Assembly (NCBI GenBank): GCA_964549935.1 | Contig: CAZJVT010000003.1 | Location: 14,634-78,633, forward strand | Origin: an uncultured Candidatus Saccharibacteria bacterium | Lineage (GTDB): Bacteria; Patescibacteriota; Minisyncoccia; UBA6257; 1-14-0-10-44-23 | Direction: 5' to 3' | DNA length: 64,000 bases | Shown here: one piece after another, positions 1-64,000 of the stretch | Position numbering within the stretch: position 1 is the stretch's first letter | Layout of the letters: each line of letters opens with the position of its first letter | Notes under the pieces: generated by a model | What the model was told of the DNA's origin: nothing | Seen by the model: the letters and a program-made list of their open reading frames with translations, nothing else | Databases searched by the model: none | Position numbers and translations under genes: made by a program

Positions 1-315
1 AATGCCTTCCAGTACGATGGCCCGGAAACCTTCCTCGAGGCTCTCGAAAGCGACGAGATCGACGTCTACGAGGGGGTATGCGAGAGCGAGCCGAACGAGC
101 ATTGCGTCCGGGCCCAGGGGCGCTTCCGAAGCGGCAGCTACTGCCACGACCTCAACCTCATGCTGCTGATGCCGGCCTGGGATCGGGAGAACGGACCCGG
201 CTCCCTCGCCCTCGCCAAGGCGGTCGTGGCCTCGTGGTCAGAGCTGAGGCGCCTGCATACGCCGGCACCGTTCCTCGCCTCGCCTGCTTCGTCTCTATCC
301 ATGTCCCTCTGCTGA
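1..315 (+). CDS. 3' end of a CDS that begins upstream of the window (hypothetical)
   Basis: Frame 1 is open from nt 1 to TGA at 313-315 (...WDRENGPGSLALAKAVVASWSELRRLHTPAPF...). It is absent from the ORF track because it has no in-window start. The next gene starts 2 nt later. Confidence 0.3.
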   Translation, partial: NAFQYDGPETFLEALESDEIDVYEGVCESEPNEHCVRAQGRFRSGSYCHDLNLMLLMPAWDRENGPGSLALAKAVVASWSELRRLHTPAPFLASPASSLSMSLC

Positions 316-317
316 GG

Positions 318-899
318 ATGTCACCGATGCGCGCGCCAGTAGCTCTCTACCACGATTTTATCGGCAGCCCTGGACGCGAGACCGCCTTCGCCGATCTCTG
401 GGAGAACCTGCCCTGGGAACGGCGTCCGGACGCGCCTCGGCGCGAATGCTGGATGAACGACTACATGATGCCGTACACCTACGGCACCGGCAGTGGCGTC
501 CGCACCTACGAGTCCGTGAAGTGGAACACGACCATCCGCGAAGAGCGGGACATCCTGAAGATCAAGCACGGGCACTGGTTCGGCGCCTGCTTCGTCAACG
601 GCTACGAGGATGGTCGCGACGCCCTCGGCTGGCACAGCGACGACAACCCGGAGATCGACGCCACGATGCCGATCGCCGTCATCAGCCTCGGCGCCGAGCG
701 CGAGATCTGGTTCAGGCCCATCGGCGCCAAGGGCGAGGATTCGATCGAGAAGCTGCTCCTGCCCTCGGGCTCGCTGCTGATGATGGAGCCAGGGATGCAG
801 CAGGCTTGGCAGCATCGCATTCCGAAGGCGTCCTTCTCACCTTGTCCGCCGCGGATCAGCCTGACCTATCGCGGACTGATGAAGAAGAGAGGCTGGTGA
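318..899 (+). CDS. AlkB-like 2OG-Fe(II) dioxygenase (alkylation repair family)
   Basis: GWHSDD...(HxD) and a distal His (WQHRIP). C-terminal ISLTYR resembles the AlkB NLTFR motif. Start taken at M81 of ORF 78..899. Confidence 0.65.
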   Translation: MSPMRAPVALYHDFIGSPGRETAFADLWENLPWERRPDAPRRECWMNDYMMPYTYGTGSGVRTYESVKWNTTIREERDILKIKHGHWFGACFVNGYEDGRDALGWHSDDNPEIDATMPIAVISLGAEREIWFRPIGAKGEDSIEKLLLPSGSLLMMEPGMQQAWQHRIPKASFSPCPPRISLTYRGLMKKRGW

Positions 900-932
900 C
901 GTCCGGCCGCTGCAGCCTGAACGGATCCGTTC

Positions 933-2093
933 TCAGGCGCGCATGTCGCTCGACACGAGGACCAGAGACCGGCCTTCGGTTGCTTGCAGGGGGATCATGA
1001 CACGGCGGTAGCGCGTATCGATCGGATCCCCGTCTGCCTTCATGACGATTGCCCGGCAATCCTCGACGATGGCCTCGCCCTGCTCGACCGCGCGATCGTA
1101 GCCATGGGCGCACCACTCGCCATAGTCCTTGTCCGGAGCGTGGCGGATGTCGGTGCCGATAAGCCGCGCGCGTTCGTCCGGGGTGTAGAAGCGAAGGGCA
1201 GATCCGATATGAAGCCAGGCCCAGTCGGTCTTCGCGCCATGCTTCCCTGGGGAGCTCATCGCGATGCTGGTCCGGCCGGACTCGTCCGCGTTCGCGAACT
1301 GCAGGGCCGTCGACACGTCGGCCTTGCCCAGCAAATCCCTCGACTCCTGGACGAGCGAGATCAGGCGCCGATGCTTGTCGTGAAACAGGACCGACATTGG
1401 CCGCGAGTCGAACATGAACCGGGTCTTCCGTGGGCGAGCCGGCCCCCTCAGCAGATCCGTGACCCGGTCCAGGGCGGCGGTCTGCGAGCTCATGGTCTCG
1501 ACCGCCCAGCCCTCGCCGTCACGGACGGTGAGCTCGATGTCGACCTTGCCGGCCAGGGCGATCAGCCTGAAGAGGGTGTCGACGGTCTTCGGCTGCATCT
1601 GCGGCGGAGAGAGACGGAAATGGATGCGGCCCGGTGAGTGACGCACCTCGAGCCATCCCAGGCATCGCACCGTGAAGCCGCCGACGTCGAAGTCGCCCTT
1701 CGTGTACCCGAGGTTCTCCCGGAGATCTGGCGAGTCGACTGGCCAGGCTTCGCCCATATCGTCGTAGACCACATGCAGGTCGCTGGTGCGTGACCCTTGA
1801 AGAGCAGCGGCGAAGCCGATCCCTGAATGGGGCCAGATCCCGGGGGAGCGGGCGTCGACCAGCTGCTGGGTCGCCATCCGGACGGCCAGGCGAATGGCAT
1901 CGACCTCATGGGCCGGCGGCGACGGGACCTCGCCGTACCAATAGCGCTTGATCCTGCCTTCGCTCATCCCGATGAGCTTGGATGCGCCTCGGATGCCAGC
2001 CTTGATGTTCTCGCCTGGCTTCGTGAGCTGGGCTGCCCTGCGAACAAGGCTCTGCATTTCTTCGCGGATTTCGTCAGGCGTGATCAGGCGCAT
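933..2093 (-). CDS. hypothetical protein, N-terminal helix-turn-helix-like segment
   Basis: 386-aa ORF. N-terminal segment ...SKLIGMSEGRIKRYWYGE looks HTH-like. It is divergent from the 2286 operon across a 190-bp AT-rich spacer. Confidence 0.5.
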   Translation of the reverse strand: MRLITPDEIREEMQSLVRRAAQLTKPGENIKAGIRGASKLIGMSEGRIKRYWYGEVPSPPAHEVDAIRLAVRMATQQLVDARSPGIWPHSGIGFAAALQGSRTSDLHVVYDDMGEAWPVDSPDLRENLGYTKGDFDVGGFTVRCLGWLEVRHSPGRIHFRLSPPQMQPKTVDTLFRLIALAGKVDIELTVRDGEGWAVETMSSQTAALDRVTDLLRGPARPRKTRFMFDSRPMSVLFHDKHRRLISLVQESRDLLGKADVSTALQFANADESGRTSIAMSSPGKHGAKTDWAWLHIGSALRFYTPDERARLIGTDIRHAPDKDYGEWCAHGYDRAVEQGEAIVEDCRAIVMKADGDPIDTRYRRVMIPLQATEGRSLVLVSSDMRA

Positions 2094-2242
2094 AGGTCTT
2101 CTGCCAGGTGCTCAAAACAGAAAAAGCCTCGATGCAATCCTGCATCGGCCATGGGCAGCGTCAACAACTTCAAATTTATATAAATGAGCCTAATCCATTA
2201 ACCAAGAAGAGATTTTTAGGCCCTTTCATTGACGATTTCTTA

Positions 2243-2266
2243 TTAATCCTGTAGGCTTCCTATTAT
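2243..2266 (+). promoter_or_regulatory. recurring motif copy 1: TTAATCCTGTAGGCTTCCTATTAT
   Basis: Matches core TTAATCYTGTMTnCT and lies 43 nt before ATG 2286. An AT-rich spacer with TTGACG sits upstream. Confidence 0.5.
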
Positions 2267-2285
2267 TCGCAGATAGGATGCCGAT

Positions 2286-3113
2286 ATGTCCGACGCCCCG
2301 GAGTTCAGCGATCTGCAGCGACAGATGATGCTCCATGCCATCGGCGCCGGCGAGGGCAAGGGCCCCTACCGCAACCGCTATTTCCTCTACCGCGGATCCG
2401 ACCGGCAGCCCGCCTGGGACGACCTCGTGGCCCGCGGCTATGCAGGCTTCGAAGACATGCCGCCGGTCGCCGGCCTGAGCCCGGACGATCCGCCGACCCC
2501 GTCCAAGCAGCGCTGCTACTGGCTGACGGAAAAGGCCCTCTTTCATCCGGATCTCCACCGGGGCCAGAAGCCGGTGCTGGTCTCCTCCATGTACTTCTCC
2601 TACGACGGCCATCAGCGCGCGGGCGTCACCGCGAAGACCACCTTCGACGCGATCCTTCTCGGCCAGCGCACATCGACCACCCGTTTCCGGAAGTGGGGCG
2701 GCACCGATAAGTGGGCGGCCAAGGAGGCCGGCACCCTCGTACGCTTCCATGCGGACAAGCTCTGCAAGTCGGACGAGTACGTCGACGTGGTCATCACCGC
2801 GGTCGAGAACATCGACCTTCGCTGGTGCGCTCCCGCGGATCGGGAGCGCTGGAGCCGGTGCGAGGGCTGGACCGAGTCCCAGGGGCAGACCTTCGGCATG
2901 CGCAACGGCAACGCGGTCTGGGTCCACTACAAGCTACTCACCATGAGCCCAGGCGCCGAGAAGCGCCTCGAGCGAGCCAAGGCGCAGATCGCCCACGAGG
3001 CCGAAGTCATGGCGCGTCTGGCTGCCGAGCAGAAGGCTGCCGACGAGGCCGGGGAGACGGCCGAGGCCGTTCCCGAAAGAGCCGCAACCCGCAACCTGGA
3101 GCCCACGGCATGA
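2286..3113 (+). CDS. hypothetical protein (275 aa)
   Basis: First gene after motif copy 1, with coding-like composition. The C-terminal 130 aa vaguely resemble an ASCH/PUA-like fold (GQRTSTTRF). Confidence 0.5.
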   Translation: MSDAPEFSDLQRQMMLHAIGAGEGKGPYRNRYFLYRGSDRQPAWDDLVARGYAGFEDMPPVAGLSPDDPPTPSKQRCYWLTEKALFHPDLHRGQKPVLVSSMYFSYDGHQRAGVTAKTTFDAILLGQRTSTTRFRKWGGTDKWAAKEAGTLVRFHADKLCKSDEYVDVVITAVENIDLRWCAPADRERWSRCEGWTESQGQTFGMRNGNAVWVHYKLLTMSPGAEKRLERAKAQIAHEAEVMARLAAEQKAADEAGETAEAVPERAATRNLEPTA

Positions 3114-3343
3114 GCAAGCCAGTTCCCGTCGACTTCCGCCCGATCTCCGAAACAGCCCTTCGCGCCATCGTCGGCGTCATGGGACCGTCGGCGGTCGCCA
3201 AGCAGGCGATCGATCATTGCCAGGAGATCCGCGGCCGCGGCGGGGACCCGGTCTGCATGAAGGGTCCCGACAGCTATGTCGTGCTGGACGCCGTCGCCGC
3301 CGTGAAGGGCGATGCCGACCGCGGCATCCAGCTGGCGATCTAG
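3110..3343 (+). CDS. small hypothetical protein (77 aa)
   Basis: ATG at 3110 overlaps the TGA of the upstream gene (ATGA) and is in frame within ORF 2711..3343. Confidence 0.3.
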   Translation: MSKPVPVDFRPISETALRAIVGVMGPSAVAKQAIDHCQEIRGRGGDPVCMKGPDSYVVLDAVAAVKGDADRGIQLAI

Positions 3344-3354
3344 TCGGCGGACCG

Positions 3355-4101
3355 ATGACCCGCCAGACGCGCATCGTCCTCTCCGGCGCCGACGAGGACG
3401 TCGACCTCCAGGCCCTCGCCGCGATCGTCGGCGGCAAGCCATGGCTCGAGCTCGGCATCCTTTCGGCCGGCAAGACGAGCGCGATGTACCGATATCCCGA
3501 GATGCCCTGGATCCTGGCGCTCGGCCAGGCGGGCATCGCTCCGCTGTCGCTGCATCTCTGCGGGCGCGAGACCCAGCGCTTCGTCGTCGGCGAGCTGATC
3601 GGCGCGCCCAAGGGCTTCCAGACCCTCCAGATCAACACCAAGGGTCTCATCGATCGCCTCGATGTGCCGTCGTTGATGACCGCCATGTGGGACATGTGGC
3701 GGACCGTCTCGCACTTCGTCGTGCAGGTCCCCTCGATCGATCATCCGATGGTGCGCGCGGTGGCCGAGCTGGCTCCGCCGAACGCAGGGATCCTCGCGGA
3801 TGGATCGGGCGGCACCGGCAATCCTCACTGGAAGCCGGCGCTTCCATCCGATCCCAAGCTGGCTGCCAGGCTCGAGGGACGCATCGGCTTCGCCGGCGGC
3901 CTCACACCTGAAACAGTCGGCCCGCGCCATGCCGAAATCCGCGAGGCGCTCGGCCATGACCGCTTCTGGATGGACATGGAGACGGGCCTTCGCACCAAGG
4001 ACGACCTGATGGACCTCGAGAAGGTGCGACAGGTGGTGGAGACGATGGAAATCGCCTTGGCGGAACCTTCGCTGGCCGCCTCTTCTTCGCCGACGGTTTA
4101 G
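3355..4101 (+). CDS. phosphoribosylanthranilate isomerase (TrpF)-like TIM-barrel protein
   Basis: C-terminal half matches the PRAI pattern: ILADGSGGTGNPHW (compare LLD..GGSG..FDW), FAGGL, and downstream G/D positions. The N-terminus is divergent. Confidence 0.45.
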   Translation: MTRQTRIVLSGADEDVDLQALAAIVGGKPWLELGILSAGKTSAMYRYPEMPWILALGQAGIAPLSLHLCGRETQRFVVGELIGAPKGFQTLQINTKGLIDRLDVPSLMTAMWDMWRTVSHFVVQVPSIDHPMVRAVAELAPPNAGILADGSGGTGNPHWKPALPSDPKLAARLEGRIGFAGGLTPETVGPRHAEIREALGHDRFWMDMETGLRTKDDLMDLEKVRQVVETMEIALAEPSLAASSSPTV

Positions 4102-4123
4102 AAGAAGAGCCACAGGCTGCCCT

Positions 4124-4819
4124 ATGCAAACTCGACGATTTCCTGGCTCTCATCTCGCAATTGGGTCACGCGAGATACAGATCCTCCGACGCCTGGCCTG
4201 GCCAGAAGGCGGCAAGAAAAGCTTAAAGCCGGTGCGACTGGGCAGCGGAGATGCCTATGTCGTGCGTGGCCGAGGTGCGGGATTTCACGGCACGGATCTG
4301 GCTCTCCATCCCATCAAGGCACAGCGCCTGAAGCGTCTGCTCCTGGTCGATCTCAATGGAGCCATCACCTGCGCCGGTCATAAAGCTCTCATCGACCTGC
4401 TGCTTCATCCCGTCTTCAACGATCGGGCGGAACCCTGCGCCAAGGCAGAAGAAGCTCTGAAGACCGCGACGATCAACGACTTGTCGCGAATTCTGGAGAC
4501 CCACTCCGATCTCGCCCACATCCTGCTGGACCAGGACCTCGCATGCCTCTGGAAGTTCGAGCCGAAAGTAGATCGCAGGGCATTGGCGATGCGGCATTTC
4601 GAAGCCGCTGTCCTTCGTGCAACCGAAGGCAACCAGAACGATCGTGCCCTGGAAATGGACCGCGAAGTCATTGAGAGGTCTGTCGAGATCCCGGTGGCCG
4701 AGCTGCCATACATCGAGAATAGCCTGACGAAGGCGCTGATTCCGATCCTTCGATGGTTTCGTTTGTTCCCGCGGCCCGTACACCGCGCAGACTCCGCATC
4801 GCCGGCCTGGCATTCATGA
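4124..4819 (+). CDS. hypothetical protein, tandem paralog family 1 (member a)
   Basis: Shares LRRLAWPEGG...GFHGTDLALHP...ITCAGHKALIDLLLHP with the next gene. Confidence 0.5.
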   Translation: MQTRRFPGSHLAIGSREIQILRRLAWPEGGKKSLKPVRLGSGDAYVVRGRGAGFHGTDLALHPIKAQRLKRLLLVDLNGAITCAGHKALIDLLLHPVFNDRAEPCAKAEEALKTATINDLSRILETHSDLAHILLDQDLACLWKFEPKVDRRALAMRHFEAAVLRATEGNQNDRALEMDREVIERSVEIPVAELPYIENSLTKALIPILRWFRLFPRPVHRADSASPAWHS

Positions 4820-5370
4820 CCCGTGCCTCCCTTCCCCGTCCCGGCATCAGCTGCGGCATCTCCATGCGGGACTTCCAGGTCCTGCGGCGCCTGGCGATCC
4901 CCTCCGAGGACGGCGAGGCCCGCGCGGTCCGGAAGGGCAGCAACAGCAACTATTTCGTCACCGGCACCGGGCCGGCCTTCCATCAGCACGACCTCCATAT
5001 CCAGAAGAGCAGCATCGGCGTGCTGAGCCATTTCGGGCTGATCGACGAAGCTGGTCGGATCACCGTCGCCGGTCACGACTATCTTCGGAGCTTCCTGCTT
5101 CATCCTCTCGACCTCGATGCCGACGGACGTCGCGAGACCGCCGAGACCGCACTCCGCGGACTGCGCATGGAGACGATGGGCGTCATCGCCGGCGACATGA
5201 TCCAGATCGGACGGATTTTCGAATCCACGGATGCCCGGTGGCTCGTCCACTGCGAGCCCAAGCTCGATCCGGTCGCTTATGCGCTGCGTCGGGCGGAAGA
5301 GATCCTGATCGGCACGCTCGACGCCGATCTGACACCTGCGGCAATCGGGCCGCGAGGCCCCGGAGAGTAA
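4816..5370 (+). CDS. hypothetical protein, tandem paralog family 1 (member b)
   Basis: ATG 4816 overlaps the upstream TGA (ATGA). Shares LRRLAIPSEDG...AFHQHDLHI...ITVAGHDYLRSFLLHP with member a. Confidence 0.5.
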   Translation: MTRASLPRPGISCGISMRDFQVLRRLAIPSEDGEARAVRKGSNSNYFVTGTGPAFHQHDLHIQKSSIGVLSHFGLIDEAGRITVAGHDYLRSFLLHPLDLDADGRRETAETALRGLRMETMGVIAGDMIQIGRIFESTDARWLVHCEPKLDPVAYALRRAEEILIGTLDADLTPAAIGPRGPGE

Positions 5371-5593
5371 AGGCATGGCGGGCACGGGGATCTACGCGCC
5401 GATCGGCGCTTTGAGCTTTCTCGCCTCTCCCTTAACTTATCGGCATGTGCCGACACGATCACACCAGCCTCCTGGACCGCGTTTCCACCGGCATCGGGGC
5501 ATTGCGTCGTGGCGGCGGGTCCTCCGCCAGAGCCGGCCTTCCTGCCGCTGCCCTGTCAGAAAATAGCCGCTTCGGACATCGAGAAAACTAACC

Positions 5594-6172
5594 ATGAGCG
5601 TCGCCAACACGGATCTCCCAGCTCCTCCCGACGGCTTCGCCGGGCCCGAGGATCCGCTCTTCGCCGTGCGCCATGGCGATGCTGGCTTCTTCCTCCGTCC
5701 CATGGGCGTGTGGCCGGCCTTCCAGTTCTATGGTCGCTGCAGCCAGCTCTACTTCGACGGCAATGATCACCTGACCGGCCAGGCGCAGCTCGGGCTTCGC
5801 ATGGTGAAGTCCTCGGGCGACAAGACCTTCCTTCGCATCGTCGAGCCTTGGGCTCGGATCGAACCGCTTCTGCGCCGGACCTGGCTTCGGCTCGAGTGGG
5901 GCCAGCCCCACGTCGCCGCGAAGGTGCTCGAGCTCATCGAGCCGACTCTCAACAGCAACGGGACCTATGCCGTGGCGATCACCGACGACGGGGTACGTCG
6001 GATCCGGTTCAACGGCGCCATCGTCTTCATCAAGGATTTCTGGCCAGGCAAGGGGCTGGTAGACGTCCTCGATCAGCTGGCGGCCGAACATGGATTCGCC
6101 GTCGAGGATCTGCATCACGAGCCGATGGAGCCGCCGATCGGACGGTCAAGGTCGCCGGAGATGTCGCCATGA
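5594..6172 (+). CDS. hypothetical protein, tandem paralog family 2 (member a); ends ...SPEMSP
   Basis: 192 aa. The 3' end carries the conserved junction GGAGATGTCGCCATGA. Confidence 0.5.
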   Translation: MSVANTDLPAPPDGFAGPEDPLFAVRHGDAGFFLRPMGVWPAFQFYGRCSQLYFDGNDHLTGQAQLGLRMVKSSGDKTFLRIVEPWARIEPLLRRTWLRLEWGQPHVAAKVLELIEPTLNSNGTYAVAITDDGVRRIRFNGAIVFIKDFWPGKGLVDVLDQLAAEHGFAVEDLHHEPMEPPIGRSRSPEMSP

Positions 6173-6798
6173 GCCTCAAGCCGGCGATCACCGTCTCCTC
6201 CGGGCTTCCTCCATTGCCCGACGGCGTCGCCGAGGCTGGCGACCCCCTCTGGAGCGAGCGCTTCGGCGACGCCAAGTATGTGCTCAAGCAAGCCGGCGTC
6301 TGGTGGGAGACATTCGGTCGCTGCAGCCGTCTTGTCGAACGCTTCCGAAATCGCTGGACCGCTCAGATGGGCATCGAGCTTCGGCTCGTCAAAGGATGCC
6401 CTCTCGATCACAGGCAGGCGATCGAGAGCTGGAAAGCGATCGGCCCCTTGATGAAGCGCGAATGGCTCGCGCGACACGACGGGCCGCCGATCCCTGCGAG
6501 GATCATCCCCTTCCTGACGCCGAAGGCGGACACGACCCGCCTCTGGGCCGTGGCGATCAGCGATGACGGGTGCCGGCGCATCCGATATGGCGGCGTCGCA
6601 AAATGGCGAAGCCCTCTCACGTCGATCGTCGACTTCCTTCCCGGCACGGATCTTGGCGACATCCTGCCCATGCTTGCCGCCGATCACGGCTGGGATCCGG
6701 AGGCCCTTGAGATCGAGCGCCTCGATCCGCCTTATGTCCCCTCATTCATGAAGAGCGGAGCGACGAAGCCCGATTCCTCTCTCCGGTTCGGGATCTGA
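6169..6798 (+). CDS. hypothetical protein, tandem paralog family 2 (member b)
   Basis: ATG overlaps the upstream TGA. Shares a motif with member a: AVAISDDGCRRIRYGG versus AVAITDDGVRRIRFNG. Confidence 0.5.
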   Translation: MSLKPAITVSSGLPPLPDGVAEAGDPLWSERFGDAKYVLKQAGVWWETFGRCSRLVERFRNRWTAQMGIELRLVKGCPLDHRQAIESWKAIGPLMKREWLARHDGPPIPARIIPFLTPKADTTRLWAVAISDDGCRRIRYGGVAKWRSPLTSIVDFLPGTDLGDILPMLAADHGWDPEALEIERLDPPYVPSFMKSGATKPDSSLRFGI

Positions 6799-6810
6799 CT
6801 GGAGATCGAG

Positions 6811-7374
6811 ATGGCTTCGCATTTCATGCACACGTCCTTCGGACTCGTCATGCCGCGCGCGGCCGGCATTCTCGTCCTCGCCGCGGCGAAAGCCTGGGAT
6901 GCGATCGAGGGCGATGGCTTTCACGAGAGCGCGCTCGATTTCGTCTCGCATGCAGAGCGCGTCGAGCTCGCCAGGATCGTCGAGGCCCGGGACAGCACCG
7001 ACGACGCCATCTTCGAGTCCCTTTCCGGGATCCTTCGCGAGATCAACGACGAGAACTTCAAGCTCGGCATCCAGCTGTCATGGGAACGCGACGGCGCCAA
7101 CGAGTATCTCTGGGGCCGCTCCGATCAAGGCGGAGACCTGGAGATGGTCGTACGCATCGTCCAGGAATCCATGCGCCGCTACGGCATCGAGTCCGTCTAC
7201 ACCATCAAGTACGCGCACACCTGCTCGAGGCCGATGCTGAACATGTTCGAGGGCGGCGGCGTCGCTTTCGACGCGACGAGAACGGAGTGGATCCAGATCG
7301 GTCCTCTTCTCGATGCGGCGGCCGAGCGCCTTTCCGAGCCCAGGCCCGCTTCACTGCCGTCTCCTGGCGCCTGA
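6811..7374 (+). CDS. hypothetical protein, tandem paralog family 3 (member a)
   Basis: YTIKYAHTCSRPMLNMFEGGGVAFDATRTEWIQIGPLLDAAAERL is conserved in the next gene. Confidence 0.5.
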   Translation: MASHFMHTSFGLVMPRAAGILVLAAAKAWDAIEGDGFHESALDFVSHAERVELARIVEARDSTDDAIFESLSGILREINDENFKLGIQLSWERDGANEYLWGRSDQGGDLEMVVRIVQESMRRYGIESVYTIKYAHTCSRPMLNMFEGGGVAFDATRTEWIQIGPLLDAAAERLSEPRPASLPSPGA

Positions 7375-7391
7375 CCGATCGCGAGAGTCCA

Positions 7392-7958
7392 ATGGCCAAC
7401 AACTACACCCTCACCTCGTTCGCCCTCGAGCTTGATCGCGCCGCGGGCAACCTCCTCATCATCGCCGCCGACGTCTGGAAAGACGACATCGACGCCGCGC
7501 GCGAGAAGATCTCCAAGCTCGAGCAGGAGGAGCTCTGCCAGCTTGCAGCGGCGATCGAGGCGACCGAGCCGGACGCGAACACTGTCATTCTCGCGATCGA
7601 AGCGATGATCGCCGACATCGACCCGGACAAGATGCCGCTCGGCATCGAATTCTCATGGGACGGGCTTCGCAAGAAACCGACCATCTGGGGCCGAAGCGAG
7701 GAAAGCTTCGCCATCGAGAACACCGTCGCCCTGATCCAGTCGGTGATGGCCGCCTTCGGCATCCGGGGGGTCCACACGATCCGCTGGGCGAATACCTGCT
7801 CCAAGCCGGTCTATGACGAGTTCGGCGGCGGCGCCGTGGTGTTCAACGCCGAGGAAGCGACGTGGATCACGCTCGATCCCGCGATAGAAGCCGCCGAGAA
7901 GGCGCTCGCGCCGAAACCGTCTCCAGCTCCCGGTACGGGTCTACAGCGTTTCTCCTGA
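7392..7958 (+). CDS. hypothetical protein, tandem paralog family 3 (member b)
   Basis: HTIRWANTCSKPVYDEFGGGAVVFNAEEATWITLDPAIEAAEKAL aligns with member a. Start at ATG 7392, in frame within ORF 7080..7958. Confidence 0.5.
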   Translation: MANNYTLTSFALELDRAAGNLLIIAADVWKDDIDAAREKISKLEQEELCQLAAAIEATEPDANTVILAIEAMIADIDPDKMPLGIEFSWDGLRKKPTIWGRSEESFAIENTVALIQSVMAAFGIRGVHTIRWANTCSKPVYDEFGGGAVVFNAEEATWITLDPAIEAAEKALAPKPSPAPGTGLQRFS

Positions 7959-7989
7959 TGAAATCAGATTGCCACTTTCTCCGGGATCT

Positions 7990-8008
7990 GTTAACAAATA
8001 CGTTAACA
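7990..8008 (+). promoter_or_regulatory. direct repeat GTTAACA-N5-GTTAACA just upstream of abiEii start
   Basis: Reads GTTAACAAATACGTTAACA, about 18 nt before ATG 8026. This is a candidate operator for TA autoregulation. Confidence 0.35.
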
Positions 8009-8025
8009 CATTTCGGAATCCGAGC

Positions 8026-8988
8026 ATGACCACCCAGATCGTCTACCTGTCGGGAAAAGGGCTTCTCACCCGCGACGAGCAGCTCGAGATCGCTGTGCGC
8101 ATGCAGGGCGCGACGATCGAGGAGATCTTCCGGGCCACCGACTGGGACGTGAAGAAGGCCGTCTTCCAGGGCGGCACCTCGCTCGGCATCTGCTGGAAGT
8201 CGCCTCGGTTCTCGGAAGATCTCGACCTGCTGGTGGCGGCCGATATCGGCGTCGAGGACGTCGCCCGAACGATGCGGCGCGTCGTGGCAAAGGTCGAGCA
8301 GCGCCTGGCGCTCATGATCCCTGGCTCGCGCTTCGAGCTCAAGGAGCCCCAGATCGAGAAGGTGCGCAACCTGATCCGCTGCGAGATCAAGTGGTCGCAT
8401 CCAGGCCGCAAGGACAAGGTCTCGACCCGGGTCGAATTCTACCGCGTCGACAGGGAGCTCCTCGCCCAGTACCAGTCGACCTATGTCAGCCCAAATGCCG
8501 GCAGCATCTGCAACGGTCGCATCGAGGTAACGACGGCGATCCCGGTCGCGACACCGGAGACGCTGCTCGCCGACAAGGTCAAGGCGCTCGCCGACCGTCC
8601 TTTTCTGAAGCATCGCGACCAGTTCGACATCTGGTTCATCTCCAGCGTGATGGGCATCCGCATGGAGCGGCCGCGGCTCCGACAGGCGCTCGAGACCTGC
8701 GCGGCGATGTATAGCTACGACCTCGCCGTCATGCGCGCGAAGCTGGCCGCCTACCTTGCAAGTCCGGTCAGCCTCGACGAGGAGAAGCTCTCCCAGGACC
8801 TTGATCGCTGGCTGCCCGAGGACGTCTACCGGCAGCTCGTCGAGCGCGACACCTTCAAGGAGATGCTCGCTTCCGTGCGAGGGGTCATCGAGCAGACGAT
8901 CGAGGCCATCGACATGAAGCCGACGAGCCCGGCTGGGGGCTCCGGCGGATCGATCCCGGACAGGACGGTTTCCTCGCCGTCGTTCTAG
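8026..8988 (+). CDS. abiEii: AbiEii/AbiGii-family nucleotidyltransferase toxin (DUF1814)
   Basis: FQGGTSLGICWKSPRFSEDLDLLV matches the KGGTAL...RFSEDIDF signature. Length is about 320 aa. Start at M20 of ORF 7969..8988. Confidence 0.65.
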   Translation: MTTQIVYLSGKGLLTRDEQLEIAVRMQGATIEEIFRATDWDVKKAVFQGGTSLGICWKSPRFSEDLDLLVAADIGVEDVARTMRRVVAKVEQRLALMIPGSRFELKEPQIEKVRNLIRCEIKWSHPGRKDKVSTRVEFYRVDRELLAQYQSTYVSPNAGSICNGRIEVTTAIPVATPETLLADKVKALADRPFLKHRDQFDIWFISSVMGIRMERPRLRQALETCAAMYSYDLAVMRAKLAAYLASPVSLDEEKLSQDLDRWLPEDVYRQLVERDTFKEMLASVRGVIEQTIEAIDMKPTSPAGGSGGSIPDRTVSSPSF

Positions 8989-9027
8989 CGTCATCCCCAG
9001 CACCCTTTCTCCAGGGCTTCCGGCATC

Positions 9028-9732
9028 ATGGGCAAGTCGAACCAGAGCGCGATCGCCAGGCTCCGGCAGCTCCCTTACGTCTTCGATCTTCGCGACCTCA
9101 GGACCACCTTCGAGCTCGGCAAGGGGATCGACCGCGTCCTGGTCAGCCGATGGAGGGACGCATCTCTCATCGAGCCGGTGGGCCCGAATGCCGGCCTCTA
9201 CTACAACCTGGTCCGCGATCCGGACGGCGCCAAGCAGCGCATCGGCGAGGCGATCCGCCGGCGCTTTCCCGCGGCCGTCGTGATCGGATCGTCGGCGATC
9301 CATGCCGGCGGCTGGACCACGCAGATCCCCCGCCGCATCTCAGTGGCTGTCCCCAGCGAGAGTTATGGCGCCCAGATGACGGGCGTCCGGCTGCTGAACC
9401 GGTCCAGGACCTGGTATGCGCGCATCCAGCCCGGCCTCCACCTCACCGAGGAGGAGATGATCGATCGGATCGGGTTGAGGGCAACCGCGGCGGCGACCGA
9501 CCCGATGATCCGGATCGGCATGGACGGGCTGCCGACCCTGCACCCGGCCTGGGCTCTTGCCGACCAGCTCCGCTACAAGGACGACTGGGTCCCGGATCCG
9601 GACGACCTCGACAACCAGGCGGTCGACCGGGAGCAGGACGAGCTGAAGGCGGCCTACAAGGCGCTGAACGTCAAGGTGCCGAAGGAATACCGGCCGGCGG
9701 AGCTGGCGGAGGGGCTGGGCCCGAGGATTTAA
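9028..9732 (+). CDS. abiEi: AbiEi-like antitoxin/transcriptional regulator (wHTH N-terminus), unusually placed downstream of the toxin
   Basis: The N-terminus IARLRQLPYVFDLRDLRTTFELGKGIDRVLVSRWRDASLIEPVGPNAGLYYNL resembles the AbiEi N-terminal domain. It lies 40 nt after abiEii. Confidence 0.45.
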   Translation: MGKSNQSAIARLRQLPYVFDLRDLRTTFELGKGIDRVLVSRWRDASLIEPVGPNAGLYYNLVRDPDGAKQRIGEAIRRRFPAAVVIGSSAIHAGGWTTQIPRRISVAVPSESYGAQMTGVRLLNRSRTWYARIQPGLHLTEEEMIDRIGLRATAAATDPMIRIGMDGLPTLHPAWALADQLRYKDDWVPDPDDLDNQAVDREQDELKAAYKALNVKVPKEYRPAELAEGLGPRI

Positions 9733-9812
9733 TATAACGTCTATTGATCCGGACCAGCCGTGGTTGCAGGATACCACCCTTGCGTTGTGCATTTGCTTCG
9801 GGGGAGGCCAGA

Positions 9813-10544
9813 ATGAAACCGCAGCTGATCATCGCTGTCGCCCTTGTTCCGTTTCTCGGCGGCGTGGCTCAAGCCGCGGATTTCCCCACCGAGCAGCAGA
9901 TGCGCGGGATCGTGTTCGGCTGTGGCGGCGGGATCTCGGACAGGATGAAGGGAGAAGTTCAGGGGCGGATCGACCTCTGGCGAAAGGCTGCAGAAGCAAC
10001 CGCGAGTGGCAGCAAGGATCTCCTGTCCGGAATCTTGAGTATTACGCCAACCGGCCAGCAGATAAGCGAAGCGAACTACAAGACATTCACTCAATGCATT
10101 CTTGAAGCGATCGACCGCGCGCTTGGCGTAAAGAAACCTCGCGATCTGGTCGAGATGGATTGGAAGTATCCGCGATCCCAGCGAGTGACATACAGCCGCG
10201 AACTGCGTCCGGATGTCGTCGACGAAAAGCCCTGCTTCAGGTTGCCGCCGCGGGCTGAGCCGATCGAGGGCAAGACCAGCATCGTGCTGGTGAAAGCGCG
10301 CGAGACCGTTCCTGGCGGAGAGCAGGCAGACCCCAGCGAAGATCCTGCGGCTTTCGCCAATCGGAATCCGGCCGGTGTCAGAAGCCAGTGGTTCGATATC
10401 CGGCAGGATCTCGAGAAAAATCCCTACTACGTCGTCTGCGCGCACATCACGCATGATGGAAGCGCCAACAAGGGCGAGGATGCCGGCACGCGAACGATCT
10501 CGAGCTTCCTTCCAGCCGGCAAGATTCTCCTTCCGCGCCCCTGA
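9813..10544 (+). CDS. secreted hypothetical protein (signal peptide MKPQLIIAVALVPFLGGVAQA)
   Basis: SD GGGGAGG lies before ATG 9813. The N-terminus is hydrophobic and ends in AQA-A. Confidence 0.5.
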   Translation: MKPQLIIAVALVPFLGGVAQAADFPTEQQMRGIVFGCGGGISDRMKGEVQGRIDLWRKAAEATASGSKDLLSGILSITPTGQQISEANYKTFTQCILEAIDRALGVKKPRDLVEMDWKYPRSQRVTYSRELRPDVVDEKPCFRLPPRAEPIEGKTSIVLVKARETVPGGEQADPSEDPAAFANRNPAGVRSQWFDIRQDLEKNPYYVVCAHITHDGSANKGEDAGTRTISSFLPAGKILLPRP

Positions 10545-10590
10545 CCCTCTGACCTGATGCTCGCGCCCCAGGATCTCTACACGCTTTCTC

Positions 10591-10617
10591 TATAATCCTG
10601 TATGCTCCTGCTGATGG
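10591..10617 (+). promoter_or_regulatory. recurring motif copy 2: TATAATCCTGTATGCTCCTGCTGATGG
   Basis: Lies 54 nt before ATG 10645. Confidence 0.5.
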
Positions 10618-10644
10618 TGGCAGATTGCCGCCCGCCGGAGCACC

Positions 10645-11967
10645 ATGCGCGATCTCGTCGCCCCTCACGTCAGGCTGATGGCCGATCCAGATGGCTCGGT
10701 GAACACGTTCATCCTCGGTCACTTCCTGAAGATGCTTCTCGGCACCGCCCTGCAGCCTGCCTTCGACATCGTCGATCGCATGGCCAAGGCTGCGACGGCG
10801 GCCGGCGACATCGACGCCGGCAACGCGACCGCGACCGATGATTGCCTCATCTTCTCACCGCATATCGACGCTCATCATCGCGGCATCGCGATCCAGGACG
10901 ACCGGATCGGCAACCTCTTCGTCCTCGAGCTCGACAACAAGATCGATGCCGAGGCGGTCCGGCTGGAAAGGGCGATGGCCAGTATCTTCAAGAAGCCCTT
11001 CGACGAGGAGGAGTTCAAGAAGTCCCAGCTGGCCAAGGACGCGAAGCCGACCGAAGTTCGGGTCTATCGCTACTGGCCGGATCGCCGAGGAAGCTCCCCT
11101 GGCAGCCTTGGGGCGGCCATCCGTTCCGGCATCGCCGACGGTTGGTCGGAGGACCTCCTGATCGCTGCCGGCAGAGGCTTCGACAGCCGCGCGGATGACG
11201 GGCAGGGGTTCTGGCACGACGGAAACTTCAATCTCCACAATCTCGATTGGCAGGATCCGTTCCGGCTGCTCAGGAAGGCGGTCGAGGCCCATGGTCTCCT
11301 GGCCGCCTGGCACGAGATCTCCGACGAGGTCGCGCGACGCAAATATCGGACGCGCAGCGAGGACCAGGGCCTCGCCAAGTACGATGCCGCCGACGAATTC
11401 GCGCGCGAGACAGCCGCCCAGGATCGTCACCTGCTCGGCCCGCGCACCGAGGCCGTGCTGCAGGCCATGCAGGACATCTCGGCCACGGCCGAGGTGAAGG
11501 CCATGATCGGCCAGGTCATGGATATCCTGAGGCTCTGCCACGACGGCGGACATACGAACCGCGGATCGAAATTCGATCACAACGACGGCGACCACTACGT
11601 CTATGTCCATCGCCTGACCGCGAACCGCGTCATCCTGGTTATGGGCGACCACAATCGCGAGTTCGCGCTCTTCCTCGGCTATGCGGGAGATGGCCTCGCG
11701 GTCACCCGGGCGGCCACCTTCGGGCGCGGGACGACGACCAGCCTAGATCAGGCCATCCAGGAGCTGCTCGCCGACGAGCAAACCCGGAACACGATCGGCT
11801 CGTTCGAGCATCGCGACGGCGAGGTCACCTGCGTATTCGGCCATACGACCGACACCGACCGTGTCCGAGCCTGGACCAGCATGGTCTCCACGATCGCCAC
11901 CGCCTGCTGCTGCCTCGAGGAGGAGTACCGGCCCCGACAAGCCCGAAGCCCGGAGATGTCGCCGTGA
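10645..11967 (+). CDS. hypothetical protein (440 aa), family 4 member a; ends ...SPEMSP
   Basis: The N-terminal about 120 aa (VDRMA...IFSPHIDAHHRGIAIQDDRIGNLFVLELDN...YRYWPDRR) are shared with the next two genes. The 3' end carries the GGAGATGTCGCCGTGA junction. Confidence 0.5.
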   Translation: MRDLVAPHVRLMADPDGSVNTFILGHFLKMLLGTALQPAFDIVDRMAKAATAAGDIDAGNATATDDCLIFSPHIDAHHRGIAIQDDRIGNLFVLELDNKIDAEAVRLERAMASIFKKPFDEEEFKKSQLAKDAKPTEVRVYRYWPDRRGSSPGSLGAAIRSGIADGWSEDLLIAAGRGFDSRADDGQGFWHDGNFNLHNLDWQDPFRLLRKAVEAHGLLAAWHEISDEVARRKYRTRSEDQGLAKYDAADEFARETAAQDRHLLGPRTEAVLQAMQDISATAEVKAMIGQVMDILRLCHDGGHTNRGSKFDHNDGDHYVYVHRLTANRVILVMGDHNREFALFLGYAGDGLAVTRAATFGRGTTTSLDQAIQELLADEQTRNTIGSFEHRDGEVTCVFGHTTDTDRVRAWTSMVSTIATACCCLEEEYRPRQARSPEMSP

Positions 11968-11969
11968 CC

Positions 11970-12836
11970 ATGCAAGCCGACCCGCTGATCGTCCGCTACG
12001 CCGAGCGCTTGAGGGAAACCGGCATCGTATCGGGACCAGATATCCTTTCGGACATTCTCAGGATCGCGGTCTGCGTTAGTCTCGAGGCCACGATCGCGCC
12101 TATCGAGATGGCGATCGCGCAATCGATCGAGCGAGGCGATCGGCAAGCTGCCGGCGCGCGCTATCACAAGGGCTACACCATCTTCGCCCCGGATATGGGT
12201 CGCGATCGACGCGGGTATGCGATCCAGGGGTTCGACTACGGATACCTGATTGTCCTTGAGACGGACCTGCGCAGCCACGGCACCCTCTTCAGTCGCCGCA
12301 CCGTCCCCGCTCCGGAGCTTGCCCCTTACGTCGACGCCGGCGAGGACTTGAAGCTGCCGACGGAGATCTCCGTCCACGGGTACCATGTCTCCAAAAATGG
12401 CAACGACCGCTCATTCGAGACGCTGGTCGACAGCATCAAGCGAGGCTTTCGCTACCAGCTGATCGCCTCGGCGGGGCAGTCCGCGTTCCTCGACCGGCGG
12501 CGGGATCTCTACGCCGGCGGCTGTCATTCACTGATGAGGCCCGATGCCTGGATCGGTCTCTTCGACGCCCTCAGGTTCGCCTTCGCCATGTGCGACCTCA
12601 CCGATCGCATGCGAAGCGCGTCGGAAGAGATCCACCGCATGGAGCTGGCGCCGATCGGAGATCTGGTGTGCGAGGCCATCCACTGGATCGGCCGGCACCT
12701 GGCCAGGATCGAGGAGCACCTCCCCAGTCGAGTCACCACGCTTCGTCTCGGCATGCTCGAGCGCCATCTCGAGGATGAATCCGAACGCTCCTGGCACGCG
12801 CCCTCGCGGATCCGTTCGCTGGAGATGTCGCCATGA
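11970..12836 (+). CDS. hypothetical protein (288 aa), family 4 member b; ends ...SLEMSP
   Basis: Start ATG 11970 (or GTG 11964 overlapping the upstream TGA). Shares SLEATIAPIEMA...YTIFAPDMGRDRRGYAIQGFDYGYLIVLETD with members a and c. Confidence 0.5.
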   Translation: MQADPLIVRYAERLRETGIVSGPDILSDILRIAVCVSLEATIAPIEMAIAQSIERGDRQAAGARYHKGYTIFAPDMGRDRRGYAIQGFDYGYLIVLETDLRSHGTLFSRRTVPAPELAPYVDAGEDLKLPTEISVHGYHVSKNGNDRSFETLVDSIKRGFRYQLIASAGQSAFLDRRRDLYAGGCHSLMRPDAWIGLFDALRFAFAMCDLTDRMRSASEEIHRMELAPIGDLVCEAIHWIGRHLARIEEHLPSRVTTLRLGMLERHLEDESERSWHAPSRIRSLEMSP

Positions 12837-13741
12837 CAAGGGGACAGTCGCCCTTCGTCGCCACCCTCATGGACAAGCTCCTCGCGCGCGACGGCCTCGT
12901 CGACGACGACGCCTATCTCGACATCGTGCGCGCGCTGGTATGCGACAGCCTCGAGGCGAGCATCGACATCGTCGACCGTATGGCGCGCGAAGCGCGGCTT
13001 CGTGGGAACTCGGAGATCGGCCTCTCCCGCTACATCAACTCCGACGGCGAGCGATACCGGATCTTCGCGCCCTACATCGATGATCATCGCCGGCTTCTTG
13101 CCATCCAGGGCGACGTCGACGGATACCTGCTGGCGCTCGATCTCGACAACCAGGTCACCCCGGATGTCGTCGCCGCGGCCAGACGCCAGGCCGAGGCGCG
13201 CAAGGAGCGCTTCAGCCTCGACGATTTCCGGGTGAGCCAGCTGAGGAAGCTCGCCAAGCCGGAGGTACTCACCGCCTACCGCTACGACCCGGTGCGCGAG
13301 ACCCATGTATCGCCGGATCTACCCGGCCTCCTGGAAGAAGTCCGTCGCGGCATCGCGAACCATGCGATCGCCGTGACCGGCACCCGCAAATGCCTGGACG
13401 AGGACAAGGACGTCTGGTCGCGCGCCACGCAGCGCATCATCGATGCCGATCGTTGGCCTGGCTTGCTCAGGGCCATCCACGCAGCTGCGATCGGCGACGA
13501 CCTGGTAGGAAGCCTGACCCAGGAGCTCGAGGACCAATTCCGGCGGTCCTACATCGAGAGCGGCGATCCCAAGATCAACGCGGCCATCGAGGTCGCGATG
13601 AAGCTCGGCGCAGTCGACCACTCGCTTGATGCTATTGCCGACGACGGCGCCTATCGACTCCGGCTTCTGAAGGATCAGATCGACCGTCAGCTCAGGCAGC
13701 AGGCAGCGCCGCCATTCCTAACCGCTCAACCGGGGTTCTAG
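12833..13741 (+). CDS. hypothetical protein (302 aa), family 4 member c
   Basis: ATGA overlap with the upstream gene. Shares SLEASIDIVDRMA...YRIFAPYIDDHRRLLAIQGDVDGYLLALDLDN...YRYDPVRE with members a and b. Confidence 0.5.
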   Translation: MTRGQSPFVATLMDKLLARDGLVDDDAYLDIVRALVCDSLEASIDIVDRMAREARLRGNSEIGLSRYINSDGERYRIFAPYIDDHRRLLAIQGDVDGYLLALDLDNQVTPDVVAAARRQAEARKERFSLDDFRVSQLRKLAKPEVLTAYRYDPVRETHVSPDLPGLLEEVRRGIANHAIAVTGTRKCLDEDKDVWSRATQRIIDADRWPGLLRAIHAAAIGDDLVGSLTQELEDQFRRSYIESGDPKINAAIEVAMKLGAVDHSLDAIADDGAYRLRLLKDQIDRQLRQQAAPPFLTAQPGF

Positions 13742-13744
13742 GTC

Positions 13745-14869
13745 ATGCGAGACATCAACCGCTACCAGCGCCTCCTGCTGGAAGCCTATCCGGATCTCGA
13801 CCTCCTGCCGATCGATCCCAAGGATCATCGCGAGGTAGACGATACGGTCCGCAGCCATGAGACCGGCGACACGCTTTTCGACTTCCTCTGGCTCGAGCTT
13901 GGCGATGTCGGTGACGCAGGCCCGGAGGACGCCCTCCGGTCGCTCGACCAGGCGATCGCCGAGCTCCAGAAGGTCCGGGACCACATCGCCTCCCACGACG
14001 CCGACGTCATGCTGGAGACCCTCCGGCGCGAGCAGGCCGAGAAGGCGTTCGAGGTCTACGACTTCCGCGACGCGAAGATCGCCGCGGCCGATGGCTGGCA
14101 GCTGACGAAGCCCGGCCGCGAATGGACCAGGACGATCTACTTCGAGAACAGCGTGGATCCCCAAGCCGACAGCATCAAGGGCCACTTCTCGGTTCTCTTC
14201 GCGGGCGACACCGCCAGCGTGGTCGAGAGCGCCGCGGCGGTCTGCAACGGCGCCGAGATCGGCGAGTGGAAGTCGTCCTGGATGAAGTCTCCGAAGCTCG
14301 TCGTCGCCAACCGGCGCATGAAGCGCATCGAAACGCTCCGGGACCAGGCGGCCCACAGGACCATCATGGATGGCGCTCTCGGCAAGATTGAGGGCAACGT
14401 GAAGGCCGCCGGCGGATGGGTGAGAGACCAGGACTCCAACGAATGGCGCATGCCGTTCGTCGTCTCGAAACCGGACTGGGTGGACAAGAACGGCGAGCTC
14501 GTCGTTCGCTTCGCCGGCGACGAGTCCGTCTTGCCTTCGTCGGTCCGTATTTTCCTGGGATCCGAGGCAGCTCGCCGCAACGAGATCATCAAGGAACGTC
14601 GTGTCGAGCTCGGCCGGCTCTACAACCTCTGCCGCTTCGAGCACGACGTCATGGCCTACGGCGAATGGGGCCGCAAGGACGACCTCGATACCTGGCAGCT
14701 CGACATCCGCTTCCTCGACACTGGTCGCTGGAGCGTTCCCGGCCGCGTCGTCGTCAGGTTCGCCGCGGACGGCTCGACCTCGATCGAGAAGGTCGAGGCA
14801 TTCCTGCGCGACGAGCCTATCAAGACCGGTCTCGAGCCGAAGTCACCCTCGCCCTCACCTGGCATGTAA
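13745..14869 (+). CDS. hypothetical protein (374 aa); ends ...SPSPSPGM
   Basis: Begins 4 nt after the upstream stop. Composition is coding-like. Confidence 0.5.
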   Translation: MRDINRYQRLLLEAYPDLDLLPIDPKDHREVDDTVRSHETGDTLFDFLWLELGDVGDAGPEDALRSLDQAIAELQKVRDHIASHDADVMLETLRREQAEKAFEVYDFRDAKIAAADGWQLTKPGREWTRTIYFENSVDPQADSIKGHFSVLFAGDTASVVESAAAVCNGAEIGEWKSSWMKSPKLVVANRRMKRIETLRDQAAHRTIMDGALGKIEGNVKAAGGWVRDQDSNEWRMPFVVSKPDWVDKNGELVVRFAGDESVLPSSVRIFLGSEAARRNEIIKERRVELGRLYNLCRFEHDVMAYGEWGRKDDLDTWQLDIRFLDTGRWSVPGRVVVRFAADGSTSIEKVEAFLRDEPIKTGLEPKSPSPSPGM

Positions 14870-14879
14870 GGAGACCCCG

Positions 14880-15254
14880 ATGCCCATCCCGCACAAGATC
14901 CGCGCCAAGCTCAAGGAAGCCGGCTTCCACCATGTTGATCTCGGCACCGGCTCGGTGCCGGTGCTCGGCTTCGAGGATGGCGATCCCCAGCCACCCTATG
15001 TGGCCCTCTGCATCGCCGAGGAGGTCGGCGATTCGGATCGCGTCTCCTGGCAGGCTGACGATCCCTATACGGTCTTCGGGACCCGGTTCCCCCTCGACGG
15101 CAGTGGCCCGATACGCCACGTCGACGGCATCGATGCGGCGATCGCCGCGGCCAAGGAGATCTACAAAAGCATGATGGTCGAGTTCAAGGCCAAGCAGGCG
15201 GAGGCGGCGCCGAAGCCGCAACCGGCTGCGGCCGGACCTTCGATGGGCATGTAG
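14880..15254 (+). CDS. hypothetical protein (124 aa); ends ...GPSMGM
   Basis: SD AAGGAG lies before ATG 14880. The 3' junction is CCTTCGATGGGCATGTAGCC. Confidence 0.45.
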   Translation: MPIPHKIRAKLKEAGFHHVDLGTGSVPVLGFEDGDPQPPYVALCIAEEVGDSDRVSWQADDPYTVFGTRFPLDGSGPIRHVDGIDAAIAAAKEIYKSMMVEFKAKQAEAAPKPQPAAAGPSMGM

Positions 15255-15256
15255 CC

Positions 15257-15718
15257 GTGCCTGGGAAAGCCAGCCCCGAAATGCCGAAGCTGACCTGGGA
15301 ATTCGTACGGATCACGGATCATCCCTACAACGTCGATGCCGAGGTCTACAGCGCCAAGTTCGGGCGAACCCGGGTCGACATCTGGATTGACAAGGGCCCG
15401 CGCAAGATCTGGCGGGGAACCCCGCCCGTGGTCGTCGCCGAGCTCGATGAGACCTTGTGGAGCATCGTCGTCCACGGTGATCTTTCTAGCTGCGCCTTGA
15501 CCAAGGAGGTGGCCATGTCGGAAGCGGAGCGTCTGGCCTGGGGTTCTCAGGCCAATCGCTTTGCATGGCGCCCGGTTCTCCGCCATGCAGTCAGCGCGGA
15601 CGTCAAGCACAAGCATGACGAGGAGTTCTACGCGAGGATCGCCGCGACGATGAAGGAATTCCCGGTCGACTACGTTCCGCTCTCACAGCGCCCGCCGGCG
15701 CCGTCGATGGGCATGTAG
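15257..15718 (+). CDS. hypothetical protein (153 aa, GTG start); ends ...APSMGM
   Basis: GTG lies 2 nt after the upstream TAG. The 3' end is CCGTCGATGGGCATGTAGCG even though no plus gene follows. Confidence 0.4.
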   Translation: MPGKASPEMPKLTWEFVRITDHPYNVDAEVYSAKFGRTRVDIWIDKGPRKIWRGTPPVVVAELDETLWSIVVHGDLSSCALTKEVAMSEAERLAWGSQANRFAWRPVLRHAVSADVKHKHDEEFYARIAATMKEFPVDYVPLSQRPPAPSMGM

Positions 15719-15725
15719 CGAACGA

Positions 15726-16079
15726 TCAGGACCGCAATCGCGTCACGTAGGGCTCGCATCCAGCCAGGTTGCCGTCGTAGTCCGCTCCCACGATCGTCTC
15801 CTTGTCGTCGACGAAGAAGCGGATCCTGCACTCGCCCCTGATGTCGGGGGATCCGGGATTGAAGCCGGGCAGCCTGACCGACCGCTGGTAGAGGTAATAC
15901 TTCCGGCCGGCGACCGTGCCCTCCTGGTCCGGGAAGCCCATCTTTGAGAAGAGCTCCGGCGCCGGGCGGCCCTTCATCCTCTGCATCCCCTCCTCCAGGC
16001 CGCCCAGTGGATTGAGGGTGCAGGCGGCCAAGCCGGCAAGCATGGCGGCCGGCCAAAAGATGCTGGCGATCCTCTTCAT
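15726..16079 (-). CDS. small lipoprotein (signal MKRIASIFWPAAMLAGLAAC)
   Basis: Lipobox LAAC. Start at M11 of ORF 15726..16109. It is convergent with the upstream plus array. Confidence 0.5.
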   Translation of the reverse strand: MKRIASIFWPAAMLAGLAACTLNPLGGLEEGMQRMKGRPAPELFSKMGFPDQEGTVAGRKYYLYQRSVRLPGFNPGSPDIRGECRIRFFVDDKETIVGADYDGNLAGCEPYVTRLRS

Positions 16080-16285
16080 CAATGTCCGGCCCCTTTTCCA
16101 TCTCGTCACGGATCCTCAGCTTCTACCGTTTGAGATCGGCGATCAACCGCTCGTCCGGCCGCGGCCGCGCCATTTCCGTCTCGATCCGGCGCTCGAGGGC
16201 GTCACGGCCGGACATCAGCTCGTCGAGGGTCTGCTTTGCCGGCGCTTCCGAGATGCTAAGGGCAATGCACGCTCGGCGCTTTCTC

Positions 16286-16312
16286 TTTAATCGTGTATAC
16301 TATTGCCTACAC
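16286..16312 (+). promoter_or_regulatory. recurring motif copy 3: TTTAATCGTGTATACTATTGCCTACAC
   Basis: Lies 44 nt before ATG 16330 and contains TATACT. Confidence 0.5.
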
Positions 16313-16329
16313 TGACAGAGATTTTCCCC

Positions 16330-17217
16330 ATGATGTTCGGAACCGACATCCAGACGGTCGAGGAGCGCATCGCCGCCAATTCGAGCGGTCGCGACTTCAT
16401 CGTCGGCGACATCCATGGAACCTTCTCCCTTCTCGAGGACGCGCTCGCCTCGGTGGGCTTCGATCCGGAAGTCGATCGCGTCTTCTCCGTCGGCGACCTG
16501 ATCGACCGCGGGCCTGAATCGCATCGCGCCCTGGAGTTCCTGGGCAAGCCCTGGTTCCGGGCCATCCGCGGCAACCACGAGGACATCCTCATCGGCCTCT
16601 ACAGCTACGAGGACCTTCCTGGCTTCGAGACCATGGTGGCCTTCCAGACCGGCCGGAACGGGCTCGGATGGTGGAACCAGACCGATATCGCCTTCCGCCA
16701 GGACATCCTGCCTCTGCTCCGCCAGCTCCCGATAATGATCTCGCTCGAGGTCGCCGCGGGGCCGGGCGAGATCGGGCGCGTCGGGCTGGTCCATGCCGGT
16801 CTGCCTCTTGGCGCTTCCTGGTCGGATGGCATCCGGTCCGTCCGCGAGAAGCTCATCGATCCGAGATACGAGGAGCTCTTCGTTCTCTGGAATCGGTCCC
16901 GCTTCGAGGCATCGCTCTCGGAGGACGATCCCCGCCACATGGTCGGCGAGGTCGATCGCGTCTTCGTCGGCCACACGATTCTCGATCGTCCATCCGTGCG
17001 CGGCAATCTCGTCGGCATCGATACCGGCGCCTACAGAGGCGTCAAGGATGGCGCGCGGCAGGCCGGCTTCCTCACGCTGGTCGAGGCGACCGCCTCCCTC
17101 GATCGCATCCGCGATGCCGCAAGACAGATTCTCCGGACCGGCATCGATCGCCCCTATCTCGTGATCAGTGCGGACGCGCCGGCCCCGAGCCTGGCATCCG
17201 GGCCGATCGCCGCCTGA
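16330..17217 (+). CDS. PPP-family Ser/Thr (or diadenosine-tetraphosphatase-like) metallophosphatase, paralog 1
   Basis: GDIHG, GDLIDRG and GNHE motifs are in canonical order. The ATG at 16330 was chosen over the TTG at 16303. Confidence 0.7.
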   Translation: MMFGTDIQTVEERIAANSSGRDFIVGDIHGTFSLLEDALASVGFDPEVDRVFSVGDLIDRGPESHRALEFLGKPWFRAIRGNHEDILIGLYSYEDLPGFETMVAFQTGRNGLGWWNQTDIAFRQDILPLLRQLPIMISLEVAAGPGEIGRVGLVHAGLPLGASWSDGIRSVREKLIDPRYEELFVLWNRSRFEASLSEDDPRHMVGEVDRVFVGHTILDRPSVRGNLVGIDTGAYRGVKDGARQAGFLTLVEATASLDRIRDAARQILRTGIDRPYLVISADAPAPSLASGPIAA

Positions 17218-17240
17218 CACATGACCGCCGAGGACAAGAA

Positions 17241-17798
17241 ATGACCGATCGCAGAAGCCTCCGGGATCTCATCTTCGCCCTCCAGGGGCATATCTTCGGC
17301 CACGCGGTCGGCGACGAGCCGGATCTCGGCTCCCTCGCCGACCCTCAATTTGAGGCGATCCGCGGCGAAGCCATCGTGGCGAACCTCGATCGGCACCCGA
17401 TCGAGGACGCCGACCTCCATCAGGTGCTCGGCGAGGTCTTGCGGGAGGTATTCGTCGACCACGAAGGCGAAGACCGTCCGCGCGGCCATGTACCCGACTA
17501 CGACCACTTCTGCTTCCTTTCCGGCCGCGTCCGCGCCGCGCTCGACGGCCGCAAGCTTCCGGCCTGGACGCCAGAGTACCTGGTCCGCGATCGGATCCTG
17601 CGCAGCGATCAGGCACCGGAAACGCCGGCCAAGGAGCTGTCGGCGATCGAGGGGTTCCTGCGCCACAACCCGGTCCGGCCGGACGACGAGTTCCGCGCGG
17701 AGACCTGGGATGCGGCGAAGGCGCGCCATGCCGAGATCGTCGAGACCACGCTCCGTGCCTGCTTCCAGCCGGCGCCTGCCGCCACGCCGTCGATGTAG
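17241..17798 (+). CDS. hypothetical protein (185 aa); ends ...ATPSM
   Basis: SD GAGGACAAGAA lies before ATG 17241. The 3' junction is CCGTCGATGTAGCC. Confidence 0.45.
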   Translation: MTDRRSLRDLIFALQGHIFGHAVGDEPDLGSLADPQFEAIRGEAIVANLDRHPIEDADLHQVLGEVLREVFVDHEGEDRPRGHVPDYDHFCFLSGRVRAALDGRKLPAWTPEYLVRDRILRSDQAPETPAKELSAIEGFLRHNPVRPDDEFRAETWDAAKARHAEIVETTLRACFQPAPAATPSM

Positions 17799-17817
17799 CC
17801 ACGGAGGACAAGAGGTC

Positions 17818-18483
17818 ATGACGACGTTCCCCATCTCCTTCGGCAACGACGATCACCGTCTCGCCCGCATCGTCTCCATGGGGGATGGCCCGCCCGTTCT
17901 CCAGGTCTGCCAGATGAAAGGCGACTGCCAGCTCCACGCGGCGTTCGACTACGTCCCGAGCGAGGCATGGCCGGTTTCCCTCATCCTCGACAGCCTGGCA
18001 CAGCCGATGCCGTGCGAGCTCATGCGAAAGCTGGTGCCCGAGTCGATCGGTGCGATCGCGAAGGCCGCCATCAGCCAGTGGCGGGAGGGCTTCCTGCTCA
18101 AGAGCAACGACTACGATGCCTTGTTCGAGCACGAGACGGTGCCGCCCATCCGCTTCGCCTACGATGCGATCGACGGCACGCGCATGGCCGTCATCGTCGC
18201 TCACAACGGCGACTTTCGTCTTGGCCAGGGTGTTGGCAGCGATCTCGACAGGCCCGCCTTCGTCAACATCGGGGAGACCGGACGGATCATGGGCTACGGC
18301 TCCCTCGGCCTTCTTTTCTCAGGCACGGGCTTCAAGGCCCATCACCTCCACGTCGCCGGCGACGAGGCCCAGAAGCTCGAGGGTGTCCTTCGCAAGGTAG
18401 GCAGCAAGTTCACGATCCTGGACACCCATTGGCGCCGTGCGGAGAAGGCCAGGTCTCCGGCTCGGGCGGAGATGAGCCTCTAG
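17818..18483 (+). CDS. hypothetical protein (221 aa); ends ...RAEMSL
   Basis: SD GGAGGACAAGAGG lies before ATG 17818, in frame within ORF 17350..18483. Confidence 0.45.
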   Translation: MTTFPISFGNDDHRLARIVSMGDGPPVLQVCQMKGDCQLHAAFDYVPSEAWPVSLILDSLAQPMPCELMRKLVPESIGAIAKAAISQWREGFLLKSNDYDALFEHETVPPIRFAYDAIDGTRMAVIVAHNGDFRLGQGVGSDLDRPAFVNIGETGRIMGYGSLGLLFSGTGFKAHHLHVAGDEAQKLEGVLRKVGSKFTILDTHWRRAEKARSPARAEMSL

Positions 18484-18485
18484 CG

Positions 18486-19190
18486 ATGGAAGCCGCGGAC
18501 GAGACCAAGCCCCTGCCCTTGCCTTCCGGGGTCATGCTCGGGTGGCGCTCGCCGCCCTACAACAAGGGTGCCGTGCAGGCGAAATCCGTCCGCGGCAACT
18601 GGGAGGTCCGGACGACGTCGAATTCCAGCCAGTCCGTCCTGTGCTTCGACACGAAGGACGCCGACGGCAATCCGACGATGCCGGTCCCGGTCGGGACATT
18701 CGGCAGCATCGTCGAGGGGATGATCGCAGCCCAGTGCATCCATGCGCGGATCGGCCAGGGCAACGGGGTCGACGGACGTCAGGATCTTCGGCGCATGTCG
18801 TGGCTAGGCCATGAGGACACCCTGGTCCGCCAGACCTCGAAGGGCACCTTCATGCTGATCGACGAGGGCTACTCGACCGGGTTGGTCTTCGTCAGGAACC
18901 AGAAGCTCGAGACCCTCGGCTCGCTGCGGTTCCGTAGCCGCGAGTACCGGCTACCCGGGAAAGACGGATCACCTGCCCGGAACGACGAGCTGAAGCTCAT
19001 CGAACTCGCCGCGCTGGTCGAGATCATGGATTTCCGCCTGACCCTCGGCCACGGCCGCGAAGCCTCCAGGCTCTCCGCGGCAGAGTGGGACCAGTGGCTC
19101 GACACCCGCTTCATTCCTGTCGCCTCGGCGGAGTACCGGCCTGACGATGACGGCGCCGGGTGTCGGATGCAGATGGAGATGTCGCCATGA
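18486..19190 (+). CDS. hypothetical protein (234 aa); ends ...QMEMSP
   Basis: ATG lies 2 nt after the upstream TAG. The 3' junction is GGAGATGTCGCCATGA. Confidence 0.45.
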   Translation: MEAADETKPLPLPSGVMLGWRSPPYNKGAVQAKSVRGNWEVRTTSNSSQSVLCFDTKDADGNPTMPVPVGTFGSIVEGMIAAQCIHARIGQGNGVDGRQDLRRMSWLGHEDTLVRQTSKGTFMLIDEGYSTGLVFVRNQKLETLGSLRFRSREYRLPGKDGSPARNDELKLIELAALVEIMDFRLTLGHGREASRLSAAEWDQWLDTRFIPVASAEYRPDDDGAGCRMQMEMSP

Positions 19191-20038
19191 CCTTCCGTAT
19201 CGGCTTCAACGACACCTCGGTCGGCTGGGCTCGCATCATGCTCGATGGCGACGGGCGCTACCTGGTGGCGATCCAGAAGAAGTCGGATCGCCACCAGGAC
19301 GACAACGGCGCGCTCTGGAAAACCTGGTCGCTCGACTGGGTTGTCGATGTCATGGGCCGGCCTATGCCGTCGATGGAGCTCGGCAGGCTGACCAATAAGT
19401 CCCGCGAGGCGATCGCCAACGTCGCCCGGTCGAGGCTCCCGGACATGTTCCTCGACCGCGACGGATACGGCTCGCTCGACGCCTTCTTCCATCCAATCGA
19501 GACGGCACCGCGCTTTCGCCTCGTGTATGGCGAGAAGCGCGACAAGGCCATGGTGGTCTCGATCTCCCAGCACCAGCAGCTCGATCCCGGCCTCGCACGC
19601 GGAACCGTCCATCGGCCACGCTTTGCCATCCTCGACAACAACGGCCATGTGACGCGGAACGGCGACCTCCTGGATCTCGTCGCCGGCCATGTCCTGGAGA
19701 TCGAGCAGCTGGACGACCTGGTCGGCGACCCGTTCTTCCAGGAACACGTCGCCGGCAGGTTCATCAAGCGGCTGCGAGAGATCTACCCGGAGCCGAAGAA
19801 GGAAACGGCCTACGCCGGCAGGATGCTTCCGCCCCAGGTGCCAGTCGAGAAACGCCAGGATCTCAAATGGCTGGACCCTATCATCGCCGAGCAGCGTCGG
19901 ATCCAGGGGCCCGTGGTGATGGGCATGATCGCGGAGGCGGCCAGGCTCGACGAGGGCATGGGATCGTTCGATCGCGACGAGCTCGAGCGCGATGTCGCTG
20001 CGAACCGCGGAAAGGAGCCGGCTCCCGGCCTGGGGTGA
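19187..20038 (+). CDS. hypothetical protein (283 aa)
   Basis: ATGA overlap with the upstream gene. This is the last gene of the five-gene operon. Confidence 0.45.
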   Translation: MTFRIGFNDTSVGWARIMLDGDGRYLVAIQKKSDRHQDDNGALWKTWSLDWVVDVMGRPMPSMELGRLTNKSREAIANVARSRLPDMFLDRDGYGSLDAFFHPIETAPRFRLVYGEKRDKAMVVSISQHQQLDPGLARGTVHRPRFAILDNNGHVTRNGDLLDLVAGHVLEIEQLDDLVGDPFFQEHVAGRFIKRLREIYPEPKKETAYAGRMLPPQVPVEKRQDLKWLDPIIAEQRRIQGPVVMGMIAEAARLDEGMGSFDRDELERDVAANRGKEPAPGLG

Positions 20039-20130
20039 TGGGTGCCGGGAAAACCAGGCATCAAGTTGACTTGAAAGTGGGCACGATCAAATAGTCCGTC
20101 CGGCGGCGATTATCCGGCTTTTCAATAGAA

Positions 20131-20153
20131 TATAATCTTGTATTCTCCTGCCT
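20131..20153 (+). promoter_or_regulatory. recurring motif copy 4: TATAATCTTGTATTCTCCTGCCT
   Basis: Immediately precedes ATG 20154; the real start may be GTG 20172. Confidence 0.45.
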
Positions 20154-21044
20154 ATGCGTTATCAGACCCCCGTGGACGTTGCGCATCTGCGCTTCGACCT
20201 CAACACAGCCGGCCGCGACTTCATCGTCGGCGACATCCACGGCACCTTTTCTGTCCTCGAGGCGGCTCTCGAGGCAGTCAGGTTCAACCGGGCGACCGAC
20301 CGCCTCTTCGCGCTCGGCGATCTCGTCAATGGCGGGCCCCAGTCGACGCGCGTGCTCGAGTTCCTTGGCAAGCCCTGGTTCCACTCGATCCGCGGCGAGA
20401 ACGAGGACATCCTTCTCGGCCTCAAGGAGAACGAGGCAAACGCCGCGACAGCCCTGACTATCTCGTTCTGGCGCCAGCGGAAGGGCATGCAGTGGTGGAG
20501 CGACGTGGTTCCGGATTTCCGCGACGAGTTCATCGACGCCGTCCGGGGCCTTCCGCTGATGATCACGCTCCCAACGAGGTCCGGCACCGTCGGCCTGGTC
20601 CATGGCTCGATCCCGGCAGGAGCTTCATGGACCGACGGCATCAGATGCGCCGAGCAGAAGGTCATGGACCCGTACTACGAGGCCCTCTACGTCCTCTGGA
20701 ACCGGAACCGGGTGGATGCCACGATCCCTGACGAAGATCCCCGCCACCACGTCGCCGGTATCGACAGGATGTTCATCGGCCATACGCCTGTCGAGGCGCC
20801 GAAGGTACTTTCGAACGTCGTCGCTATCGACACCGCATCGTCGCGCGGGGTGACCGAAGGGACGCCGGAACGTGGGTACCTGACGATCGTCGAAGCGACG
20901 GCGTCGCTCAGCAGGATCCGGAACATGGCGATCCCGCCAAAAGGGCAATTCCTGGCGATCGAGAACGACGAACGGGCTACGATGCGCAGAGTTCCGACAC
21001 AGACACAGACACAGACACAGGCGCCGGCAATGGCCGTGGCTTGA
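20154..21044 (+). CDS. PPP-family metallophosphatase, paralog 2 (C-terminal TQTQTQTQ repeat)
   Basis: GDIHG, GDLVNGG and GENED motifs are present. It aligns along its length with the gene at 16330. Confidence 0.7.
   Translation: MRYQTPVDVAHLRFDLNTAGRDFIVGDIHGTFSVLEAALEAVRFNRATDRLFALGDLVNGGPQSTRVLEFLGKPWFHSIRGENEDILLGLKENEANAATALTISFWRQRKGMQWWSDVVPDFRDEFIDAVRGLPLMITLPTRSGTVGLVHGSIPAGASWTDGIRCAEQKVMDPYYEALYVLWNRNRVDATIPDEDPRHHVAGIDRMFIGHTPVEAPKVLSNVVAIDTASSRGVTEGTPERGYLTIVEATASLSRIRNMAIPPKGQFLAIENDERATMRRVPTQTQTQTQAPAMAVA
20996..21019 (+). repeat. hexanucleotide microsatellite (GACACA)x4 inside the CDS
   Basis: gacacagacacagacacagacaca encodes TQTQTQTQ near the C-terminus. Confidence 0.6.
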
Positions 21045-21088
21045 GACGATAGATCCCCTGCCGGCGATGCTGCCAGCCGGCGATCGTC

Positions 21089-21715
21089 CTACAGCTCGAG
21101 GCTGCCTCCATTCCTTCTTGCTGGAACGCCGTAGTTGTCGCCGCCAACCGGAGTCCCGTGCTTATGGCCGTACCCATCATGGGGACCGTCCAGCTTCAGC
21201 GTCGGATCGATCTTCATCCTGGTCCAGGCGTTCAGGTCGACCTCCTCGATCCCGTCCTTGGTGATGGCGAAGGCGCCACCATAGAAAAGGTACCCATCGG
21301 GTCGGTCGTCGATATCCTCGATCGTCGGCGAGCTGGTCCATGAAAAGGCGATCGTGTCGGAACGATCGTGACGGATCATCCACGCCCGGATGACCTTGGC
21401 GGTGATGGAAGGCGACGGTCCGTCGTGGCCATTGCTGTAGTCCAGCGGGCGCAGGAGAAGCTCACCCTCCGCACGACGGACCGGCCAGATGCCGGTGCAA
21501 TAACGCTCGGGGTCCAACCCGACGCGATCGAGAACCTCATGGGCGCTCTCGGGAGCGAGGCAGTATTCGCCCTTCTCGTCGTACATGTCGTTCATGACCA
21601 GGGCAACCAGGTCGTCCAGCTCTTCCTTGCTGCCTCGGATGAGAACGGAAAAGGGACTATGCGTGCTCATCCACCGAGGTCCGTACTCGACATTCCTATC
21701 TGAAGGCTGGTTCAT
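21089..21715 (-). CDS. hypothetical protein (208 aa)
   Basis: Start at M183 of ORF 21089..22261 (MNQPSDRNVEY...). Last gene of the minus operon. Confidence 0.4.
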   Translation of the reverse strand: MNQPSDRNVEYGPRWMSTHSPFSVLIRGSKEELDDLVALVMNDMYDEKGEYCLAPESAHEVLDRVGLDPERYCTGIWPVRRAEGELLLRPLDYSNGHDGPSPSITAKVIRAWMIRHDRSDTIAFSWTSSPTIEDIDDRPDGYLFYGGAFAITKDGIEEVDLNAWTRMKIDPTLKLDGPHDGYGHKHGTPVGGDNYGVPARRNGGSLEL

Positions 21716-21738
21716 GTCGCTGCTCCTGGATCTCGCCT

Positions 21739-22575
21739 CTACACCATGTTCATAGCCGGAACCGGGCAGGCTCCTACCGAAGCTCGCTCCAGCTCGGAGC
21801 CTGCGATGCCTTCGGCAGGGGCCGGGACCATCCTCTCCCTCGAGATCTTCGAGCCCTTCGCCGCGGCCTTGTCGGCGATCTCGTTCAGCGGGTCCCCATT
21901 GTGCCCCTTCACCCAGCTCGCGGTCACGCTCTTGTGCCGACCGAGGGCACGATCGAGCTCCGCCCAGACGTCGAGGTTCGACTTTCGGCGGAATTCGCCG
22001 GTCATCGTCTTCACCAGATACTGGCTGTCCGAGACGAGCTTCACGGTGCAGTCGTCCGGCAGCATCTCGAGGGCATAGACGGCGGCGAGGACCTCGCCCC
22101 GCTGGTTGGTCGAGGTGCCGATCGGTACCGAGAAGACAGGCCGCTCGGAGATCTCGATGAAGCGGCCCGCGCCCTCGTACGAGAAGACGATGCCGCAGCC
22201 AGAGGGGCCTGGGTTCCCCGGCCCGACGGATCCGTCGACATGGATCGTGTAGCCGCCCCACTGGAGCTTGGCGTGACCGGAGATCGCATCGCGAATGGCC
22301 AGGATGTCGTCGGCAAGCTTTGGCGGCGCCGGCGGCTTCGGCTCGGGATGCGTCAGGACCACCGGGCGGTTCCCGGCCGACAGGGCGCGCAACGCAAGCT
22401 CGCCACCGAAGGCGCCGCGGAACGCCTGGCGCACCTGGGGATTGGCGCTGACCGCATGGCCGAGGGCGCGCTCGAGCGTATCGCGGACAATGCCAAGGTC
22501 GCTCGCCGGATCGATCTCCTTGGCGTCGGAGATCCGGCTGCAGACGATGTCGATCAGGCGGTTCGGGGCGATCAT
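21739..22575 (-). CDS. RNase HI-domain protein with about 140-aa N-terminal extension
   Basis: The C-terminal half reads GCGIVF...TNQRGEVLAAVYALE...KLVSDSQYLV...WVKGHNGDPLNEIADKAA, matching the DEDD catalytic pattern of RNase HI. Confidence 0.6.
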   Translation of the reverse strand: MIAPNRLIDIVCSRISDAKEIDPASDLGIVRDTLERALGHAVSANPQVRQAFRGAFGGELALRALSAGNRPVVLTHPEPKPPAPPKLADDILAIRDAISGHAKLQWGGYTIHVDGSVGPGNPGPSGCGIVFSYEGAGRFIEISERPVFSVPIGTSTNQRGEVLAAVYALEMLPDDCTVKLVSDSQYLVKTMTGEFRRKSNLDVWAELDRALGRHKSVTASWVKGHNGDPLNEIADKAAAKGSKISRERMVPAPAEGIAGSELERASVGACPVPAMNMV

Positions 22576-22590
22576 GTCGGTGATCCTCGA

Positions 22591-23259
22591 TTAGAGCGAT
22601 GGGCCGGAAGTACCAGCTGCGCCAGGCTGAGAGTGGTCCGGAAGCCGGTTGCCGAGACGCATCTCCTGCGGCAGCAGGTAGTACAACGAGGGCTCGAGGC
22701 CGACCTGGGCCTCCGGGAAGCTGACCGGCCAGAAGTCGACACTGGCGAGAGTCTTTGCCAGGTCGCTCAATGTCTGCACGCGGTAGCCGGTCGGCGTCAC
22801 CATGACGACGCCGCCCTGCGGACTGCGATCATCGTACTCATCGATGGGTGGTCGACCGGCGAAGGTGAAGACCACCTTGTTGCCCGTTTCCCTCGTGTGT
22901 TTCCACATGACCAGGGAGAGCAGCCTGGCGAGCGCTTCCGCATCGCCACCATCCTCGTGCGAGCCAAGCACGACAACGTCGCACTGGTGCTCTTTCAGAT
23001 GGGAATGGAAGCCGGACACGCCGAAGAATCTGGCATGCTCGAGGAGACCGACGCTTCTCAGCGCCTGCAGATCCCCATCGTATGCCTTCGTCTTGCGGAA
23101 CTCGCGTAGACAGAGCTCATCGTCATGGCCGTGGATTCGGCAGGCCGCTCGCCAGTCGGACAGGATGCGGCCAAGGCGAACCAGCTCAATGCGCGCCTGA
23201 AGGCCCCATCTCAATTCGAAGTCGAAGGTGCAAGCTGCCAGCTGCCGGCGTACGTCCAT
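22591..23259 (-). CDS. hypothetical protein, tandem paralog family 5 (member b)
   Basis: Shares FDFELRWGLQARIELVRLGRILSDWR...LSLVMWKHTRETGNKVVFTFA...GGVVMVTPTGYRVQTL with the gene at 23288. Confidence 0.45.
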   Translation of the reverse strand: MDVRRQLAACTFDFELRWGLQARIELVRLGRILSDWRAACRIHGHDDELCLREFRKTKAYDGDLQALRSVGLLEHARFFGVSGFHSHLKEHQCDVVVLGSHEDGGDAEALARLLSLVMWKHTRETGNKVVFTFAGRPPIDEYDDRSPQGGVVMVTPTGYRVQTLSDLAKTLASVDFWPVSFPEAQVGLEPSLYYLLPQEMRLGNRLPDHSQPGAAGTSGPSL

Positions 23260-23287
23260 GGCTTGGTTCCTTTCCTTCGCGTCCGGA

Positions 23288-24001
23288 TCAGGGTTGCGGA
23301 GCGAGACCGCGGGACTTGGTCAGGCGCCGTTCGGACTCTGCGATCAGCTCATCCGGAAGCCTGTATGAGGCGGCCGGTCGCAGGACGATGGCGGCGTCGT
23401 CATCGAGCCAGAAGTCGTGCTCGCGGATCTGATCGGACAGGTGCTGGAGCGTCTGGATGCGGTAACCGTTGATCGTGATCATCGCGACGCCGCCCTTGGC
23501 GCTTGCATCCTGCACATCGTCGAGGAAATGCCTCTCGGCGAAGGTGAACACCAGCTTGCCGCCGGTCTCCTTCGGGTGCCGGCACATGACCAGCGAAAGC
23601 AGCCGGGCGAGCGACTCGACATCGGGCCCGTAGTCGGCGGAGAGTTCGACCTCGTCGTGCTCTCGCTCCTTCGAGTGCAGGGTGATGACGTCGCCGGATG
23701 CCGCAACCTCCGCCGGCTTCCTGGGGCTCATCTCCTCGAACGTCTTCACGCCGAGGCGAAACCGCGAATAGTCGAAGAGCCCGACGCTCTTCAGAAGCGA
23801 GACATCCTCGTCGGTTACGGTGAGATAGGTGCGGATGTTGCGAAGGGCGTCATCGGGGCCATCGATGCGGCTCCACCGACAGGCATATCGCCAGGACGAG
23901 AGGATCTGACCGAGACGAAGGAGCTCCTCGCGCGCGGCGAGACCCCACTTCACGTCGAAGCAGAAGTGGCCGATGATCGGACGCTGCAAGAGCGACGACA
24001 T
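23288..24001 (-). CDS. hypothetical protein, tandem paralog family 5 (member a)
   Basis: Start at M91 (MSSLLQRP), with a TGATG overlap with the upstream gene. Shares FCFDVKWGLAAREELLRLGQILSSWR...GGVAMITINGYRIQTL with member b. Confidence 0.45.
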   Translation of the reverse strand: MSSLLQRPIIGHFCFDVKWGLAAREELLRLGQILSSWRYACRWSRIDGPDDALRNIRTYLTVTDEDVSLLKSVGLFDYSRFRLGVKTFEEMSPRKPAEVAASGDVITLHSKEREHDEVELSADYGPDVESLARLLSLVMCRHPKETGGKLVFTFAERHFLDDVQDASAKGGVAMITINGYRIQTLQHLSDQIREHDFWLDDDAAIVLRPAASYRLPDELIAESERRLTKSRGLAPQP

Positions 24002-24696
24002 CACGCGAACTCTAGGGATCGAGTCTTCACCGGAGCCTTTCCGGGAAAAGCGTCCGGCACCACGGACTCGTCGAGACCAAGGGCGCGAAAGAGCCCTCGC
24101 ACTGCGATGCCGACATCGGCACCACGCTCGATATCCGCCTTGAGGCCGTTCCACCAGATCGTCTGGTCGTCGATCACCAATCCACGATGTCCCGACTTCA
24201 TGGCGGCGACGAAGGTGAGAAGAACGACGAGCTCCATGCCTTCCTGCATGCCGGCGACGTCCCAGCTCCACCGCATGTGGCCGCCATCAGGAACGCCCCG
24301 GTCCGGGATCTCCACCGTCGACGTGTCGAAGCCGACGCTTCGGACCTGGACACCCGGATGGCACGGGGCGATCTCGATCTCGCAACGCTTGCTGTCGTCG
24401 TCCGGGCGATCGCTCTTGAAGACGATGCGGACGATGCCTTCGCGGCGCGGACGACCCGAGATCTCCCAAGCCTTGGCATTCAGGAACGGCACCCGTGCCT
24501 TCGCCGGATCGATGCCGTCGGCCGGATAAGGCCAGGGATCGCTCTTCACCAGGTTCTTGAAGGTGATGAAGCCGTTCTCCTCAAGGGCCCGGAGCGTGTC
24601 AGGCGTGACCAGGGAGGCATCGCCGTTGCGCCGGTCGGCCACCCACTTGATGGCGTTCAGCTGGGGCTGGGGAAGCTGGATCTGGGGAGTGGACAT
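24001..24696 (-). CDS. hypothetical protein (231 aa)
   Basis: Composition is coding-like and spacing within the operon is tight. Confidence 0.45.
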   Translation of the reverse strand: MSTPQIQLPQPQLNAIKWVADRRNGDASLVTPDTLRALEENGFITFKNLVKSDPWPYPADGIDPAKARVPFLNAKAWEISGRPRREGIVRIVFKSDRPDDDSKRCEIEIAPCHPGVQVRSVGFDTSTVEIPDRGVPDGGHMRWSWDVAGMQEGMELVVLLTFVAAMKSGHRGLVIDDQTIWWNGLKADIERGADVGIAVRGLFRALGLDESVVPDAFPGKAPVKTRSLEFA

Positions 24697-24717
24697 GTTC
24701 GAGATTCCTGCTGGGGA

Positions 24718-25668
24718 TCAGACCAAGGGGCCGGTGTAGATGGATGGGTAATCCGTCGTCGCATCGGGCTGCGTTTCGGCCTTCTTCTCCGCCTCGACGC
24801 GCATTTCGGCGAAGGCGATGACGCGCTCGACCACCTCGAGGCGATCGAGGTTGGCGTGGTAGGCACCAACGCCGGCGACCGAGACCAGCTCCGCATCTGT
24901 CGGCGGAAGGTGGGATTTCATCGCGACCGCGAATTCACGAATCGTCGGCCATACCCTGCCCTCCTCAACGAAGGCAGCGGATACCCTGTCGACGTTGCGG
25001 CCTTCCGTCGCTGCGATCGCCTCGATGTCCCCGTTCATGACAGAGCGGTGCGCGGTGTTGACGAAGCCGATTTCGCCGGCGATGTCGTAGAGCCGCTCGA
25101 CATAGCCCCAGATCGGATGACCGGGGTCGATGTCAGTGCCGATCCGGACCCGCTCGGCCTCGATCCCGATGACATCGGAGATGAGGTCCTCGTACGTCCG
25201 ATGGAGGATCCCACTCTGTCGCACGATCGTCGTGCCGATCACCGGGCCGCTGCTCCAGTCGCCGTCCCAGTTGATGACCAGGGGCTCGCGCCTGTCGGTC
25301 GCGCACATGGCCCCGCGGAAGATCTCGAGCACCGGATCGAAGTTGGCCATGGTGTAGATCTGCTCGGCATCGACCTGGATGACGCGGCCGTCGTCGACGA
25401 TCTTCAGCTTGGGGAAGGCCATGGGCTCGCGCCGAACGCCGAGCTTATCGGAGGCGCCGCCGAGGAGATCGTGGAAGCCGGCGAACTCGAGGCCCGCGCG
25501 CGCCTTGAGCGCGATCTCGTCGCCGCGCTCCAGGTCGCTGCGGAACTTCGTAAGCGTCGTCGTGTACCCGCCACCCGGCTGGGCCGACATCCACAGGCCA
25601 AGCATGCGCATCAGCACGGCACGCTGTTGCGGTGTCCAGTCCAGGTCGAAGGAGAGCGGGCTGAGCAT
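24718..25668 (-). CDS. hypothetical protein, tandem paralog family 6 (member b)
   Basis: Start at M24 avoids a 56-nt overlap with the upstream gene. IDPGHPIWGYVERLYDIAGEIGF aligns with LEPGDKIWGDIGHLCELVGTFE of member a. Confidence 0.45.
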   Translation of the reverse strand: MLSPLSFDLDWTPQQRAVLMRMLGLWMSAQPGGGYTTTLTKFRSDLERGDEIALKARAGLEFAGFHDLLGGASDKLGVRREPMAFPKLKIVDDGRVIQVDAEQIYTMANFDPVLEIFRGAMCATDRREPLVINWDGDWSSGPVIGTTIVRQSGILHRTYEDLISDVIGIEAERVRIGTDIDPGHPIWGYVERLYDIAGEIGFVNTAHRSVMNGDIEAIAATEGRNVDRVSAAFVEEGRVWPTIREFAVAMKSHLPPTDAELVSVAGVGAYHANLDRLEVVERVIAFAEMRVEAEKKAETQPDATTDYPSIYTGPLV

Positions 25669-25681
25669 CGGTTTCGTCCGA

Positions 25682-26563
25682 TCAGTGTGACGGGGATGGC
25701 GAAGAAGGCTTGATGCGGCTTCCGGCATAGGCGGCAACCCGCTGGAACATCTCGGTGCGACGCACCTGGGCCATGGGGTGTTCGGTGCTGCCTTCGTTCG
25801 GCTGCTCCAGAGCGTGCTCGGCGATCGCCTTGACCACCGGCCAGACCCGATCCGGTGAGAGGTTCTTCAGTTGGTCGACGTCGCGGCCGCCGCGCCTCGC
25901 CAGATCCTCGAGATCCATGAACTCGCGCAGCTCGACATCCGGATCCCGGGACTCGAATGTCCCGACGAGCTCGCATAGATGGCCGATGTCGCCCCAGATC
26001 TTGTCGCCGGGCTCGAGATCCTGGCCCATCTGGACGCGCAGTGAGACGCCGGTCGCTTCCGCCTCGAGCCAGTCATGCGTCGTCATCCGGCGGATCTCGG
26101 AGCGGGTGACGAGAGCCGCAGCGCCGCCCGTCTTCGTCTGCCATTCCAGGCGGACCGGCTCTTCGACATCGGTGAGGCGCATCGCCATCTGGATCATCGG
26201 CAGGAGGCCGTCGACGCCATGCGAATGGCCGATGTCCTCGGAGCGGATGGCCAAGACGTCCCGTCCGTCGAGCTTCTCGGTCTCGCACCAGACGCCGATC
26301 GAGGTGCGATAAACCGAGTGTTTCGCCTCGGCGCGGTCGAGAAGCTTCGCGTGACCGAGAGCGAGAAGCCCCTGCTTCGCCAACTTCGCCGAGAGCTGGA
26401 CATCCGGCTTATTGTCGTTGCGGATCTCGGCCTCGAGCTGCTCGATCGCACGCACGGTCTCGGCCGAGGTGTTGCACGCATATTCGTGGAAGCGGATCAT
26501 TCGCTGCAGAACCAGCATCGGGATCGGCTTCCAGGAGAGCGTGAACTTGAATCGCGTTGCCAT
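25682..26563 (-). CDS. hypothetical protein, tandem paralog family 6 (member a); ends ...SSPSPSH
   Basis: Starts 10 nt after the dnaE stop and is the first gene downstream of the polymerase. Confidence 0.45.
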   Translation of the reverse strand: MATRFKFTLSWKPIPMLVLQRMIRFHEYACNTSAETVRAIEQLEAEIRNDNKPDVQLSAKLAKQGLLALGHAKLLDRAEAKHSVYRTSIGVWCETEKLDGRDVLAIRSEDIGHSHGVDGLLPMIQMAMRLTDVEEPVRLEWQTKTGGAAALVTRSEIRRMTTHDWLEAEATGVSLRVQMGQDLEPGDKIWGDIGHLCELVGTFESRDPDVELREFMDLEDLARRGGRDVDQLKNLSPDRVWPVVKAIAEHALEQPNEGSTEHPMAQVRRTEMFQRVAAYAGSRIKPSSPSPSH

Positions 26564-26572
26564 CTATCGCCC

Positions 26573-29500
26573 CTAAGCCGCCTTGAAATCCTGGGAGCGC
26601 GCTTCCACCGCCGGCGCCGAAGTGGCGATCTCGACGATCCGCACCTCGGTCACGCCCGGGATGCGTCGAAGCGACTTCCAGACCTCGGGTGTCGGATCGA
26701 AGCGCCCGTCGGCGAGCTCGCTGAGATAGGTGCCGGACTGCCAGATCCTGAACTCGACCTCGCGTACCATCCCCGCATGCCGGCGGACCGGCATCGGGCG
26801 CGGTTGCGGCCTGGTCTGCTCTTCCGGCGGCGGCGCCTGCTCGCGAAGAAGCTTGAAGCTTCCCTTCGGCTTTGCCGGGGGCTGGGGCGCGATCGGCGTC
26901 AGGGGTTCGTGCGGGCGCTGCAGCGTCGACGGGAGCGGTTCCGGCGCCTCCACCTTCCAGGCAGTCAGCGTCGCCAGGACCTCCGCCGCGGTCTTCTCGG
27001 TCGCCACGGTTACCTGCATCCGGCCGGCCTGGTGCTCGAGGGACAGGTCCTCGATCGCCGCGACCTTGGAGATCGTCAGGCGCAGCCGTTCGTCATCGAC
27101 GCGGCCGCGGATCGAGCAGACGATCGGCACCGTGTTGCCTTCGCCGATCCCGGTATGGAGACGCCTGAGGTCGTCGACGACGGAGTCGAAGGCGAGAGCC
27201 TCGAAGATGCCGGTATCGTCGGAGATGGAGACGATCCAGAACGGCTTGCCCGCCGTCGTCGTGCGTTCCTTGTAGCCAAGGACGATGCCGGCCACCCGGA
27301 TGTCGCGGTTGGGGGCCTGGGCGACGACGATCGGCAGGCGCTCTGCCTTGATCGACTTGAAGCGCTCGAGAAGAGATTCGTACGCAAGGATCGGGTGACG
27401 GGACAGGAAGAAGCCGATGTGCTCCCGTTCCTGCTTCAGGCGCTCGTTCTCCGACCAGTCCTGAGTCGGCTGCAGCACGAGGCGATGCCCTTCATTCCTG
27501 GGCGCCACTGCCTTGGCGAGACTGGGCGCTTCCGGCAAGGCGAAGAGATCGAGCGTGCGGGCGTCGCGCTTGGCGGAAGCTTTTTTCGATCCCGAACCGC
27601 GGAACTTGGAAACGACGTCCGCATTGGCGGCGATCTCGGCCGAATTCGCATGCAGAGGCGAGAAAGCCCCTACCGAGGCGAGGATCGTCACGTCCTTCGA
27701 CGACAGCCGCGTCGCCTGGCCGGCTCCCGGGGCCGAGCCGACGCGCCAGGCGAAGTCCTCGAGGGATGCGAACGGGCCGTTGGCGGCGCGCTCGGAGACC
27801 AGGTGCGACATCGAGACGTCGCCAAGGCCCTTCACCGCACCGAGGCCGTAACGGATCGCGAGCTTGCCCTCGTGCATCTCGGGCAGGAAGGCGACTGCGG
27901 ACTTGTTGACGTCGGGCGGCAGCAGCTGGATGCCCATCCGGCGGAGCTCGCCGGCGAAGACCGCGAGCTTGTCGGTGTCGCCGCGGTCGTACGACATCGA
28001 GGCGGCCATGAAAGCGACGGGATGGTTCGCCTTCATCCAGGCGGTCTGGTACGAGATCAGCGCGTAGGCGGCCGCGTGGCTCTTGTTGAAGCCGTAGCCC
28101 GCGAACTTGTCGACCTGGTTGAAGACCTTCTCGGCGGTCTCGCGGTCGACACCGTTCCCGACCGCGCCGTCGATGAAGGTCTTCCGCTGCGCGTCCATCT
28201 CGGCCTGGATCTTCTTGCCCATGGCCCGGCGCAGGAGGTCGGCGCCGCCGAGCGAGTAGCCGGCGAGGACCTGGGCCATCTTCATCACCTGCTCCTGGTA
28301 GACAGGGATGCCGAAGGTCTCGGCCAGGACGGGCTCGAGGGATGGATGCAGGTAGGCCGGCGACTGCTCGCCCCGCTTGCAGGCAATGTAGTCCGGGATG
28401 TTCTCCATCGGACCCGGCCGATAGAGGGCGACGATCGCGATGATGTCCTCGAGGCGATCGGGCTTCATGCGGAGGAGGATGTCGCGCATCCCGCCCGACT
28501 CGAGCTGGAAGACGCCGGTGACGTCGGCCCGCGCCATGAGCTCGTAGGTCCTGGCGTCGTCCAGCGGGATGTCCGAGATGTCGATGTCCTCGCCGGTGCC
28601 GGCCTTCACCAGGCGCGCCGCCATCTGCAGCACCGACAGGGTCTTCAGGCCGAGGAAGTCGAACTTCACCAGGCCGGCCTGCTCGACCCACTTCATGCTG
28701 TACTGGGTCGCCGGCGTATCCGACTTCGGGTCCTGGAACAGCGGCACCAGGTCGACCAGGGGGCGGTCCCCGATGACGACGCCGGCGGCATGGGTCGAGG
28801 CGTTCCGGTAGAGGCCCTCGACCCGGCCGGCGATGTTGAATAGGCGTCCCGCCTGGCTGTCGCGCTTCGCCAGCTCGGCCAGCCGCGGATCCCCGTCGAC
28901 GGCCTGGGCAATCGAAACCGGTGCGGCGGGGTTGTTCGGGACCAGCTTGGCGATCGCATCGACGGACCCGTAGGGCATTCCGATGACGCGACCGACGTCG
29001 CGGATCGCGGCGCGCGCCTTGAGCGAGCCGAAGGTGATGATCTGCGCCACCCGGTCGGCGCCGTAGCGCTCGCGGACGTAGCGGATGACCTCGTCCCGGC
29101 GGTCCTGGCAGAAGTCGATGTCGAAGTCCGGCATCGACACGCGCTCTGGGTTGAGGAAGCGCTCGAACAGCAGGCCCCAGCGAAGCGGATCCAGGTCGGT
29201 GATGGTGAGGGACCAGGCGACGACCGACCCGGCGCCCGAGCCGCGGCCCGGCCCGACGGGAATGTCACGCGCTTTCGACCACTGGATGAAGTCCGAGACG
29301 ATGAGGAAGTAGCCGGCGAAGCCCATCTGGTTGATGACGCCGATCTCGTACTCGAGGCGATCGCGATAGGGCTTCGCCTCAGCCAGGGATTTCGCGTCCT
29401 CGCCCCCGATGCCCATCCGCTGCAGGCGGGCTTCGAGGCCCTTCCTGGAACGGATCGAGAGTTCGTCCTCCTCGCTCCGTCCCTGCTCGGTCGGGAACCG

Positions 29501-30376
29501 AGGAAGGATGGGCTTTCGCTTCGGCGGCCTGAAGGCGATGCGGCGCGCGATGCCGCGGGCGTTCTCGATCGCCTCCGGCAGGTCGGCGAAGAGCTCCTCC
29601 ATCTCGGCCGTCGACTTGAAGCGGTGGTGCTCCGTCAGCCGCGGACGATCCGGATCCGCAAGGGTCCGGCCGGAAGCGATGGCCAGCAGGGCCTCGGTCG
29701 GCTCCTGCATCTCGGCGAAGGCGAAGTGGACGTCGTTGGTGGCGACCAGGGGCAGGTCGTTGGCGTAGGCGAGATCGAGCAGCTGGGCCTCGATCCGCGG
29801 CCGGTCATGGCCAGGATGGCGCTGGATCTCGATGTAGAGGCGATCGCCGAAGGCGGCTTTCAGCTGACGGAGATGCTCCTCGGCCTGTCCCGGGCGATTT
29901 TCGGCGATCAGGCGCCCGAGAGTGCTGTCGGTGGCGCCGGCGAGGCAGATCAGTCCGTCGGAGGAATTCTGGATTTCGCTCAGGGGGACCTGGGGGACCT
30001 GCCCCGGCGATCCGAGGTATCCCTTCGAGGAGAGCGACATCAGGTTCTGCCAGCCCGCCTGGGTCTGGGCCAGCAGGAGCAGGCGGTCAGGAGCGATCGG
30101 CGGGGCCGACTTGCTTCCCCTGGCCAAGGCAGCCGCCTGGATCTGGGCGGCGTCCGGCCTGGTCGTGCCCATCACGCATCCGACGATCGGCTGCACGCCG
30201 GCCGCCACGGCCGCCTCGGCGAATTCGAGCGTTCCGAACAGGTTTCCCGTGTCGGTGATCGCGACAGCCGGCATGCCGTTCTTCACCGCGAGCTTGACCA
30301 GGTCCTTGGGCTGGATCGCGCCCTGGGCCAGCGAATAGGCCGAATGAACCCGCAGGTGGATGAAAGGATCGGCCAC
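26573..30376 (-). CDS. dnaE: DNA polymerase III alpha subunit family (DnaE-type), 1267 aa with about 170-aa C-terminal extension beyond the OB fold
   Basis: N-terminal PHP domain (HLRVHSAYSLAQGA, AVAITDTGNLFG, GDRLYIEIQRH). An OB fold sits near residue 1000 (RVAGIVLGYKERTTTAGKPFWIVSISDDTG). The start is GTG. DnaE1 versus DnaE2 cannot be distinguished here. Confidence 0.85.
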   Translation of the reverse strand: MADPFIHLRVHSAYSLAQGAIQPKDLVKLAVKNGMPAVAITDTGNLFGTLEFAEAAVAAGVQPIVGCVMGTTRPDAAQIQAAALARGSKSAPPIAPDRLLLLAQTQAGWQNLMSLSSKGYLGSPGQVPQVPLSEIQNSSDGLICLAGATDSTLGRLIAENRPGQAEEHLRQLKAAFGDRLYIEIQRHPGHDRPRIEAQLLDLAYANDLPLVATNDVHFAFAEMQEPTEALLAIASGRTLADPDRPRLTEHHRFKSTAEMEELFADLPEAIENARGIARRIAFRPPKRKPILPRFPTEQGRSEEDELSIRSRKGLEARLQRMGIGGEDAKSLAEAKPYRDRLEYEIGVINQMGFAGYFLIVSDFIQWSKARDIPVGPGRGSGAGSVVAWSLTITDLDPLRWGLLFERFLNPERVSMPDFDIDFCQDRRDEVIRYVRERYGADRVAQIITFGSLKARAAIRDVGRVIGMPYGSVDAIAKLVPNNPAAPVSIAQAVDGDPRLAELAKRDSQAGRLFNIAGRVEGLYRNASTHAAGVVIGDRPLVDLVPLFQDPKSDTPATQYSMKWVEQAGLVKFDFLGLKTLSVLQMAARLVKAGTGEDIDISDIPLDDARTYELMARADVTGVFQLESGGMRDILLRMKPDRLEDIIAIVALYRPGPMENIPDYIACKRGEQSPAYLHPSLEPVLAETFGIPVYQEQVMKMAQVLAGYSLGGADLLRRAMGKKIQAEMDAQRKTFIDGAVGNGVDRETAEKVFNQVDKFAGYGFNKSHAAAYALISYQTAWMKANHPVAFMAASMSYDRGDTDKLAVFAGELRRMGIQLLPPDVNKSAVAFLPEMHEGKLAIRYGLGAVKGLGDVSMSHLVSERAANGPFASLEDFAWRVGSAPGAGQATRLSSKDVTILASVGAFSPLHANSAEIAANADVVSKFRGSGSKKASAKRDARTLDLFALPEAPSLAKAVAPRNEGHRLVLQPTQDWSENERLKQEREHIGFFLSRHPILAYESLLERFKSIKAERLPIVVAQAPNRDIRVAGIVLGYKERTTTAGKPFWIVSISDDTGIFEALAFDSVVDDLRRLHTGIGEGNTVPIVCSIRGRVDDERLRLTISKVAAIEDLSLEHQAGRMQVTVATEKTAAEVLATLTAWKVEAPEPLPSTLQRPHEPLTPIAPQPPAKPKGSFKLLREQAPPPEEQTRPQPRPMPVRRHAGMVREVEFRIWQSGTYLSELADGRFDPTPEVWKSLRRIPGVTEVRIVEIATSAPAVEARSQDFKAA

Positions 30377-30390
30377 TGGTCGCCCGCGAT

Positions 30391-30420
30391 ATTAATCTTG
30401 TCTGCTTTCTATGATACAAG
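30391..30420 (+). promoter_or_regulatory. recurring motif copy 5: ATTAATCTTGTCTGCTTTCTATGATACAAG (contains CTTGT-N14-ACAAG inverted repeat)
   Basis: Sits in the divergent spacer between dnaE (GTG at 30376) and the plus gene at 30525. Confidence 0.5.
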
Positions 30421-30524
30421 GAGGCCAAGAAAGCGTCACGCGAAAGGTGCCAAGTGGCTGAAATTGCGGGATTGCTGTATGTGCAGCAGCAGCCCGGCGG
30501 CGACCACGGAAGGAATATGCGAGC

Positions 30525-31175
30525 GTGCCTTCGCTGATCGACCCCTGCTTCAAGCCGGACCCTGCGGATCTGGCCTTCCTCGACGACTACACGCGCTGGA
30601 AGTACATCGAGAAGCGGAAACTCGACAAAGCCGCTCTTAATCGGCGCAAGGAGATCTCGGAGCGGATCGCCATGACGGCCTCGGAAAGGCTGCTCTCAAG
30701 CCTCGGCGCCGGCTGGAGGGTAGTCGACGCGAACACGATTAGGCGGAACATGGAGGGGCACGACCTGCTGGTGTCGAGGGTGAGCGCACCGGAACGCCAG
30801 CTCCGCATCCAGGTCAAGGGCAGCTCCTACATCGAGACCCTCCAATGGTGGCCCTCCGCCGATACGACTGCCCCCGACTGGAAGTACGACGTCCTGCTGC
30901 TCGTCGACATCGGTGTCACCATGGCCGCGCCGGAGCGCTTCGCCAGGCTGGCTCCGTTCCGTCACCCCCATGTAGTCTTCTACGTCTTCACTAGGGGAGA
31001 GGCGGCGGACGAGCTCGCCCACGCAAAGAGGGACCCTGGCGACACGGACGTCTTCATCTACCGCTATTGGCTTCCCCGGAAGCCCGGCAGCAAGGAGGAT
31101 AGGCACCAGATCCGCGAACTCGAGCGATACCGCGGACGCTTCGACAAGATCGAGGCCGCACTGGGGTTGCTCTGA
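30525..31175 (+). CDS. hypothetical protein (216 aa), intact copy of a gene that has a pseudogene paralog at 31607..32116
   Basis: The C-terminus FIYRYWLPRKPGSKEDRHQIRELERYRGRFDKIEAAL matches the fragment FVYRWWAPRKAGSKEERHQIQDIERYRSRFDRIEEAL. Confidence 0.45.
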   Translation: MPSLIDPCFKPDPADLAFLDDYTRWKYIEKRKLDKAALNRRKEISERIAMTASERLLSSLGAGWRVVDANTIRRNMEGHDLLVSRVSAPERQLRIQVKGSSYIETLQWWPSADTTAPDWKYDVLLLVDIGVTMAAPERFARLAPFRHPHVVFYVFTRGEAADELAHAKRDPGDTDVFIYRYWLPRKPGSKEDRHQIRELERYRGRFDKIEAALGLL

Positions 31176-31506
31176 CGATGACGTGGATGACCCTCGAGGA
31201 GATGATCGTCGCCGCCCGAGATATCGCCGAAGTCGAGCTCAAGGCTCTGAGCCGGCTCATGCGGCAGAGAGAGGCGGCGCCGGCGGTCGGCAGCCGGGAG
31301 TCCTTGGCGATCGCGCGCATAAGGTAAATGCGGAGACCTGGTCGTGCTCGTCGAGCCGGACCCTCTTCGAGACGACCTCCAGGAGGCGCCCGCTTCGCGA
31401 ATTCGCGGTCCCGGAACAGCTCCTTCCCGTCGCTGGATAGGAAACTGTTGGCGTTCCGGATAAGGCGGGCGTGGACGTCATTTGCCGTTTCAGCTAGCTC
31501 GGGCAT
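31054..31506 (-). CDS. small hypothetical protein, paralog of 33588..34031
   Basis: MPELAETANDVHARLIRNANSFLSSDGKELFRDREFAKR aligns with the N-terminus of the 34031 gene. The 3' extent is uncertain because it overlaps the convergent gene. Confidence 0.35.
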   Translation of the reverse strand: MPELAETANDVHARLIRNANSFLSSDGKELFRDREFAKRAPPGGRLEEGPARRARPGLRIYLMRAIAKDSRLPTAGAASLCRMSRLRALSSTSAISRAATIISSRVIHVIVRATPVRPRSCRSVRGIARVRGSGAYPPCCRASGEANSGR

Positions 31507-31520
31507 AACGAACGTCCTTC

Positions 31521-31548
31521 ATAATATCGTGCCCGCACAGTATTATAC
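31521..31548 (+). promoter_or_regulatory. motif variant ATAATATCGTGCCCGCACAGTATTATAC in divergent spacer
   Basis: A near-duplicate lies at 34047..34073. It sits 15 nt from the leftward start at 31506 and 60 nt from the rightward ATG at 31607. Confidence 0.35.
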
Positions 31549-31606
31549 AACGTCTGGACGTTAACGCCTGTAACGACGATCAGGCTACCTTCAGAGGAGA
31601 CATGGA

Positions 31607-32116
31607 ATGTCATCGCTGACCGAGGAGCAACGCAAGCTATTGACTAGCCTGCGCAACTTCGTCCGGAAGGAGCGAGCCGAAATGCGTTCGTCCTGCTGTC
31701 GTATGGACAGCCTTCGGCGGCCCATCCTCTCGACGATGGACGACGATGGTCGCCGATACGACCAGACAACCAGCCGGCTTATCGAGCGCATCGACCGCCA
31801 GCTGGGCTGACGCGACTCAGGTGACATAGCCAGCGAAGCCTATCTGGCTGATGACGCCTATCCCGGCTGGGACTTCGACCTGCTCGTTCTGGTCGACGCC
31901 GGCGCCACCCTGGACCGGTGGAACACTTCAAGAAAAGCCCTCGCCGAGATGCTCAATGCACGCCGGAAGGAGACCGCGGGACGCGTCTTCGTCTATCGAT
32001 GGTGGGCGCCCAGGAAAGCCGGATCGAAAGAAGAGCGCCACCAGATCCAGGACATCGAGCGCTACAGGAGCCGCTTCGACAGGATCGAGGAGGCGCTCAG
32101 GAAGCCAGGCCGGTAA
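31607..32116 (+). pseudogene. disrupted paralog of 30525..31175 (in-frame TGA at 31808-31810, shortened)
   Basis: ORF 31607..31810 continues in the same frame after a stop into ...GWDFDLLVLVDAGATL...FVYRWWAPRKAGSKEERHQIQDIERYRSRFDRIEEALRKPGR*. This matches the intact gene across the stop. Confidence 0.45.
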
Positions 32117-32148
32117 CCGGAAGGCGCAAGGTGCCGACTGGCGACCGT

Positions 32149-32610
32149 TTACAGAAATCCCATGGCGGGAGACGGCCGGTCGATCGCTCGCGAAGGGGAT
32201 GGATTCCGCAGGATGCCGATCGCCTGCACCAGGCACTTCAGCATCGCGAATTCAGGTTCGGTCCTGAGCGACCTTGGCATGTTCCAGGTCAGCTTGATGA
32301 TCTTGATCGACTGCGGCGTGGAGGTGGGATCGGACCTGTGGAACACGAGGCGTGCCTCGTTGACGCTCCGTTGCGGCATGACGTGGAACGAGACCAGGCC
32401 ATTGATCTTGCCCCAGGCGATCTCGGAGATGTCGCCTGCCGTATAGCCGGATTGCCTGCTGGAGCGGTAGAGATCGAGATCATTACCGGATAGCGGATAG
32501 GCGCGTTCCTCGAGATAGGCGAAGACCATCTCGTCGATATCGGAGCGCGAGCGCATGGGATCGTCGATCGCGGCGAAGACCGCCGCCGCCGTCGGAGACG
32601 ACGTCTTCAT
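32149..32610 (-). CDS. small hypothetical protein, paralog of 33094..33552
   Basis: AAVFAAIDDPMRSRSDIDEMVFAYLEERAYPLSGNDLD aligns with ASIIAAIDDATVSAAEIDRMVFAFVNERVYPLAGADLE. Confidence 0.4.
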   Translation of the reverse strand: MKTSSPTAAAVFAAIDDPMRSRSDIDEMVFAYLEERAYPLSGNDLDLYRSSRQSGYTAGDISEIAWGKINGLVSFHVMPQRSVNEARLVFHRSDPTSTPQSIKIIKLTWNMPRSLRTEPEFAMLKCLVQAIGILRNPSPSRAIDRPSPAMGFL

Positions 32611-33093
32611 CTCGACTCCTCCCACGGCTTCAACCCCTTCCATCAACGGGCCTTCCTGGTCGATGCCTTCGCCGCGGATGACGGGGCCTTCCTCGACCTC
32701 GACATGACGCGCCGTTCCGCAGCTTCCTCGAGGTGGCAAAGCTCGGCGTGCCGGTCGAGCACCGAGTCGCAGATGTCGCGGATCGCACGGATATGCTCGA
32801 CACCCGAGAGCGTGATGCCTGGACGCCCCCAGAGGCAGATCGCCGGCGACGCCCCGAGATAGACGTGGCCTTCGCGGCCGAGGCTCGCTGCCATCTGGGG
32901 TTGGCCATGTCGCGGCGCCCGAGAGATCCCCCGAACGAAGCCCTGGAGGGCTGGGCATCGGAGCGCAATGCCGCGCCCGCGGGCAACGACCCGGCTCCGG
33001 GAGGGACCACGCCGGTCCGGATCGATGGCTTGAGCGTCGCGATCTTCGTCTTCCCGGAGACCGGCGACGGCAGACGCTTCGGTAGCTTGGAGC

Positions 33094-33552
33094 TCATGCC
33101 GCGAGCTCCTGCAGTTTCGGACGCGCGACCATGGCAGCCTCGGCGCTGCGCTGGGCCTCGACGACCTGGATGAATGCCTTGAGCATGGCGTAGGCGCTTC
33201 CACGAACGGAAGCTTCGACGCTGGCCTCGATCTTCCGATCCTCGAGGCGGCGCGCCGAACCCTCGCCGCAGGAGACGACGACGTCCATGGAGACGATCTC
33301 CCTGCTGCCCTTGCTGGAGACCGAGACCTCGCGAAGCAGGGCGTACCTGCCGACCAGCAGGGCGATATCGATGCCTTCGGTCGTGAATGCGCCGCCGCCC
33401 GCCCGGTGCTCTTCCAGGTCGGCTCCGGCAAGCGGATAGACCCGCTCGTTCACGAACGCGAAGACCATGCGGTCGATCTCCGCGGCCGACACGGTAGCGT
33501 CGTCGATGGCGGCGATGATGGAGGCAGCGGTGATGCTGGAGAATGTGGCCAT
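33094..33552 (-). CDS. small hypothetical protein, paralog of 32149..32610
   Basis: Start at M78 of ORF 33094..33783. Alignment as for the preceding entry. Confidence 0.4.
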   Translation of the reverse strand: MATFSSITAASIIAAIDDATVSAAEIDRMVFAFVNERVYPLAGADLEEHRAGGGAFTTEGIDIALLVGRYALLREVSVSSKGSREIVSMDVVVSCGEGSARRLEDRKIEASVEASVRGSAYAMLKAFIQVVEAQRSAEAAMVARPKLQELAA

Positions 33553-33587
33553 GGTCGACTCCCAAGGATCGATTGGTGCTGCTTCGG

Positions 33588-34031
33588 TCAGGATCCCGGC
33601 TCCGGAGACTTCAGGGGCTGCGACGCAGGTACCGGGGCGATGCCGGCGGCGACATAGGCATCCAGGAGATCGTTGCGCAGCAGACGCTTCAGCAGCTCGA
33701 CTTGCAGGATGTCGGTTTCGATCCGTTCTTCCGCGGTCATCTTCGGCTTCGCGAGCTCGGTAAGTCTGAGGAAGTCGCTGCACAGATCCGCGGCACCGGC
33801 CGTCTGGATGATCGCGTCTTTCGCTGTCGCCCGCATCAGGTGCATTTGGAAGACACGGTCGTTCTCGTCCAGGTGAACCACCTCGGGAATGACCTCGAGC
33901 AGCGCACGAATGCGCTTGGCGAACTCGCGATCGCGGAAGACCTCCTTTCCGTCGGAGGAAAGGTAGCTGTTCGGGTTGCGGATCGGTCGGCCATGGCGGT
34001 TGCAGACGACGACTTCCGATTTCCCGGTCAT
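33588..34031 (-). CDS. small hypothetical protein, paralog of 31054..31506
   Basis: SD GGGAG lies before ATG 34031. Carries the motif NSYLSSDGKEVFRDREFAKR. Confidence 0.4.
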   Translation of the reverse strand: MTGKSEVVVCNRHGRPIRNPNSYLSSDGKEVFRDREFAKRIRALLEVIPEVVHLDENDRVFQMHLMRATAKDAIIQTAGAADLCSDFLRLTELAKPKMTAEERIETDILQVELLKRLLRNDLLDAYVAAGIAPVPASQPLKSPEPGS

Positions 34032-34046
34032 GCGATCTCCCTTCAT

Positions 34047-34073
34047 ACTATCGCGTCCGCCTAGTATTATAGG
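34047..34073 (+). promoter_or_regulatory. motif variant ACTATCGCGTCCGCCTAGTATTATAGG in 46-bp divergent spacer
   Basis: Lies between leftward ATG 34031 and rightward ATG 34078. Confidence 0.35.
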
Positions 34074-34077
34074 TGAA

Positions 34078-35685
34078 ATGCCCGGAAACACCCATACCCA
34101 AGTCGCTGCAGAAACCCTGGAATCGCCAGGGTCTGGCGCTATCGACCTCCGCGTCCTTTCCGCCGAAGCCCGCCGTGCCCTGGCTGCGACCGACAGGAGG
34201 ATCGAGGCGCTAGAGGCCCAGATCCGGGGCATGCCCGCCGACCGAGAGATCGCGATCGGCGTCGCCGACGAGTCCGGAGGGTCGTCCGTCCAGCATGCGC
34301 TGAGCCGCTTTCGGCAGGCGGAAGGCGCCCGTCGGGACCTCATGGCCAGGAAGTCGCGGGCACTGGGGCGGTATGGATGGATCCCCGGTGCCGAAGGCTT
34401 CGTTGCGCGGCGTCTCGATCCGCTCATCGAGGCAGCCGAGGTCCGGGCCTCCCGGGCCGGTTTCGAGGTATCGGAAGCCCGAAAAGCCGCCCTGATGAGG
34501 CCGGATTGCGCGGCCAGGCATCAGGAAGAGCGGCTTCGTGTTCGCGGCGCCGTCGATCGGCTGAACTGGACGCTCGAGGCGAACCTGCATCTGGCCAACG
34601 GGCTGACGGCGTTCATCCAGCTCGCCGCGATCCTGCTTTCCCGCGGCACCTGCGTCCTGTCCTTCCATCGGATCGAGGCCAGGATCGAGAACGAGGTCGA
34701 GCGCCTGGTCGAGCGCCTGACCTTCGAGATCGACCTCCAGGCATACAGGGCACGGAACGACTCTGTGGCAGAAGCTGGACTGGCCGGACCGGCACGGCGA
34801 CCTTCCCAGGGGGCCCAGGACGCGGCCGGCCGGCCGGAGCATCTCCGGGACGAGCTCTTCGACACCCGCGAGCTCAATGCGGTTCCCGCGCTCGACGGCA
34901 ACTATTCGGTACCCGCAGGCAAGGTCTACCTGCCGGTGGCGCCGTCCCGCGAGATCGAGGTTCTGGCAGCCGGCGCGCGCAAGGGGCCCAAGGGCGGCTA
35001 CTTCGTGCCGCTCGAAGAGGTCGGCAGGCCCGAGATCCAGCCCTACCTTCCCTTCATCGCCAGGCGGACGATCGAGCCGATCCGCATGGACATGATCCCC
35101 CAGAGCAGCTTCGGCGCATCGCTCGCCAACATGCTCACCGACTCCGATTGGGAACGGATCCGCCAGCCGACGATCGACGAAGCGGGCGGCCTATGCAGGA
35201 TCTGCGGCGAGAAGGGGCGCCGGCAATCGCGCAAGGTCGACTGCCACGAGATCTGGAGCTACCTCGGTCCAGACGAGCCGGACCATTGGGGTGTCCAACG
35301 CCTCGAGGGGCTCATCGCGGTCTGCGAGCCGTGCCACCTCATGTTCCATCTCGGCTTCGCCAACGCGACCGACCGATACGGGATCGCGATCGAGCGCATC
35401 CGGGCGGTCAATCGCTGGACCCAGCCGGAGGCCGAGCGGTACGGGCATCTTCTGGGCCAATCCTGGATCGAAAGAAGCAAGCGGCCCTGGGCGCTCGACC
35501 TGTCGTCGCTCGCCGGCGCGGGCCCACTCCGCATCTCATCCGGCTGGGATCTATCCGACGACGGCGTGCTTACGCGCCAGACACAGCACGGCACCGCGGT
35601 CACCGTCCTGCTCGGCGTCGACTGGTGCTTTGCCCGCGGCAACAGGGCGGTGCGGCCGGCGCAGGACCCGAAGCCCTACTATTAG
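34078..35685 (+). CDS. large hypothetical protein with C-terminal HNH-like zinc-finger nuclease motif
   Basis: CRICGEKGRRQSRKVDCHEIWSY...LIAVCEPCHLMFH shows the Cys-x2-Cys...His...Cys-x2-Cys-His pattern of HNH. The N-terminal half is coiled-coil-like. SD AGGTGA lies before the start. Confidence 0.45.
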   Translation: MPGNTHTQVAAETLESPGSGAIDLRVLSAEARRALAATDRRIEALEAQIRGMPADREIAIGVADESGGSSVQHALSRFRQAEGARRDLMARKSRALGRYGWIPGAEGFVARRLDPLIEAAEVRASRAGFEVSEARKAALMRPDCAARHQEERLRVRGAVDRLNWTLEANLHLANGLTAFIQLAAILLSRGTCVLSFHRIEARIENEVERLVERLTFEIDLQAYRARNDSVAEAGLAGPARRPSQGAQDAAGRPEHLRDELFDTRELNAVPALDGNYSVPAGKVYLPVAPSREIEVLAAGARKGPKGGYFVPLEEVGRPEIQPYLPFIARRTIEPIRMDMIPQSSFGASLANMLTDSDWERIRQPTIDEAGGLCRICGEKGRRQSRKVDCHEIWSYLGPDEPDHWGVQRLEGLIAVCEPCHLMFHLGFANATDRYGIAIERIRAVNRWTQPEAERYGHLLGQSWIERSKRPWALDLSSLAGAGPLRISSGWDLSDDGVLTRQTQHGTAVTVLLGVDWCFARGNRAVRPAQDPKPYY

Positions 35686-35701
35686 AGACCGAGGCAGAAC
35701 T

Positions 35702-36265
35702 ATGGATGAGACCAGCCGCCTGCTCGCCGAGATCTCGAGATCGGTCTTCGACATCCACTCCTCCAGCCCCTGGCCGTCCCGGGACCTGTCCAACTTCGCC
35801 GCCTGGCCCTTCGTGCTGGACGGCGTCGCATGCGGCTCGATGGAGGGCTTCGTCCAGGGGCTCAAGTTCGAGGACCTCGACGAGCAGACTTCCGTCTGCT
35901 CGATGGTCGGCTATGCCGCCAAGCGGCGCGGCTCCAACCGCAACGCAGCCTGGCAGGCGGCGCATACTCTCTGGTGGAGGGGTCGTCCGGTCGACCGCTT
36001 CTCGCCCGAGTACCAGCGGCTGCTCGACCGTGCCTATGCGGCGATGACGATGGCGAACCCCGGATTCGGCCGTGCCCTGCTCGCGACCGGCGACAGGAAG
36101 CTGTCCCACCGCATCGGCTCGGTCGATCCGCGGTTCACGGTGCTCACCCAGGAGGAATTCTGCTCGAGGCTGGCGCGCATCCGGGCCTGGCTCCTCCGGC
36201 GCGAGGCCAGGCCCGCCGCGGAAGCCGAACCGGAAAGGACGACGGCGCCCGCCCTCGCGGACTAG
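35702..36265 (+). CDS. NADAR/YbiA-like (DUF1768) domain protein
   Basis: LSNFAAWPFVLDG...SMEGFVQGLKF...LLATGDRKLSH matches the NADAR signature (SNF..PF..DG...EH..QA.KF...LL.TGd..L.E). Confidence 0.5.
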   Translation: MDETSRLLAEISRSVFDIHSSSPWPSRDLSNFAAWPFVLDGVACGSMEGFVQGLKFEDLDEQTSVCSMVGYAAKRRGSNRNAAWQAAHTLWWRGRPVDRFSPEYQRLLDRAYAAMTMANPGFGRALLATGDRKLSHRIGSVDPRFTVLTQEEFCSRLARIRAWLLRREARPAAEAEPERTTAPALAD

Positions 36266-36291
36266 GATGCCCCTCCAGAAAGGAAGGGGTC

Positions 36292-36666
36292 GTGCCGAGC
36301 CAGTCCGACGAGATAGAGCGCAAGCTCGACATCCTGGCCCGACGGCTGGACCATGTCATCGCGCGCGAGTCAGGTCTCGAGATCAAGCGCGTCGTGTTCG
36401 TGCGACAGCGGCGGATCCTCTTCTATTCCGACGAGAGCAAGCACCGGGGGAGACCGCATTGCATCGTCGAGCTCAGCCGCGATCATCGGCCGAAGATCGA
36501 CATCGCCACCGGAGACGTCATCGAAGGAGATGCGGGCCCGTACTGGCGCCATCTACGGCGCTTCGTCGCGGACGAGGACGTCCGTCGTCAGCTCCTCGAT
36601 ATCTGGGACGAGACCCGCCCAGACGACCAGCGACTGCCTTCCGGGGATGATCCGACACTTCGCTGA
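36292..36666 (+). CDS. hypothetical protein (about 124 aa, GTG start)
   Basis: C-terminal portion of ORF 35830..36666. The start is uncertain. Confidence 0.35.
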   Translation: MPSQSDEIERKLDILARRLDHVIARESGLEIKRVVFVRQRRILFYSDESKHRGRPHCIVELSRDHRPKIDIATGDVIEGDAGPYWRHLRRFVADEDVRRQLLDIWDETRPDDQRLPSGDDPTLR

Positions 36667-36741
36667 CTGGTGAACTTTTGCATTGAACCTGCGAGCGCCC
36701 CGTCCTTAGCTCATTCCTGCTGACCAGCAGGGTGGGGACTC

Positions 36742-37104
36742 ATGCCAGCTCAGCGCACCAAGGCCGAGGACCTGGTCAGGTCCCTCGCAGAGAAGCTGTT
36801 CGTGCTCTGCTCGCATGGACCGATCGTCGGCGACGACGGCAGCCGCTATCCCTTGGTCCATCCTCTCTCGCTCGGTGATTTCTCCATCGCCTTTCCCGAG
36901 AGCGGCGATGGCCTGGAAGATGCCAGCCCCAGGTTCCGGGTCGACCTACCCAACGGTTTCGCGGCCCTCGTGGAGATCGAGACAAGTCAGATCCTGGAAG
37001 GCGATCCCGGCAACTGGGAGATGAGCCTGCGGTCCTTCGTCAGAGCCAACCGTCGGTCCCTGGCTGAAGCCTGGAGGGCGACCAGGGACCCTGGCGCCGC
37101 CTAG
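36742..37104 (+). CDS. hypothetical protein (120 aa)
   Basis: Has an ATG start and coding-like composition. Confidence 0.4.
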   Translation: MPAQRTKAEDLVRSLAEKLFVLCSHGPIVGDDGSRYPLVHPLSLGDFSIAFPESGDGLEDASPRFRVDLPNGFAALVEIETSQILEGDPGNWEMSLRSFVRANRRSLAEAWRATRDPGAA

Positions 37105-37116
37105 TGACGATCGAGG

Positions 37117-38013
37117 TCACTCCTTTCGCCGCAGACCTCGATAGATCCAGATCAGGATAGCCAGCACGCCACCGGCCAGCGCGCCGGCAAGACCCTTGTC
37201 GATCACCTTGCTCCAATCGATCGCGCCGGAACGCGGGATGTCGGCAAAGAGATCGTCAGTCGATGATTTCGCGCCCGCGCCGACGGTCACCATGCCGGCG
37301 GGCAAAGCCGGCGCCACATCCTTCGGATCGTCGATCGGCTTCAAGCGGCCTGCGAGCACGTCCACCATCGTCGATGCCGTCATGAGAAGCCTGTCGAAGG
37401 TCTCCCTGTCGACGTATTCGCGGTAGATGTTGAACGTGACCGGGCGGGTGCCTGCAAGCGTGAAGCCGGTGACCCCAGCTATATCGGGTCCCGGTCCATT
37501 GGACGCGGCGCTCATCAGGATGCCCATGAACACGCCGCTATCGCTCTGATGGATCTGGCCCATCGCCTTGGTTGTCGAGGTGATCCCCTCCTTCGCCAGG
37601 CGGCCGCCGAAGGTGCCGACGAGCTCATCGATGTCCTTCTTCGGGACCACGCCCGCCAGTCGTCTTGCGTATTCGGCACGCGTGGTCCCCGACGGCACCT
37701 TGGCAGGCTTTCCGTCGGGAGCCGTCAGAAGCCAGATCCCATGCTGGCTCAGTCTTTGGCGACGACCCGTTCTGGCTTCCTCGAGCTCATCGCATGGAGC
37801 GAAGGCAAGGAGGACGATGTTTTCCCCTGCGTTCAGGCGATCCTGCGCCTCGAGGATCTGCCGATCGACGGGCTCGGAGCGGGAAAGAGGACACATCCTT
37901 CCGGGAACAGGCAGGTCGAAGCGCTCGCCGCTCCATTCGACGACGATGGCGTGCGCGGTGGAGATCTGCATGCAGAGCCAGGCCGCGGCGATCGTGCGCG
38001 CGGCAATGGCCAT
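37117..38013 (-). CDS. secreted/membrane-anchored hypothetical protein (N-terminal signal, C-terminal TM GGVLAILIWIY)
   Basis: Start at M18 (MAIAARTIAAAWLCMQISTAHA). The C-terminus has a hydrophobic helix followed by RGLRRKE. Confidence 0.45.
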   Translation of the reverse strand: MAIAARTIAAAWLCMQISTAHAIVVEWSGERFDLPVPGRMCPLSRSEPVDRQILEAQDRLNAGENIVLLAFAPCDELEEARTGRRQRLSQHGIWLLTAPDGKPAKVPSGTTRAEYARRLAGVVPKKDIDELVGTFGGRLAKEGITSTTKAMGQIHQSDSGVFMGILMSAASNGPGPDIAGVTGFTLAGTRPVTFNIYREYVDRETFDRLLMTASTMVDVLAGRLKPIDDPKDVAPALPAGMVTVGAGAKSSTDDLFADIPRSGAIDWSKVIDKGLAGALAGGVLAILIWIYRGLRRKE

Positions 38014-38492
38014 TATTGGCCGGCAACCTTCTGGACCCACATCACCGCGGTCTTGGCGATGCAATTGTCCGGCAGGGGCATCTGCTTCGTCTTGTCGTAG
38101 CCGAGATGGCGCATGAGCTCGCCCACGATGGATCCGGCCGAGACGGTGATCTGGTGATCGGCCGAATAGTCCTTCCCCATCCTCTTCTGAAGGAGCGGAT
38201 CGACGAGCGCCATGGCCGGCAGCTTCAGGACATTCGTCGCCTCGAGGGCGGCCTTGCGCCCTTCCTCCGACCAGACGATCGCTTCCATGGTGAGGTAGAC
38301 GGGATCCGACTTCGCCGTCCCGCCGACGGGCCCCTCCCGCAACGGCAGTCCGGACGCGTCGATCTTCTCCATCACCTCGCGACCGCCCTTGTCGTAGCGA
38401 TCCCTGGCGTTCTGGTACATCTGGAGGCGCTCCTCGGGCGACATCCGCCGGAGCATCTCAAGGAACTTCTGGTCGATCATGGACCCCGTCAT
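38013..38492 (-). CDS. hypothetical protein (159 aa)
   Basis: Its start codon shares a nucleotide with the stop of the next gene. Confidence 0.4.
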   Translation of the reverse strand: MTGSMIDQKFLEMLRRMSPEERLQMYQNARDRYDKGGREVMEKIDASGLPLREGPVGGTAKSDPVYLTMEAIVWSEEGRKAALEATNVLKLPAMALVDPLLQKRMGKDYSADHQITVSAGSIVGELMRHLGYDKTKQMPLPDNCIAKTAVMWVQKVAGQ

Positions 38493-39395
38493 CTGTGCAA
38501 GACGCGGATCCTAACGCCTAAGTTGCGGCGTCCGCCAGGGCCAGCTTCCCGCTTTCAGTCATCTGCCATTCGAATCCGCCCTCGACCCGCATCTCCGCAA
38601 GGAGCTCGCGATCGCGGAGCGCGACCAGGACGGCTCGGCGCATGGGGCGGCCGAGCGCGAAATCGTTCAGGGCGTCCAGGAGCCAACGATCGACGCGCTT
38701 GCTCATCGGCTCAAGCCTTCTCCGACGCCGCTTGGCGATCGAGCCATCCCGCGAGAACGATCGTCCATTCGTCGACTGCCGTCTGATACTCCTCGAAGCG
38801 CTCACGGTGCTGCTCGGAGGTGTGGGTCCCGGCGCTGTAGCGATGAAAGCCGGCATTGGCCTTGCGCGCGAGCCGGCCATACTCGACGATCCGGGCGAAG
38901 GCGGCCTTCGCCTCCTTGGCGCTTCCGATCGTCTCGGGGGCTGGTCTGGTCCTCGCCATCGCGCGCGTCCTTATCCCGGCAACTTCATGTCGTTCGATGA
39001 CGATCTCGACCGTCCGATATCCCGGTCGACGGTGAGGGAGGCACTGCCTGGTGCAGGCTCCGAAAAACGAGGCGAGACAGGATCGCCGCGATAGAGCCCG
39101 AGAGCCTCGGCGAGATCGCAACCCGGCTTGTGGGCGCCGTCGCTCTTCAACGCACGGCTACTTGGACATGTCGGTTCCGGGTGCATGCCGATGCCTGACT
39201 CGGTCTCGACCTCCGCGGACCACTCCAGCTCCGCCAGCATCCTGCCAAGTTTCGCCTCGATGTCGGTGCGCACGATCGTCGGCGGCGGCGTGTGAGGATC
39301 CGCTCCACGGGTCTGGCGAACGCGCCACGGATAGACGCTGGTATCGACGACGCGGCCGCCGGCTTCGGCTTCCTGCCTGCTGAGGTACACCCGGC

Positions 39396-39785
39396 TCACG
39401 CGAGCCTCGGGCCATTCTCCTTCGGCTCGGGCGTCTTCACCACCCGGGTCCCGAAGTCGGAGATGTTCATCTGGGCATGCATCGCCTCGCGCATGCGCTC
39501 GATGGTGACGTCGTCGTTCAGGCCGCAATCCACGATGTCCACGACCTCCTTGGTCTTGCGGTCGTAGACCTCGATCGAACGGTTGCCGACATCGCCTTCC
39601 ATCTGATGCTCCTTGAGTTCCTCGGCGAGCTCGGCCTTGGCGCGGGCACGCGCGGTCTGGTGAAGAGCCTGGTCGCTTCGTGCCTTGGCATGCTGGGATT
39701 GACGGGATCCGTAAGCCCCGTCAGGGAACTTGTCGTGACCAGGACAGCATCCGGCTTCCTGCCGGCGGCGACCGTACGCTTTCAT
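39396..39785 (-). CDS. hypothetical protein (129 aa)
   Basis: Start at M58 of ORF 39396..39956 (MKAYGRRRQEAG...). Confidence 0.35.
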   Translation of the reverse strand: MKAYGRRRQEAGCCPGHDKFPDGAYGSRQSQHAKARSDQALHQTARARAKAELAEELKEHQMEGDVGNRSIEVYDRKTKEVVDIVDCGLNDDVTIERMREAMHAQMNISDFGTRVVKTPEPKENGPRLA

Positions 39786-39805
39786 CGCCCCTCCGTTCCG
39801 GCAGA

Positions 39806-40114
39806 TCAGGCCGCGGCCTTCATGGTTTTCGGAGACCGGCGAAGCTGTCCGCGCAATCCGAGGAGCGTGTTCGGCGGCAGCAGCTTGCCCTCGCCATCGT
39901 GCAGCCAGACGATCTCGCCATCCAGCTGTCGCATGACGTCCTTCGGGACGACGCACATGGAGCGCTTGTCGGCGCCTGCCATCCCGTGCATCACCGTGAC
40001 CTTGGGGTCGGAGGCATCGAGGCTGAAGACCTGGTGCTTGAGAAGCCAGGCCCTGAGGTCGCCGGAGCTACGAACGGTCGGACGCGGAGAGTTGGCGAGG
40101 CGGGGAAGTGCCAT
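39806..40114 (-). CDS. hypothetical protein (102 aa)
   Basis: Start at M46 (MALPRLANSPRPTV...), with SD AAGGAT upstream. Confidence 0.35.
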   Translation of the reverse strand: MALPRLANSPRPTVRSSGDLRAWLLKHQVFSLDASDPKVTVMHGMAGADKRSMCVVPKDVMRQLDGEIVWLHDGEGKLLPPNTLLGLRGQLRRSPKTMKAAA

Positions 40115-40130
40115 GACAGGACGATCCTTT

Positions 40131-40158
40131 GATTTATCGTGTTCGCTATATAGCATGG
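40131..40158 (+). promoter_or_regulatory. recurring motif copy: GATTTATCGTGTTCGCTATATAGCATGG (orphan; no plus gene within 600 nt)
   Basis: Sits 17 nt from the leftward start at 40114. Only a 39-codon plus ORF follows it. Confidence 0.4.
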
Positions 40159-40264
40159 TGACGCCTTTATGTCCAAGGGAAACCGTCCTTAGGATGACCA
40201 AGGACGGCGCGGCCACCATGGTTGAATGTCGCATGGACGCGTCGATCAATCCCTGCAGCAGGGG

Positions 40265-40657
40265 CTAGATCTCGAACCCTTTCCCGGCCTTCTCCAGGCG
40301 AGGAACGGCTGGGAACTTTCCAAGGATCCATGCATCGAAGCCGTCGCCCGCGGCGATGATCGCCTGATCTCGAAGCTCGGCTGGCGTATACGACATCGCC
40401 TTGAGCTCGAAGCTCGGCGTCGGGTGCTTGTAGCCGATATCCTCGAAATAGACGGTCCACGCCTTCCTGAGCCAGGCCGAGAACAGGTCGTTTCGGCGAG
40501 CCGGCACCTGATAGTCGTGGGCGCGGACATAAGCGACATATCGCGGGTTGAGACCGGCCAGCTCGGCCTCGCAGAACTCGCGCCAGTCCAGGACGTTCGC
40601 CGTCGAGAAGTCGACAGGCGGGATCCTCGAGACGATCGATGGAGATGCCTTCGGCAT
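40265..40657 (-). CDS. hypothetical protein (130 aa)
   Basis: Composition is coding-like. Confidence 0.4.
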   Translation of the reverse strand: MPKASPSIVSRIPPVDFSTANVLDWREFCEAELAGLNPRYVAYVRAHDYQVPARRNDLFSAWLRKAWTVYFEDIGYKHPTPSFELKAMSYTPAELRDQAIIAAGDGFDAWILGKFPAVPRLEKAGKGFEI

Positions 40658-40741
40658 GCCCTGAGGATACCAGGAGGGAAAGAAAGCGCGGAGGCCGGAC
40701 TTCGTCGCGCCTCCATGATTTCGGATGGCTTGGCGCTTCCT

Positions 40742-40768
40742 GATTTATCTCGTATACTCTTTGCCATA
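40742..40768 (+). promoter_or_regulatory. recurring motif copy: GATTTATCTCGTATACTCTTTGCCATA
   Basis: Lies 13-39 nt before ATG 40781. Contains TATACT, and an AGGAGG SD follows. Confidence 0.5.
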
Positions 40769-40780
40769 GGAGGTACAGCC

Positions 40781-41455
40781 ATGCGCCACGTCCTCACCGC
40801 CCTTCTCGCGTTCATGGTCGTCGCGACGCCGGCAGAGGCCGGCATGAAGGCTGTCGACGTCGCTCTCGTCTTGGCACCGGACGTGTCGGGCAGCGTCAGC
40901 GAGGCCAGCTGGAAGCTCCAGCGGGACGGCATGGCAGCGGCGATCGCTTCGAAGAAGTTCCATGATGTCGTCCGGGCCGGGCCGATCGGCCGCATCGCGG
41001 TCTCCGTCGTCCAGTGGTCAGCCATGGCAATTGTCGCTATCGACTGGCGCATCATCGAGTCCCAGGCAGACGCGGAGGCCGTCGCCGGCGAGATCTCGTC
41101 GATCCGGCGCATGGGCAACGGCAATACCTGCATGGATACGGCCCTCCTGAAGGCCATGGAGCTCTTCCGGCAGATCGACGGGAACGCCACGCGGCAGGTG
41201 ATCGACATCAGCGGCGACGGCGAGCACAACTGTAAGCACAGGGACTTTTCCCGGGTCCGGCAGGAGGCTCTCGCCGCGGACATCACCATCAACGGGTTGC
41301 CGATCGTGACGCCGATCGAGCCGAAGATCGAGAGTTGGTACGAGGAGCACCTGATCGGCGGCCCGGGGGCCTTCATCGTGACGGCCAAGGGCTTCGACAA
41401 TTTCAAGGAAGCCTTCCTGAAGAAGGTCACGACGGAGATCGCCGAGGCGAGGTAG
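40781..41455 (+). CDS. secreted vWA-like protein of the DUF1194 family
   Basis: Signal peptide MRHVLTALLAFMVVATPAEA. The motif VDVALVLAPDVSGSVSEASWKLQRDG is typical of DUF1194 (MIDAS-like DxSGS). Confidence 0.55.
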   Translation: MRHVLTALLAFMVVATPAEAGMKAVDVALVLAPDVSGSVSEASWKLQRDGMAAAIASKKFHDVVRAGPIGRIAVSVVQWSAMAIVAIDWRIIESQADAEAVAGEISSIRRMGNGNTCMDTALLKAMELFRQIDGNATRQVIDISGDGEHNCKHRDFSRVRQEALAADITINGLPIVTPIEPKIESWYEEHLIGGPGAFIVTAKGFDNFKEAFLKKVTTEIAEAR

Positions 41456-41495
41456 GAGATACTCCTCAGGAGATCTGCTTGTTGGCGACCCGATA

Positions 41496-41999
41496 TTGAC
41501 GTCCTGGCTGCATGTGCCAAGCTTCCAGGCGCCAACATTGAAATGGTCTCCAATGAACGTCAGCCTGACCCTGGCAATCCGCGTTTCACTGGCGCTCCTG
41601 GTCGTCGATCTGATCTCTCTCGCATCGACCCTTTCGAACTGGCCGGGGCTGCGTGACGCCTCGTTGATCGAAATCCTGCTGCTCGCCTTACCTCACCTCT
41701 GCCCCCTGTTCGTGTATCTCGTACTCAGGGGCAAGAAGCAGACCGGCAGTCTTCGATTGGCCACACTGGACGTCGGCCGCGGCAAACGAACCTGGCTTGC
41801 CGCTCTCAATGTCCTGAGCCTGCTGATTTGGCTCAACGTGCTTGCCCGTCTATCCCCTCTTCACAGCTTCATGAGCCTGGTCGGCACGGTCGTTGGGTTG
41901 CTCAATCTTGCCTACTCGGCTTTCACGGCCTACGTCGCATTTACCCTGGATCGCGATCGGTCGCGTATTCCGAACATCCCGACCAAGGCCGAAGAGTGA
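41496..41999 (+). CDS. integral membrane protein (4 predicted TM helices)
   Basis: Multiple hydrophobic segments, for example LTLAIRVSLALLVVDLISL and LAALNVLSLLIWLNVL. Confidence 0.4.
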   Translation: MTSWLHVPSFQAPTLKWSPMNVSLTLAIRVSLALLVVDLISLASTLSNWPGLRDASLIEILLLALPHLCPLFVYLVLRGKKQTGSLRLATLDVGRGKRTWLAALNVLSLLIWLNVLARLSPLHSFMSLVGTVVGLLNLAYSAFTAYVAFTLDRDRSRIPNIPTKAEE

Positions 42000-42436
42000 A
42001 CTGGCGCCACGGCACCCTCCGTCTCTGGATCGCGGCATCGGCACTCTGGATACTTGCCGTCTTCGCGCTCGCCTGGCCGGTCGTGACCCCAGTGGTGCAG
42101 GCGGCAATCGACGCCAATCCGTTCGATGCGCTCGCCTCCCTCCCCGTGGAATGCCGGTATGCGCGCGGAACGAGCGGAGTCGACTATCAGGCAGCCGGGC
42201 CCCTGTGCTTCTACGAGGAGGCCGCCTTCAGGAAGCTGTATCCCGACAACAAGCGAGAATGGATCGACATCATGACCGAGCAGCACGAGATGCTCGGTCT
42301 TTCCTACTCCCCGCCGCCGCAGCCCTGGCCCTTGGTTCTCAGATGGTCCCTGCTCGGGGTCCTGCCGCCGATCGGCGTATTCGCTCTCGGGTTGCTCGTC
42401 CTATGGGTGGCGCGGGGGTTCAGGCGTCCGGCCTGA
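41996..42436 (+). CDS. integral membrane protein (GTG start overlapping upstream TGA)
   Basis: Hydrophobic segments include LRLWIAASALWILAVFALAWPVV and LGVLPPIGVFALGLLVLWVA. Confidence 0.4.
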   Translation: MNWRHGTLRLWIAASALWILAVFALAWPVVTPVVQAAIDANPFDALASLPVECRYARGTSGVDYQAAGPLCFYEEAAFRKLYPDNKREWIDIMTEQHEMLGLSYSPPPQPWPLVLRWSLLGVLPPIGVFALGLLVLWVARGFRRPA

Positions 42437-42977
42437 AGCTCGATCGGGCGCCGGCGATCCGTGACATGCCGATCTCCGTCTTCCACTCCTCGAACCACGC
42501 TTCCGCGCGCGTCCTGGCATCCTCGAGATGCAGCTCGATTGCGTCGTCCAGGATGTTCCGTCGATAGCGGGGATCGCCGAGCTCCGTGACGACGATCTCC
42601 GGGCCGTCAAACTGATCCGCGGTGACGTCGACGATCAGGCGGCTCATGGCATCAACGCACCAGTAGTGGCTGTGGCAGGCCCCGCCCTGGGCAATGAAGC
42701 CACCAGGGCCGACGCGATGGTTCAGGTTCTCGTCGTCCGGGTCCGGATCGGCGATGCCGCCATCGACCAGCCATAGGCCGCTGGTTCCTTCGTTGAGGAT
42801 CTCCACCAGGAAGATCGCGGAAAAACGGCACATGCCCAGGGACGCGATGTCGTCGGGAACGCTCCTCTCGGCCTTCCATTCTTTCCATCGAGGCTCAAGG
42901 AACGCGCGCGCCTTCGTGGCGAGATCGACCAGGTCCGGACGTACGATCGGACGCGGCTCGACGAGAAGGCCCGTCAC
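42420..42977 (-). CDS. hypothetical protein; last gene of the IcmB/DotO-headed operon
   Basis: GTGA start/stop overlap with the upstream gene. Confidence 0.35.
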   Translation of the reverse strand: MTGLLVEPRPIVRPDLVDLATKARAFLEPRWKEWKAERSVPDDIASLGMCRFSAIFLVEILNEGTSGLWLVDGGIADPDPDDENLNHRVGPGGFIAQGGACHSHYWCVDAMSRLIVDVTADQFDGPEIVVTELGDPRYRRNILDDAIELHLEDARTRAEAWFEEWKTEIGMSRIAGARSSFRPDA

Positions 42978-43420
42978 TGAAGCTTGAGCTCCTCGCCCTT
43001 CGGCACCGGGAGCTGAGGGGAAGGATAGTTCCGCCGCGCGGCACTGATCGCCGGCGCGTGCTCGCGGTGCCACCGATGGACGGCGGCGAAGTCGGGATCG
43101 GTATTGTGCTCGTCCACAACGAAGCACAGAACCCGGGCAAGAGCCAGCTCGGACGCGCGAAGGCGTTCCATCTCGGATGTCAGGGCGGCATCGGCTTTCG
43201 TCAGCCGATCGACCTCCTCGGCAACGGCCTCGATCGCCGCGAGATTAGTCGCTCCCTTGCCTTCGACGATCCGATTTCCATTCCGCATCACGATGATTGC
43301 CACGGGCTCGGCGCTGCCAAGCTCATCGCTGTCGATGATCGACCAGCCAAGGGCTTTCAGGTCTGAAAGCTTCTCGTTGAAGGCACGGAAGGCGGCGATC
43401 TTTTCCTGGCTCGGAGGCAT
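42974..43420 (-). CDS. hypothetical protein (148 aa)
   Basis: Starts 5 nt after the upstream stop. Confidence 0.4.
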   Translation of the reverse strand: MPPSQEKIAAFRAFNEKLSDLKALGWSIIDSDELGSAEPVAIIVMRNGNRIVEGKGATNLAAIEAVAEEVDRLTKADAALTSEMERLRASELALARVLCFVVDEHNTDPDFAAVHRWHREHAPAISAARRNYPSPQLPVPKGEELKLQ

Positions 43421-43425
43421 GGTGG

Positions 43426-44160
43426 CTATCCGTTGGTCAAGGGTGGGGTAGTCTCGAGTTTCATATGCTCCGCCTCCCGCGAGCTCGTATTCGCCCCGGC
43501 ACGCTGATCCGGATCTACTGGCGACCCCGCGGGAGACGAAGCGTCGGGCAGGTTGTGGCTGGCCTGCTCGATCTCGAGCGGCCGCCCATCACGAAAGCAT
43601 CCCGTCGGCGAGCTGATGACGCCCTCGGCGCAGGCACGCCAGAGGATGACGTCGACCGTCGCAACACGAAGCCTGGTCTTGCGGGCGAGGTCGGCGCATA
43701 GCGCTTCGACGCTCGTGCCGTGTTGGTCCGCTAGACGCTGCAGGTGGACGTCCGGCTTGGCGACGTCGATGCCGAAGTTCTTCGCAAGGTGGTACTTCGT
43801 GATGCTGCCGATCCACGGCAGGTCGGCGCACCAGCCGAGCTTGTCTTGGACCGTCTGGTATTCGGCGAATAGCTTCTGGCGCTCGCTCCAGATCCTGTCG
43901 ATCGCTCCCGCCTTGCCCTTGTGGCCGAAGACGGATGCGGCGCTCTCGCCCGCGTCGATGGCTTCCATGATCCGGAGATAGATGCCGCGGGCAACGGTGT
44001 TCTTCATGCCGGAGTTGCAGATCACGAAGATGATCTCGCGGGCAAAGGCGTCGGGATCCGTCGGGGCCTGGACGTTCTCCGACCAGTCGACGTCGCCGTG
44101 ATAGAAGCCGAGACGCTCGAGATCGGCGCGGATCGAATGAAAGTCGGACATGGAGATCAT
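43426..44160 (-). CDS. hypothetical protein (244 aa)
   Basis: Start at M74 (MISMSDF...) gives an ATGA overlap with the upstream gene. Confidence 0.4.
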   Translation of the reverse strand: MISMSDFHSIRADLERLGFYHGDVDWSENVQAPTDPDAFAREIIFVICNSGMKNTVARGIYLRIMEAIDAGESAASVFGHKGKAGAIDRIWSERQKLFAEYQTVQDKLGWCADLPWIGSITKYHLAKNFGIDVAKPDVHLQRLADQHGTSVEALCADLARKTRLRVATVDVILWRACAEGVISSPTGCFRDGRPLEIEQASHNLPDASSPAGSPVDPDQRAGANTSSREAEHMKLETTPPLTNG

Positions 44161-44447
44161 GGCGGCTCGATCCTTGAGGCATCGATGCGCCGCGTCCCCA
44201 CCTTGACCGGAATCAGGATGTTTCCTTTCTCGATGCGATCGACCTCGATCTCGACTTTGGTCAACGCTTCGAGGTCGGATTCGCCCTCGCCCTTGGCGGC
44301 CACGTCCCCCTTTGTCATCAGCCAAAATGTGTGCGCGATGCCAGCGAGGCGATAGTCGTTGTGGACGGCTACGGTCCAACCTCGGCCACGCAAGGTGGCG
44401 AGCTTGAGCTCGGTGGCCCTGGCATAGGCAGCTCCGTCAGGCTTCAT
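44157..44447 (-). CDS. hypothetical protein (96 aa)
   Basis: Start at M52 (MKPDGAAY...) gives an ATGA overlap with the upstream small membrane gene. Confidence 0.35.
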   Translation of the reverse strand: MKPDGAAYARATELKLATLRGRGWTVAVHNDYRLAGIAHTFWLMTKGDVAAKGEGESDLEALTKVEIEVDRIEKGNILIPVKVGTRRIDASRIEPP

Positions 44448-44638
44448 CGCACCACCTGCCCGCTGAAGCGCTCCAGCACCTCGAGCACCGGGATCAGCAC
44501 GAGGATACCGGCGAAGCTGAAAGCCTGGGCCAGCTTCGATGGAGGATCGGTCTGGAGGATGCGTGTCAAACAGATGCCCTGAGCAAGACCTGCCGCCCAA
44601 AGAAGGGCCGCTACCTGATAGACGGTGAACTGGAGCAT
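44444..44638 (-). CDS. small membrane protein (64 aa, 2 TM)
   Basis: Begins 1 nt after the IcmB/DotO-like stop. Sequence VYQVAALLWAAGLAQGICL...FAGILVLIPVL. Confidence 0.4.
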   Translation of the reverse strand: MLQFTVYQVAALLWAAGLAQGICLTRILQTDPPSKLAQAFSFAGILVLIPVLEVLERFSGQVVR

Positions 44639-47600
44639 CTAGGCCGCCTTCTTCCTGACCGCGTCGATCATCTCGTTCACCAGCATGTCGATGACGCCGG
44701 CTTCTGCCGTGTTGCGGTCTCCGCCGGTCTCCTCGATGTCGTTCAGGCGCCGCGTGATCTCCGGAACGGCGGTCCCCCGCGGGAACCGGTTAGCCAGCAG
44801 CTGGCGGGCGTTCTTGGCGCCGACCCGCGCGGTCAGCCGGCGGCGGAGCTCGGTATCCTCGGCCGTGGTCGAGAAGGCCCAGAGCTCGATCGGGCCGATG
44901 AAATTGTAGAGCAGCTGCTCGTAGATGCCGTCCTTGGTCGAGAGCCGCGCCAGCACCGGGCCGCCATTCGGCCCCGGGCCGGTCAGGTCGCGGCGGATGG
45001 CGTTCTCGGAGGTCCGCGTCAAGCCGAAGGCCCGCACGGCCTCGCCGACGGTGTTCTCGGAGTCCGCGCCGCAGATCCAGACGCCGGATGCCTGGTCGCG
45101 CATCTGGTCGTCGAAATCCTCGAGCAGCTGCGAGATCAGGACGATCTGGATGCCCCATTTCCGGGCCTCGCGCATATCCTGCTTCACCTGGTCGCGGACG
45201 GCGTCGATGCCGCCGGTCCGGTGAAACTCGTCGAAGCAGAGCCGCTTCGGCTCCTCGCGCAGGCTGCGGATACGGGCGAGATGCCAGCCGCGGTAATTGC
45301 CGGCGAACTGCTTGGCGTCGTCCTCGCCGAAGAAGAAGTCGCGGGCAAGGACGTGGCGGGCGAGCATATACATGATGGCGGTCTGGCGCTGCGCGCTCGG
45401 GCCGCCCTTCGGCGCCACCTCGTCGAGGTCGAGCGAGCACACCCGCGCACCGCCGATGTCGAAGCGCGTCGGGTAGGCCAGGACCGGATAGTCGGCCACC
45501 GCGGACGAGATCATCCGCTGGAAGCCCTCGATGATGGTCTCACCGGTCGGGAGCTGCATCCGGCCGTAGATGTCCTCGATGTCGCGGGCGCGGACGGCCG
45601 CGTTCAGGTCGGACAGGAGCGGCAGCGCATGGCGCTGCGCCAGGCTCGCCTCGTGGATGCGGCCCTTGGCGAAGAGCGCGTCGACGACATCCCACCAGTT
45701 GGGCCGGCTCGGGAGCTGGATAGCAAGCGTATCGAGCGCCTCGTCGACCACACGATCCCGGCCTCGATCGTAGGGTGCGGCCGTGACGTCGGAGGCGCGG
45801 TTCTTGAAGGCGGCGTCGATGACCATGCCGACAAGGCCGGTCAGGCCGTCATAGGGCTTCTTCTCGCCGACTGGCGTGCAGAGCAGCGACACCAGGTTGA
45901 CCAGGAAGGCGCGCTCGGCCGGCAGCGGGAAGCGCGACCCGAGCTGGGTGTCGAACGGGTTGATCGCGAATTCAGGCGACATCTTGAGGCGCACATAGAC
46001 GGCCTCGTGCTTGCGCTCGCGGGGCAGGCCCTCCCGGCACAGCGAGACCAGTCCCTCGGACGATCGCCCGATCTCGATGATCCCGATCCGCGGGAGCGTC
46101 GGCGTCGTCGCCTTGCCGGTCTTGGGCGAGAGAATGAAGGCGAGATTCAGCGAGTTCGACAACACCGACTTGCCCTTGCCCGGCGGGGCCACGATCAGGT
46201 CATTCCAGACCGTCTGCAGCGACGAGCCCGGGTGATAGACATAGGGCTTGCCGTCCTGGGAGCGGAAGACCACGGCCCCCTGGTCCCAGGCGGAAGCTGG
46301 TCGACGGAGAGGCAGCAACGAGAACGCTTCGGCGATCGGCGCGGCCGCGGACGGAGCGGTCGAGGCGCAATCCATCGAGAGAGCCGAGGACATGACGCCG
46401 TCGAGCGGGTCGCCGGCGACGGCCGAGACCTGGCAGTTTCCCCAGCTCTCGATCGCGCGCTGCAGGACGGAGACGCGCTTGCGCGCGAGATCGACGTCGC
46501 CGGCAGGCGCCCAGGTCGAGAAGCTCGCGCGGAGGCGGACGATGGTGCGTCCTTCCAGGCTCATCGCCTTCAGCATGTCCATGGCGTTCTTGACGCGACG
46601 GGTGTCCGTCGAGGCCCAGACGAAGATCGAGGCGACGGTTGCGGAGAGCGCGAGCGTCGCAAGCCCGCCGCCTTCGATGAGGAAGCTGGCACGCCAGGGG
46701 ATGCCGTGGCCTTCCGAGAGGCGAGTCAGCAGCTGCTCGAACGGGCGGAGCTCTTCGGGAGCCAGCGTCATGTCGACGCCGCCGAAGATGAGGTCTCCCA
46801 CCCGGATCAGGGTTCGGTCGATCGCTTCGGCGTCCTGCGTCAGGATCTGATGAGAGAGCGTCGGCCACAGCACGTCGGAGACGTCGGGCTTGAAGCCGGC
46901 GGCCTTGCTCAGGCGATCGCCGGCGCCGCGGCTGACCTTCGAAAGCAGGCCGAGGCGGGATCCTTTCCGGGCTCCGGACGATGCCATCTCGAGCGCCTTG
47001 TCGACATCGCCGACCAGGTCGTCCATCAGCCGGGCCGGAACCTTGTCTCCTGGCAGATACGGCCGCCAGCCTGACTCGGCCATGCTCGGGTAGATGGCGC
47101 CGCGGGCGCTGACGAGGGCGTCGTGCGCGTCGAGGACGCGGACCTTGAAGCCAAGGCTGGTCAGGTCGCCGGAGAGACGCTCGACGAAGGACGAATGGCG
47201 CTCCCGCAGCCCGTCGATGGCCCGCAGCATCCACTGCGCATCGGTAGCCAGGGGCGCCTTGGCGGCTTCCGCGGCGGTTCGCTTCGCGGACTCGGAGATC
47301 TCGACCTTGGAGAGCAGGGCCGCGCGGGACCACAGCACCAGGAAGCAGCCTTCCCAGACGGTCTTCGTCGGCAGGATGCGCTGGCGTTCGGCGAAGAGGT
47401 CCTCGAGGTCCAGGCCGGCGTCCCTGGCGGCGCGGCGCGCCAGCTTCAGCGAGGCGCCGACCTCGGACGAGGCCCGCAGCGGGTCGCGCGAGAACCAGAC
47501 CTGGATCGCATGGCCCTTGTTCTCGAGGAAGGGAGATGTGTTGGTGACGAACTTGTCGAAGACCGCGCCCCATTCCTCCTGGTCCAACATCTGGCGCATG

Positions 47601-47746
47601 CCATCGAGGCGGAGCATCGTCACCAGGGACCCGTCCCGGGCGACGAGCGTCCGGGCGTCGTCGGCCGTCTCGATCCGGCAGTAGTCCGCCAGGCTCTGGC
47701 GCGAGAACGACCCCAGAACGGCGGTGAGACGGTCGAGGAGATGCAT
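44639..47746 (-). CDS. IcmB/DotO/TraU-like type IVB secretion ATPase (1035 aa)
   Basis: Length matches DotO/TraU (about 1010 aa). A P-loop VAPPGKGKSV is mid-protein and a VirB4-like ATPase fold sits in the C-terminal half. The neighbourhood holds DotG-, DotI- and DotP-like genes. Confidence 0.75.
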   Translation of the reverse strand: MHLLDRLTAVLGSFSRQSLADYCRIETADDARTLVARDGSLVTMLRLDGMRQMLDQEEWGAVFDKFVTNTSPFLENKGHAIQVWFSRDPLRASSEVGASLKLARRAARDAGLDLEDLFAERQRILPTKTVWEGCFLVLWSRAALLSKVEISESAKRTAAEAAKAPLATDAQWMLRAIDGLRERHSSFVERLSGDLTSLGFKVRVLDAHDALVSARGAIYPSMAESGWRPYLPGDKVPARLMDDLVGDVDKALEMASSGARKGSRLGLLSKVSRGAGDRLSKAAGFKPDVSDVLWPTLSHQILTQDAEAIDRTLIRVGDLIFGGVDMTLAPEELRPFEQLLTRLSEGHGIPWRASFLIEGGGLATLALSATVASIFVWASTDTRRVKNAMDMLKAMSLEGRTIVRLRASFSTWAPAGDVDLARKRVSVLQRAIESWGNCQVSAVAGDPLDGVMSSALSMDCASTAPSAAAPIAEAFSLLPLRRPASAWDQGAVVFRSQDGKPYVYHPGSSLQTVWNDLIVAPPGKGKSVLSNSLNLAFILSPKTGKATTPTLPRIGIIEIGRSSEGLVSLCREGLPRERKHEAVYVRLKMSPEFAINPFDTQLGSRFPLPAERAFLVNLVSLLCTPVGEKKPYDGLTGLVGMVIDAAFKNRASDVTAAPYDRGRDRVVDEALDTLAIQLPSRPNWWDVVDALFAKGRIHEASLAQRHALPLLSDLNAAVRARDIEDIYGRMQLPTGETIIEGFQRMISSAVADYPVLAYPTRFDIGGARVCSLDLDEVAPKGGPSAQRQTAIMYMLARHVLARDFFFGEDDAKQFAGNYRGWHLARIRSLREEPKRLCFDEFHRTGGIDAVRDQVKQDMREARKWGIQIVLISQLLEDFDDQMRDQASGVWICGADSENTVGEAVRAFGLTRTSENAIRRDLTGPGPNGGPVLARLSTKDGIYEQLLYNFIGPIELWAFSTTAEDTELRRRLTARVGAKNARQLLANRFPRGTAVPEITRRLNDIEETGGDRNTAEAGVIDMLVNEMIDAVRKKAA

Positions 47747-47760
47747 GCCTGTCGCTTTTA

Positions 47761-47790
47761 TCGGATGGTGCGGACAGGATTATTATAACC
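47761..47790 (-). promoter_or_regulatory. recurring motif copy (minus orientation): GGTTATAATAATCCTGTCCGCACCATCCGA
   Basis: Lies 15-44 nt upstream of the IcmB/DotO-like ATG at 47746. Confidence 0.5.
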
Positions 47791-47838
47791 TCAAGGCTCC
47801 GAGGTTGGAAGGGCTGGTCGGTAGCGGCAGACCGGACG

Positions 47839-48297
47839 TTGATGGCTGGCGAATTGTCGCTTTCGCCTCAACGCTGTAGGATGTTCCTACAGGATAAGAG
47901 TGGCGAGGACGTCATGTCGATGTTCGTGGATCTCAAGGGCAGGCTAAAGACCTACGCGATGGTCGATCCCGTCAAGAAGCTGGTTCTCGCCACCTGCAGC
48001 TATGTCGGTCAGGACTCCGACCGGGTGATGCAGAACCTGAAGAAGGCCGGTCACGAGAACCTGGTGCTTCACAATCTCACCCATCCGAAATGCCCGGACT
48101 GGCTCAGGGAGATGATGCGAGCCGACCCGGATTACTGCCGCGGCCGCATGGACCAGTACGACGCCCGCGCCAGGACGCTCCGGAGCCGGGCGGCAGCCCT
48201 GGTGACGGAAGCCGAGGAGGAGGAAGCAAGAGCCGCGCAATGGCGGGAGCTGGTCGAAGCTGCCTCGAAGCCGAAGGACCCGTCGCCGGGGATGTAG
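47839..48297 (+). CDS. hypothetical protein (152 aa); ends ...DPSPGM
   Basis: Divergent from the icmB-like gene. The 3' end CCGTCGCCGGGGATGTAGCGG resembles the junction cassette. Confidence 0.4.
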   Translation: MMAGELSLSPQRCRMFLQDKSGEDVMSMFVDLKGRLKTYAMVDPVKKLVLATCSYVGQDSDRVMQNLKKAGHENLVLHNLTHPKCPDWLREMMRADPDYCRGRMDQYDARARTLRSRAAALVTEAEEEEARAAQWRELVEAASKPKDPSPGM

Positions 48298-48304
48298 CGG
48301 CGCG

Positions 48305-49387
48305 CTACTTGACTGCCCGAAGCTTCAAGGTGGGAGCTGGCTTTTGCCGGCCCACCTTCTGATACGGACTCCTTTCATTCATGCTTTGAGCATAAAGGCG
48401 GCGATCGCCAACGCTCTCCAGGCCCTTCCTTCTCCAGACGGTCTCGACGAACTTAGCCGTTACTCGCTCCCCCATGCGGTTCACCGCCGCTGCCGTGAAC
48501 TCGCTGTCGCCCTCGGGGCTAATCGTTGTCTGCAGCAGAATCTTGTCGATGGTGACGTCAGGGTCGCCAGACGCCCACGCCAGCCTTTTCCGGAGAACCG
48601 AAGAAGGCAACAGAGCAGGTTGCCTCGCCTCGCGCTCTGGCGGCGCAACAGAAGGCGGAGGCGATTCAGGCGGGAGTATCAGGAAGGATCTCGATCGCGG
48701 CAGTCGCTGGCTGCGCGGGTTCTTTTTCCCGAACAGATCCAGTCTCGCCTGTTTCACCATCTTGAACCGAGCGCGCTCCTCGAATTTCTGTTTTTTCTTG
48801 AGGAGCCTCGCTGATTGCAAGCTCGATGGAGAGGAGGACAGGTCTTCGGAGAATTCCTGTCGCTCAATCTTTCTGGACAGCGCATATGAGCGGAGGATCT
48901 TCGAAATCCTCCCACTTATCAGCGTCAACCCGAGACCGAGAAGCCGGTCACGGATGTCGGGTATTTCGAGCTGGGGTTCCCGCCAGACGATGGTGAGGAC
49001 AACACGCTCGATCGGGTCTCTGACTTCATCGAAGCCGGGAGGAAGATTCCCAGGCGGGCGAGACTGCAAGTATTCGAGCTGGCGAACTCGATACCGCTCC
49101 ATGGCGCTGGTAAGGGTCTCGAGATGGCCAGCCTCCTTCACATGGTCGAAGAAGCTCGTGGCTATCCGATTTCGGCTCTTCGAGGCCGTCGCGAACGATG
49201 CGATCGCCTCGACGACCTCAATAGGTAGATGTGGCAGAGGCCCTCTGGCGGCATTTTCCATCCGCCAAAGAACTGTCCGTGCCTTTTCTAGAAGCCGCCA
49301 ATACGGTTCGCACTTGGACATACGCGGCGAAGTTACAACACCGTTATTGCGGAATGCGACTCCTTCAGGGAAGGCAGTCGGCGCCAT
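48305..49387 (-). CDS. hypothetical protein (360 aa) in a lower-GC segment
   Basis: GC is roughly 52-58% versus about 66% in the flanks. The sequence is Lys/Arg/Ser-rich. Confidence 0.45.
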   Translation of the reverse strand: MAPTAFPEGVAFRNNGVVTSPRMSKCEPYWRLLEKARTVLWRMENAARGPLPHLPIEVVEAIASFATASKSRNRIATSFFDHVKEAGHLETLTSAMERYRVRQLEYLQSRPPGNLPPGFDEVRDPIERVVLTIVWREPQLEIPDIRDRLLGLGLTLISGRISKILRSYALSRKIERQEFSEDLSSSPSSLQSARLLKKKQKFEERARFKMVKQARLDLFGKKNPRSQRLPRSRSFLILPPESPPPSVAPPEREARQPALLPSSVLRKRLAWASGDPDVTIDKILLQTTISPEGDSEFTAAAVNRMGERVTAKFVETVWRRKGLESVGDRRLYAQSMNERSPYQKVGRQKPAPTLKLRAVK

Positions 49388-49417
49388 CGACGGAACGAAG
49401 GTGTCCGGGCACGCATG

Positions 49418-49906
49418 TCACAGGGTAGGACCTGCCTCCGCCGTCGGCATCTTCTTCACCGAGAAATCGAGGTCCTTCGTGAATTCCTGACCGAGCAGAA
49501 TCCGTTCCTGGAAGACAGGGAGCCGCGTGATGTCCCACTCGCCGATGTTGTAGGAAAGCGTGATGTGGGGGCGATAGGTCGGAAAATCGTAGGTTGCTTC
49601 GTGCTCCCGCATGAGCTGCTCGAACCTCGCTTCCAATGTCGGAGCCGAGATCAGCATCACCAAGCACCTGGCGGATGTGATCGCACCCGCAACAGCGAAT
49701 ACCTCGAAGCCCAGGGCGCGCCCTTCGTGGACGAGGCCGGGCTCTGGCCTGAAGTCCGGAAGATGTCGGCGCGAATAGAGCAATGTCGTATGTCGCTTCG
49801 CCGCCGGGACCGGACAAGGAAGCCTCAGCTGCGCTGCGAAGTCCTCGATCTCGCTTCGAGCCGGCTCGATCAGCGAGAGGCCGACATAGGTGCCGCGCTC
49901 AAGCAT
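49418..49906 (-). CDS. 2H phosphoesterase superfamily protein (LigT/cyclic phosphodiesterase-like; two H-x-T-x motifs)
   Basis: RHTTLLY and PHITLSYN are spaced about 85 aa apart in a 162-aa protein. Confidence 0.55.
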   Translation of the reverse strand: MLERGTYVGLSLIEPARSEIEDFAAQLRLPCPVPAAKRHTTLLYSRRHLPDFRPEPGLVHEGRALGFEVFAVAGAITSARCLVMLISAPTLEARFEQLMREHEATYDFPTYRPHITLSYNIGEWDITRLPVFQERILLGQEFTKDLDFSVKKMPTAEAGPTL

Positions 49907-49909
49907 GGA

Positions 49910-50260
49910 TCAGGCCGCCGCCTTCTCTTCCGGCGACCCTTCCTTCTGTCGCCGCGCCATTCGCTCGGCCGCATGCTCTTTGGCATAGGCCAGGCGCTTG
50001 TCCACGGTCTGCAGGTCCATCCGGCGCCAGAGGCTGTAGACGCCGCCGGCGCTGACGTTCACGCCGCGGATATCGAGCTCGAAGGCGACGCGGCCTGATC
50101 CGTCCCTGGGATGCTCGCAGACATGATCGAGGATGTGGTCGACGATCTCCTTGGCGATCCGCCGCGTACCGCGTTGCGGCGCACCGGCCGCGGCGTCGCA
50201 GGCCGCGGACGGATGTCGATCTACGGCTCCAGCGTCCTCGCTGATCGATCTGTCGGTCAT
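49910..50260 (-). CDS. small HTH-like protein (116 aa)
   Basis: ELDIRGVNVSAGGVYSLWRR resembles a transposase/regulator HTH. Confidence 0.35.
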   Translation of the reverse strand: MTDRSISEDAGAVDRHPSAACDAAAGAPQRGTRRIAKEIVDHILDHVCEHPRDGSGRVAFELDIRGVNVSAGGVYSLWRRMDLQTVDKRLAYAKEHAAERMARRQKEGSPEEKAAA

Positions 50261-50282
50261 CGTTGCCTCTTATCGGTGAGGA

Positions 50283-52073
50283 TCAGGCCGTGACGCGCGT
50301 GCGCTCGGCGACGATCAGCTTCCCATCCGGTCCCCGCACGCGTCGCGTCATGGTGATCTGTTCTCCCGGAGCGGCGCCGAGCACGCTGAAGTCGATCTGC
50401 GGCATGCCGCCCAAATAGGCGCCGCCCTCCGGCTGCGCTTCCTCGAGATCGGCGTCCTCCGCTTCGCCCGCCGGCGCGCCCTCCTCCTCTCCGATGCCTT
50501 CTCCGGCATCGCCGGATCCATAGAGCCTGACGACGACGGCCTGGCCGATCTCGGAGACGCGTTGAGCCGCCTTGCCGGCATCGAGCTCGCCGAGACCGTC
50601 GATATCCCACAGCGAATGTCGCGCGAGATCGCGATCGACAGCGGCGATCGAGCGGATCCAGGCTTCCTGGAGGCCGCGCTTGTCGCCGCCCCAGTCCTCG
50701 GGCGACGGCACCTCCATGTCGCCGGCCTCGAACAGCGTCGTCAGTTGCGGGGTCAGGCCGATCGCGAAGGCATCCTTGAGGAGGCCGGGAATCTCGGCCG
50801 AAGAAACAGAGACCTTCATCGCGCCGATCGAATAGTTGATGACCGTGTAGCCGAGCTCGTGCATGCGCATGGCATCGCGGTACATGGCCAGGCGATCGAT
50901 CATTCTCAGCCAGACGTCGCGGGGGCCGGGCGGCGGCTGTCCCTTGTCGTCGCCGCGGCGGGCACCCTTGCGCATCGACTTGCACGCGGCCAGCCACAGG
51001 CATTCGGCGAAGACGCCAGCCGACCAGGAGGCATGGAGCGCCGGATGATCGAGCGCATCGATGAGCCCGGGAACGAGAACGGACTCGACTTTCTCGAAGC
51101 CCTTGCCGATCCAGGCGCCCTGGATCTCGATCTCGGAGATGCGCGAGAGCTCGAGGGCCTCCGGGAGCGGCGACCAGGTCCGGCGTGCGGGCTTCCGCGT
51201 GCCCGCATCCATCGCGCCCTGGCTGAATCCGAAGACCTGGAGGGTCGCGACCTCGACGCCCGACGGAAGAGAGATGTTCACGATCGCCGGCCGGTTCGTC
51301 GCCTCGAGCCATGCGAGCTGGGCCGTGGCGTCGCCGCCTTCCATCCTCGCCACGGGGACGAATTCCCAGGGCCCGACGGGGAACGACTGCCGCAGCATCG
51401 AGATCGCGTGCGCGAGCCTAGGCCGCCTCAGAACGACTTCGGTCTTGTTCCTCGAGGAGACGAAGCTCGTCCGCGTCCAGAGCTGGCGCGCATTCTCCAG
51501 CGGGAACACCATGTCGGCCGGATAGTCCTCGACCTGGTGGACGAGACGGGCCAGGTCATGGACCAGGGTCGGTGCCGAGATCTGGCGGATCGCCTCGGCC
51601 CGGATCTTCTCCTCCGGCGGGATCGGTCCGTGCAGGCCGCTGCGGCGGCGCCAGGTCGCGTTCGACAGCGCCCGCTTGAAGGCCAGGGCGCAATGGCCCA
51701 TGACGCGGCCGAAGCATTCGGCCAGGACCGCGGTCGCATGCGAGGGATCCTGGTCGTCGAGGCCCCACTCCGAGAGCGCGAACGGAATCGTGACCTTGAG
51801 GAAATCGTTTCGCCGGAAGAAGCCCGACGTCGTCAGGCCGGATGCCAGGAAGCCATGATAGTCGGCGTTGGTCAGCCAGAGCGTGGTGTTGCCGAGCTCG
51901 GCCGGCGTCTCGAAGCGGAACGGCGCATCCTTGACGGCATTCCGTCCGCCCTCGCACGCCCAGCCCGGCCCCGGGGAGCCTCCGTCGAAGAGCACGACGC
52001 CGAAGCGGAGCTCCTGGATGTCCTGCTGCGTATCGGCCGCGGCGGCGGATGCGGTCATGTCGGCGTCCTGCAT
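50283..52073 (-). CDS. hypothetical protein (596 aa) within T4BSS-like cluster
   Basis: Start at M204 (MQDADMT...), 3 nt after the upstream stop. Has an acidic C-terminal region. Confidence 0.45.
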   Translation of the reverse strand: MQDADMTASAAAADTQQDIQELRFGVVLFDGGSPGPGWACEGGRNAVKDAPFRFETPAELGNTTLWLTNADYHGFLASGLTTSGFFRRNDFLKVTIPFALSEWGLDDQDPSHATAVLAECFGRVMGHCALAFKRALSNATWRRRSGLHGPIPPEEKIRAEAIRQISAPTLVHDLARLVHQVEDYPADMVFPLENARQLWTRTSFVSSRNKTEVVLRRPRLAHAISMLRQSFPVGPWEFVPVARMEGGDATAQLAWLEATNRPAIVNISLPSGVEVATLQVFGFSQGAMDAGTRKPARRTWSPLPEALELSRISEIEIQGAWIGKGFEKVESVLVPGLIDALDHPALHASWSAGVFAECLWLAACKSMRKGARRGDDKGQPPPGPRDVWLRMIDRLAMYRDAMRMHELGYTVINYSIGAMKVSVSSAEIPGLLKDAFAIGLTPQLTTLFEAGDMEVPSPEDWGGDKRGLQEAWIRSIAAVDRDLARHSLWDIDGLGELDAGKAAQRVSEIGQAVVVRLYGSGDAGEGIGEEEGAPAGEAEDADLEEAQPEGGAYLGGMPQIDFSVLGAAPGEQITMTRRVRGPDGKLIVAERTRVTA

Positions 52074-52078
52074 GTCTG

Positions 52079-53158
52079 TCACCCTTGCTGGAGCGCCTTG
52101 TCGATGGCCTTCTCGGCCTGGACCAGGACCCGACCCCAGGTCGTCGGCGGGCATCCGCCGAACGGTCCGTTCGGCGAAACCCAGTAGTCGAGGATGTCGG
52201 GGAAGCGATCGCGGCCGTCCCATCCGATCTTCCGGTCGCGATGGACGAGGATGGTGCCGCCAAGGCGGCGCGCACGATCGGAATAGGCTGGCGGATCCAG
52301 GCGAAGGAGGGCCGCGCCGAGGACGTACGGGCTCGCCGTCGCCGCATAGTCGGCGGCGCAAGCCTGCATCCGGCCGATATAGGGGCTGAATCCGGATCCG
52401 GCATCGGGACCGATCAGCGACACCCAGAGCCGGTCCGCGATGTCCGCGAACTGGTCCCGCATGTGGCGGGCGACATGGATGGCGCGAACCAGGTTGTTGA
52501 CCGACGCCTGCGAGACGCCCTTCAGCAGCACCACCACGGCCTCGCCGTTCTCGCCGACCCGGCCCGGGTGGTAGCACCCATGGCACATGAAGCAGACGGT
52601 GGTGAGGTTCTTCGGATCGAAATTCGTATGGTCGTCGTCGAGATTGTGGATCTCCTGATGCTCGAGCGACGTGAAGCCGCAATGAGCGCAGGTGTGCCCG
52701 TCCCGGCGGAAGACCTGCTGGCGGATCTGCTCGATCTCGCGCAGGCGGTTCTTGTCGGCGCTGAGCGACTCGTAGCCGGTCTGCTCGACGTCGCCGATGC
52801 TGTGGCCCGCGTCTCCGAGGCGCCAGGTCGCCGGCGAGGCCGAGATGACGAGGGGAAGAAGCTTGCGGGTCGCGACGGGGAGCCGGGCTGATTGAGAAGC
52901 AGCGCGATCCGCCGGATCCTCGGATGGCTTCGCCTTGTGGACGCCTGGCCGCAGGACCGGAGGGGTCTTGTATTCGCGCGCCTGGTACGGCCTCGAGGAT
53001 TGCTTCTGGCCGTCGAAGACCGGCCGGTCGAAGACAGAGTCTTCAGGCTTGGCATCGGTCGCGTCGCCGGCGGTTCCCGTCCTCGAATGGAATTCGTCCG
53101 GATTGGTCCGGACTCCTTCTCTCGAAGGACGGGAACCGCGGCGAATACGTCCTGCCAT
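52079..53158 (-). CDS. cysteine-rich protein in the position of IcmJ/DotN
   Basis: HTCAHCGF...VCFMCHGCYH is a Zn-binding cluster, and DotN is a Zn-binding Cys-rich protein. The family assignment is tentative. Confidence 0.3.
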   Translation of the reverse strand: MAGRIRRGSRPSREGVRTNPDEFHSRTGTAGDATDAKPEDSVFDRPVFDGQKQSSRPYQAREYKTPPVLRPGVHKAKPSEDPADRAASQSARLPVATRKLLPLVISASPATWRLGDAGHSIGDVEQTGYESLSADKNRLREIEQIRQQVFRRDGHTCAHCGFTSLEHQEIHNLDDDHTNFDPKNLTTVCFMCHGCYHPGRVGENGEAVVVLLKGVSQASVNNLVRAIHVARHMRDQFADIADRLWVSLIGPDAGSGFSPYIGRMQACAADYAATASPYVLGAALLRLDPPAYSDRARRLGGTILVHRDRKIGWDGRDRFPDILDYWVSPNGPFGGCPPTTWGRVLVQAEKAIDKALQQG

Positions 53159-53185
53159 GGGATCCTCGATCGACCTTGCGGCGGA

Positions 53186-53578
53186 TCAGCGGACGAACTG
53201 GGAGGCGCCGTTGGTCACGCCGTTGATGTCGCCGAAGATCGACATCACGCCGACGCCGAGGACGGCCGGGACGGCGACGAGGCCGGCGCCGGCCACCAGC
53301 ATGATCGCGGCGGGCTTCAGCGGATTGCGCTGCGAGTCCTCGCCCCACTGCTTCAGCTTGAAGAGGCCGGCCGCCGCGAGGACGATGCCGGCGATCATCG
53401 CGAAGGTGCCGACGAGCGTCGGAAGCTGGGTGATGTCGCTGTTGATTCGGCCGGCGATCTGACCGATCGACTGCGCGGCATCCGCCGGGCTCGAGAGAGC
53501 GATCGCCGTCAGCAGCGCCAGCGCGATCGCGCCGTTGATGCCGAGGCCGGAAAGGAGCTTGCTCCGAAGGGTATTCAT
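53186..53578 (-). CDS. small membrane protein, IcmD/DotP-like by size and position (130 aa)
   Basis: Has a signal/TM at the N-terminus plus 2 TM. A degenerate motif copy (TCAATCCTGCC) lies upstream. Confidence 0.35.
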   Translation of the reverse strand: MNTLRSKLLSGLGINGAIALALLTAIALSSPADAAQSIGQIAGRINSDITQLPTLVGTFAMIAGIVLAAAGLFKLKQWGEDSQRNPLKPAAIMLVAGAGLVAVPAVLGVGVMSIFGDINGVTNGASQFVR

Positions 53579-53615
53579 GATCTGGGGTTCCTTGGTTGGC
53601 AGGATTGAAGGACGT

Positions 53616-54173
53616 CTAGTTCACCCGGATCCCGAAGGTCTGAACGACGATCGCGTCGAGATCCATGATGTTGGCCATCAGCAGGCCGCCCACGAGGACG
53701 GTGACGCCGTGGCCCATGGTGGCGTTGCTCTGCCCTGACCCGACCGCCTTCATGATGAGAAGGCCGCGGGCAGTGGCGAGAACGCCGAGCAGCTGCAGCA
53801 CGCGATAGACCGCGAGCTGGACACTCGCTGCATTGGTGTCGAGGTTGAAGCCCTGCTGGATGCCGGGATCGAGCGATCTGTAGAGCTCCCATTTGGACTC
53901 GTCGATCAGCGTGCCCTTGCCGGCCAGCATCACGAGAGCGAGGCTGAAGAGGCAGATGCCGACGATGCCGGTCGCGATCGGGTCTTTCATCTCCCCCGGG
54001 CGCCCATGGCCGCCGCCGATCGCCGACGCTTTCACCAGCGCCGAGAAGACGAACCACACGCCGATGATGCCGCATACCGTCCAGGTGAGCCCGAGGAGAT
54101 CCGGCACGAGCTCGCTCAGCGTGAGGATCGCGTGCTGCGCCGCTTGGCTGGTGGAGGAGCTGAAGTCGCCCAT
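53616..54173 (-). CDS. membrane protein, IcmC/DotE-like by size and position (185 aa)
   Basis: Multiple TM segments, including TWTVCGIIGVWFVFSALV, IVGICLFSLALVMLA and VTVLVGGLLMANIM. Confidence 0.3.
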   Translation of the reverse strand: MGDFSSSTSQAAQHAILTLSELVPDLLGLTWTVCGIIGVWFVFSALVKASAIGGGHGRPGEMKDPIATGIVGICLFSLALVMLAGKGTLIDESKWELYRSLDPGIQQGFNLDTNAASVQLAVYRVLQLLGVLATARGLLIMKAVGSGQSNATMGHGVTVLVGGLLMANIMDLDAIVVQTFGIRVN

Positions 54174-54201
54174 GGCTGATCGATATCCCGTACCGGTCCG
54201 G

Positions 54202-56073
54202 TCAGCCGCCGCTCTTGAGGGTCGTCTTCTCGAGGACGACCTCCCATTGGCCCTTGGCCAGCCGGATCTCGCGGATCTTGCCGAGCCCCGGAAGAGTGTC
54301 GCCGGGGCGCACCTCGACGAGCTCCGCCTCGGGGGCGTTCATGTTCTGCAGCCATGCGAGACCCGGCGTCGCCGAGCGGATCGCCCAGCTCGGCTTCGAG
54401 GTCCTGGCATCCGCTTTCTCGGCCGTGGCCTTATCCGCGGTCGATGCGGCCTTGTCGTTGGTGGCCTTTGCGTCCGCCTTCGCGGTCTTTGCCGGAGGTT
54501 GGCGGAAGGGATTGGCCTCGGCGGCCGGCGGCGCGGCATGCGCCGGCATTGCCGCGGCGGACTGGACCTGCTTCACGCGTCCGTCGATCTCCTGGATTTC
54601 GGCGCGGAGCTTCGCGGTCGCGGAAAGAGACTGGCTCGAGTTGGCGGCCGAACGGGCAAGGCCGGCCTCGACCGCCTGAAGTCGCTCGTCCAGTCGCGTA
54701 AGCGCGGCCGCGAGCTTGTCGAGGAGATCGGGAGCGACGACCTGCCCGGCCGGGGAGTTGGTCCCCGCCGCCTGGGCGGGGCCCGCGGTCGAGATCGCCC
54801 GCGAGACCGGAGCGGACGGCTGAGCGGGAGATTGTGCCGGAGCCGGAGATGGAGCCGCAGCGAGAACCGGGAGCGAAGAAGGCGCCGGAGCCGGTGCGGG
54901 AGTGATCGAAGCGACAGGAGCCGTCGCCTGGGGCGGAGAGAGACCTTGCTGGCCTGGGCTAGGCACGGAACCCTGGCCCGTCACGGTCGGGACGGGCACG
55001 GCCGGCGGCGCCGGTTGTGCCGAGCCCTGGGCACCTGGAGCCTGGCCACCGGGAGCTGGAGCGATCGAGGCGACCGCGCCGGAAGGCTTCTGCTGCCCGG
55101 GAACCTGAACCTGGGCAGCGACGATCGGCGCCGATGCGCCGCGGAGCGCCGACGCGTCGACCGGCGACGGCGACGAATTGAAATGACCTCCGCTGAAGAG
55201 CACGGCGACGGATACGAAGACGGCCGAGGCCGCCATCGCTCCGTAGACGATCAGCTTCCGCGTCTTCTTCCCGTCGTCGACCGGCTCTTCCTGCGCGGCA
55301 TCGGCATTGTCCGCTTCCTCGACGACCTCGCCGTCGGCCGCCTCGGAATGAACCTGGTCATCCTCGTCGCCATCATGGATGGGATCGTCATCGTCCTGCT
55401 CGGCGTCACGGTCGTCGCCCTCGTCCTGTGGCGAGAGGTCGAGCGTGGAGAGATCCTCGAGAGGCTCCTCCGCGACATCCGGAACCGGCGGCAGCGGCGC
55501 CAGGGGAACGGTCTCCGGGCTCAGCGGGGCGCTCAGATGGTCCCGCACCAGATCGAGGGGATCGGATCCCCTGGGGGAGGCCGGCGGAAGGCCGGCCGGA
55601 ACAGGTTGTGCCGGAAGAGGCTGGGCTGCGACATGCGGTGCCGGCGCCGGCTGAGGCGCGGAAGCGATCGGCGGAGATGGACGACGCATCTCATGGGCGA
55701 TCGGCTGGTCGTCATCGGAAACGGCCGGCGGAACCGGCCCCGGTTGAACCGCGGCGGGCGCGGCCGAGGCCGGCGGCGTGGCGATCGCCGAAGGGAGCGG
55801 CGGTGCGGGAGGAGGCATGTAGGCAGGCGCGGCGGCCGGCGCCGGAACAGGACGCGGCGCGGCCATCTTGGTCATGACCGCGGCGCCGCCCTCGGACGGA
55901 GAAGCAGGGGAAGGAGACGGAGGGGCGACGGGCGGAGAAGCCGGCGCCTGAACCGCGGCCTGGTTGGCAACCGGCCTCGCGGGCATGGCGGCGGGCCGCT
56001 GGGCCGGGAACGGCTTGCCTGCCGGGCCGCTCCGGTCGAAATCCACATCCGCAGAGGCCAGCGCGCTGTTCAT
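54202..56073 (-). CDS. Pro/Ala-rich bitopic membrane protein (623 aa) in the DotF/IcmG position
   Basis: An acidic N-terminus is followed by a TM (LIVYGAMAASAVFVSVAVLF), a long P/A-rich low-complexity region, a coiled coil and a C-terminal globular tail. Confidence 0.4.
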   Translation of the reverse strand: MNSALASADVDFDRSGPAGKPFPAQRPAAMPARPVANQAAVQAPASPPVAPPSPSPASPSEGGAAVMTKMAAPRPVPAPAAAPAYMPPPAPPLPSAIATPPASAAPAAVQPGPVPPAVSDDDQPIAHEMRRPSPPIASAPQPAPAPHVAAQPLPAQPVPAGLPPASPRGSDPLDLVRDHLSAPLSPETVPLAPLPPVPDVAEEPLEDLSTLDLSPQDEGDDRDAEQDDDDPIHDGDEDDQVHSEAADGEVVEEADNADAAQEEPVDDGKKTRKLIVYGAMAASAVFVSVAVLFSGGHFNSSPSPVDASALRGASAPIVAAQVQVPGQQKPSGAVASIAPAPGGQAPGAQGSAQPAPPAVPVPTVTGQGSVPSPGQQGLSPPQATAPVASITPAPAPAPSSLPVLAAAPSPAPAQSPAQPSAPVSRAISTAGPAQAAGTNSPAGQVVAPDLLDKLAAALTRLDERLQAVEAGLARSAANSSQSLSATAKLRAEIQEIDGRVKQVQSAAAMPAHAAPPAAEANPFRQPPAKTAKADAKATNDKAASTADKATAEKADARTSKPSWAIRSATPGLAWLQNMNAPEAELVEVRPGDTLPGLGKIREIRLAKGQWEVVLEKTTLKSGG

Positions 56074-56100
56074 GAGAACCCTCGGTAACTGACGACTTCC

Positions 56101-56130
56101 CGTTTAGGTATGAGTCTACAGGATTTATCC
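56101..56130 (-). promoter_or_regulatory. recurring motif copy (minus orientation): GGATAAATCCTGTAGACTCATACCTAAACG
   Basis: Lies 28-57 nt upstream of ATG 56073, with SD GAGGG between them. Confidence 0.5.
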
Positions 56131-56179
56131 GAGGGTGAAAAGGCCGGGATTCCGACCCCGAGGCAACCCTAAGCCGGCA

Positions 56180-56950
56180 TCACGCCGCCCGGGCGGCGGC
56201 CTTCGTCCTCGAACGCAGGCCCCTGGAAGCAGCCAACTGCTTCCTCCTCCCGGTCTCGAGGGCAGCGTCGGTCTTGGCCAGGCACTTCTTGACGAAGCCC
56301 CGGCCCTGCGTCGACCCCAGCCAGAGCGCCAGGCGATTGGCGAGATCGGCCGAGCGCATGGACTTCCTGTCCGGGACCTCACGGAACATCGCATGCAGGA
56401 GGCCGCGGCCGCTGTCCGCCGCGATGTCCGCCTCCGTCATCAGGACGGCATCGAGCGGCGTACGCCCGAAATTCAGGCCGGGTCTGCCGACGTTCTCGAC
56501 AGCCCATGCCTTGAGGGCCGCCTCCTCGCTGGCGTCCTTCAGGGCCCGCTCGATGAAGCAACGACCGACATTGGTGCCCAGCCATTTGACCATCGATGCC
56601 GCCAGGGTCGCGTCCATCTGGCGGAGCTCGTAGGGAAAGCTGCCGAGGACGCCGCGAAGACGGGGATTGACGCGATCGATCTCGCTTCCCTGACCCCAGA
56701 GGTCGTACTGGGCATGCATCTCCTTCCGCCAGAAGGCGGCGAATACGCGCTCGCCCACGACGTCCTTCCGCGGCGCGACCTCGGGCTCGTGACGGAGCGG
56801 CGCGGTCGGCTGCAGGATCTCCGACTCGTCCTCTCCAGGCTCGCCCCAGAGGTCGGCTTCGACCATGACGCTCATCTGTGTCTCCTTGGCGGGCGGGATC
56901 TCGGGCGATGGCTTCTCGCGCTCGGCCTTGGTCGTAGTGAGTCGCGCCAT
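56180..56950 (-). CDS. hypothetical protein (256 aa) with internal duplication
   Basis: ATLAASMVKWLGTNVGRCFIERALKDASEEAAL repeats as ADLANRLALWLGSTQGRGFVKKCLAKTDAALET. Confidence 0.4.
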   Translation of the reverse strand: MARLTTTKAEREKPSPEIPPAKETQMSVMVEADLWGEPGEDESEILQPTAPLRHEPEVAPRKDVVGERVFAAFWRKEMHAQYDLWGQGSEIDRVNPRLRGVLGSFPYELRQMDATLAASMVKWLGTNVGRCFIERALKDASEEAALKAWAVENVGRPGLNFGRTPLDAVLMTEADIAADSGRGLLHAMFREVPDRKSMRSADLANRLALWLGSTQGRGFVKKCLAKTDAALETGRRKQLAASRGLRSRTKAAARAA

Positions 56951-56956
56951 AAAGCG

Positions 56957-57205
56957 TTATGGCAGCAGCGACGCCACGGGACAGGGCTTCCGCAGGATTG
57001 CCTCGACCTCGACGCGATCGCCTTCGACCATGATCGCGAAGCGCAGGGTGTCGCCGTCGATTCGCTCGTCGATGACCGGGTTCGGCTCCTCGCCCGAGCA
57101 CCTCGCCCATTCATCCTCGACCGCCTTGGCAGTGAGCTCCTCGACCTCGATCTGCTGCTCCATCGGCTCCTCGCCGGGAATGCGGTAGGTGGCGTTCACG
57201 AGCAT
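56957..57205 (-). CDS. small acidic protein (82 aa)
   Basis: Spacing within the operon is tight. Confidence 0.35.
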   Translation of the reverse strand: MLVNATYRIPGEEPMEQQIEVEELTAKAVEDEWARCSGEEPNPVIDERIDGDTLRFAIMVEGDRVEVEAILRKPCPVASLLP

Positions 57206-57233
57206 CGTCTGACTCCTGGTCTGGCGGCCGGGT

Positions 57234-58100
57234 TCAGGATCCGCGGCCGGGAACGTAGAGGGCGCGCGGCTTTCCTTCGCCGTTCATCACCCGGATATAC
57301 TTGTCGGTCTCGCAGAGGATGTTCGGCACGTCGCTGAAGTCCATTGCGACGCCGGTCTCCTGCTGGACGATCTCGTAGATCGCGCGCATCTCGTCGAGCG
57401 CCTGGGACTGGGAGAGCGCGCCGTCGGTCTTGCGCCCATGCAGGCGGTTCAGGCCGCGGATCGTGCCAGGGCCAGCGGCCGCCCAGGTCGCAACATCCGC
57501 CGCCTCCTCGAGCAGCGCGGTGAAGCGCATGTCGACGACGGCCTGGTAAGCCATGAACTGGCCCCAGCCGTTGGATTTCATGATGAGGGCGTGCATGCCC
57601 TGGAGCGTCGGGGCCCCGCGGAGATACGCCGTAATCTCGCCGCGCCGGCGCCAGAGATCGCCGATCACCGTCTCCGCGATATAACGCTGCTTGTCGGCGC
57701 CCTTCTCGGCCGGCGCCGAGATCATATAGGCGCCGGTGTAGACCTTGTCGCCGCGGTCTTTCCGTTCGTTGAGGATGACGGCCATGCGCTCGGTGAAATC
57801 GAAGCGCGTCGCATCGGGAAGCCCTCCGGCCTCCCGGAGTTCGACGAAGGTGTCGGGCCAGTTGATCTGGCGGAAGATGCACAGCAGCAGCCACAGATGC
57901 GGGCTGTCCCGATACGGGATGCGGATGCTGTCGCGCACGAAGCGCGTCACACGATCGTCCTCGCGTCGCACGTTGCAGAACCGGTAGGTCGACAGGATGG
58001 GATCCTCGGTCCAGGGACCAGGCTCGCCTGCGTCCTTGCGGAAGCGAATGCGCTCGCGCTCGCGGATCCAATCGAAAAGTGCCGTGTAGTCGGCCGGCAT
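57234..58100 (-). CDS. hypothetical protein (288 aa)
   Basis: Begins 5 nt after the DotG-like stop. No domain recognised. Confidence 0.45.
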   Translation of the reverse strand: MPADYTALFDWIRERERIRFRKDAGEPGPWTEDPILSTYRFCNVRREDDRVTRFVRDSIRIPYRDSPHLWLLLCIFRQINWPDTFVELREAGGLPDATRFDFTERMAVILNERKDRGDKVYTGAYMISAPAEKGADKQRYIAETVIGDLWRRRGEITAYLRGAPTLQGMHALIMKSNGWGQFMAYQAVVDMRFTALLEEAADVATWAAAGPGTIRGLNRLHGRKTDGALSQSQALDEMRAIYEIVQQETGVAMDFSDVPNILCETDKYIRVMNGEGKPRALYVPGRGS

Positions 58101-58105
58101 GACGC

Positions 58106-59413
58106 CTACTTCCTCTCACCCTGCGTCACGGGCTCGACGAAGATCATGCCGAGCTCGAGGCCCGGGTCAATCGTCACCGTCGGCTTCATCGAGCGCGCGT
58201 CGGCCTTGATGTCGCTGGCGATGGTCTTTCCGACCTCGCCGATGCCGGCCGCGACCGCGGTGCGGCTGGACGAGGACCCGTAGCTCGTGGTCGAACCGCC
58301 GAGAGGGTTCACGATCACGGTCTTGCCGGAGTTCGCCGCGATGTCGGCGAAGCCCGCGACGAAGCTGCCGGCCAGCGATGCCGCATAGCGCCAGTAGTGA
58401 TGGTCGACGTCGGAAGCAAGGCCGGACCGCGCGGTCGCGGGGTCGACGGCAAAGGCCGACGTCTTGTAGCTGCGGCCGTCCTTGAGCGTGATGGTGGTGA
58501 ACTGCAGCACCAGGACGTCGACGGAGTCCTTCTGCTCGAAATTGCCGATCATGCGCGCCCCCTTCAGGGGACCCGCCTCGAGCTCGGCGAGCACGGGCGA
58601 CGAGACGTCGGAACGCGCGCCGGTGATGAGGCGTGCATAGACGATGGTGCCGGCCGGGATCAGGACCTGGCCGCCCTGTCCTTGCGCGGTTCCTGCCTGT
58701 CCTGCCGCCTGGGACAACGCCTGCGCAGTCGGCGGAACCGCCTGGCCCCCGATCGTTCCCGAAAGCGGCTGCGCGCCCGGGCCGCCGGACGTCCGTTCGT
58801 TCTGACTGGCGACGACCACGGAGGGCTTCAGCTTCCAGCTGTCGAGGAGTGCCGCGGTCTGCGCCTTCATGGCGGCTACCAGCTGCTCGTCGCCCCGCAT
58901 TCCTGCCGGAATGGGCTCGGGCTGCTGCACCGCCCGGACCTGCGCCGTGGTCTGTGCCTGGACCGGTCGGGGCTCCGCCTGGCGCAGGGTCGACTGGAGG
59001 GGCGACGCCTCGGGCTTCACCTCGAGGGCCGATTGGGTATCGACCCGCGAAGAGACGCCGACGGTCGCGACCGCGCTGCGCCCGGTTTCCTGGGCACGGT
59101 CCGCCCTGTCCTGGTTGTCCTTGGACATCGCCTGCTGATAGGCCGGGGAGCTTGCCTGCTGGGCACCTCCCGGTACCGACCGCATGTCGGTCGCCTGGAC
59201 CAGGCTCGACGGAGGAGCGGAGCTGGTGCCGAGAGCCGCGAATGCCGCGACGCCGCCGACGATCAGGACCGCGGTGCCGCCAAAGAAGAGCAAGAGACGC
59301 GATCGTCCATCGGAAACGGCATGCGCCAGGCGCGCCCGAAGCTTCGGCGGCCGCGGTACGACAGGATCCGTAGCCGGACCGAGCGACGGTGCGTTGTCGT
59401 TGGGCTCGTTCAT
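58106..59413 (-). CDS. DotG/IcmE/TraO/VirB10-family protein (435 aa from M44)
   Basis: An N-terminal TM (LLLFFGGTAVLIVGGVAAFAAL) is followed by a Q/A-rich linker and a C-terminal beta-rich domain (LIPAGTIVYARLITGARSDVSSPVLAEL...VLVLQFTTITLKDGRSYKTSAFAVDP). This is the VirB10/TrbI fold pattern. Confidence 0.6.
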   Translation of the reverse strand: MNEPNDNAPSLGPATDPVVPRPPKLRARLAHAVSDGRSRLLLFFGGTAVLIVGGVAAFAALGTSSAPPSSLVQATDMRSVPGGAQQASSPAYQQAMSKDNQDRADRAQETGRSAVATVGVSSRVDTQSALEVKPEASPLQSTLRQAEPRPVQAQTTAQVRAVQQPEPIPAGMRGDEQLVAAMKAQTAALLDSWKLKPSVVVASQNERTSGGPGAQPLSGTIGGQAVPPTAQALSQAAGQAGTAQGQGGQVLIPAGTIVYARLITGARSDVSSPVLAELEAGPLKGARMIGNFEQKDSVDVLVLQFTTITLKDGRSYKTSAFAVDPATARSGLASDVDHHYWRYAASLAGSFVAGFADIAANSGKTVIVNPLGGSTTSYGSSSSRTAVAAGIGEVGKTIASDIKADARSMKPTVTIDPGLELGMIFVEPVTQGERK

Positions 59414-59625
59414 CGGATCATCGCCTTTCCACCGCCCTTGCGCGTCAGCCAGCGGCGCTGCTGGCGGCTGACGCCGCTGGGGATATCCATGCCGTGCGCC
59501 GGCGCCTTGGGCGCTTGCTGCGGGACGAGGGCGGAGCTGCACACAGTCGCAAGGATCTGCGACATGAGGACGTGACGGCCGGCGCCACCGACCACGTAGA
59601 CGATCTTCTGCTCGGAATCCGCCAT
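59410..59625 (-). CDS. small protein (71 aa) translationally coupled to the DotG-like gene
   Basis: ATGA overlap with the downstream start. Start at M15 (MADSEQKIVYVVGGAG...). Confidence 0.35.
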   Translation of the reverse strand: MADSEQKIVYVVGGAGRHVLMSQILATVCSSALVPQQAPKAPAHGMDIPSGVSRQQRRWLTRKGGGKAMIR

Positions 59626-59634
59626 AGTCGATCC

Positions 59635-59663
59635 GGTTAATCCTGTCTGCCTCTTATGATACA
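59635..59663 (+). promoter_or_regulatory. recurring motif copy: GGTTAATCCTGTCTGCCTCTTATGATACA (plus orientation inside minus-strand cluster)
   Basis: Lies 10 nt from the leftward start at 59625. No convincing plus gene sits downstream. Confidence 0.45.
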
Positions 59664-59746
59664 TCAACAGGAGAAGCGGCGCCAGGACAGCCCTGGGTTA
59701 TCGACGGTTCCGGAGAAGATCGTCGAGATGCGAACGGCTTCGCGGC

Positions 59747-59968
59747 TCAGGGAGACGGATCGGCGTCTGCCTCTTCGCCCCCGCCATGCTCCAGCACCTC
59801 TTCGGCTTCGCTCGAGGCGAGAAGCGCCGTCCGCTGATGCGGCTCCATGAGATCCCAGGCTTTTCGGAGCAGCGACTGCAGGTCGCCGACCTCGTGATCA
59901 GGTTCGCTGTCCTGACCGTGCCGCTCGGCCGCGGTGATAAGGCCCTCGATCCCTGGTTCTTCCGGCAT
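59747..59968 (-). CDS. small acidic protein (73 aa)
   Basis: ATG lies 8 nt after the upstream stop. The sequence is Glu/Asp-rich. Confidence 0.3.
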   Translation of the reverse strand: MPEEPGIEGLITAAERHGQDSEPDHEVGDLQSLLRKAWDLMEPHQRTALLASSEAEEVLEHGGGEEADADPSP

Positions 59969-59975
59969 GGAGATC

Positions 59976-61043
59976 TCAGTTGCCCGCGGATTCCGAGCTG
60001 GCTGCCGGGGCCTGGCGCTGCTGCGCGGTCGCGGGACCGGCAATGCGGATCGGCTGGTTGGGGACCTGTGTCGGCCCTGCCTGCTTCGCCGCGGTCTTCG
60101 GGGTGTCGGTCAGCCTGACGCTGACCTGCCTTCCCTGGTCCGAGGCGAGGACGACCGGCGTATCAGGCAGCTGGTAGACCGTGTAGCCGCCGGATCCCGC
60201 CACCGACGCAAGCCACGACGGGGACAGCAGCGTCATCTGCGTGCGCAGGTAGACGTAGCCGCCGAAAGACCAGGCGCGACCGGAGCCGGCGCCGAGGAAA
60301 AGCGGTTGCGCTCCCTCCGGGGGTGTCCCGTCGAGGAACGACATCAGGATGGGGTTGCCGGTTTCTGGGGCCCGGGGCTGGATGATCGGCGCCTGCGCGT
60401 TCGGGCCGCGTGCCTGGATCCGGAAAGAGACCTGCGCATCGGTTGCCGGCATTCCGGTGTCCATCGCGAGCGACACCGTCAACGGCATCGACGCCTTCTC
60501 GAGGATCACCCCGATGTTCGTGGTGCCGTGATAGACCTGGGGCGTCACCGAGATCGCATTCGACCCGTCGCCCATGGTCATCACCTGGATGCGATCGGCG
60601 TTCCCGACCACGACCTTGAGCACCGGCCACTGCTGTCCGGTGGTGTCGTAGAAGGCCAGCATCGAGACATGGTTGGCGCCGAGGCGCACGACCGGGATCC
60701 GGGCGCCGGGCTCGAGCGAGACGTCCTCCGAGCGGCTTTCCGGCTTCGGAGCGGGGCCGGGCGGCTGGGCGGCCTGCTTCTGGCCCTGGTCCAGGATCCG
60801 GCGGAGCTCCTTGATCTGTTGCGGCGAGAGCGGGAGGACCGAGTCGGTCGTCGCCTTGAAGGCTTCGTCACGGATATCCGGCGGCGGCGGCAGCCTGTCG
60901 GACGGGGCGGCCTGAGACGCGGATGGGACCGCGGGCGCCGCCGCCTGGGCCAGCGCATCGACCGCGGCCAGCGCCAGCGCCGCGCCAAGCGCGGACGCGG
61001 CGAGGATCGAAAAGGCTGGTCTGGATCGCATCGTCGGCCCCAT
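59976..61043 (-). CDS. secreted protein (355 aa), possibly DotH/IcmK/TraN-like by position
   Basis: Signal peptide MGPTMRSRPAFSILAASALGAALALAAVDALAQA. It sits between the DotI-like and DotG-like genes, as in I-type systems. Confidence 0.4.
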   Translation of the reverse strand: MGPTMRSRPAFSILAASALGAALALAAVDALAQAAAPAVPSASQAAPSDRLPPPPDIRDEAFKATTDSVLPLSPQQIKELRRILDQGQKQAAQPPGPAPKPESRSEDVSLEPGARIPVVRLGANHVSMLAFYDTTGQQWPVLKVVVGNADRIQVMTMGDGSNAISVTPQVYHGTTNIGVILEKASMPLTVSLAMDTGMPATDAQVSFRIQARGPNAQAPIIQPRAPETGNPILMSFLDGTPPEGAQPLFLGAGSGRAWSFGGYVYLRTQMTLLSPSWLASVAGSGGYTVYQLPDTPVVLASDQGRQVSVRLTDTPKTAAKQAGPTQVPNQPIRIAGPATAQQRQAPAASSESAGN

Positions 61044-61076
61044 GGATTGACCCTTCGATGATACCCCGATCCGCGG

Positions 61077-61123
61077 CCTTATGCACCTGCTTGTGCATGA
61101 TGCATAAGGCCGGGCAAAAAAAA
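61077..61123. repeat. inverted repeat CCTTATGCA-N15-TGCATAAGG followed by A8 tract
   Basis: Reads ccttatgcacctgcttgtgcatgatgcataaggccgggcaaaaaaaa. It is a local AT-rich patch in the spacer between two T4BSS-like genes. Confidence 0.5.
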
Positions 61124-61498
61124 TCAAAGGACGCCCTGGGACACGAGCTGGTCGCGAAGGAAGACCGCGGTGTCGCAGACCGGATCCGGGCACTTGTCCA
61201 GGTGCGCCTTGAGCCTGGCCGTATCGACGATGCCGATGCCGTCCAACTCCATCTCCCAGACTTGCAGGGCCGTGAACGGCGCCTCTTCCGCCTGCGGCGC
61301 CTCGAGGGTCTCGATCGTCTCCGGCGCATAGAAGGCCGAGGCGGGCGCGCCGGCATACTCGCCGGCGCCGATCGTCAGCGGGACCGGGCTCAAGGGGGAG
61401 CGGATCGCCTTGGTGCCATCGACCAAGCGCGTCGTGAGGACGAGGGTGGTAGCCATCTGGGTATTCTCCTTGGGCTTTTCTGGTGCGAAGTGGAACAA
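61124..61498 (-). CDS. hypothetical protein (124 aa)
   Basis: Begins 8 nt after the DotI-like stop. Confidence 0.35.
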   Translation of the reverse strand: MFHFAPEKPKENTQMATTLVLTTRLVDGTKAIRSPLSPVPLTIGAGEYAGAPASAFYAPETIETLEAPQAEEAPFTALQVWEMELDGIGIVDTARLKAHLDKCPDPVCDTAVFLRDQLVSQGVL

Positions 61499-61508
61499 GT
61501 GGATGGCC

Positions 61509-62159
61509 TCAGCTCGCGGGCCGCTCGATGAGCTGCTGGATGCCGATGCCGTCCGGGGATTCGGTGGTGGGGCGACGGATCAGGAGCACGTCGGCGACCA
61601 GGCGCTGCTGCAGCCTGTCGGACGCCGACTGGTAGGTGACGAGGATCGGGATCTCGAGGCGCCAGGCCATGACCCCGCCGGTGATGCCGCTGGCCTTCAG
61701 GATCGGCGCGGACTCCGGCACCGCGGTCGAGACCTTCTTCTGCTCGACCAGGGCAACGAGGTTTCGGCTTTCCGCCAGGGCACGGTCGTAGTTCTTCCAG
61801 CCTTCCGGCGTGAAGCAGCGGTTCGCGGCGGTGAGGCTGGCCTTGTAGTTGACGAAGTCGAGGGTGTGGATGCGGACGACGCAGTCGGTCGCCCAGGACA
61901 TCACCCCCTGGAGCTCCATCGAGGGCCGATCGAGAGGGACCATCGGCGTCAGGGTCCCGGCCGGGGTCGTCGCGAAGTAGCGCGGCTCCGCCTGGCGAAG
62001 GGCCATCGCTCCGGCGACGACGATGGCGACGGCGCCGGCGGCAAGCCCGGCGATCGCGAGCTTGGTCGATCGGCGATAGCCGTCCCGATAGAACTCGTTC
62101 CGGGTGACGACTGTCCTGAGGGCGTCGGCGCCCTTTTTCACGGCTACGGTCGAAGTCAT
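61509..62159 (-). CDS. IcmL/DotI/TraM-like type IVB secretion protein (216 aa)
   Basis: The size, an N-terminal NEFYRDGYRR stretch followed by a single TM (LAIAGLAAGAVAIVVAGAMAL), and a periplasmic domain together match DotI-family architecture. Confidence 0.55.
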   Translation of the reverse strand: MTSTVAVKKGADALRTVVTRNEFYRDGYRRSTKLAIAGLAAGAVAIVVAGAMALRQAEPRYFATTPAGTLTPMVPLDRPSMELQGVMSWATDCVVRIHTLDFVNYKASLTAANRCFTPEGWKNYDRALAESRNLVALVEQKKVSTAVPESAPILKASGITGGVMAWRLEIPILVTYQSASDRLQQRLVADVLLIRRPTTESPDGIGIQQLIERPAS

Positions 62160-62323
62160 TTCCCAACCCCTGCGCCGGAGAGGTCGACGACATCCGGCTT
62201 CATCATGGTCGCCGATAAGAGCGAAAGTGACCGAGAAATATTGTTGCTAAGACGTCCGGAATTCCGGACGTCGCGTCCGTCCATCTGGTTAAGAGCGCTC
62301 ATTTCCTGCTTCTCCTCGATGCT

Positions 62324-64000
62324 TCACGAAGCCGCGGCGAAGGTGCCCTGGCCCGCGCGGTCGAAGACCTCGACCTCGATCTCGACCGCCTGGCGGATCG
62401 GGATCTCGACATACTGGCTGGAGCAGCTCGCCCCGAAATAGGCAGGCTTGCTGGACGAGCGCGCGCCCGGCACGCGCTTCAGCATCCGCAGCCACCCATG
62501 CGACCAAGCGCTGTTCTGCAGTGTCTCGGCGATCTTCGGATGGGTGTTCGAGATCATCAGCATGCGGTCGGCCAAGTTGATCTTGATGCCGAGGCGCATC
62601 AGCTGGGTCTGGGCAACCTGCGGCGGGACCGGGGTCTCGGCATCGTTGTTCACGGCCCAGGAGTTCTTGCCCTGCTGAGCCCGGAGGGCATCGACGACCA
62701 GCTCCGCCGCCGTCCTGGTGACCGTGCGGTTGGCGGCGCCGCCAAGCTCGATGCGATGCTCCCTGTTCAGGATCATCGAGAGGCACCGCATCTCGTCGTT
62801 GGTCGCCTCCTCATGGATGTACTCGCTCCATGAATAGGTCCGGAGGAAGCCCTTCGCCTCCTCCTCGCTGATCGCGTCGTCCGAGTCGAGCGCATAGGCG
62901 CCCGCCATGAGAGTGCCGATCATGTCTCCCAGGCGCTGGTTGCCGAAGATCGCGGCAGCCGCGCGCGACAGGGTCCTGGCGTTCTTGCGGACGATCGGCG
63001 CCATCTTGACCATGCGGGCGAGCAGCCGGACCGAGAACTCGTGGGTGAGGTTCTCGCGCACCAGCCTCTCGATCTCCTCGAAGTTCGCGGTGTCGGCGCG
63101 GACCTTCTCCTCGTCGTCCTTCCGCGGCGGCGGCGCCAGGTTCATGACGATGATGCGGCTCATGTCGGCCTGCTGCTGGATCGTCACCGAGATCGAGGAC
63201 AGCATCGCCATCGACCGGATCAGGAAGACTCGCTGCTTCTGGTCCTTGTCGGACTTGCGGATAGGCGCGCCGCTCTCCGCGGTGGCGGAGCGCATCAGCT
63301 CGAGCACCCGCTGCATGCGCACGCGGGCCTCGGCATCGTTGGACTCGGCCTCGTCGAAGAGGATCGGGCGGGCGTCGATGCCGAGCGCGGCGCGGATGCC
63401 CGCCTCGGTCGAGGTCGACTGGCAGTAGAGGGCCGTCGACTCCAGCAGCCGCTGGACGATGTTGGTCATGATCCAGGTCTTGCCGGCGCCGGCCTGAGCC
63501 GTGACCCAGCAATGGGGCCGGTACTCGAGCGCCCCGCAGATCGGCGCCAGCGCGATCCATCCCGCGAGGAGCGCGCCGGTCGCCGGCTTGTCGCCTTTCG
63601 GCGTCCGCTCCCACCGGAGCCGTCCGCAGATCTCGAGAAGAACGGTTGCCTCGTCGGCGGAGAGAGGGTCGTCCAGGTCGCCGATGCGAAGCGGCTTGCC
63701 GCGCTCGTAGACGTAGGGGCTCTCGTGGTCGGCGAGACCCATCGCCTGGCCATCGACGATCAGCTTGTCGCCGGTGTGCATCACGACGGCGGATCCCCGT
63801 CCGGCTTCCTCGATCCAGGCCCCGAGGCCGCGGACCTTGTCGGCATCGAAAATCTTCTGCGCATGGCAGCGCTGCATGAGATCGGAGGCCGCCGCCTCCC
63901 AGGCGATGCCGTTGCGGCCGCCGGGATACCGCGCTTCCCAGAACTGGACGGGGGCCAGCTGGAAGAGATCGTGGCTCCGGTGCTGGCCGGGCTTCAGGAC
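62324..64000 (-). CDS. P-loop NTPase (Walker A AQAGAGKTW, Walker B ILFDEAE); 5' end lies beyond the window
   Basis: The reading frame stays open upstream of the annotated Met all the way to nt 64000. It may be a primase-helicase- or relaxase-associated ATPase. Confidence 0.5.
   Translation of the reverse strand, partial: VLKPGQHRSHDLFQLAPVQFWEARYPGGRNGIAWEAAASDLMQRCHAQKIFDADKVRGLGAWIEEAGRGSAVVMHTGDKLIVDGQAMGLADHESPYVYERGKPLRIGDLDDPLSADEATVLLEICGRLRWERTPKGDKPATGALLAGWIALAPICGALEYRPHCWVTAQAGAGKTWIMTNIVQRLLESTALYCQSTSTEAGIRAALGIDARPILFDEAESNDAEARVRMQRVLELMRSATAESGAPIRKSDKDQKQRVFLIRSMAMLSSISVTIQQQADMSRIIVMNLAPPPRKDDEEKVRADTANFEEIERLVRENLTHEFSVRLLARMVKMAPIVRKNARTLSRAAAAIFGNQRLGDMIGTLMAGAYALDSDDAISEEEAKGFLRTYSWSEYIHEEATNDEMRCLSMILNREHRIELGGAANRTVTRTAAELVVDALRAQQGKNSWAVNNDAETPVPPQVAQTQLMRLGIKINLADRMLMISNTHPKIAETLQNSAWSHGWLRMLKRVPGARSSSKPAYFGASCSSQYVEIPIRQAVEIEVEVFDRAGQGTFAAAS

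Follow-up and report, generated by a model that had tools for sequence, protein, structure and literature searches.

A 15-bp asymmetric motif at the promoters of a large Dot/Icm-type conjugative element, a predicted operator for an element-wide repressor

Results

The DNA analysed here comprises a 64-kb stretch (the window) and flanking DNA, 82 kb together, of a ~224-kb element of the large Dot/Icm conjugative type with an alphaproteobacterial host. The element carries the anti-defence genes Acb1, AbiEii and a 5-hmdU DNA kinase as well as a second dnaE. A short motif marks most of its operon heads, among them those of dnaE, DotO, DotD, the DotG operon, both phosphatases and the cargo operons, in agreement with the functions that the original prediction had assigned to it (replication, Dot/Icm transfer, phosphatases and cargo). 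All ten copies listed there are present, including the two placed at 47761 and 56101 on the minus strand, although these numbers mark the far ends of a 25-30-bp span rather than the copies themselves (Table 1). The conserved unit, however, is not 25-30 bp but only 15-16 bp long: an asymmetric 15-mer, (T/A)TAATCnTGTnnGCn, of ~15 bits, which appears longer because ordinary sigma70-type promoter parts flank it. Thirteen of the 16 copies are on the plus strand, and their orientation relative to the promoter is mixed (10 co-oriented, 6 inverted).

Table 1. Motif copies, weak variants and associated core promoters (positions in the window)
Feature	Sequence	Positions	Strand	Context
Class I copy	TTAATCCTGTAGGCT	2243..2257	+	-10 box TAGGCT is site positions 10-15; -35 box TTGACG at 2229-2234, 17 bp upstream; ATG 2286
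Class I copy	ATAATCCTGTATGCT	10592..10606	+	-35-like TACACG, then CTTTCTC; ATG 10645; conserved in relative L098
Class I copy	TTAATCGTGTATACT	16287..16301	+	Upstream of phosphatase gene 16330-17217
Class I copy	ATAATCTTGTATTCT	20132..20146	+	Serves second phosphatase gene; ATG 20154
Class I copy	TTTATCTCGTATACT	40744..40758	+	-35 box TTGGCG at 40730-40735; upstream of DUF1194/VWA gene 40781-41455
Class I copy	TAAATCCTGTAGACT	56113..56127	-	Upstream of Pro-rich gene 54202-56073
Class IIa copy	TTAATCTTGTCTGCT	30392..30406	+	No A at -11, no -35 box; inverted at ~-2 to +13 of leftward dnaE promoter
Class IIa copy	TTAATCCTGTCTGCC	59637..59651	+	Inverted at start of leftward DotG/5-hmdU-kinase operon; leftward -10 box TG-TATCAT at 59656-59663
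Class IIa copy	TTTATCGTGTTCGCT	40133..40147	+	Between two leftward genes; leftward -10 box TATATA at 40147-40152, TTGGACA upstream
Class IIb copy	ATAATCCTGTCCGCA	47769..47783	-	Covers ~-8 to +7 of IcmB/DotO promoter; 5' end overlapped by TATAAT (47782-47787, minus strand)
Weak variant	AATATCGTGCCCGCA	31523..31537	+	Leftward -10 box TG-TATAAT at 31542-31549
Weak variant	ACTATCGCGTCCGCC	34047..34061	+	Leftward -10 box TATAAT at 34066-34071
Possible degenerate copy	TTAATGGATTAGGCT	2187..2201	-	9.8 bits, below chance threshold; faces gene 933-2093; starts 42 bp from copy 2243
Weak partner	TTGATCGTGCCCACT	20076-20090	-	42 bp from copy 20132; below chance threshold
dnaE core promoter	CTTTCTTGGCCTCCTTG (17-bp spacer)	30411..30439	-	GTGACG (30434-30439), TATCAT (30411-30416); class I core type, spacer without TTAATC
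Same-core promoter without motif	CGCTTTCTT-N8-GG-TATCCT	40664..40696	-	ATG 6 nt past -10 box

The motif was compared with several known kinds of site. A palindromic dimer operator of the KorA/KorB type was rejected because the consensus of the aligned copies has no dyad symmetry, an absence that is unusual for HTH-repressor sites. The CTTGT-N14-ACAAG arrangement reported earlier does exist at 30392 but is not a general feature, downstream inverted matches occurring in 5/16 copies against 2.15 expected (P = 0.055). The motif is likewise no CtrA box (TTAA-N7-TTAA), in line with the original prediction, which could not match it to the CtrA consensus, its second half being TGCT, TACT, GGCT or similar and never TTAA. 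Nor does it match the GcrA box consensus (YGAKTCG, with a CcrM-methylated GANTC core): it has TAATC as its core and GANTC in none of the copies, so that CcrM would not methylate it.

The motif is strongly enriched. Although the exact pattern TTAATCYTGTMTNCT is matched only at 30392-30406, it has 9 matches with at most 2 mismatches against 0.21 expected, a number reached in none of 100 shuffles. A weight matrix trained on 8 seed copies found 14 sites of at least 12 bits where 0.175 were expected, the maximum being 2 in 200 shuffles of intergenic DNA only. All 14 fall in the 5.6 kb of intergenic DNA, ~7% of the 82-kb stretch. Six of the intergenic copies lie outside the seed set (40133, 47783(-), -5400, -5664(-), -1079 and -694), the last four of them in flanking DNA, so the predicted spread through the element does continue beyond the window. 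An unbiased word count ranked AATCCTGT, TAATCCTG and ATCCTGTA first for enrichment in intergenic DNA. With both strands of the window (64 kb) taken together, TGTATNNT occurs only six times, always in intergenic DNA, in the correct orientation and with a start codon 7-38 nt away, if the uncalled ORF at 31506, a duplicate, is included. Eight of the nine divergent intergenic regions in the 82 kb hold the motif, which agrees with the proposed siting at divergent junctions. The distances to genes are also roughly those proposed, the ATG being 43, 53, 43, 22 and 37 nt from plus copies, and leftward starts lying 12-19 nt away from the TTAATC end. Three pairs of copies (10592/16287, 30392/59637 and 31523/34047) are related by duplication, so there were fewer than 16 independent motif events; the last pair consists of weak variants whose paralogy stems from a joint duplication of promoter and gene N-terminus.

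Relative to promoter-like hexamers the copies take three placements, with all positions referring to transcription starts that we infer from hexamer matches. Class I comprises 8 copies, in which the site extends from about -21 to -7. TG plus a -10 box of the form TAnnnT makes up its 3' half, and 17 bp upstream stands TTGRCG as the -35 box. The -10 hexamers have T-12 and A-11 in 8/8 and T-7 in 7/8 cases, and the -35 boxes are TTGACG, TTGGCG, TTGTCA and TTTTCA (twice) at 16-17 bp, or the weaker TACACG and TCGGCG. At the -5400 copy, the -10 hexamer TATGCA is followed by a second TG-TAGGCT, and at copy 20132 the ATG comes only 7 nt after the -10 box, so that this mRNA is probably leaderless. The six class IIa copies are inverted and lie 4 nt after a leftward -10 box, at about -2 to +13 in the initial transcribed region, while the two class IIb copies lie over the start at about -8 to +7. 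Read on their own strand, all eight class II copies have a pyrimidine in place of the -11 adenine (TCTGCT, TCTGCC, TTCGCT, TTCGCC, CCCGCA, TCCGCC, TCTGCA and TCCGCA), and no TTG-type -35 hexamer stands 17 bp from any of them, yet TAATC, TGT and GC are kept. The TATNCT hexamer noted earlier is thus a true -10 box in class I, but not in the other copies. The association with promoters holds, but not the idea that a single oriented element precedes every unit. No gene that copies 59637 and 40133 could serve runs in their direction; the former lies between two leftward genes and therefore has no rightward gene.

Leftward promoters have -10 boxes TATCAT, TATAAT or TAAAAT with GTGACG or TTGGACA, and alignment on the -10 box places TTGACG, TTGGCG, TTGTCA, GTGACG or TTGACA at 17 bp. 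By their hexamers (T-12, A-11, T-7 and a -35 box at 16-18 bp), both the class I and the class IIa leftward promoters are of the sigma70 type. The core consists of TTGRCG, often followed by CTTTCTC, a total spacer of ~17 bp and TG-TAnnnT; a generic sigma70 consensus scan returned zero promoters in 1-20000 because 9/12 consensus matches were not reached. At least four promoters have the same core without the motif. Those of dnaE, 40671(-) (40664..40696 in Table 1) and 69880(+) share the -35/CTTTC/TG-TAnnnT core but have unrelated sequence where class I has TTAATC, showing that the motif is separable from the promoter, an add-on and not a part of the core. Within the site, C at position 14 is invariant (16/16), G13 is present in 8/8 class II copies, and at positions 11-12 every class I copy has A-K and every class II copy Y-Y. 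To our knowledge, sigma70 requires neither G13 nor C14, which together with the class-wise positions indicates that the sequence is under a further constraint besides that of the -10 box.

A search of the window proteins with Pfam and PHROGs gave no clear regulator. The product of gene 933-2093 (minus strand), which is divergent from copy 2243, has four helices in the model of its N-terminal residues 1-82 (pLDDT 87), with XRE/Cro-type repressors as best fold matches at weak scores; on this modelled fold it is an unproven candidate. The 49910-50260 product matches a transposase-type HTH. Just beyond the window, at 65838-66326 on the minus strand, lies the gene of a protein whose DNA-binding domain is of the GcrA type (Pfam score 27.8 bits, cut-off 26.9; the match covers profile positions 2-66 of 155). 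It is without the sigma70-interacting domain, having Cys pairs at its C-terminus instead; all four methyl-pocket residues differ (R33, N34, I37 and G38 to P, A, Q and L), and a matrix scan found no motif copy upstream of its gene. No sigma factor or polymerase gene was found in the 82 kb.

Occurrence in homologous elements was confirmed only for a near relative. The relative with 68% protein identity keeps 15/16 motif bases, while the sequences differ further upstream than the -35 box; this support comes from a single short contig that conserves the promoter as a whole, so that the comparison does not separate operator from promoter. The motif is not kept in more distant Dot/Icm relatives, and other alphaproteobacterial or Dot/Icm loci, 1.7 Mb in all, hold no excess of it.

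Discussion

We propose, with a probability of about one half, that an element-wide repressor uses the motif as its operator, since one conserved site in variable position and orientation over core promoters is best fitted by such a function. The site would be a 15-bp asymmetric protein-binding sequence superimposed on, or abutting, host-type sigma70 promoter cores at most operon heads. From this geometry we infer protein binding and a repressive effect: a bound protein would shut out RNA polymerase or stop initiation in all three placements, and this makes operator function the most likely one. A single repressor, encoded by the element or by the host, would then govern the operons for replication, transfer and cargo jointly, and the distribution of copies suggests an element-wide regulon.

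Other readings were weighed against this. It is possible, if on the whole unlikely, that no extra factor exists. Duplication would then have spread a family of strong sigma70 promoters of the host, each with an AT-rich spacer and an extended -10 box, in which class II represents decayed or weak partner promoters. The credible -35, TG and -10 elements of class I, the duplicated look of several copy pairs and a conservation in the relative that begins exactly at the -35 box would all be expected in this case. However, the loss of A-11 and the -35 box in 8/8 class II copies that still keep TAATC, TGT and GC points to selective retention and not to random decay, promoters with the same core have unrelated spacers, and sigma70 is not known to require TTAATC at -21 to -16 or C at -8. 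It is very unlikely that the element encodes an alternative sigma factor or RNA polymerase which reads the motif as its promoter. Such a promoter could well be highly conserved, asymmetric and sited at operon heads, and a sigma70-family gene lies near the Dot/Icm genes of a distant relative (53% DotO identity). Yet that gene has no homologue in the 82 kb and its bearer is without the motif; copies 59637 and 40133 would moreover drive antisense transcription only, and class I already fits sigma70 geometry. A structured single-stranded element, acting as a single-strand promoter upon entry into the recipient or as a 5'-UTR hairpin, is extremely improbable despite the plus-strand bias and the short inverted matches downstream of some copies. 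Those matches are not significant, ten 70-nt segments folded with z-scores between -2.5 and +0.55, shared no structure and left the motif mostly unpaired, the class I motif lies upstream of the predicted start, and the window has 0 Rfam matches at family gathering scores.

We also regard it as unlikely that the site is the cis element of a monomeric activator or RNA polymerase cofactor acting near the start, as Caulobacter GcrA does. GcrA boxes, bound by a monomer, occupy either spacer positions (-20 ± 1 or -30 ± 2) or downstream ones (+5 to +30) (PMC9976885). With predicted starts, the TAATC centre falls at about -18 in class I and +10 in class IIa, TAATC is one base from a GANTC site, and the element encodes the GcrA-type domain described above. 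But the class IIb centre, at about -5, is outside these positions, the conserved 15 bp include the -10 box that must melt, and the altered pocket, the missing sigma70-interacting domain, the lack of GANTC and the motif-free upstream region of that gene all argue against it. A quite unlikely variant is a monomeric promoter-proximal factor of the element's own, either the GcrA-domain/Cys-rich protein or the XRE-like 933-2093 product, that would act on TAATC plus TGTnnGC in the spacer, over the start or in the initial transcribed region. TAATC could then be an unmethylated, GANTC-like half of a bipartite asymmetric site. If so, one small protein would reprogram the host sigma70 polymerase at all element operons, as a plasmid counterpart of the GcrA mechanism.

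Returning to the repressor, replication through the second dnaE, Dot/Icm transfer, anti-defence (Acb1, AbiEii and the 5-hmdU DNA kinase) and cargo would be switched together, as is expected for a conjugative element that is silent in the donor and fires after transfer. Given that nearly all genes of the element are without known relatives, a site at most operon heads provides a first map of its transcription units. The 15-mer is a handle for finding the master regulator, and three placements of one asymmetric site form a natural test set for how operator position and orientation affect repression.

Known systems resemble the motif in part. The -35 consensus of Caulobacter RpoD is TTGACGS, and the promoters here are like those of alphaproteobacterial RpoD in their TTGACG/TTGGCG boxes, ~17-bp spacers and TAnnnT -10 boxes, but depart from the consensus in the spacer TTAATC, the invariant C at -8 and the TG directly abutting the hexamer. 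The GcrA box is a cis element that a monomer recognises, either between -35 and -10 or just past the start (PMC9976885, PMC5887438). The element has its host in the same clade and encodes a GcrA-type domain nearby, but the motif here has 15 bp instead of 5-7 and overlaps the -10 box. The mycobacteriophage L5 repressor gp71 has an asymmetric operator of ~13 bp and 'stoperator' sites, with many genome copies. These resemble the motif in being asymmetric (~13-15 bp), multicopy, without a dyad and at promoters and just past starts; however, L5 stoperators are mostly inside transcription units in strict orientation, whereas all motif copies are at core promoters in mixed orientation, and we found no gp71 homologue. 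In conjugative plasmids, KorA/KorB/TrbA of IncP-1 RK2 and ArdK/StbA/KorA of IncW R388 form global operator networks, with operators at many promoters that overlap the -10/start region and tie replication, maintenance and transfer to common repression. Kor operators are palindromes and R388 sites short direct repeats, whereas here a single asymmetric 15-mer serves in either orientation, no regulator of the Kor, ParB or StbA type is linked to it, the host is alphaproteobacterial and transfer is of the Dot/Icm type. As in RK2 and R388, one short site is repeated at the promoters of different functional modules, and by this analogy the motif is comparable to the plasmid global regulons: one DNA-binding protein, probably a repressor, may control the replication, transfer and cargo genes jointly.

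Materials and methods

Genes were called from codon bias and checked against the gene calls on identical public contigs, Logan assemblies of runs SRR142713xx, which show no mismatches to the window in the overlaps and extend it by 9.7 kb upstream and 8.2 kb downstream, to 81.8 kb in total. A weight matrix built from eight seed copies of the motif was scored over this 81.8 kb, and copies were aligned on the nearest TAnnnT hexamer, which yielded three arrangements. Contigs carrying chromosomal dnaE were used solely as evidence of the host clade and as a 1.7-Mb negative control.

Results

The motif (motif-bearing oligo sequence, TTAATCCTGTCTGCT) recurs well beyond expectation. All ten copies and both variants in the original prediction were found in the window, and the pattern given for them has one exact match there. 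At up to two mismatches it has 9 matches against 0.21 expected, a number reached in none of 100 shuffles. The matrix recovered six further intergenic copies outside the seed set, 40133 and 47783(-) as well as four in the added flanks (-5400, -5664(-), -1079 and -694), so that the recurrence is both confirmed and extended. Sites of at least 12 bits number 14, against 0.175 expected when intergenic DNA alone is shuffled, where none of 200 shuffles gave more than 2, and all 14 in the 82 kb fall within 5.6 kb of intergenic DNA. In an unbiased count of intergenic words, the motif pieces AATCCTGT, TAATCCTG and ATCCTGTA rank first, followed by CGCTTTCTC, and eight of the nine divergent intergenic regions carry a copy. 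Motif density was about sevenfold lower in 1.7 Mb of other alphaproteobacterial and Dot/Icm loci, a comparison biased toward the training sequence; no control site exceeded 20 bits, compared with up to 29.5 bits for seed copies. An in-gene match at 41902 was rejected as chance (14.2 bits against a mean top score of 13.3 in shuffles; below 12 bits under the intergenic background). The exact 15-mer has 52 single matches in IMG/VR.

The conserved unit is not the 25-30 bp originally proposed but 15 bp, (T/A)TAATCnTGTnnGCn, asymmetric and worth about 15 bits, with C14 invariant in 16 of 16 copies. The word TGTATNNT occurs six times on both strands of the whole window, always in intergenic DNA and always facing a gene start at a distance of 7-38 nt, if the duplicated ORF at 31506, which was not called, is included.

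In class I, the motif ends in a -10-type hexamer, which together with the TG or CG before it makes up the 3' half, and the -35-like hexamer often has CTTTCTC directly after it; copy -5400 has TATAAT just upstream and no -35-like hexamer at class I spacing. Its sequence makes class I a sigma70 promoter of the host type, in which TTAATC occupies spacer positions of about -21 to -16. Class IIa copies have pyrimidines at positions 11-12, and therefore no -11 adenine, and they have no -35 box. In five of six, TG-TATCAT, TG-TATAAT or TG-TAAAAT lies on the opposite strand 4 nt past the motif 3' end, with a -35 box of its own (GTGACG for dnaE), so that the motif would be inverted with respect to the leftward unit and cover its positions from about -2 to +13. 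In class IIb, TATAAT or GACAAT overlaps the motif 5' end, with TTCCAA or TTGACA 17 bp upstream, placing the site over about -8 to +7. The TATNCT-type hexamer noted earlier within the motif is thus a -10 box in class I but cannot be one in class II, which lacks the -11 adenine.

Motif copies, operons served and other features. Copies are classed by hexamer alignment and named by the coordinate of the 15-mer; (-) denotes the minus strand, and negative coordinates or those above 64,000 lie in flanking DNA.
Feature	Position	Details
Class I copies	2243, 10592, 16287, 20132, 40744, 56127(-); outside window, -5400, -694	-10 hexamers TAGGCT, TATGCT, TATACT, TATTCT, TAGACT (TATGCA at -5400); -35-like hexamers 16-17 bp upstream, TTGACG, TTGGCG, TTGTCA, TTTTCA, weaker TACACG, TCGGCG
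Class IIa copies	30392, 59637, 40133, 31523, 34047; outside window, -1079	
Class IIb copies	47783(-); outside window, -5664(-)	For IcmB/DotO and DotD, respectively
Operons served		dnaE; DotO; DotG/TrbI with 5-hmdU kinase; both metallophosphatases; DUF1194/VWA gene; long gene runs without known family; outside window, DotD-DotB-IcmT-ParM
Phage-like or defence-related cargo loci	49418-49906 (-), 8026-8988 (+), 35702-36265 (+), 21739-22575 (-), 26573-30376 (-)	Genes at these loci: anti-CBASS Acb1, AbiEii toxin, T4 Gp30.3, RNase H, DnaE
Iteron-like array	-5634 to -5502, outside window	4040-4172 of flanking contig L099
AT-rich stretch TATATATATTATATTTCTTATAGTATAAAAATATATATATAGAATTAA	about 69,480-69,620, outside window	Reverse complement of flanking contig L101

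The dnaE promoter (GTGACG-CTTTCTTGGCCTCCTTG-TATCAT) and the class I promoter at 10592 (TACACG-CTTTCTCTATAATCCTG-TATGCT) have a common core, yet the dnaE spacer is unrelated and the motif instead lies downstream, inverted. Promoters 40671(-), 61065(-), 65664(-) and 69880(+) are of the same core type and carry no motif at all. The motif is evidently separable from the promoter. Copies 59637 and 40133 are flanked on both sides by leftward genes, so their own strand has nothing to transcribe. Class I retains C at -8 and often G at -9, neither of which is required by sigma70, and class II retains TAATC, TGT and GC despite being unable to serve as a -10 box.

A second conserved intergenic word, CGCTTTCT(C/T), is found immediately 3' of the -35 hexamer in several promoters (10582-10590, 16277-16285, 30427-30435(-) and 40680-40688(-)), with or without the main motif. 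At 20141-20156 and 40658-40669 the ATG lies only 6-7 nt past the -10 box, and leaderless mRNAs are predicted there.

This is a rare element. Among 5.8 billion proteins, the 440-residue product encoded after copy 10592 finds a single homologue, 68% identical and encoded on a 2-kb contig of run ERR14949493. Upstream of it, 15 of 16 motif bases are kept. Between the -35 box and about +15, 40 of 45 bases agree, and identity is 44% over the 27 aligned columns that lie beyond. This conservation supports a function of the region, whether as operator or as promoter. IcmB/DotO relatives at 32-53% identity do not carry the motif, indicating that the site is lineage-specific; among homologous elements, it is thus kept in the 68% relative and absent from these more distant ones. 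They include nine metagenomic loci at 32-45% identity and of other GC content and a 53% relative (L104); a 48% relative is chromosomal. Scanning viral sequences with DotO gave no match, and searching with four motif-adjacent proteins joined into one query turned up distant matches only. In L104 (run ERR3428548), 9942-11827 contains two divergent genes, one of the sigma70 family and one for Mom-like DNA modification; the 82 kb analysed here contains no counterpart of either.

The window has a G+C content of 65%, and a 224,460-bp NCBI contig encodes the same proteins. Megablast against PLSDB plasmids with 42 kb of the window gave no match. Scanned with DnaE, genome contigs yielded only chromosomal dnaE genes, at 45-55% identity, from Alphaproteobacteria including Rhodospirillaceae, and a single short fragment at 62%. 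The cargo DnaE is a full-length second DnaE that shares no more than 45-55% identity with the chromosomal DnaE of Alphaproteobacteria. For most of the remaining ORFs there is no Pfam family, and for some of them 5.8 billion proteins include next to no homologues. The Dot/Icm operon also contains, beside DotG/TrbI, a gene for a 5-hmdU DNA kinase (57234-58100(-); Pfam HMUDK_hel, 1.8e-50). Eleven IMG/VR viral contigs carry genes 61-70% identical to it but have nothing else in common with the element and no motif, which suggests that the conjugative element borrowed thymidine hypermodification genes from phages.

The paralogous genes with leftward starts at 31506 and 34046 have similar N-termini (NANSFLSSDGKELFRDREFAKR and NPNSYLSSDGKEVFRDREFAKR) and share promoter and motif as well; the 31506 copy, not called in the public contig, looks truncated or frameshifted. 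A separate class I copy precedes each of the two paralogous calcineurin-like phosphoesterases, 16330-17217 and 20154-21044 (+), the latter of which ends in a TQTQTQTQ repeat. The iteron-like array, about eight copies of the 10-bp units TAGGATAATG and TAGGATACAT in two blocks with outer inverted symmetry, lies between two motif copies in the divergent region that precedes the DotD-DotB-IcmT-ParM-like operon, and may be a centromere or origin of transfer. The sharply AT-rich stretch, in the sole divergent intergenic region without a motif, is a possible replication origin.

Among about 70 ORFs from the window and its flanks, Pfam and PHROGs searches revealed no clear regulator, and PDB sequence searches of three candidate proteins gave no match. 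One candidate, the 386-residue product of 933-2093, is divergent from copy 2243. Its N-terminal domain is conserved, with 410 homologues across the protein's two domains. The N-terminal domain is modelled as four helices (pLDDT 87), and nearly all of the folds that it matches best belong to XRE/Cro-type repressors, albeit with weak scores (E-values of at least 0.25, TM 0.4-0.6). About 2 kb beyond the window, 65838-66326(-) (L101 5834-6322) encodes a protein of 162 residues whose GcrA-type DNA-binding domain scores just over the Pfam threshold and whose Cys-rich C-terminus contains Cys pairs. The gene adjoins those for a 1102-residue DnaG-type primase and a YqaJ-like recombinase.

Discussion

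The separability of the motif, its copies with nothing to transcribe and its conservation in classes I and II point to a second factor that reads the DNA. A plain promoter family without any factor is possible for class I, although it leaves the selective conservation in class II unexplained. For an alternative sigma factor or polymerase with the motif as its promoter, no gene was found in the 82 kb, and class I already matches sigma70. A structured single-stranded element fits poorly as well: fold z-scores are inconsistent across copies, the motif is mostly unpaired, downstream inverted matches are not significant and Rfam gives no match. CtrA, LexA, sigma54, IHF, DnaA-box and Pho-box readings were ruled out on inspection of the consensus.

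It is of interest whether the GcrA-type protein could read the motif. Caulobacter GcrA acts as a monomer, and its boxes occupy one of two places, about -20 or -30 within the spacer, or +5 to +30 past the start (PMC9976885). The TAATC core, one base off GANTC, lies at about -18 or about +10. However, the protein has no sigma70-interacting domain and all four methyl-pocket residues differ (PMC5887438); moreover, the site spans 15 bp and takes in the -10 box, and the class IIb copies are off the GcrA positions. We regard this reading as improbable, though it would be the most novel one.

We consider the motif a promoter-associated, element-wide cis-regulatory site, most likely an operator. One protein would bind the 15-mer at whatever place it occupies on the core promoter and, in all three placements, would compete with polymerase binding, opening or initiation. 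A repressor is therefore favoured, with start sites, binding and sign of regulation inferred from sequence. It would act element-wide because the operons served span many functions; as originally claimed, dnaE, Dot/Icm genes, both phosphatases and cargo are all headed by copies. The interpretation first proposed is partly supported, the regulon being a putative one. Presumably read in this way as an operator, the site belongs to a known class, the global control sites of plasmids or phages, and what is new relative to these is its sequence and its asymmetric form.

Follow-up and report, generated by a model that had tools for sequence, protein, structure and literature searches.

A repeated gene end in the cargo block of a type IVB secretion element probably reflects a C-terminal peptide motif

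Why do many genes in one block of this element end in almost the same short stretch of DNA? An earlier note on the window (the whole stretch of 64,000 nucleotides that was analysed) described these ends as boundary cassettes and proposed either cassette exchange at conserved boundaries or a selected C-terminal peptide. As far as sequence comparison can tell, the repeat belongs chiefly to the peptide and not to the DNA, and selection very probably acts on the peptide as a functional motif. The cargo block (Table 1) is flanked on both sides by genes of a type IVB secretion system (T4BSS), DotD, TraI, DotB and IcmT lying just left of the window, so that the adjacent machinery named earlier is confirmed, and the element looks conjugative (type IVB secretion) rather than host-directed. 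Nearly all of the 28 cargo-block genes are without a Pfam or PHROGs family, and a DnaE-like polymerase adjoins the block.

At the DNA level, GGAGATGTCGCC(A/G)TGA was found in exactly four copies (0.24 expected), with a stop/start overlap at each of the four junctions for which it had been claimed. GGAGATGTCGCCRTGA gave four exact matches, all on the plus strand (6157, 11952, 12821 and 19175), against a shuffled background with a mean of 0.24 in which four were never reached. Each of these A-type 16-mers closes one ORF and shares four bases with the start of the next (three ATGA, one GTGA), and the Shine-Dalgarno (SD) motif GGAG does stand 8 nt upstream of the overlapped start at all four; the C reported after the TGA is present in three copies and absent from one. 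The shared PEMSP tail holds for genes 5594 and 10645 (both SPEMSP) and fails for 11964 (LEMSP) and 18486 (MEMSP). CCGTCGATGGGCATGTAGC has sites at 15701 (no mismatches), 15237 (one) and 48280 (three), with 0.00 expected. The PSMGM, PSM and PSPGM ends lie where they had been described, those at 15718 and 48297 being operon-terminal as stated, and the related end near 18470 is AEMSL.

Table 1. Coordinates of tips, junctions and surrounding features in the window; tips are written up to the last residue before the stop codon.
Feature	Position	Strand	Remarks
A-type tip and putative coupling junction	6155..6172	+	CCG GAG ATG TCG CCA TGA = PEMSP; stop overlaps ATG of gene 6169
A-type junction, PEMSP	11950..11967	+	GTGA overlap with gene 11964; L001 orthologous junction PEMAP (GGAGATGGCGCCGTGA)
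A-type junction, LEMSP	12819..12836	+	ATGA overlap with gene 12833
A-type junction, MEMSP	19173..19190	+	ATGA overlap with gene 19187; L133 orthologue MEMAP (ATGGAGATGGCACCATGA)
A-like tip, AEMSL	18466..18483	+	GAG ATG AGC CTC TAG; Ser is AGC, not TCG; next start 2 nt downstream
B-type tip, PSMGM (TAG)	15237..15254	+	ATGTAGCCGTG: GTG (15257) at position of A-type start
B-type tip, PSMGM	15701..15718	+	operon end; convergent gene starts 7 nt away
Short tip, PSM	17787..17798	+	CCG TCG ATG TAG; extended, 13/18 bases as in A-type junction
Tip PSPGM (TAA)	14852..14869	+	next gene with own SD after stop
Tip PSPGM (TAG)	48280..48297	+	gene divergent from icmB; no downstream gene
Tip PAMAVA	21024..21044	+	Metallophos protein 20154-21044; after (TQ)4 linker
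Tip PAMNMV	21739..21759	-	RNase H-domain protein 21739-22575; orthologue P0132 LAMGMG, linker unalignable
Tip PAMGFL	32149..32169	-	gene 32149-32643
Leu variant, PSL	22591..22602	-	gene 22591-23259; orthologue PAL
Leu/Phe variant, RSLEFA	24001..24021	-	gene 24001-24696; relatives RSMEMA, PAMELA
Variant PGLG	20024..20038	+	gene 19187-20038; orthologue PGMEM
Cargo block	5594..26563		28 called genes, 15 with tip; several tandem paralogue families
T4BSS genes	44639..63877	-	listed T4BSS genes all without tip
IcmB/DotO	44639-47746	-	T4BSS
DotN-like	52079-53158	-	T4BSS
DotF-like	54202-55548	-	T4BSS
DotG/TraO-like	58106-59413	-	T4BSS
IcmL/DotI	61509-62159	-	T4BSS
Promoter-like block, 22 nt, AT-rich	10582..10603	+	heads operon 10645-15718; conserved in L001
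Promoter-like block, second copy	16277..16298	+	heads operon 16330-21044

A generic junction solution, raised earlier as the check on the repeat, does not account for the 18-mer: this sequence is used at only 4 of the 11 four-base overlaps in the window, and a scan of 185,579 genomes returned isolated copies only, none related to the element. Among 84 copies in GC-rich loci, 12 were at a gene end, the one in six expected from frame alone. The proposed DNA link between the A-type repeat and its variants stands at two junctions, at 15254 (ATGTAGCCGTG, compared with ATGTCGCCGTG at 11952) and from 17787 onward, and goes no further, most carriers sharing no DNA beyond CCN-NNN-ATG/CTN, about six scattered bases. 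Because of this kinship, and because the Ser codon is TCG in all four A-type copies (about 0.04 by codon usage), some junctions probably share descent, and shared descent or gene conversion would also contribute to the pattern. That the carriers are otherwise unrelated is only partly correct, since 10645/11964 (E = 2e-6), 5594/6169, 17818/19187 and 16303/20154 are pairs of distant paralogues; paralogy does not predict the tail, however, as 6169, 12833 and 19187 are without the exact form.

At the peptide level, a tip of the form P-[A/S/E/G]-[M/L]-(x-hydrophobic), preceded by a Pro/Ala/Ser-rich linker, ends 15 of the 28 genes at 5.5-26.6 kb (about 13 are without a clear tip), and further carriers include genes on the minus strand and genes left of the window. 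Carriers consist of a folded body, a linker of 10-25 residues (rich in Pro/Ala/Ser/Gly, often basic, fast-evolving) and the tip, which is uncharged, lies 0-4 residues from the C-terminus and is often extended to hydrophobic-x-hydrophobic (MGM, MEM, MSL, MNM, MGF, LEF). Their last five residues contain 0% Lys/Arg and 33% hydrophobic residues, and positions -15 to -6 contain 53% P/A/G/S/T and 16% Lys/Arg; Asp/Glu is slightly higher at positions -30 to -16 (19% vs 14%), with a clear Glu block in only some carriers. The window proteins, 18,881 residues in all, contain P[AES]M 14 times, and eight of these fall within the last nine residues (0.40 expected). This strict pattern ends 8 of 42 cargo genes vs 0 of 36 genes on the side of the window that holds the T4BSS, and 1 of 543 in random GC-rich loci; four related alphaproteobacterial T4BSS plasmids do not have the motif (strict pattern in 1 of 143 genes). 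The broad pattern was found in 15 of 28 block genes vs 9 of 543 in random GC-rich loci (Fisher p = 3e-16), although its p-values are optimistic, the pattern having been broadened once the relative was known; the motif background is about 2-3% (686 control genes), and 5 of 532 non-gene ORFs have any of the motifs.

The peptide stays constant with varied codons (Ser TCG/AGC/TCA; Ala GCA/GCT/GCC/GCG; Arg at -7 AGG/CGA/CGT), and is followed by TGA, TAG or TAA. Its carriers are encoded on either strand, some of them last in their operon, and they include unrelated folds (RNase H, RNase T-like (RNase_T) and Metallophos). The peptide is also kept in a relative of the element (L001, L133), whose orthologues have diverged to 45-78% protein identity (dS 0.6-0.9, dN/dS 0.25-0.56). 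Of 15 genes in the relative, 7-11 retain the tip, even though the linkers before it have changed in sequence and length: in 11 of 12 pairs, conservation is lower over the final 30 columns of the alignment than over the body, and most pairs have indels. With patterns fixed beforehand from the window, 7 of 15 relative genes match, whereas no more than 2 of the 686 controls do (p = 1e-11), in a comparison that covers two element lineages only and in which the relative's genes are orthologues, not independent samples. Orthologous tips are PEMSP/PEMAP, MEMSP/MEMAP, PSM/PAM/PAMGL, PGLG/PGMEM, PAMNMV/LAMGMG, PSL/PAL and RSLEFA/RSMEMA; M and L interchange in them, and therefore it is the hydrophobic residue that is kept, not ATG. 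These observations favour the earlier proposal of a selected C-terminal peptide.

The boundary cassettes would thus be the trace left in DNA by a short linear motif at the C-terminus of most cargo-block proteins. At the four A-type junctions, the tip appears to be superimposed on a translational-coupling signal, GGAG-N8-ATGA, as judged from the geometry: GAG (Glu) would give the SD, ATG-TCG-CC the 8-nt spacer, and the final Pro codon (CCA or CCG) with the TGA stop would hold the ATG or GTG of the next gene. We infer that these four copies are identical in DNA because peptide, SD, spacing and start are all fixed, the Ser codon alone being free. Since the tip is kept by a diverged relative, it is probably an address tag with one common partner. 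The explanation that we tentatively prefer is a lineage-specific C-terminal docking motif read by that partner, possibly the neighbouring T4BSS. The flanking system is the leading candidate, proposed with a little more reserve and with proximity as the sole argument; as a definite guess we name the coupling complex of the T4BSS that the element encodes, which would then hand tagged nucleases, phosphoesterases and orphan proteins on to the recipient along with the DNA. If the tip is a secretion signal, it must be a lineage-specific one, given the four related T4BSS plasmids without it.

C-terminal signals with hydrophobic or charged residues are known on T4SS substrates, and many plasmid-encoded proteins are transferred by conjugation systems (PMC11288057, PMC8406263, PMC11602083, PMC5802825). 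Signals on the Dot/Icm (type IVB) substrates of Legionella and Coxiella resemble the putative one here: both lie in the last 20-30 residues of unrelated proteins encoded alongside a T4BSS, finish with hydrophobic residues and often have acidic ones further upstream. In the Dot/Icm systems, the signal is read by the coupling complex DotL/M/N and IcmSW (PMC5802825, PMC11602083), of which a DotN-like gene is present here. However, Dot/Icm signals are a matter of composition, degenerate and free of any fixed motif, whereas the tip is a discrete P-x-M/L (hydrophobic-x-hydrophobic) one, the Glu block is limited to some carriers and the system seems not to be host-directed. Conjugation machines also pass plasmid-encoded and host proteins, for which a C-terminal segment can be both required and enough (PMC8406263, PMC11288057). 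Conjugative and VirB/D4 signals (Arg-rich tails of Agrobacterium; the F-plasmid 'conjutome') resemble the carriers in being C-terminal, and the linkers here are basic; they are set by net charge or hydrophobicity in type IVA machines with no common motif reported, unlike the common, uncharged tip. The XVIPCD is likewise a recognisable C-terminal feature of unrelated proteins, but there a whole folded domain, some 100 residues long or more, binds the VirD4 of a type IVA system, in contrast to 3-6 residues after a disordered linker. It marks Xanthomonas/Stenotrophomonas T4SS toxins, and effector repertoires can be found by sequence (PMC6759196, PMC8262851).

The main rival, which we regard as rather unlikely, is that the tip docks elsewhere: as a degron common to the carriers, read by a host AAA+ protease or adaptor that makes them short-lived, or as a peptide binding a hub such as a clamp-like platform that would serve the element's enzymes of replication and repair (DnaE, RNase H, RNase T-like exonuclease, phosphoesterases). 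All peptide-level evidence fits equally well. Encapsulin cargo-loading peptides, PTS1 (SKL), ssrA-type degrons (LAA) and C-terminal clamp-binding peptides (QL[SD]LF) all finish a flexible linker with a short hydrophobic peptide, are portable between unrelated proteins and have one receptor. The carriers have this architecture, and several are nucleic-acid enzymes next to a DnaE-like polymerase; yet the tip matches none of these consensus sequences (LAA/AA-COOH for degrons) and has no conserved Gln, the polymerase itself is without it, most carriers are orphans in which nothing points to replication, and no encapsulin shell, clamp, PDZ or adaptor gene was recognised within the window.

Cassette exchange, with the tails as conserved recombination boundaries for swap or insertion and the peptide as a by-product, is improbable, being neither needed nor supported as the cause. 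Conserved module-boundary sequences have been proposed for mosaic phage genomes, and mosaic-phage boundaries and integron attC arrays likewise combine co-oriented orphan genes with short repeats at their ends; here, the four 16-mers are identical with sharp edges, A- and B-type junctions are related in DNA at 15254 and 17798, and the block genes are all co-oriented orphans. Gene content also differs, the relative having two small genes in place of Metallophos 20154 and gene 21089 and additional tandem copies of 17241-, 24001- and 25682-like genes. Whole genes have been gained, lost and duplicated in tandem. However, gene order is the same in the relative at every comparable junction. The tip survives synonymous and M/L changes not required of a DNA site, TCG has become GCG or GCA at orthologous junctions, carriers lie on both strands and mostly have no common DNA beyond the scattered bases, and 16 bp is short for homologous recombination; no recombinase, inverted repeats, conserved hairpin or intergenic site was found at the junctions.

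Translational coupling as the only cause, with the 16-mer a good SD-spacer-overlap solution, copied or convergent, and the peptide without a role, is very improbable. ATGA coupling with an in-ORF SD does have the exact geometry of the A-type junctions, which the relative keeps, and codon -5 always ends in G, preserving GGAG whether it encodes P, L or M. It accounts neither for the fixed spacer nor for tips on the opposite strand or without a downstream gene (15718, 48297, 21044 and L133 7465; MEM in L133), and the B-type and PAM-type tips are without an SD. The other seven window overlaps have unrelated sequences without the 16-mer, and coupling does not need the A-type spacer, because other GGAG-N8-ATGA junctions use other spacers; AEMSL retains E-M-S despite another Ser codon. 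Already disfavoured, and the least credible, is a neutral relic, either the last remnant of repeated tandem duplication of a few genes or a compositional habit: the block has many tandem paralogue families and GC-rich genomes often have Pro/Ala/Ser-rich gene ends, but common ancestry is impossible for RNase H, RNase T and Metallophos folds, a remnant outlasting the whole body and the adjacent linker needs selection, GC-rich controls reach 0-3%, and none of the 36 genes on the T4BSS side of this replicon has the strict pattern.

Behind the B-type tip ending at 15254, the pipeline places the gene start at the ATG at 15281 (145 aa), not at the GTG at 15257. The ORF start proposed earlier at 11970 is better replaced by the GTG at 11964: the pipeline's 290-aa call begins there, and L001 keeps this GTG but lacks the ATG at 11970.

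The motif P-[A/E/S]-M occurs 14 times in the 18,881 residues encoded by the 78 called genes of the window, and eight of these occurrences lie within the last nine residues of a protein, against 0.40 expected. The genes were called by codon-usage score, in agreement with public-pipeline calls on the same DNA, and the exact sequences of eight window proteins are present in the protein collection searched. The tip, a C-terminal P-x-M/L motif, stands 0-4 residues from the C-terminus in 19 window proteins and in 11 proteins of a diverged relative of this element, and several of its carriers have no DNA in common with the boundary cassettes described in the earlier note (see the table). The motif belongs to the peptide, is tied to the C-terminal position and is specific to the cargo block (5594-26563); about 13 of the 28 block genes are without a clear tip. 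Codon use varies among the carriers: Ser is encoded by TCG, AGC and TCA, Ala by GCA, GCT, GCC and GCG, the Arg three residues ahead of the A-type tip (PEMSP, LEMSP or MEMSP) by AGG, CGA or CGT, and all three stop codons are in use. The claim that the tails join unrelated genes held for most of them but not for the tandem paralogues 5594/6169, 10645/11964/12833, 17818/19187 and 16303/20154 (BLASTP; genes are named by their start coordinates). The tail is independent of paralogy, its exact form being missing in 6169, 12833 and 19187, and a tail being present in the unrelated 18486, 13745, 14880, 15281, 17241 and 47881. Nearly all carriers matched no Pfam, NCBIfam or PHROGs family. In the Metallophos protein 20154, the linker just ahead of the tip is encoded by an ACACAG repeat that could be slippage-prone.

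Coordinates of C-terminal tips, junction repeats and other features (window positions unless a contig is named; ends are written up to the last residue before the stop codon)
Feature	Position	Strand	Gene or protein	Remark
16-mer GGAGATGTCGCCRTGA	6157, 11952, 12821, 19175	+		exact matches
End SPEMSP			genes 5594, 10645	A-type
End LEMSP			gene 11964	A-type
End MEMSP			gene 18486	A-type
Ser (TCG) at -2	6155-6172, 11950-11967, 12819-12836, 19173-19190			
Ala at -2	L001 1392-1409; L133 8340-8360			contigs of the relative
CCGTCGATGGGCATGTAGC	15701; 15237; 48280			exact; 1 mismatch; 3 mismatches
End PSMGM	15254, 15718			
End PSM	17798			
End PSPGM	14869, 48297			
End AEMSL	18483			
End PAMAVA	20154-21044		Metallophos protein	no DNA in common with cassettes
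End PAMNMV	21739-22575	-	RNase H-domain protein	without cassette DNA
End PAMGFL	32149-32643	-		without cassette DNA
End EPAMSLG	just left of window		RNase_T-domain protein	without cassette DNA
End GPAMGMTR	just left of window		288-aa protein	without cassette DNA
ACACAG repeat	20997-21020		20154	encodes (TQ)4
GGAGCCCACGGCATGA	3113			GGAG-N8-ATGA, different spacer
GGAGCTCGCGGCATGA	33094	-		GGAG-N8-ATGA, different spacer
12-mer GGAGATGTCGCC, fifth exact copy	32425-32436	+	antisense to 32149-32643	codons GGC GAC ATC TCC
Promoter-like block	10582-10603, 16277-16298; L001 about 30-55			heads two cargo operons
AbiEii toxin gene; 188-aa gene upstream of it	8026-8988; 7392-7958		nucleotidyltransferase; no Pfam match	inside cargo block
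DnaE-type Pol III alpha	26573-30376	-	1267 aa	PHP/NTPase/finger/HhH domains
gp30.3-like gene	35702-36265	+		PF08010, E = 1e-52
IcmJ/DotN-like gene	52079-53158	-		IscB match, E = 2e-6
End ..APSSPAM	L123 15902-16534	-	hypothetical protein	Bosea sp. RAC05 plasmid pBSY19_1

Genes of the cargo block are very rare. Among 5.8 billion clusters, a single homologue of protein 10645 exists, P0001 on contig L001 (68% identical), and a full HMMER search connected the RNase H protein to P0132 at 78% identity. The contig carrying P0132, L133, comprises 10.3 kb and 15 genes, which correspond to window genes 17241 to 26563 as orthologues or paralogues, with identities of 45-78%; dN/dS of 0.25-0.56 together with dS of 0.6-0.9 indicates real genes with well-diverged silent sites. 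Among the ends of these proteins are PSM, PSL (twice), PAMELA, SMEMA, PAL, LAMGMG, PGMEM, MEMAP, PAMGL and PAM. Of the 15 relative genes, 7 matched two patterns fixed beforehand from the window, as did no more than 2 of 686 controls (p = 1e-11); this comparison spans two element lineages, and the relative's genes, because they are orthologues, are not independent samples. When widened to Leu, the pattern matched 11 of 15 relative genes and 15 of the 28 block genes against 9 of 543, with an optimistic p-value, because the pattern was broadened after the relative had been seen. In pairwise alignments, conservation of the last 30 columns was below that of the body in 11 of 12 pairs, most of them with indels, and in the RNase H pair identity fell to 23% over these columns versus 77% in the body. 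Despite this divergence of the adjacent sequence, the tip is recognisably kept: PEMSP in the window corresponds to PEMAP in the relative, MEMSP to MEMAP, TPSM to SPAM and PAMGL, PGLG to PGMEM, PAMNMV to LAMGMG, GPSL to GPAL, and RSLEFA to RSMEMA and PAMELA. The interchange of Met and Leu between orthologues indicates that the hydrophobic residue is conserved and not an ATG. The motif is therefore conserved across a diverged relative while the neighbouring sequence changes.

Compared with the window, the relative has extra copies of 17241-, 24001- and 25682-like genes and two small genes in place of 20154 and 21089, and the block itself holds, besides the four tandem families named, 22591/23288 and 24718/25682. 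Judged from gene content, turnover in the block is fast and resembles that of arms-race loci. Neither Megablast with the block nor tblastn with 12 cargo proteins in concatenation revealed a relative among 72,556 plasmids, where weak matches to the middle of protein 13745 were the only ones, and the 10645 family had no match in viral contigs. A 2,417-aa concatenate used as query matched nothing, not even the window proteins in the collection, which are themselves cluster representatives, so this null result is uninformative and gives no evidence for orphan status of the cargo proteins. The self-match of 10645 is hidden because its cluster has an unrelated-looking 40-aa fragment (P0123) as representative. 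AlphaFold models of the 10645 family (mean pLDDT 48.6) were too poor for a fold search.

Within the last nine residues, P-[A/E/S]-M was present in 8 of 42 genes of the window's cargo part, in 0 of 36 on its T4BSS side, in 1 of 143 on four related alphaproteobacterial T4BSS plasmids and in 1 of 543 from random GC-rich loci; 5 of 532 non-gene ORFs had any of the motifs. That the signal is general to this plasmid group was rejected, since the four related, more distant alphaproteobacterial T4BSS plasmids are without the motif. The lone similar end near a related T4BSS among the control genes, ..APSSPAM on the Bosea plasmid, lies about 6 kb from an icmB homologue and is an isolated case.

The finding is broader than the earlier note saw, and the best description is that the cargo proteins of a T4BSS element bear a lineage-specific C-terminal address tag. 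The tip is probably a docking tag for one common partner. Type IVB secretion genes flank the block as two groups. To its right are IcmB/DotO, which by tblastn is 39-44% identical along its full length to plasmid genes, of which some are annotated as IcmB; IcmL/DotI, which scores above the NCBIfam cut-off; and, with scores below it, DotG/TraO-like, DotN-like and DotF-like genes. DotD, TraI, DotB and IcmT lie immediately beyond the window's left edge. In the window itself, no T4CP (DotL) was recognised. Among plasmids, the closest ones are alphaproteobacterial (Methylorubrum, Rhizobium, Bosea and Aminobacter). Substrates of type IV secretion systems carry C-terminal recognition signals rich in hydrophobic or charged residues, those of Dot/Icm systems consisting of acidic stretches and terminal hydrophobic residues, and many plasmid-encoded proteins are moved by conjugation machines (PMC11288057, PMC8406263, PMC11602083, PMC5802825). 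The tips described here share with Dot/Icm-type signals the position within the last 20-30 residues and a hydrophobic C-terminal end (over the final five residues, carriers have 33% hydrophobic residues and 0% Lys/Arg, non-carriers 20% and 16%). Dot/Icm-type signals occur in genomes or elements that have a T4BSS with a coupling complex, and Dot/Icm genes are present on this element. The Glu-rich E-block about 10-17 residues from the end has a counterpart in some carriers only, as clear acidic runs (10645 EEE, 47881 EEEE, 18486 DDD); Asp/Glu at -30 to -16 amounts to 19% versus 14%, and the linker at -15 to -6 is flexible and rather basic, with 53% P/A/G/S/T. The preferred reading, at somewhat short of even chances, is that the tip is a T4BSS recognition signal, in view of the T4BSS on either side, the rapid evolution of the paralogue families and the apparently cytoplasmic nature of the proteins. 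More tentatively still, the conjugative type IVB element might mark some 25-30 of its own proteins with a discrete, portable C-terminal peptide (a P-x-M/L or hydrophobic-x-hydrophobic tip preceded by a Pro/Ala/Ser linker), a putative T4BSS signal for export into the recipient. The marked set would then comprise nucleases, phosphoesterases and many fast-evolving orphan paralogue families, and the block would be a tagged "protein payload" that accompanies the DNA, e.g., to blunt the recipient's defences or to prime establishment, with a lineage-specific signal co-evolving with its receptor (Ser versus Ala at -2, with two Ala codons).

Type IV secretion signals are notoriously diffuse, and their substrates are usually identified singly by reporter assays. 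A short, sharp tip that most of the block's proteins have in common and that a diverged relative retains would make the signal legible from sequence, and such a tip could be transplanted onto reporters or used as bait for the receptor. With the T4BSS as receptor, the element would show that a large, dedicated payload of proteins can be delivered by conjugation, and the payload would also be identified; its members, mostly proteins without known family, would become candidate anti-defence or establishment factors.

The main rival, that the tip is a degron or a hub-binding peptide, is somewhat less likely than the T4BSS reading; the tip fits no known consensus of either kind. The beta-clamp motif QL[SD]LF has Gln at position 1 and adjacent hydrophobic residues (Leu-Phe at 4-5), whereas no tip has Gln and the hydrophobic residues of the tips are spaced i, i+2. 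In a class II PDZ ligand, hydrophobic-x-hydrophobic are the exact last three residues, which is true for MGM, MEM and MGL, but other tips carry 1-3 extra residues (MEMA, MELA, MNMV, MGFL, EMSP) and some stop at the first hydrophobic residue (PSM, PAM, PSL). In sorting signals of the PEP-CTERM, LPXTG and GlyGly-CTERM types, a transmembrane helix and a basic cluster come after the motif, whereas the proteins studied here end 0-4 residues past the motif. Even with a protease or hub as receptor, a mobile element that puts one address tag on dozens of unrelated proteins would be a rarity among bacteria.

The earlier note had left two explanations of the tails, a selected C-terminal peptide tag or cassette exchange at a conserved boundary. 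The repeats behind the latter are real: the shared 16-mer has four exact copies, compared with 0.24 on average in dinucleotide-preserving shuffles, which never reached four; no copy of CCGTCGATGGGCATGTAGC was expected, and the remaining ends reported there were also correct. Recombination at the DNA level nevertheless has a low probability in view of the carriers without shared DNA, the free codon variation and the tips kept in the relative. Integron attC sites are intergenic imperfect inverted repeats or hairpins served by a recombinase, whereas here the genes overlap or abut, all DNA copies are direct repeats, and Pfam scans recognised no recombinase in the block. Among one genome per species from 185,579 species, the 18-mer CCGGAGATGTCGCCRTGA was found only as single copies in unrelated genomes (>118 matches); in GC-rich loci 12 of 84 copies were at a gene end, which is the one in six that reading frame by itself would give. 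In the window, GGAGATGTCGCC has a fifth exact copy, antisense to a gene and most likely due to chance. An RNA element was rejected, since folds differ between junctions and none is common or unusually stable (z-scores -1.4 to +1.6), as was an antisense or sRNA target, the window's complements having at least two mismatches and lying within coding regions, e.g., the phosphoesterase GDxHG motif.

Translational coupling alone is likewise improbable. Every 16-mer closes one gene and opens the following one, with GGAG 8 nt ahead of the next start and a stop/start overlap (ATGA in three cases, GTGA in one), so that in four cases the motif overlaps a junction with coupling geometry (overlap and an SD 5-10 nt upstream inside the ORF). 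The 16-mer is not the usual junction of this genome, because seven of the window's 11 four-base overlaps use unrelated sequences; the GGAG-N8-ATGA geometry also occurs with different spacers. Coupling geometry is absent at PSMGM (15718), PSPGM (48297), PAMAVA (21044) and the minus-strand tips, and therefore coupling cannot define the whole set. A neutral relic has little probability, since the tip persists in the relative while the adjacent sequence diverges.

The identity of the four A-type copies at the DNA level probably follows from the peptide and the coupling signal occupying the same bases: GAG (Glu) with the preceding G would provide the SD, ATG (Met) has no synonym, the final Pro codon would be restricted to CCA or CCG, since it supplies the A or G of the next start, and TGA would complete the overlap, leaving the Ser codon as the sole free position. 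This codon is TCG in all four copies (probability about 0.04 from codon usage), and the relative's two A-type tips have Ala in its place, coded GCG and GCA. In this small sample, Ser versus Ala at -2 is a concerted within-element amino-acid difference, which is what co-evolution of the tips with one receptor would produce. The A-type and B-type (PSMGM-like) classes also show kinship in DNA: ATGTAGCCGTG at 15254 and ATGTCGCCGTG at 11952 correspond to each other, a GTG standing at the equivalent position, and from 17787 onward 13 of 18 bases are identical to the A-type. Some junctions probably share descent, which does not explain the entire set. As this case shows, a peptide motif can look like a DNA repeat where it overlaps a translational-coupling signal.

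A 22-nt AT-rich promoter-like block, CGCTTTCTCT[A/T]TAATC[C/G]TGTAT, stands at the head of two cargo operons (chance expectation 0) and is conserved in the 72%-identical relative, which suggests that the two operons are co-regulated, possibly via an operator for one repressor; in metagenomes it gave three chance matches, in AT-rich contigs. The DnaE-type polymerase is full-length, 55% identical to the chromosomal DnaE of Rhodospirillales and without a C-terminal tip; the RNase H gene lies near it, and an RNase_T-like exonuclease is encoded just left of the window. The 188-aa gene upstream of AbiEii, without Pfam match, could be its antitoxin. The IcmJ/DotN-like protein weakly matches, below the cut-off, the HNH/zinc region of the RNA-guided nuclease IscB, which is probably merely a shared zinc-binding motif. 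The element also encodes an AlkB-like oxygenase and, on what is a conjugative element, a strong match to phage T4 gp30.3.

Follow-up and report, generated by a model that had tools for sequence, protein, structure and literature searches.

The eight co-oriented minus-strand genes at 21089–30376, with dnaE as the first and a gene for an RNase HI fusion (g7) as the seventh, are best read as a replicase module carried by a mobile element, a reading to which we assign a probability of roughly 0.7. Here, "the window" refers to the whole 64,000-nucleotide stretch of DNA that was analyzed. The sequence-only reading had left two options side by side, namely that this dnaE is the replicase of the host or that it is borne by an element. 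The latter is now the better supported, because the gene lies in a Dot/Icm context without housekeeping neighbors, has no full-length relative above 56% identity, and has precedents on megaplasmids.

All eight minus-strand open reading frames of the proposed block are present at the coordinates first given for them, and an independent gene caller, applied to identical Logan contigs, produced the same models, with the lengths of g2–g8 listed here:

26573..30376, minus strand: dnaE, DnaE1-type DNA polymerase III alpha subunit, 1267 aa, GTG start (Pfam, NCBIfam NF004226)
25682..26563, minus strand: g2, 293 aa, ORFan, paralog of g3; 66% ortholog in the sister element L018, dN/dS 0.41
24718..25668, minus strand: g3, 316 aa, ORFan, paralog of g2; 59% ortholog in L018, dN/dS 0.46
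24001..24696, minus strand: g4, 231 aa, ORFan; two tandem orthologs in L018 (59% and 42%), dN/dS 0.31
23288..24001, minus strand: g5, 237 aa, ORFan, paralog of g6; 74% ortholog in L018
22591..23259, minus strand: g6, 222 aa, ORFan, paralog of g5; 50% ortholog in L018, dN/dS 0.55
21739..22575, minus strand: g7, RNase HI fusion, 278 aa, with an N-terminal domain of ~108 aa followed by the RNase HI domain (PF00075, E 1.5e-21)
21089..21715, minus strand: g8, 208 aa, ORFan, absent from L018

From dnaE to g8, the intergenic gaps are 9, 13, 21, −1, 28, 15 and 23 nt (maximum 28), the negative value reflecting a 1-nt overlap between the g5 start and the g4 stop. A low-GC scan found no AT-rich island inside the cluster, and a pattern scan found no minus-strand terminator upstream of g8. 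L018, a single diverged sister element, shares g2–g7 in synteny (dN/dS 0.26–0.55). The spacing, the absence of internal AT-rich islands and this synteny are consistent with dnaE heading an eight-gene operon; in L018, however, dnaE does not directly precede the g2 ortholog.

The candidate control elements at either end of the cluster are as follows:

30375..30435, no strand assigned: AT-rich divergent control region between dnaE and a plus-strand gene at 30525 (low-GC island)
30392–30405, plus strand: copy of motif-1, 15 nt from the dnaE GTG
30394..30375, minus strand: box TAATATCGCGGGCGACCAGT, ending in the dnaE GTG start
within the 30375..30435 island, minus strand: sigma-70-like GTGACG-17-TATCAT (pattern scan)
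21045..21088, no strand assigned: gap between convergent genes with a GC-rich hairpin, GACGATCGCCGGC...GCCGGC...ATCGTC, a candidate terminator read from the sequence

The pattern scan missed this hairpin because it has no T-run. At the other end, no Shine–Dalgarno sequence precedes the dnaE GTG. The motif copy noted from the sequence alone does lie 15 nt from this start codon, but it is on the plus strand and points away from dnaE. The same promoter-like motif recurs over 2–60 kb, on both sides of dnaE, with 12 copies found against 1.1 expected. The window contains no tRNA or Rfam features, nor are there, near dnaE, any convincing iterons or tandem repeats of the kind that would mark an origin.

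The wider context is that of a conjugative element, as indicated by two groups of genes located 14–28 kb from dnaE:

44639..47746, minus strand: TraU/DotO-like type IV secretion system (T4SS) ATPase, matched by MPF_I plasmid proteins at 39–44% identity across 99% of its length
58106..62159, minus strand: DotG/TrbI-like, DotH/IcmK and DotI/IcmL genes (Pfam TrbI 5e-17, DotH_IcmK 1.8e-67, DotI_IcmL 5e-44)

Among the records matching the ATPase, 3222 of 3783 are typed conjugative. Other element genes in the window encode Acb1, AbiEii, an AlkB-like protein and an HMUDK_hel protein, together with anti-defense-type and ORFan genes; a 5-hmdU-kinase-like gene sits within the transfer cluster. In agreement with the initial reading, Pfam and NCBIfam scans of the open reading frames across the 64 kb recognized no imuA, imuB, dnaN, dnaQ or other housekeeping families. 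No helicase, primase, clamp or Rep protein was recognized in the window, nor was any relaxase, coupling protein or oriT by Pfam or NCBIfam. By its gene content, the window is part of a large Dot/Icm-like (MPF_I) conjugative element, which would be a plasmid or an ICE of a high-GC alphaproteobacterium.

The polymerase itself shows the Pfam domain order PHP, DNA_pol3_alpha core, finger, HHH_6 (HhH) and OB. It passes the DnaE1 equivalog model NF004226 with 1334.9 bits (cut-off 1002) and falls below the cut-off of the ImuC/DnaE2 model NF004225 (598 bits against 939), such that, on profile scores, it is of the DnaE1 type and not ImuC/DnaE2. Alignment with the E. coli enzyme shows that the catalytic aspartate motifs MPDFDIDF and VKFDFLGL (D401, D403 and D555) are kept, and the protein is apparently catalytically active, judging from these conserved residues. 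At the aligned position of the internal β-clamp motif (Qxx[LM]F) it reads TLDLF, with Thr in place of the usual Gln, which is also missing in Azospirillum (IGNLF) and Bosea pANAM02 (TGDLF). Domain order and catalytic motifs match those of chromosomal DnaE1 from Alphaproteobacteria and E. coli, and the position of the clamp motif is retained, though without its Gln; unlike these proteins, which sit among cellular genes, the window's dnaE heads a series of ORFans in a conjugative element.

These scores bear directly on whether the cluster could be an error-prone or translesion cassette, like plasmid imuA-imuB-dnaE2 or mucAB. C-family polymerases on plasmids are rare, and most of those known belong to DnaE2, the mutagenic type (PMC3919608). 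Alphaproteobacterial plasmids often carry mutagenic cassettes (PMC9426580), and the imuA-imuB-dnaE2 cassettes likewise place a plasmid C-family polymerase at the head or end of a small operon. However, the polymerase in the window is of the other type, and g2–g8 have no ImuA/ImuB (RecA-like or Y-family) domains, so that we find this explanation hardly credible.

The C-terminus had been singled out as an extension of about 170 aa following the OB fold. The length is nearly right, with 163 aa after the OB hit, but ~85 of these are the ordinary DnaE1 C-terminal domain, and the terminal segment can be aligned with the C-terminus that alphaproteobacterial DnaE1 proteins normally have, which does not support a novel extension. 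The extra length consists of proline-rich insertions and a 19-aa tail, ~80 aa together, and the C-terminus is, by alignment, a standard C-terminal domain split by low-complexity insertions.

Among 5.8 billion proteins, none that is related over its full length exceeds 56% identity. The nearest relatives show 53–56% BLASTP identity (57–60% over ungapped alignment columns), and scans of loci from the GTDB genome set, JGI metagenomes and IMG/VR returned no relatives of the DnaE tail. A Logan-only match, P0004, was considered as the host dnaE and dropped, as it has a different sample of origin. In a neighbor-joining tree, the window's DnaE groups with chromosomal alphaproteobacterial DnaE1, on a long terminal branch sister to a Rhodospirillales-like clade (85/100 bootstraps) and apart from the megaplasmid clade of AM1, pANAM02 and pRlX5. 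Its clade, which the sequence-only reading had not settled, is thus DnaE1, and neither DnaE2/ImuC nor the megaplasmid DnaE clade. Of the 233 columns that are invariant among 21 chromosomal DnaE1 proteins, 10 (4.3%) are changed in the window's DnaE, compared to 2.5–6% in lone representatives of other alphaproteobacterial orders and 14–19% in the plasmid-clade DnaEs. An intact frame of 1267 aa with so few invariant positions changed, despite the long branch, points to sustained purifying selection.

Much of this could also be expected if the gene were the host's own, and possibly only, replicase, located on a chromid or beside a conjugative element that has integrated, in a host belonging to an unsampled alphaproteobacterial lineage of order rank. 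The score above the curated DnaE1 cut-off, a level of constraint resembling that of a genuine chromosomal replicase, and a tree position as sister to, and not within, an entire clade of order rank would all fit such a scenario, as would the presence of dnaE on secondary replicons in Azospirillum, Cereibacter and other Alphaproteobacteria. We nevertheless consider it unlikely, since dnaE is tightly packed with seven element-specific genes, no housekeeping gene is found in the 64 kb, and both element genes and the element-wide promoter motif flank dnaE on either side. The chromid-borne host dnaE of Azospirillum, which we used as a control, looks quite different, being monocistronic among ordinary cellular genes, and the lack of any closer relative in so large a protein set would be unusual for a chromosomal gene.

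An element-borne DnaE1 also has parallels. DnaE1-like genes lie 1–6 kb from DotG/H/I on the AM1 megaplasmid (M. extorquens), on Bosea pANAM02 and in Bosea RAC05, and on R. leguminosarum pRlX5, and an MPF_I plasmid of Acidiphilium multivorum JZ-6 carries one as well; the hosts of the known megaplasmids with such a gene beside Dot/Icm have a chromosomal dnaE. As in the window, these are full-length genes of DnaE1 type on MPF_I elements (1065 bits to NF004226 for the AM1 copy), and the elements have DotG/H/I, the TraU-like ATPase and a 799-aa protein in common with the window. The DnaEs of AM1, pANAM02 and pRlX5, however, form a more diverged clade of their own, with 48–50% identity to one another and 43–45% to the window's DnaE, which makes the latter a separate, independent capture. 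The megaplasmid genes are, moreover, convergent with DotG/H/I, unlike that in the window; those of pANAM02 and JZ-6 adjoin a helicase gene, with RusA and dnaQ also present in pANAM02, and no homologs of g2–g8 occur on the megaplasmids compared. Our literature search for plasmid-borne DnaE1, an AM1 megaplasmid dnaE, or DnaE1 beside Dot/Icm found nothing specific. Phage DnaE-like replicases (PHROG 405, for example, those of Streptomyces phages) are a further case of C-family polymerases on mobile elements, and their profile matches the window's DnaE with E 1.8e-285. The best phage identity is nevertheless ≤41%, lower than that to chromosomal DnaE1, and the window is without phage structural or packaging genes, its context being conjugative. 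Taken on this sequence comparison, a conjugative element with its own DnaE replicase appears to be uncommon, but not unprecedented.

The gene could instead be passenger cargo, picked up fairly recently from a chromosome and heading an existing operon of ORFans and the RNase HI fusion by chance, without a dedicated role in replication or transfer. Its sequence is indeed closest to chromosomal DnaE1, and directly upstream of the g2 ortholog in L018 lies another g2/g3 paralog rather than dnaE, so that the dnaE–g2 junction is not conserved in the sister element. The constraint on the intact frame described above argues against mere carriage, as does the recurrent acquisition and retention of DnaE1-like genes by related MPF_I megaplasmids, and we regard the passenger explanation as highly unlikely.

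Turning to the genes downstream of dnaE, the RNase HI domain proposed for g7 is borne out, with PF00075 spanning residues 109–248. The protein matches E. coli RNase HI with E 3e-18, and its catalytic D, E, D and D and the H pair residue by residue with those of the E. coli enzyme; g7 is thus an active-looking type 1 RNase H. Its N-terminal domain is common only to P0126 (78% identity), all other matches covering the RNase H part alone. An RNase H is also linked genomically to a Pol III core subunit in E. coli, where rnhB ends 36 nt upstream of dnaE, and where rnhA and dnaQ form a divergent gene pair. Unlike in these pairs, the RNase H in the window is of type 1, carries a unique N-terminal domain, and lies downstream of dnaE with five ORFans between them.

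The paralog pairs seen in the initial reading are likewise real by blastp, with 26% identity for g2/g3 (E 1.5e-15) and 44% for g5/g6 (E 7e-45), and g8 shows a weak similarity to g5/g6 in hhalign (E 7.6e-4). Apart from the RNase HI domain, g2–g8 gave no Pfam or NCBIfam match, and extending Pfam to E values of up to 10 returned nothing meaningful. PADLOC gave no matches, PHROG none for g2 and no family database any for g4; no PDB sequence matched g2, g4 or g8 with an E value below 0.3, and a predicted-structure search with g2 found no match. The AF2 model of g5 (pLDDT 64.7, pTM 0.67) gave only weak matches in BFVD (E 0.007–0.02, TM 0.28–0.45), several of them to YubB-like (YubB/DUF1281 ferredoxin-like) proteins; the extended Pfam search gave no match for g5. 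A g5/g6 profile searched against 1.84 billion representatives recovered g5 and g6 themselves and one repetitive 935-aa protein, a match that covers only profile positions 28–52 and that we judge to be spurious, and the GTDB, JGI and IMG/VR locus scans contained no relatives of g5/g6 or g2. We also considered the 220–320-aa paralogs as clamp or clamp-loader subunits, and dropped this assignment as they have no P-loop, no family match and no fold match. On these comparisons, the six ORFans (g2–g6 and g8) appear to be element-specific and fast-evolving.

The co-occurrence of a DnaE1, an RNase HI fusion and ORFans in a conjugative element makes it probable that part of the machinery replicating the element is encoded by the element itself. 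In the mechanism we envisage, the DnaE1 would have been captured from an alphaproteobacterial chromosome, from a source sister to Rhodospirillales-like lineages, and a promoter in the AT-rich island at 30.38–30.44 kb would drive expression of the whole cluster, possibly as a leaderless mRNA. The alpha subunit would dock on the host β clamp and clamp loader and replicate element DNA, either vegetatively or in complementary-strand synthesis after transfer, while the RNase HI fusion may remove RNA primers or R-loops at the element fork. The tandemly duplicating g2/g3, g4, g5/g6 and g8 families could then be fast-evolving, element-specific accessory or host-interaction proteins. A bolder version, which we hold to be decidedly unlikely, is that a lineage of Dot/Icm-type conjugative elements possesses a private replicase in which DnaE1 works with the RNase HI fusion, and g2–g6 and g8 are novel polymerase accessory subunits or host-replisome adaptors, enabling replication or complementary-strand completion on entry independently of the recipient Pol III. 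The 5-hmdU-kinase-like gene raises the further possibility that such a module copies modified DNA.

The usual assumption is that conjugative plasmids depend on the host Pol III holoenzyme. The fully constrained DnaE1 in the window, together with a different DnaE1-like clade beside Dot/Icm on several megaplasmids, suggests that alphaproteobacterial MPF_I elements have repeatedly been selected to carry a replicase of their own. If DnaE acts in the replication or establishment of the element, there would be consequences for host range, for the control of copy number and for megaplasmid cost, and the AM1 megaplasmid would then be a tractable system in which to try the idea of an element replicase.

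The eight open reading frames that the sequence-only reading had placed on the minus strand of 21089–30376 are present exactly as it described them, and their protein lengths were reproduced by independent gene calls on three 100%-identical Logan contigs. From dnaE to g8, neighboring genes are spaced 9, 13, 21, −1, 28, 15, and 23 nt apart:

26573–30376, minus: dnaE (1267 aa), with PHP, Pol III alpha core, finger, HhH, and OB domains (Pfam)
25682–26563, minus: g2
24718–25668, minus: g3, paralog of g2 (26% identity, E 1.5e-15)
24001–24696, minus: g4
23288–24001, minus: g5
22591–23259, minus: g6, paralog of g5 (44% identity, E 7e-45)
21739–22575, minus: g7, RNase HI fusion (278 aa), RNase HI domain at residues 109–248
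21089–21715, minus: g8

The RNase HI domain and the presence of paralog pairs had likewise been proposed from the sequence. In g7, the catalytic residues (D, E, D, H, and D) line up with those of E. coli RNase HI. The other six proteins (g2–g6 and g8) matched no model in Pfam, PHROG, NCBIfam, or PADLOC. No AT-rich island was found within 21089–30376, and the sole terminator-like site on the minus strand (21368–21349) falls inside g8, leaving none upstream of that gene; the 44-nt gap after g8 holds a GC-rich hairpin.

The polymerase scores above the cut-off of the curated DnaE1 equivalog model NF004226 (1335 vs 1002 bits) and below that of the ImuC/DnaE2 model (598 vs 939 bits). Its catalytic motifs (MPDFDIDF and VKFDFLGL) are preserved, and the internal clamp-binding motif site reads TLDLF. 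The suggestion of a C-terminal extension did not hold, as the terminal segment quoted for it (VREVEF...RRIPGVTEVRIVEI) aligns with the ordinary alphaproteobacterial DnaE1 C-terminus (EVEVAL...AIKSLPGIVDARDI). The protein owes its added length to proline-rich low-complexity insertions (~61 aa in total), a 19-aa tail, and ~14 aa in the HhH–OB linker, so that the ordinary C-terminal domain is kept but interrupted, with no new domain.

Among the matches listed from 5.8 billion clustered proteins, ranked by bit score such that short fragments of close relatives would stay hidden, the only one exceeding 56% identity was the protein itself, encoded on a single NCBI contig (224,460 bp); the 119 that follow are chromosomal DnaE1 proteins of Rhodospirillales-like Alphaproteobacteria (50–56%). 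Over 984 ungapped columns, DnaE is 57–60% identical to this clade (whose members share 63–91% among themselves), 50–54% to Rhizobiales, Rhodobacterales, and Sphingomonadales, and 44% to E. coli. Phage DnaEs reach at most 41%. In a simple neighbor-joining tree it is the sister of the sampled Rhodospirillales-like clade (85/100 bootstraps), its terminal branch being roughly double the usual length. It alters 10 of the 233 columns invariant in 21 chromosomal DnaE1 proteins (4.3%), and since sole representatives of other alphaproteobacterial orders likewise alter 2.5–6%, it looks like a working replicase rather than a decaying copy.

For the downstream genes, a profile search with g5/g6 against 1.84 billion representatives returned nothing beyond these two, and scans for the locus in genomes, metagenomes, and viral contigs came back empty. 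For the RNase HI fusion, a single close relative turned up, P0126, which is 78% identical and shares the N-terminal domain; every further match is confined to the RNase H part. The best contig bearing P0126 is L018 (10.3 kb, Logan ERR14949497, from different sequencing runs than the window), which is a diverged sister element; this element, also seen as L019–L021, was found in runs ERR14949485, 86, 96, and 97 only. Its genes run in the following order:

1: truncated g2/g3-family paralog, at the contig end
2: g2 ortholog, 66%
3: g2/g3 paralog, 177 aa
4: g3 ortholog, 59%
5: two g4-family genes, 42% and 59%
6: g6 ortholog, 50%
7: g5 ortholog, 74%
8: RNase HI fusion, 77%
9: two unrelated small genes where the window has g8
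10: convergent orthologs of the window genes at 17967–20038

There is no dnaE directly upstream of the g2 ortholog in L018, where the contig ends. Between the window and L018, dN/dS is 0.26–0.55 (dS 0.6–0.9), which shows that the genes are truly coding and that purifying selection on them is relaxed; their families grow and shrink by tandem duplication. AF2 models are mediocre (g5 pLDDT 64.7, pTM 0.67; g2 pLDDT 55.7); those of g2 and g5 have a common order (beta, long alpha, helical insert, beta-beta, alpha, beta-beta-beta, alpha). Links by hhalign are weak (g2/g3 vs g5/g6, E 1.6e-3; g5/g6 vs g8, E 7.6e-4). Fold searches with the models gave no PDB match, and BFVD gave weak matches for g5 only (E 0.007–0.02), several being "YubB ferredoxin-like domain" phage proteins.

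The window (64 kb, GC ~65%) encodes DotI/IcmL, DotH/IcmK, a DotG/TrbI-like protein, and a TraU/DotO-like ATPase (1035 aa), 33–44% identical to those of alphaproteobacterial conjugative plasmids of the Dot/Icm-like type MPF_I. As the sequence-only reading had noted, housekeeping neighbors are lacking: no housekeeping family was found in the window, where most other ORFs have no family, nor any tRNA gene or Rfam match. Other features are:

78–899, plus: AlkB-like 2OG-Fe(II) oxygenase, at the left end
7969–9732, plus: AbiEii nucleotidyltransferase toxin (PF08843) and adjacent putative antitoxin-sized gene
49418–49906, minus: Acb1 anti-CBASS homolog (PF23474, E 6e-26), among transfer genes
~54202–56073, minus: 623-aa gene (the collection's gene caller), with a motif-1 copy upstream
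57234–58100, minus: 5-hmdU DNA kinase helical-domain protein (288 aa; PF18723, E 3e-48)

The last is part of the Dot/Icm cluster, where it directly follows the DotG-like gene; its family belongs to phage thymidine hypermodification, and neither a kinase domain nor partner enzymes were seen. A long plus-strand ORF at 53893–56088 was rejected as an Arg-rich antisense artifact, the gene caller placing a minus-strand gene there. The window also encodes a DUF1194 protein. Besides g2/g3 and g5/g6, diverged paralog pairs occur at 16303–17217/20154–21044, 6811–7374/7403–7958, 32149–32958/33094–33783, and 31049–31162/31984–32097, among them two paralogous calcineurin-like metallophosphatases (72% nucleotide identity over 248 nt). 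A repeated plus-strand junction, GGAGATGTCGCCATGA (6152–6172, 11947–11967, 12816–12836, and 19170–19190), marks four gene boundaries, joining a Shine–Dalgarno-like GGAG to an ATGA stop/start overlap, and is a conserved translational-coupling cassette.

Motif 1 (wTAATCyTGTmTdC) has 12 matches at ≤2 mismatches vs 1.1 expected, and is probably the standard promoter or operator of the element. Nine copies lie in AT-rich islands, 20–130 nt upstream of a same-strand gene start; they are listed here together with the copies of a second box:

2243, 10592, 16287, 20132, 30392, 40744, 59637, plus: motif 1
47770, 56114, minus: motif 1
31522–31541, 34046–34065, plus: second box, TAmTATCGyGnnCGCnnAGT
30394–30375, minus: second box

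The 5' half of motif 1 resembles a TATAAT-like −10, and CTTTCT often precedes it. As its copies spread over 2.2–59.6 kb, dnaE lies inside one regulatory neighborhood. The copy previously linked to the dnaE start is indeed present (30392–30405), but is directed at the plus-strand gene at 30525, not at dnaE. Before dnaE stands a different, minus-strand box, TAATATCGCGGGCGACCAGT, which recurs at 31522 and 34046 and overlaps the GTG start by its final two bases; this hints at a leaderless mRNA. The statistics of this box are weak (8 of 100 shuffles yield three matches at ≤3 mismatches). Its plus-strand copies are embedded in a 39-nt repeat (31509–31547 and 34033–34071, 79% identity). The start region also holds a sigma-70-like GTGACG-17-TATCAT, and no Shine–Dalgarno sequence precedes the GTG, making a leaderless or near-leaderless transcript plausible.

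The main rival reading makes this the sole dnaE of the host, located on a chromid or next to an ICE. Arguing against it are the window context, the close packing with genes specific to the element, and the megaplasmid precedent from organisms whose chromosome has its own dnaE. By contrast with the gene described here, a chromid-borne host dnaE taken as a control, that of Azospirillum, is monocistronic and sits amid fliI, fliJ, ctrA, and che genes. As for precedent, several PLSDB plasmids (the first four below) carry a DnaE1-like gene 1–6 kb from DotG–DotH–DotI genes, and the JZ-6 plasmid carries one in a divergent pair; the genes at L009, L010/L013, L012, and L014 are highly diverged and encode 1230–1330 aa:

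M. extorquens AM1 megaplasmid: locus L009 20913–24860 (NC_012811.1 680912–684859), NF004226 1065 bits
Bosea pANAM02: loci L010 and L013, across the record origin, adjoining helicase, RusA, and dnaQ
Bosea RAC05: 1–6 kb from DotG–DotH–DotI
R. leguminosarum pRlX5: locus L012, 1–6 kb from DotG–DotH–DotI
Acidiphilium multivorum JZ-6, 268-kb MPF_I plasmid: locus L014, divergent helicase–dnaE pair

According to one survey, plasmids carry only 3% of C-family polymerase genes, two-thirds of these being DnaE2 (PMC3919608), and our literature search found no paper describing Dot/Icm-linked DnaE1 genes.

The best-supported reading is an element-borne replicase module on a Dot/Icm-type conjugative element. 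Such an element would have captured a DnaE1 alpha subunit that is still fully constrained and whose gene shares its orientation, and probably its transcript, with a predicted-active RNase HI fusion and element-specific accessory genes. This DnaE would use the host clamp and clamp loader, may serve vegetative or post-transfer replication, and may interact with the ORFan proteins. The feature is real and moderately unusual, mobile-element-encoded C-family replicases being already known. In a tree that took in three of the plasmid DnaEs (AM1, pANAM02, and pRlX5), these form their own clade (48–50% mutual identity, 14–19% of invariant positions altered), whereas the window DnaE, 43–45% identical to them, lies outside it, and alphaproteobacterial MPF_I elements have thus acquired DnaE1-type genes at least twice.
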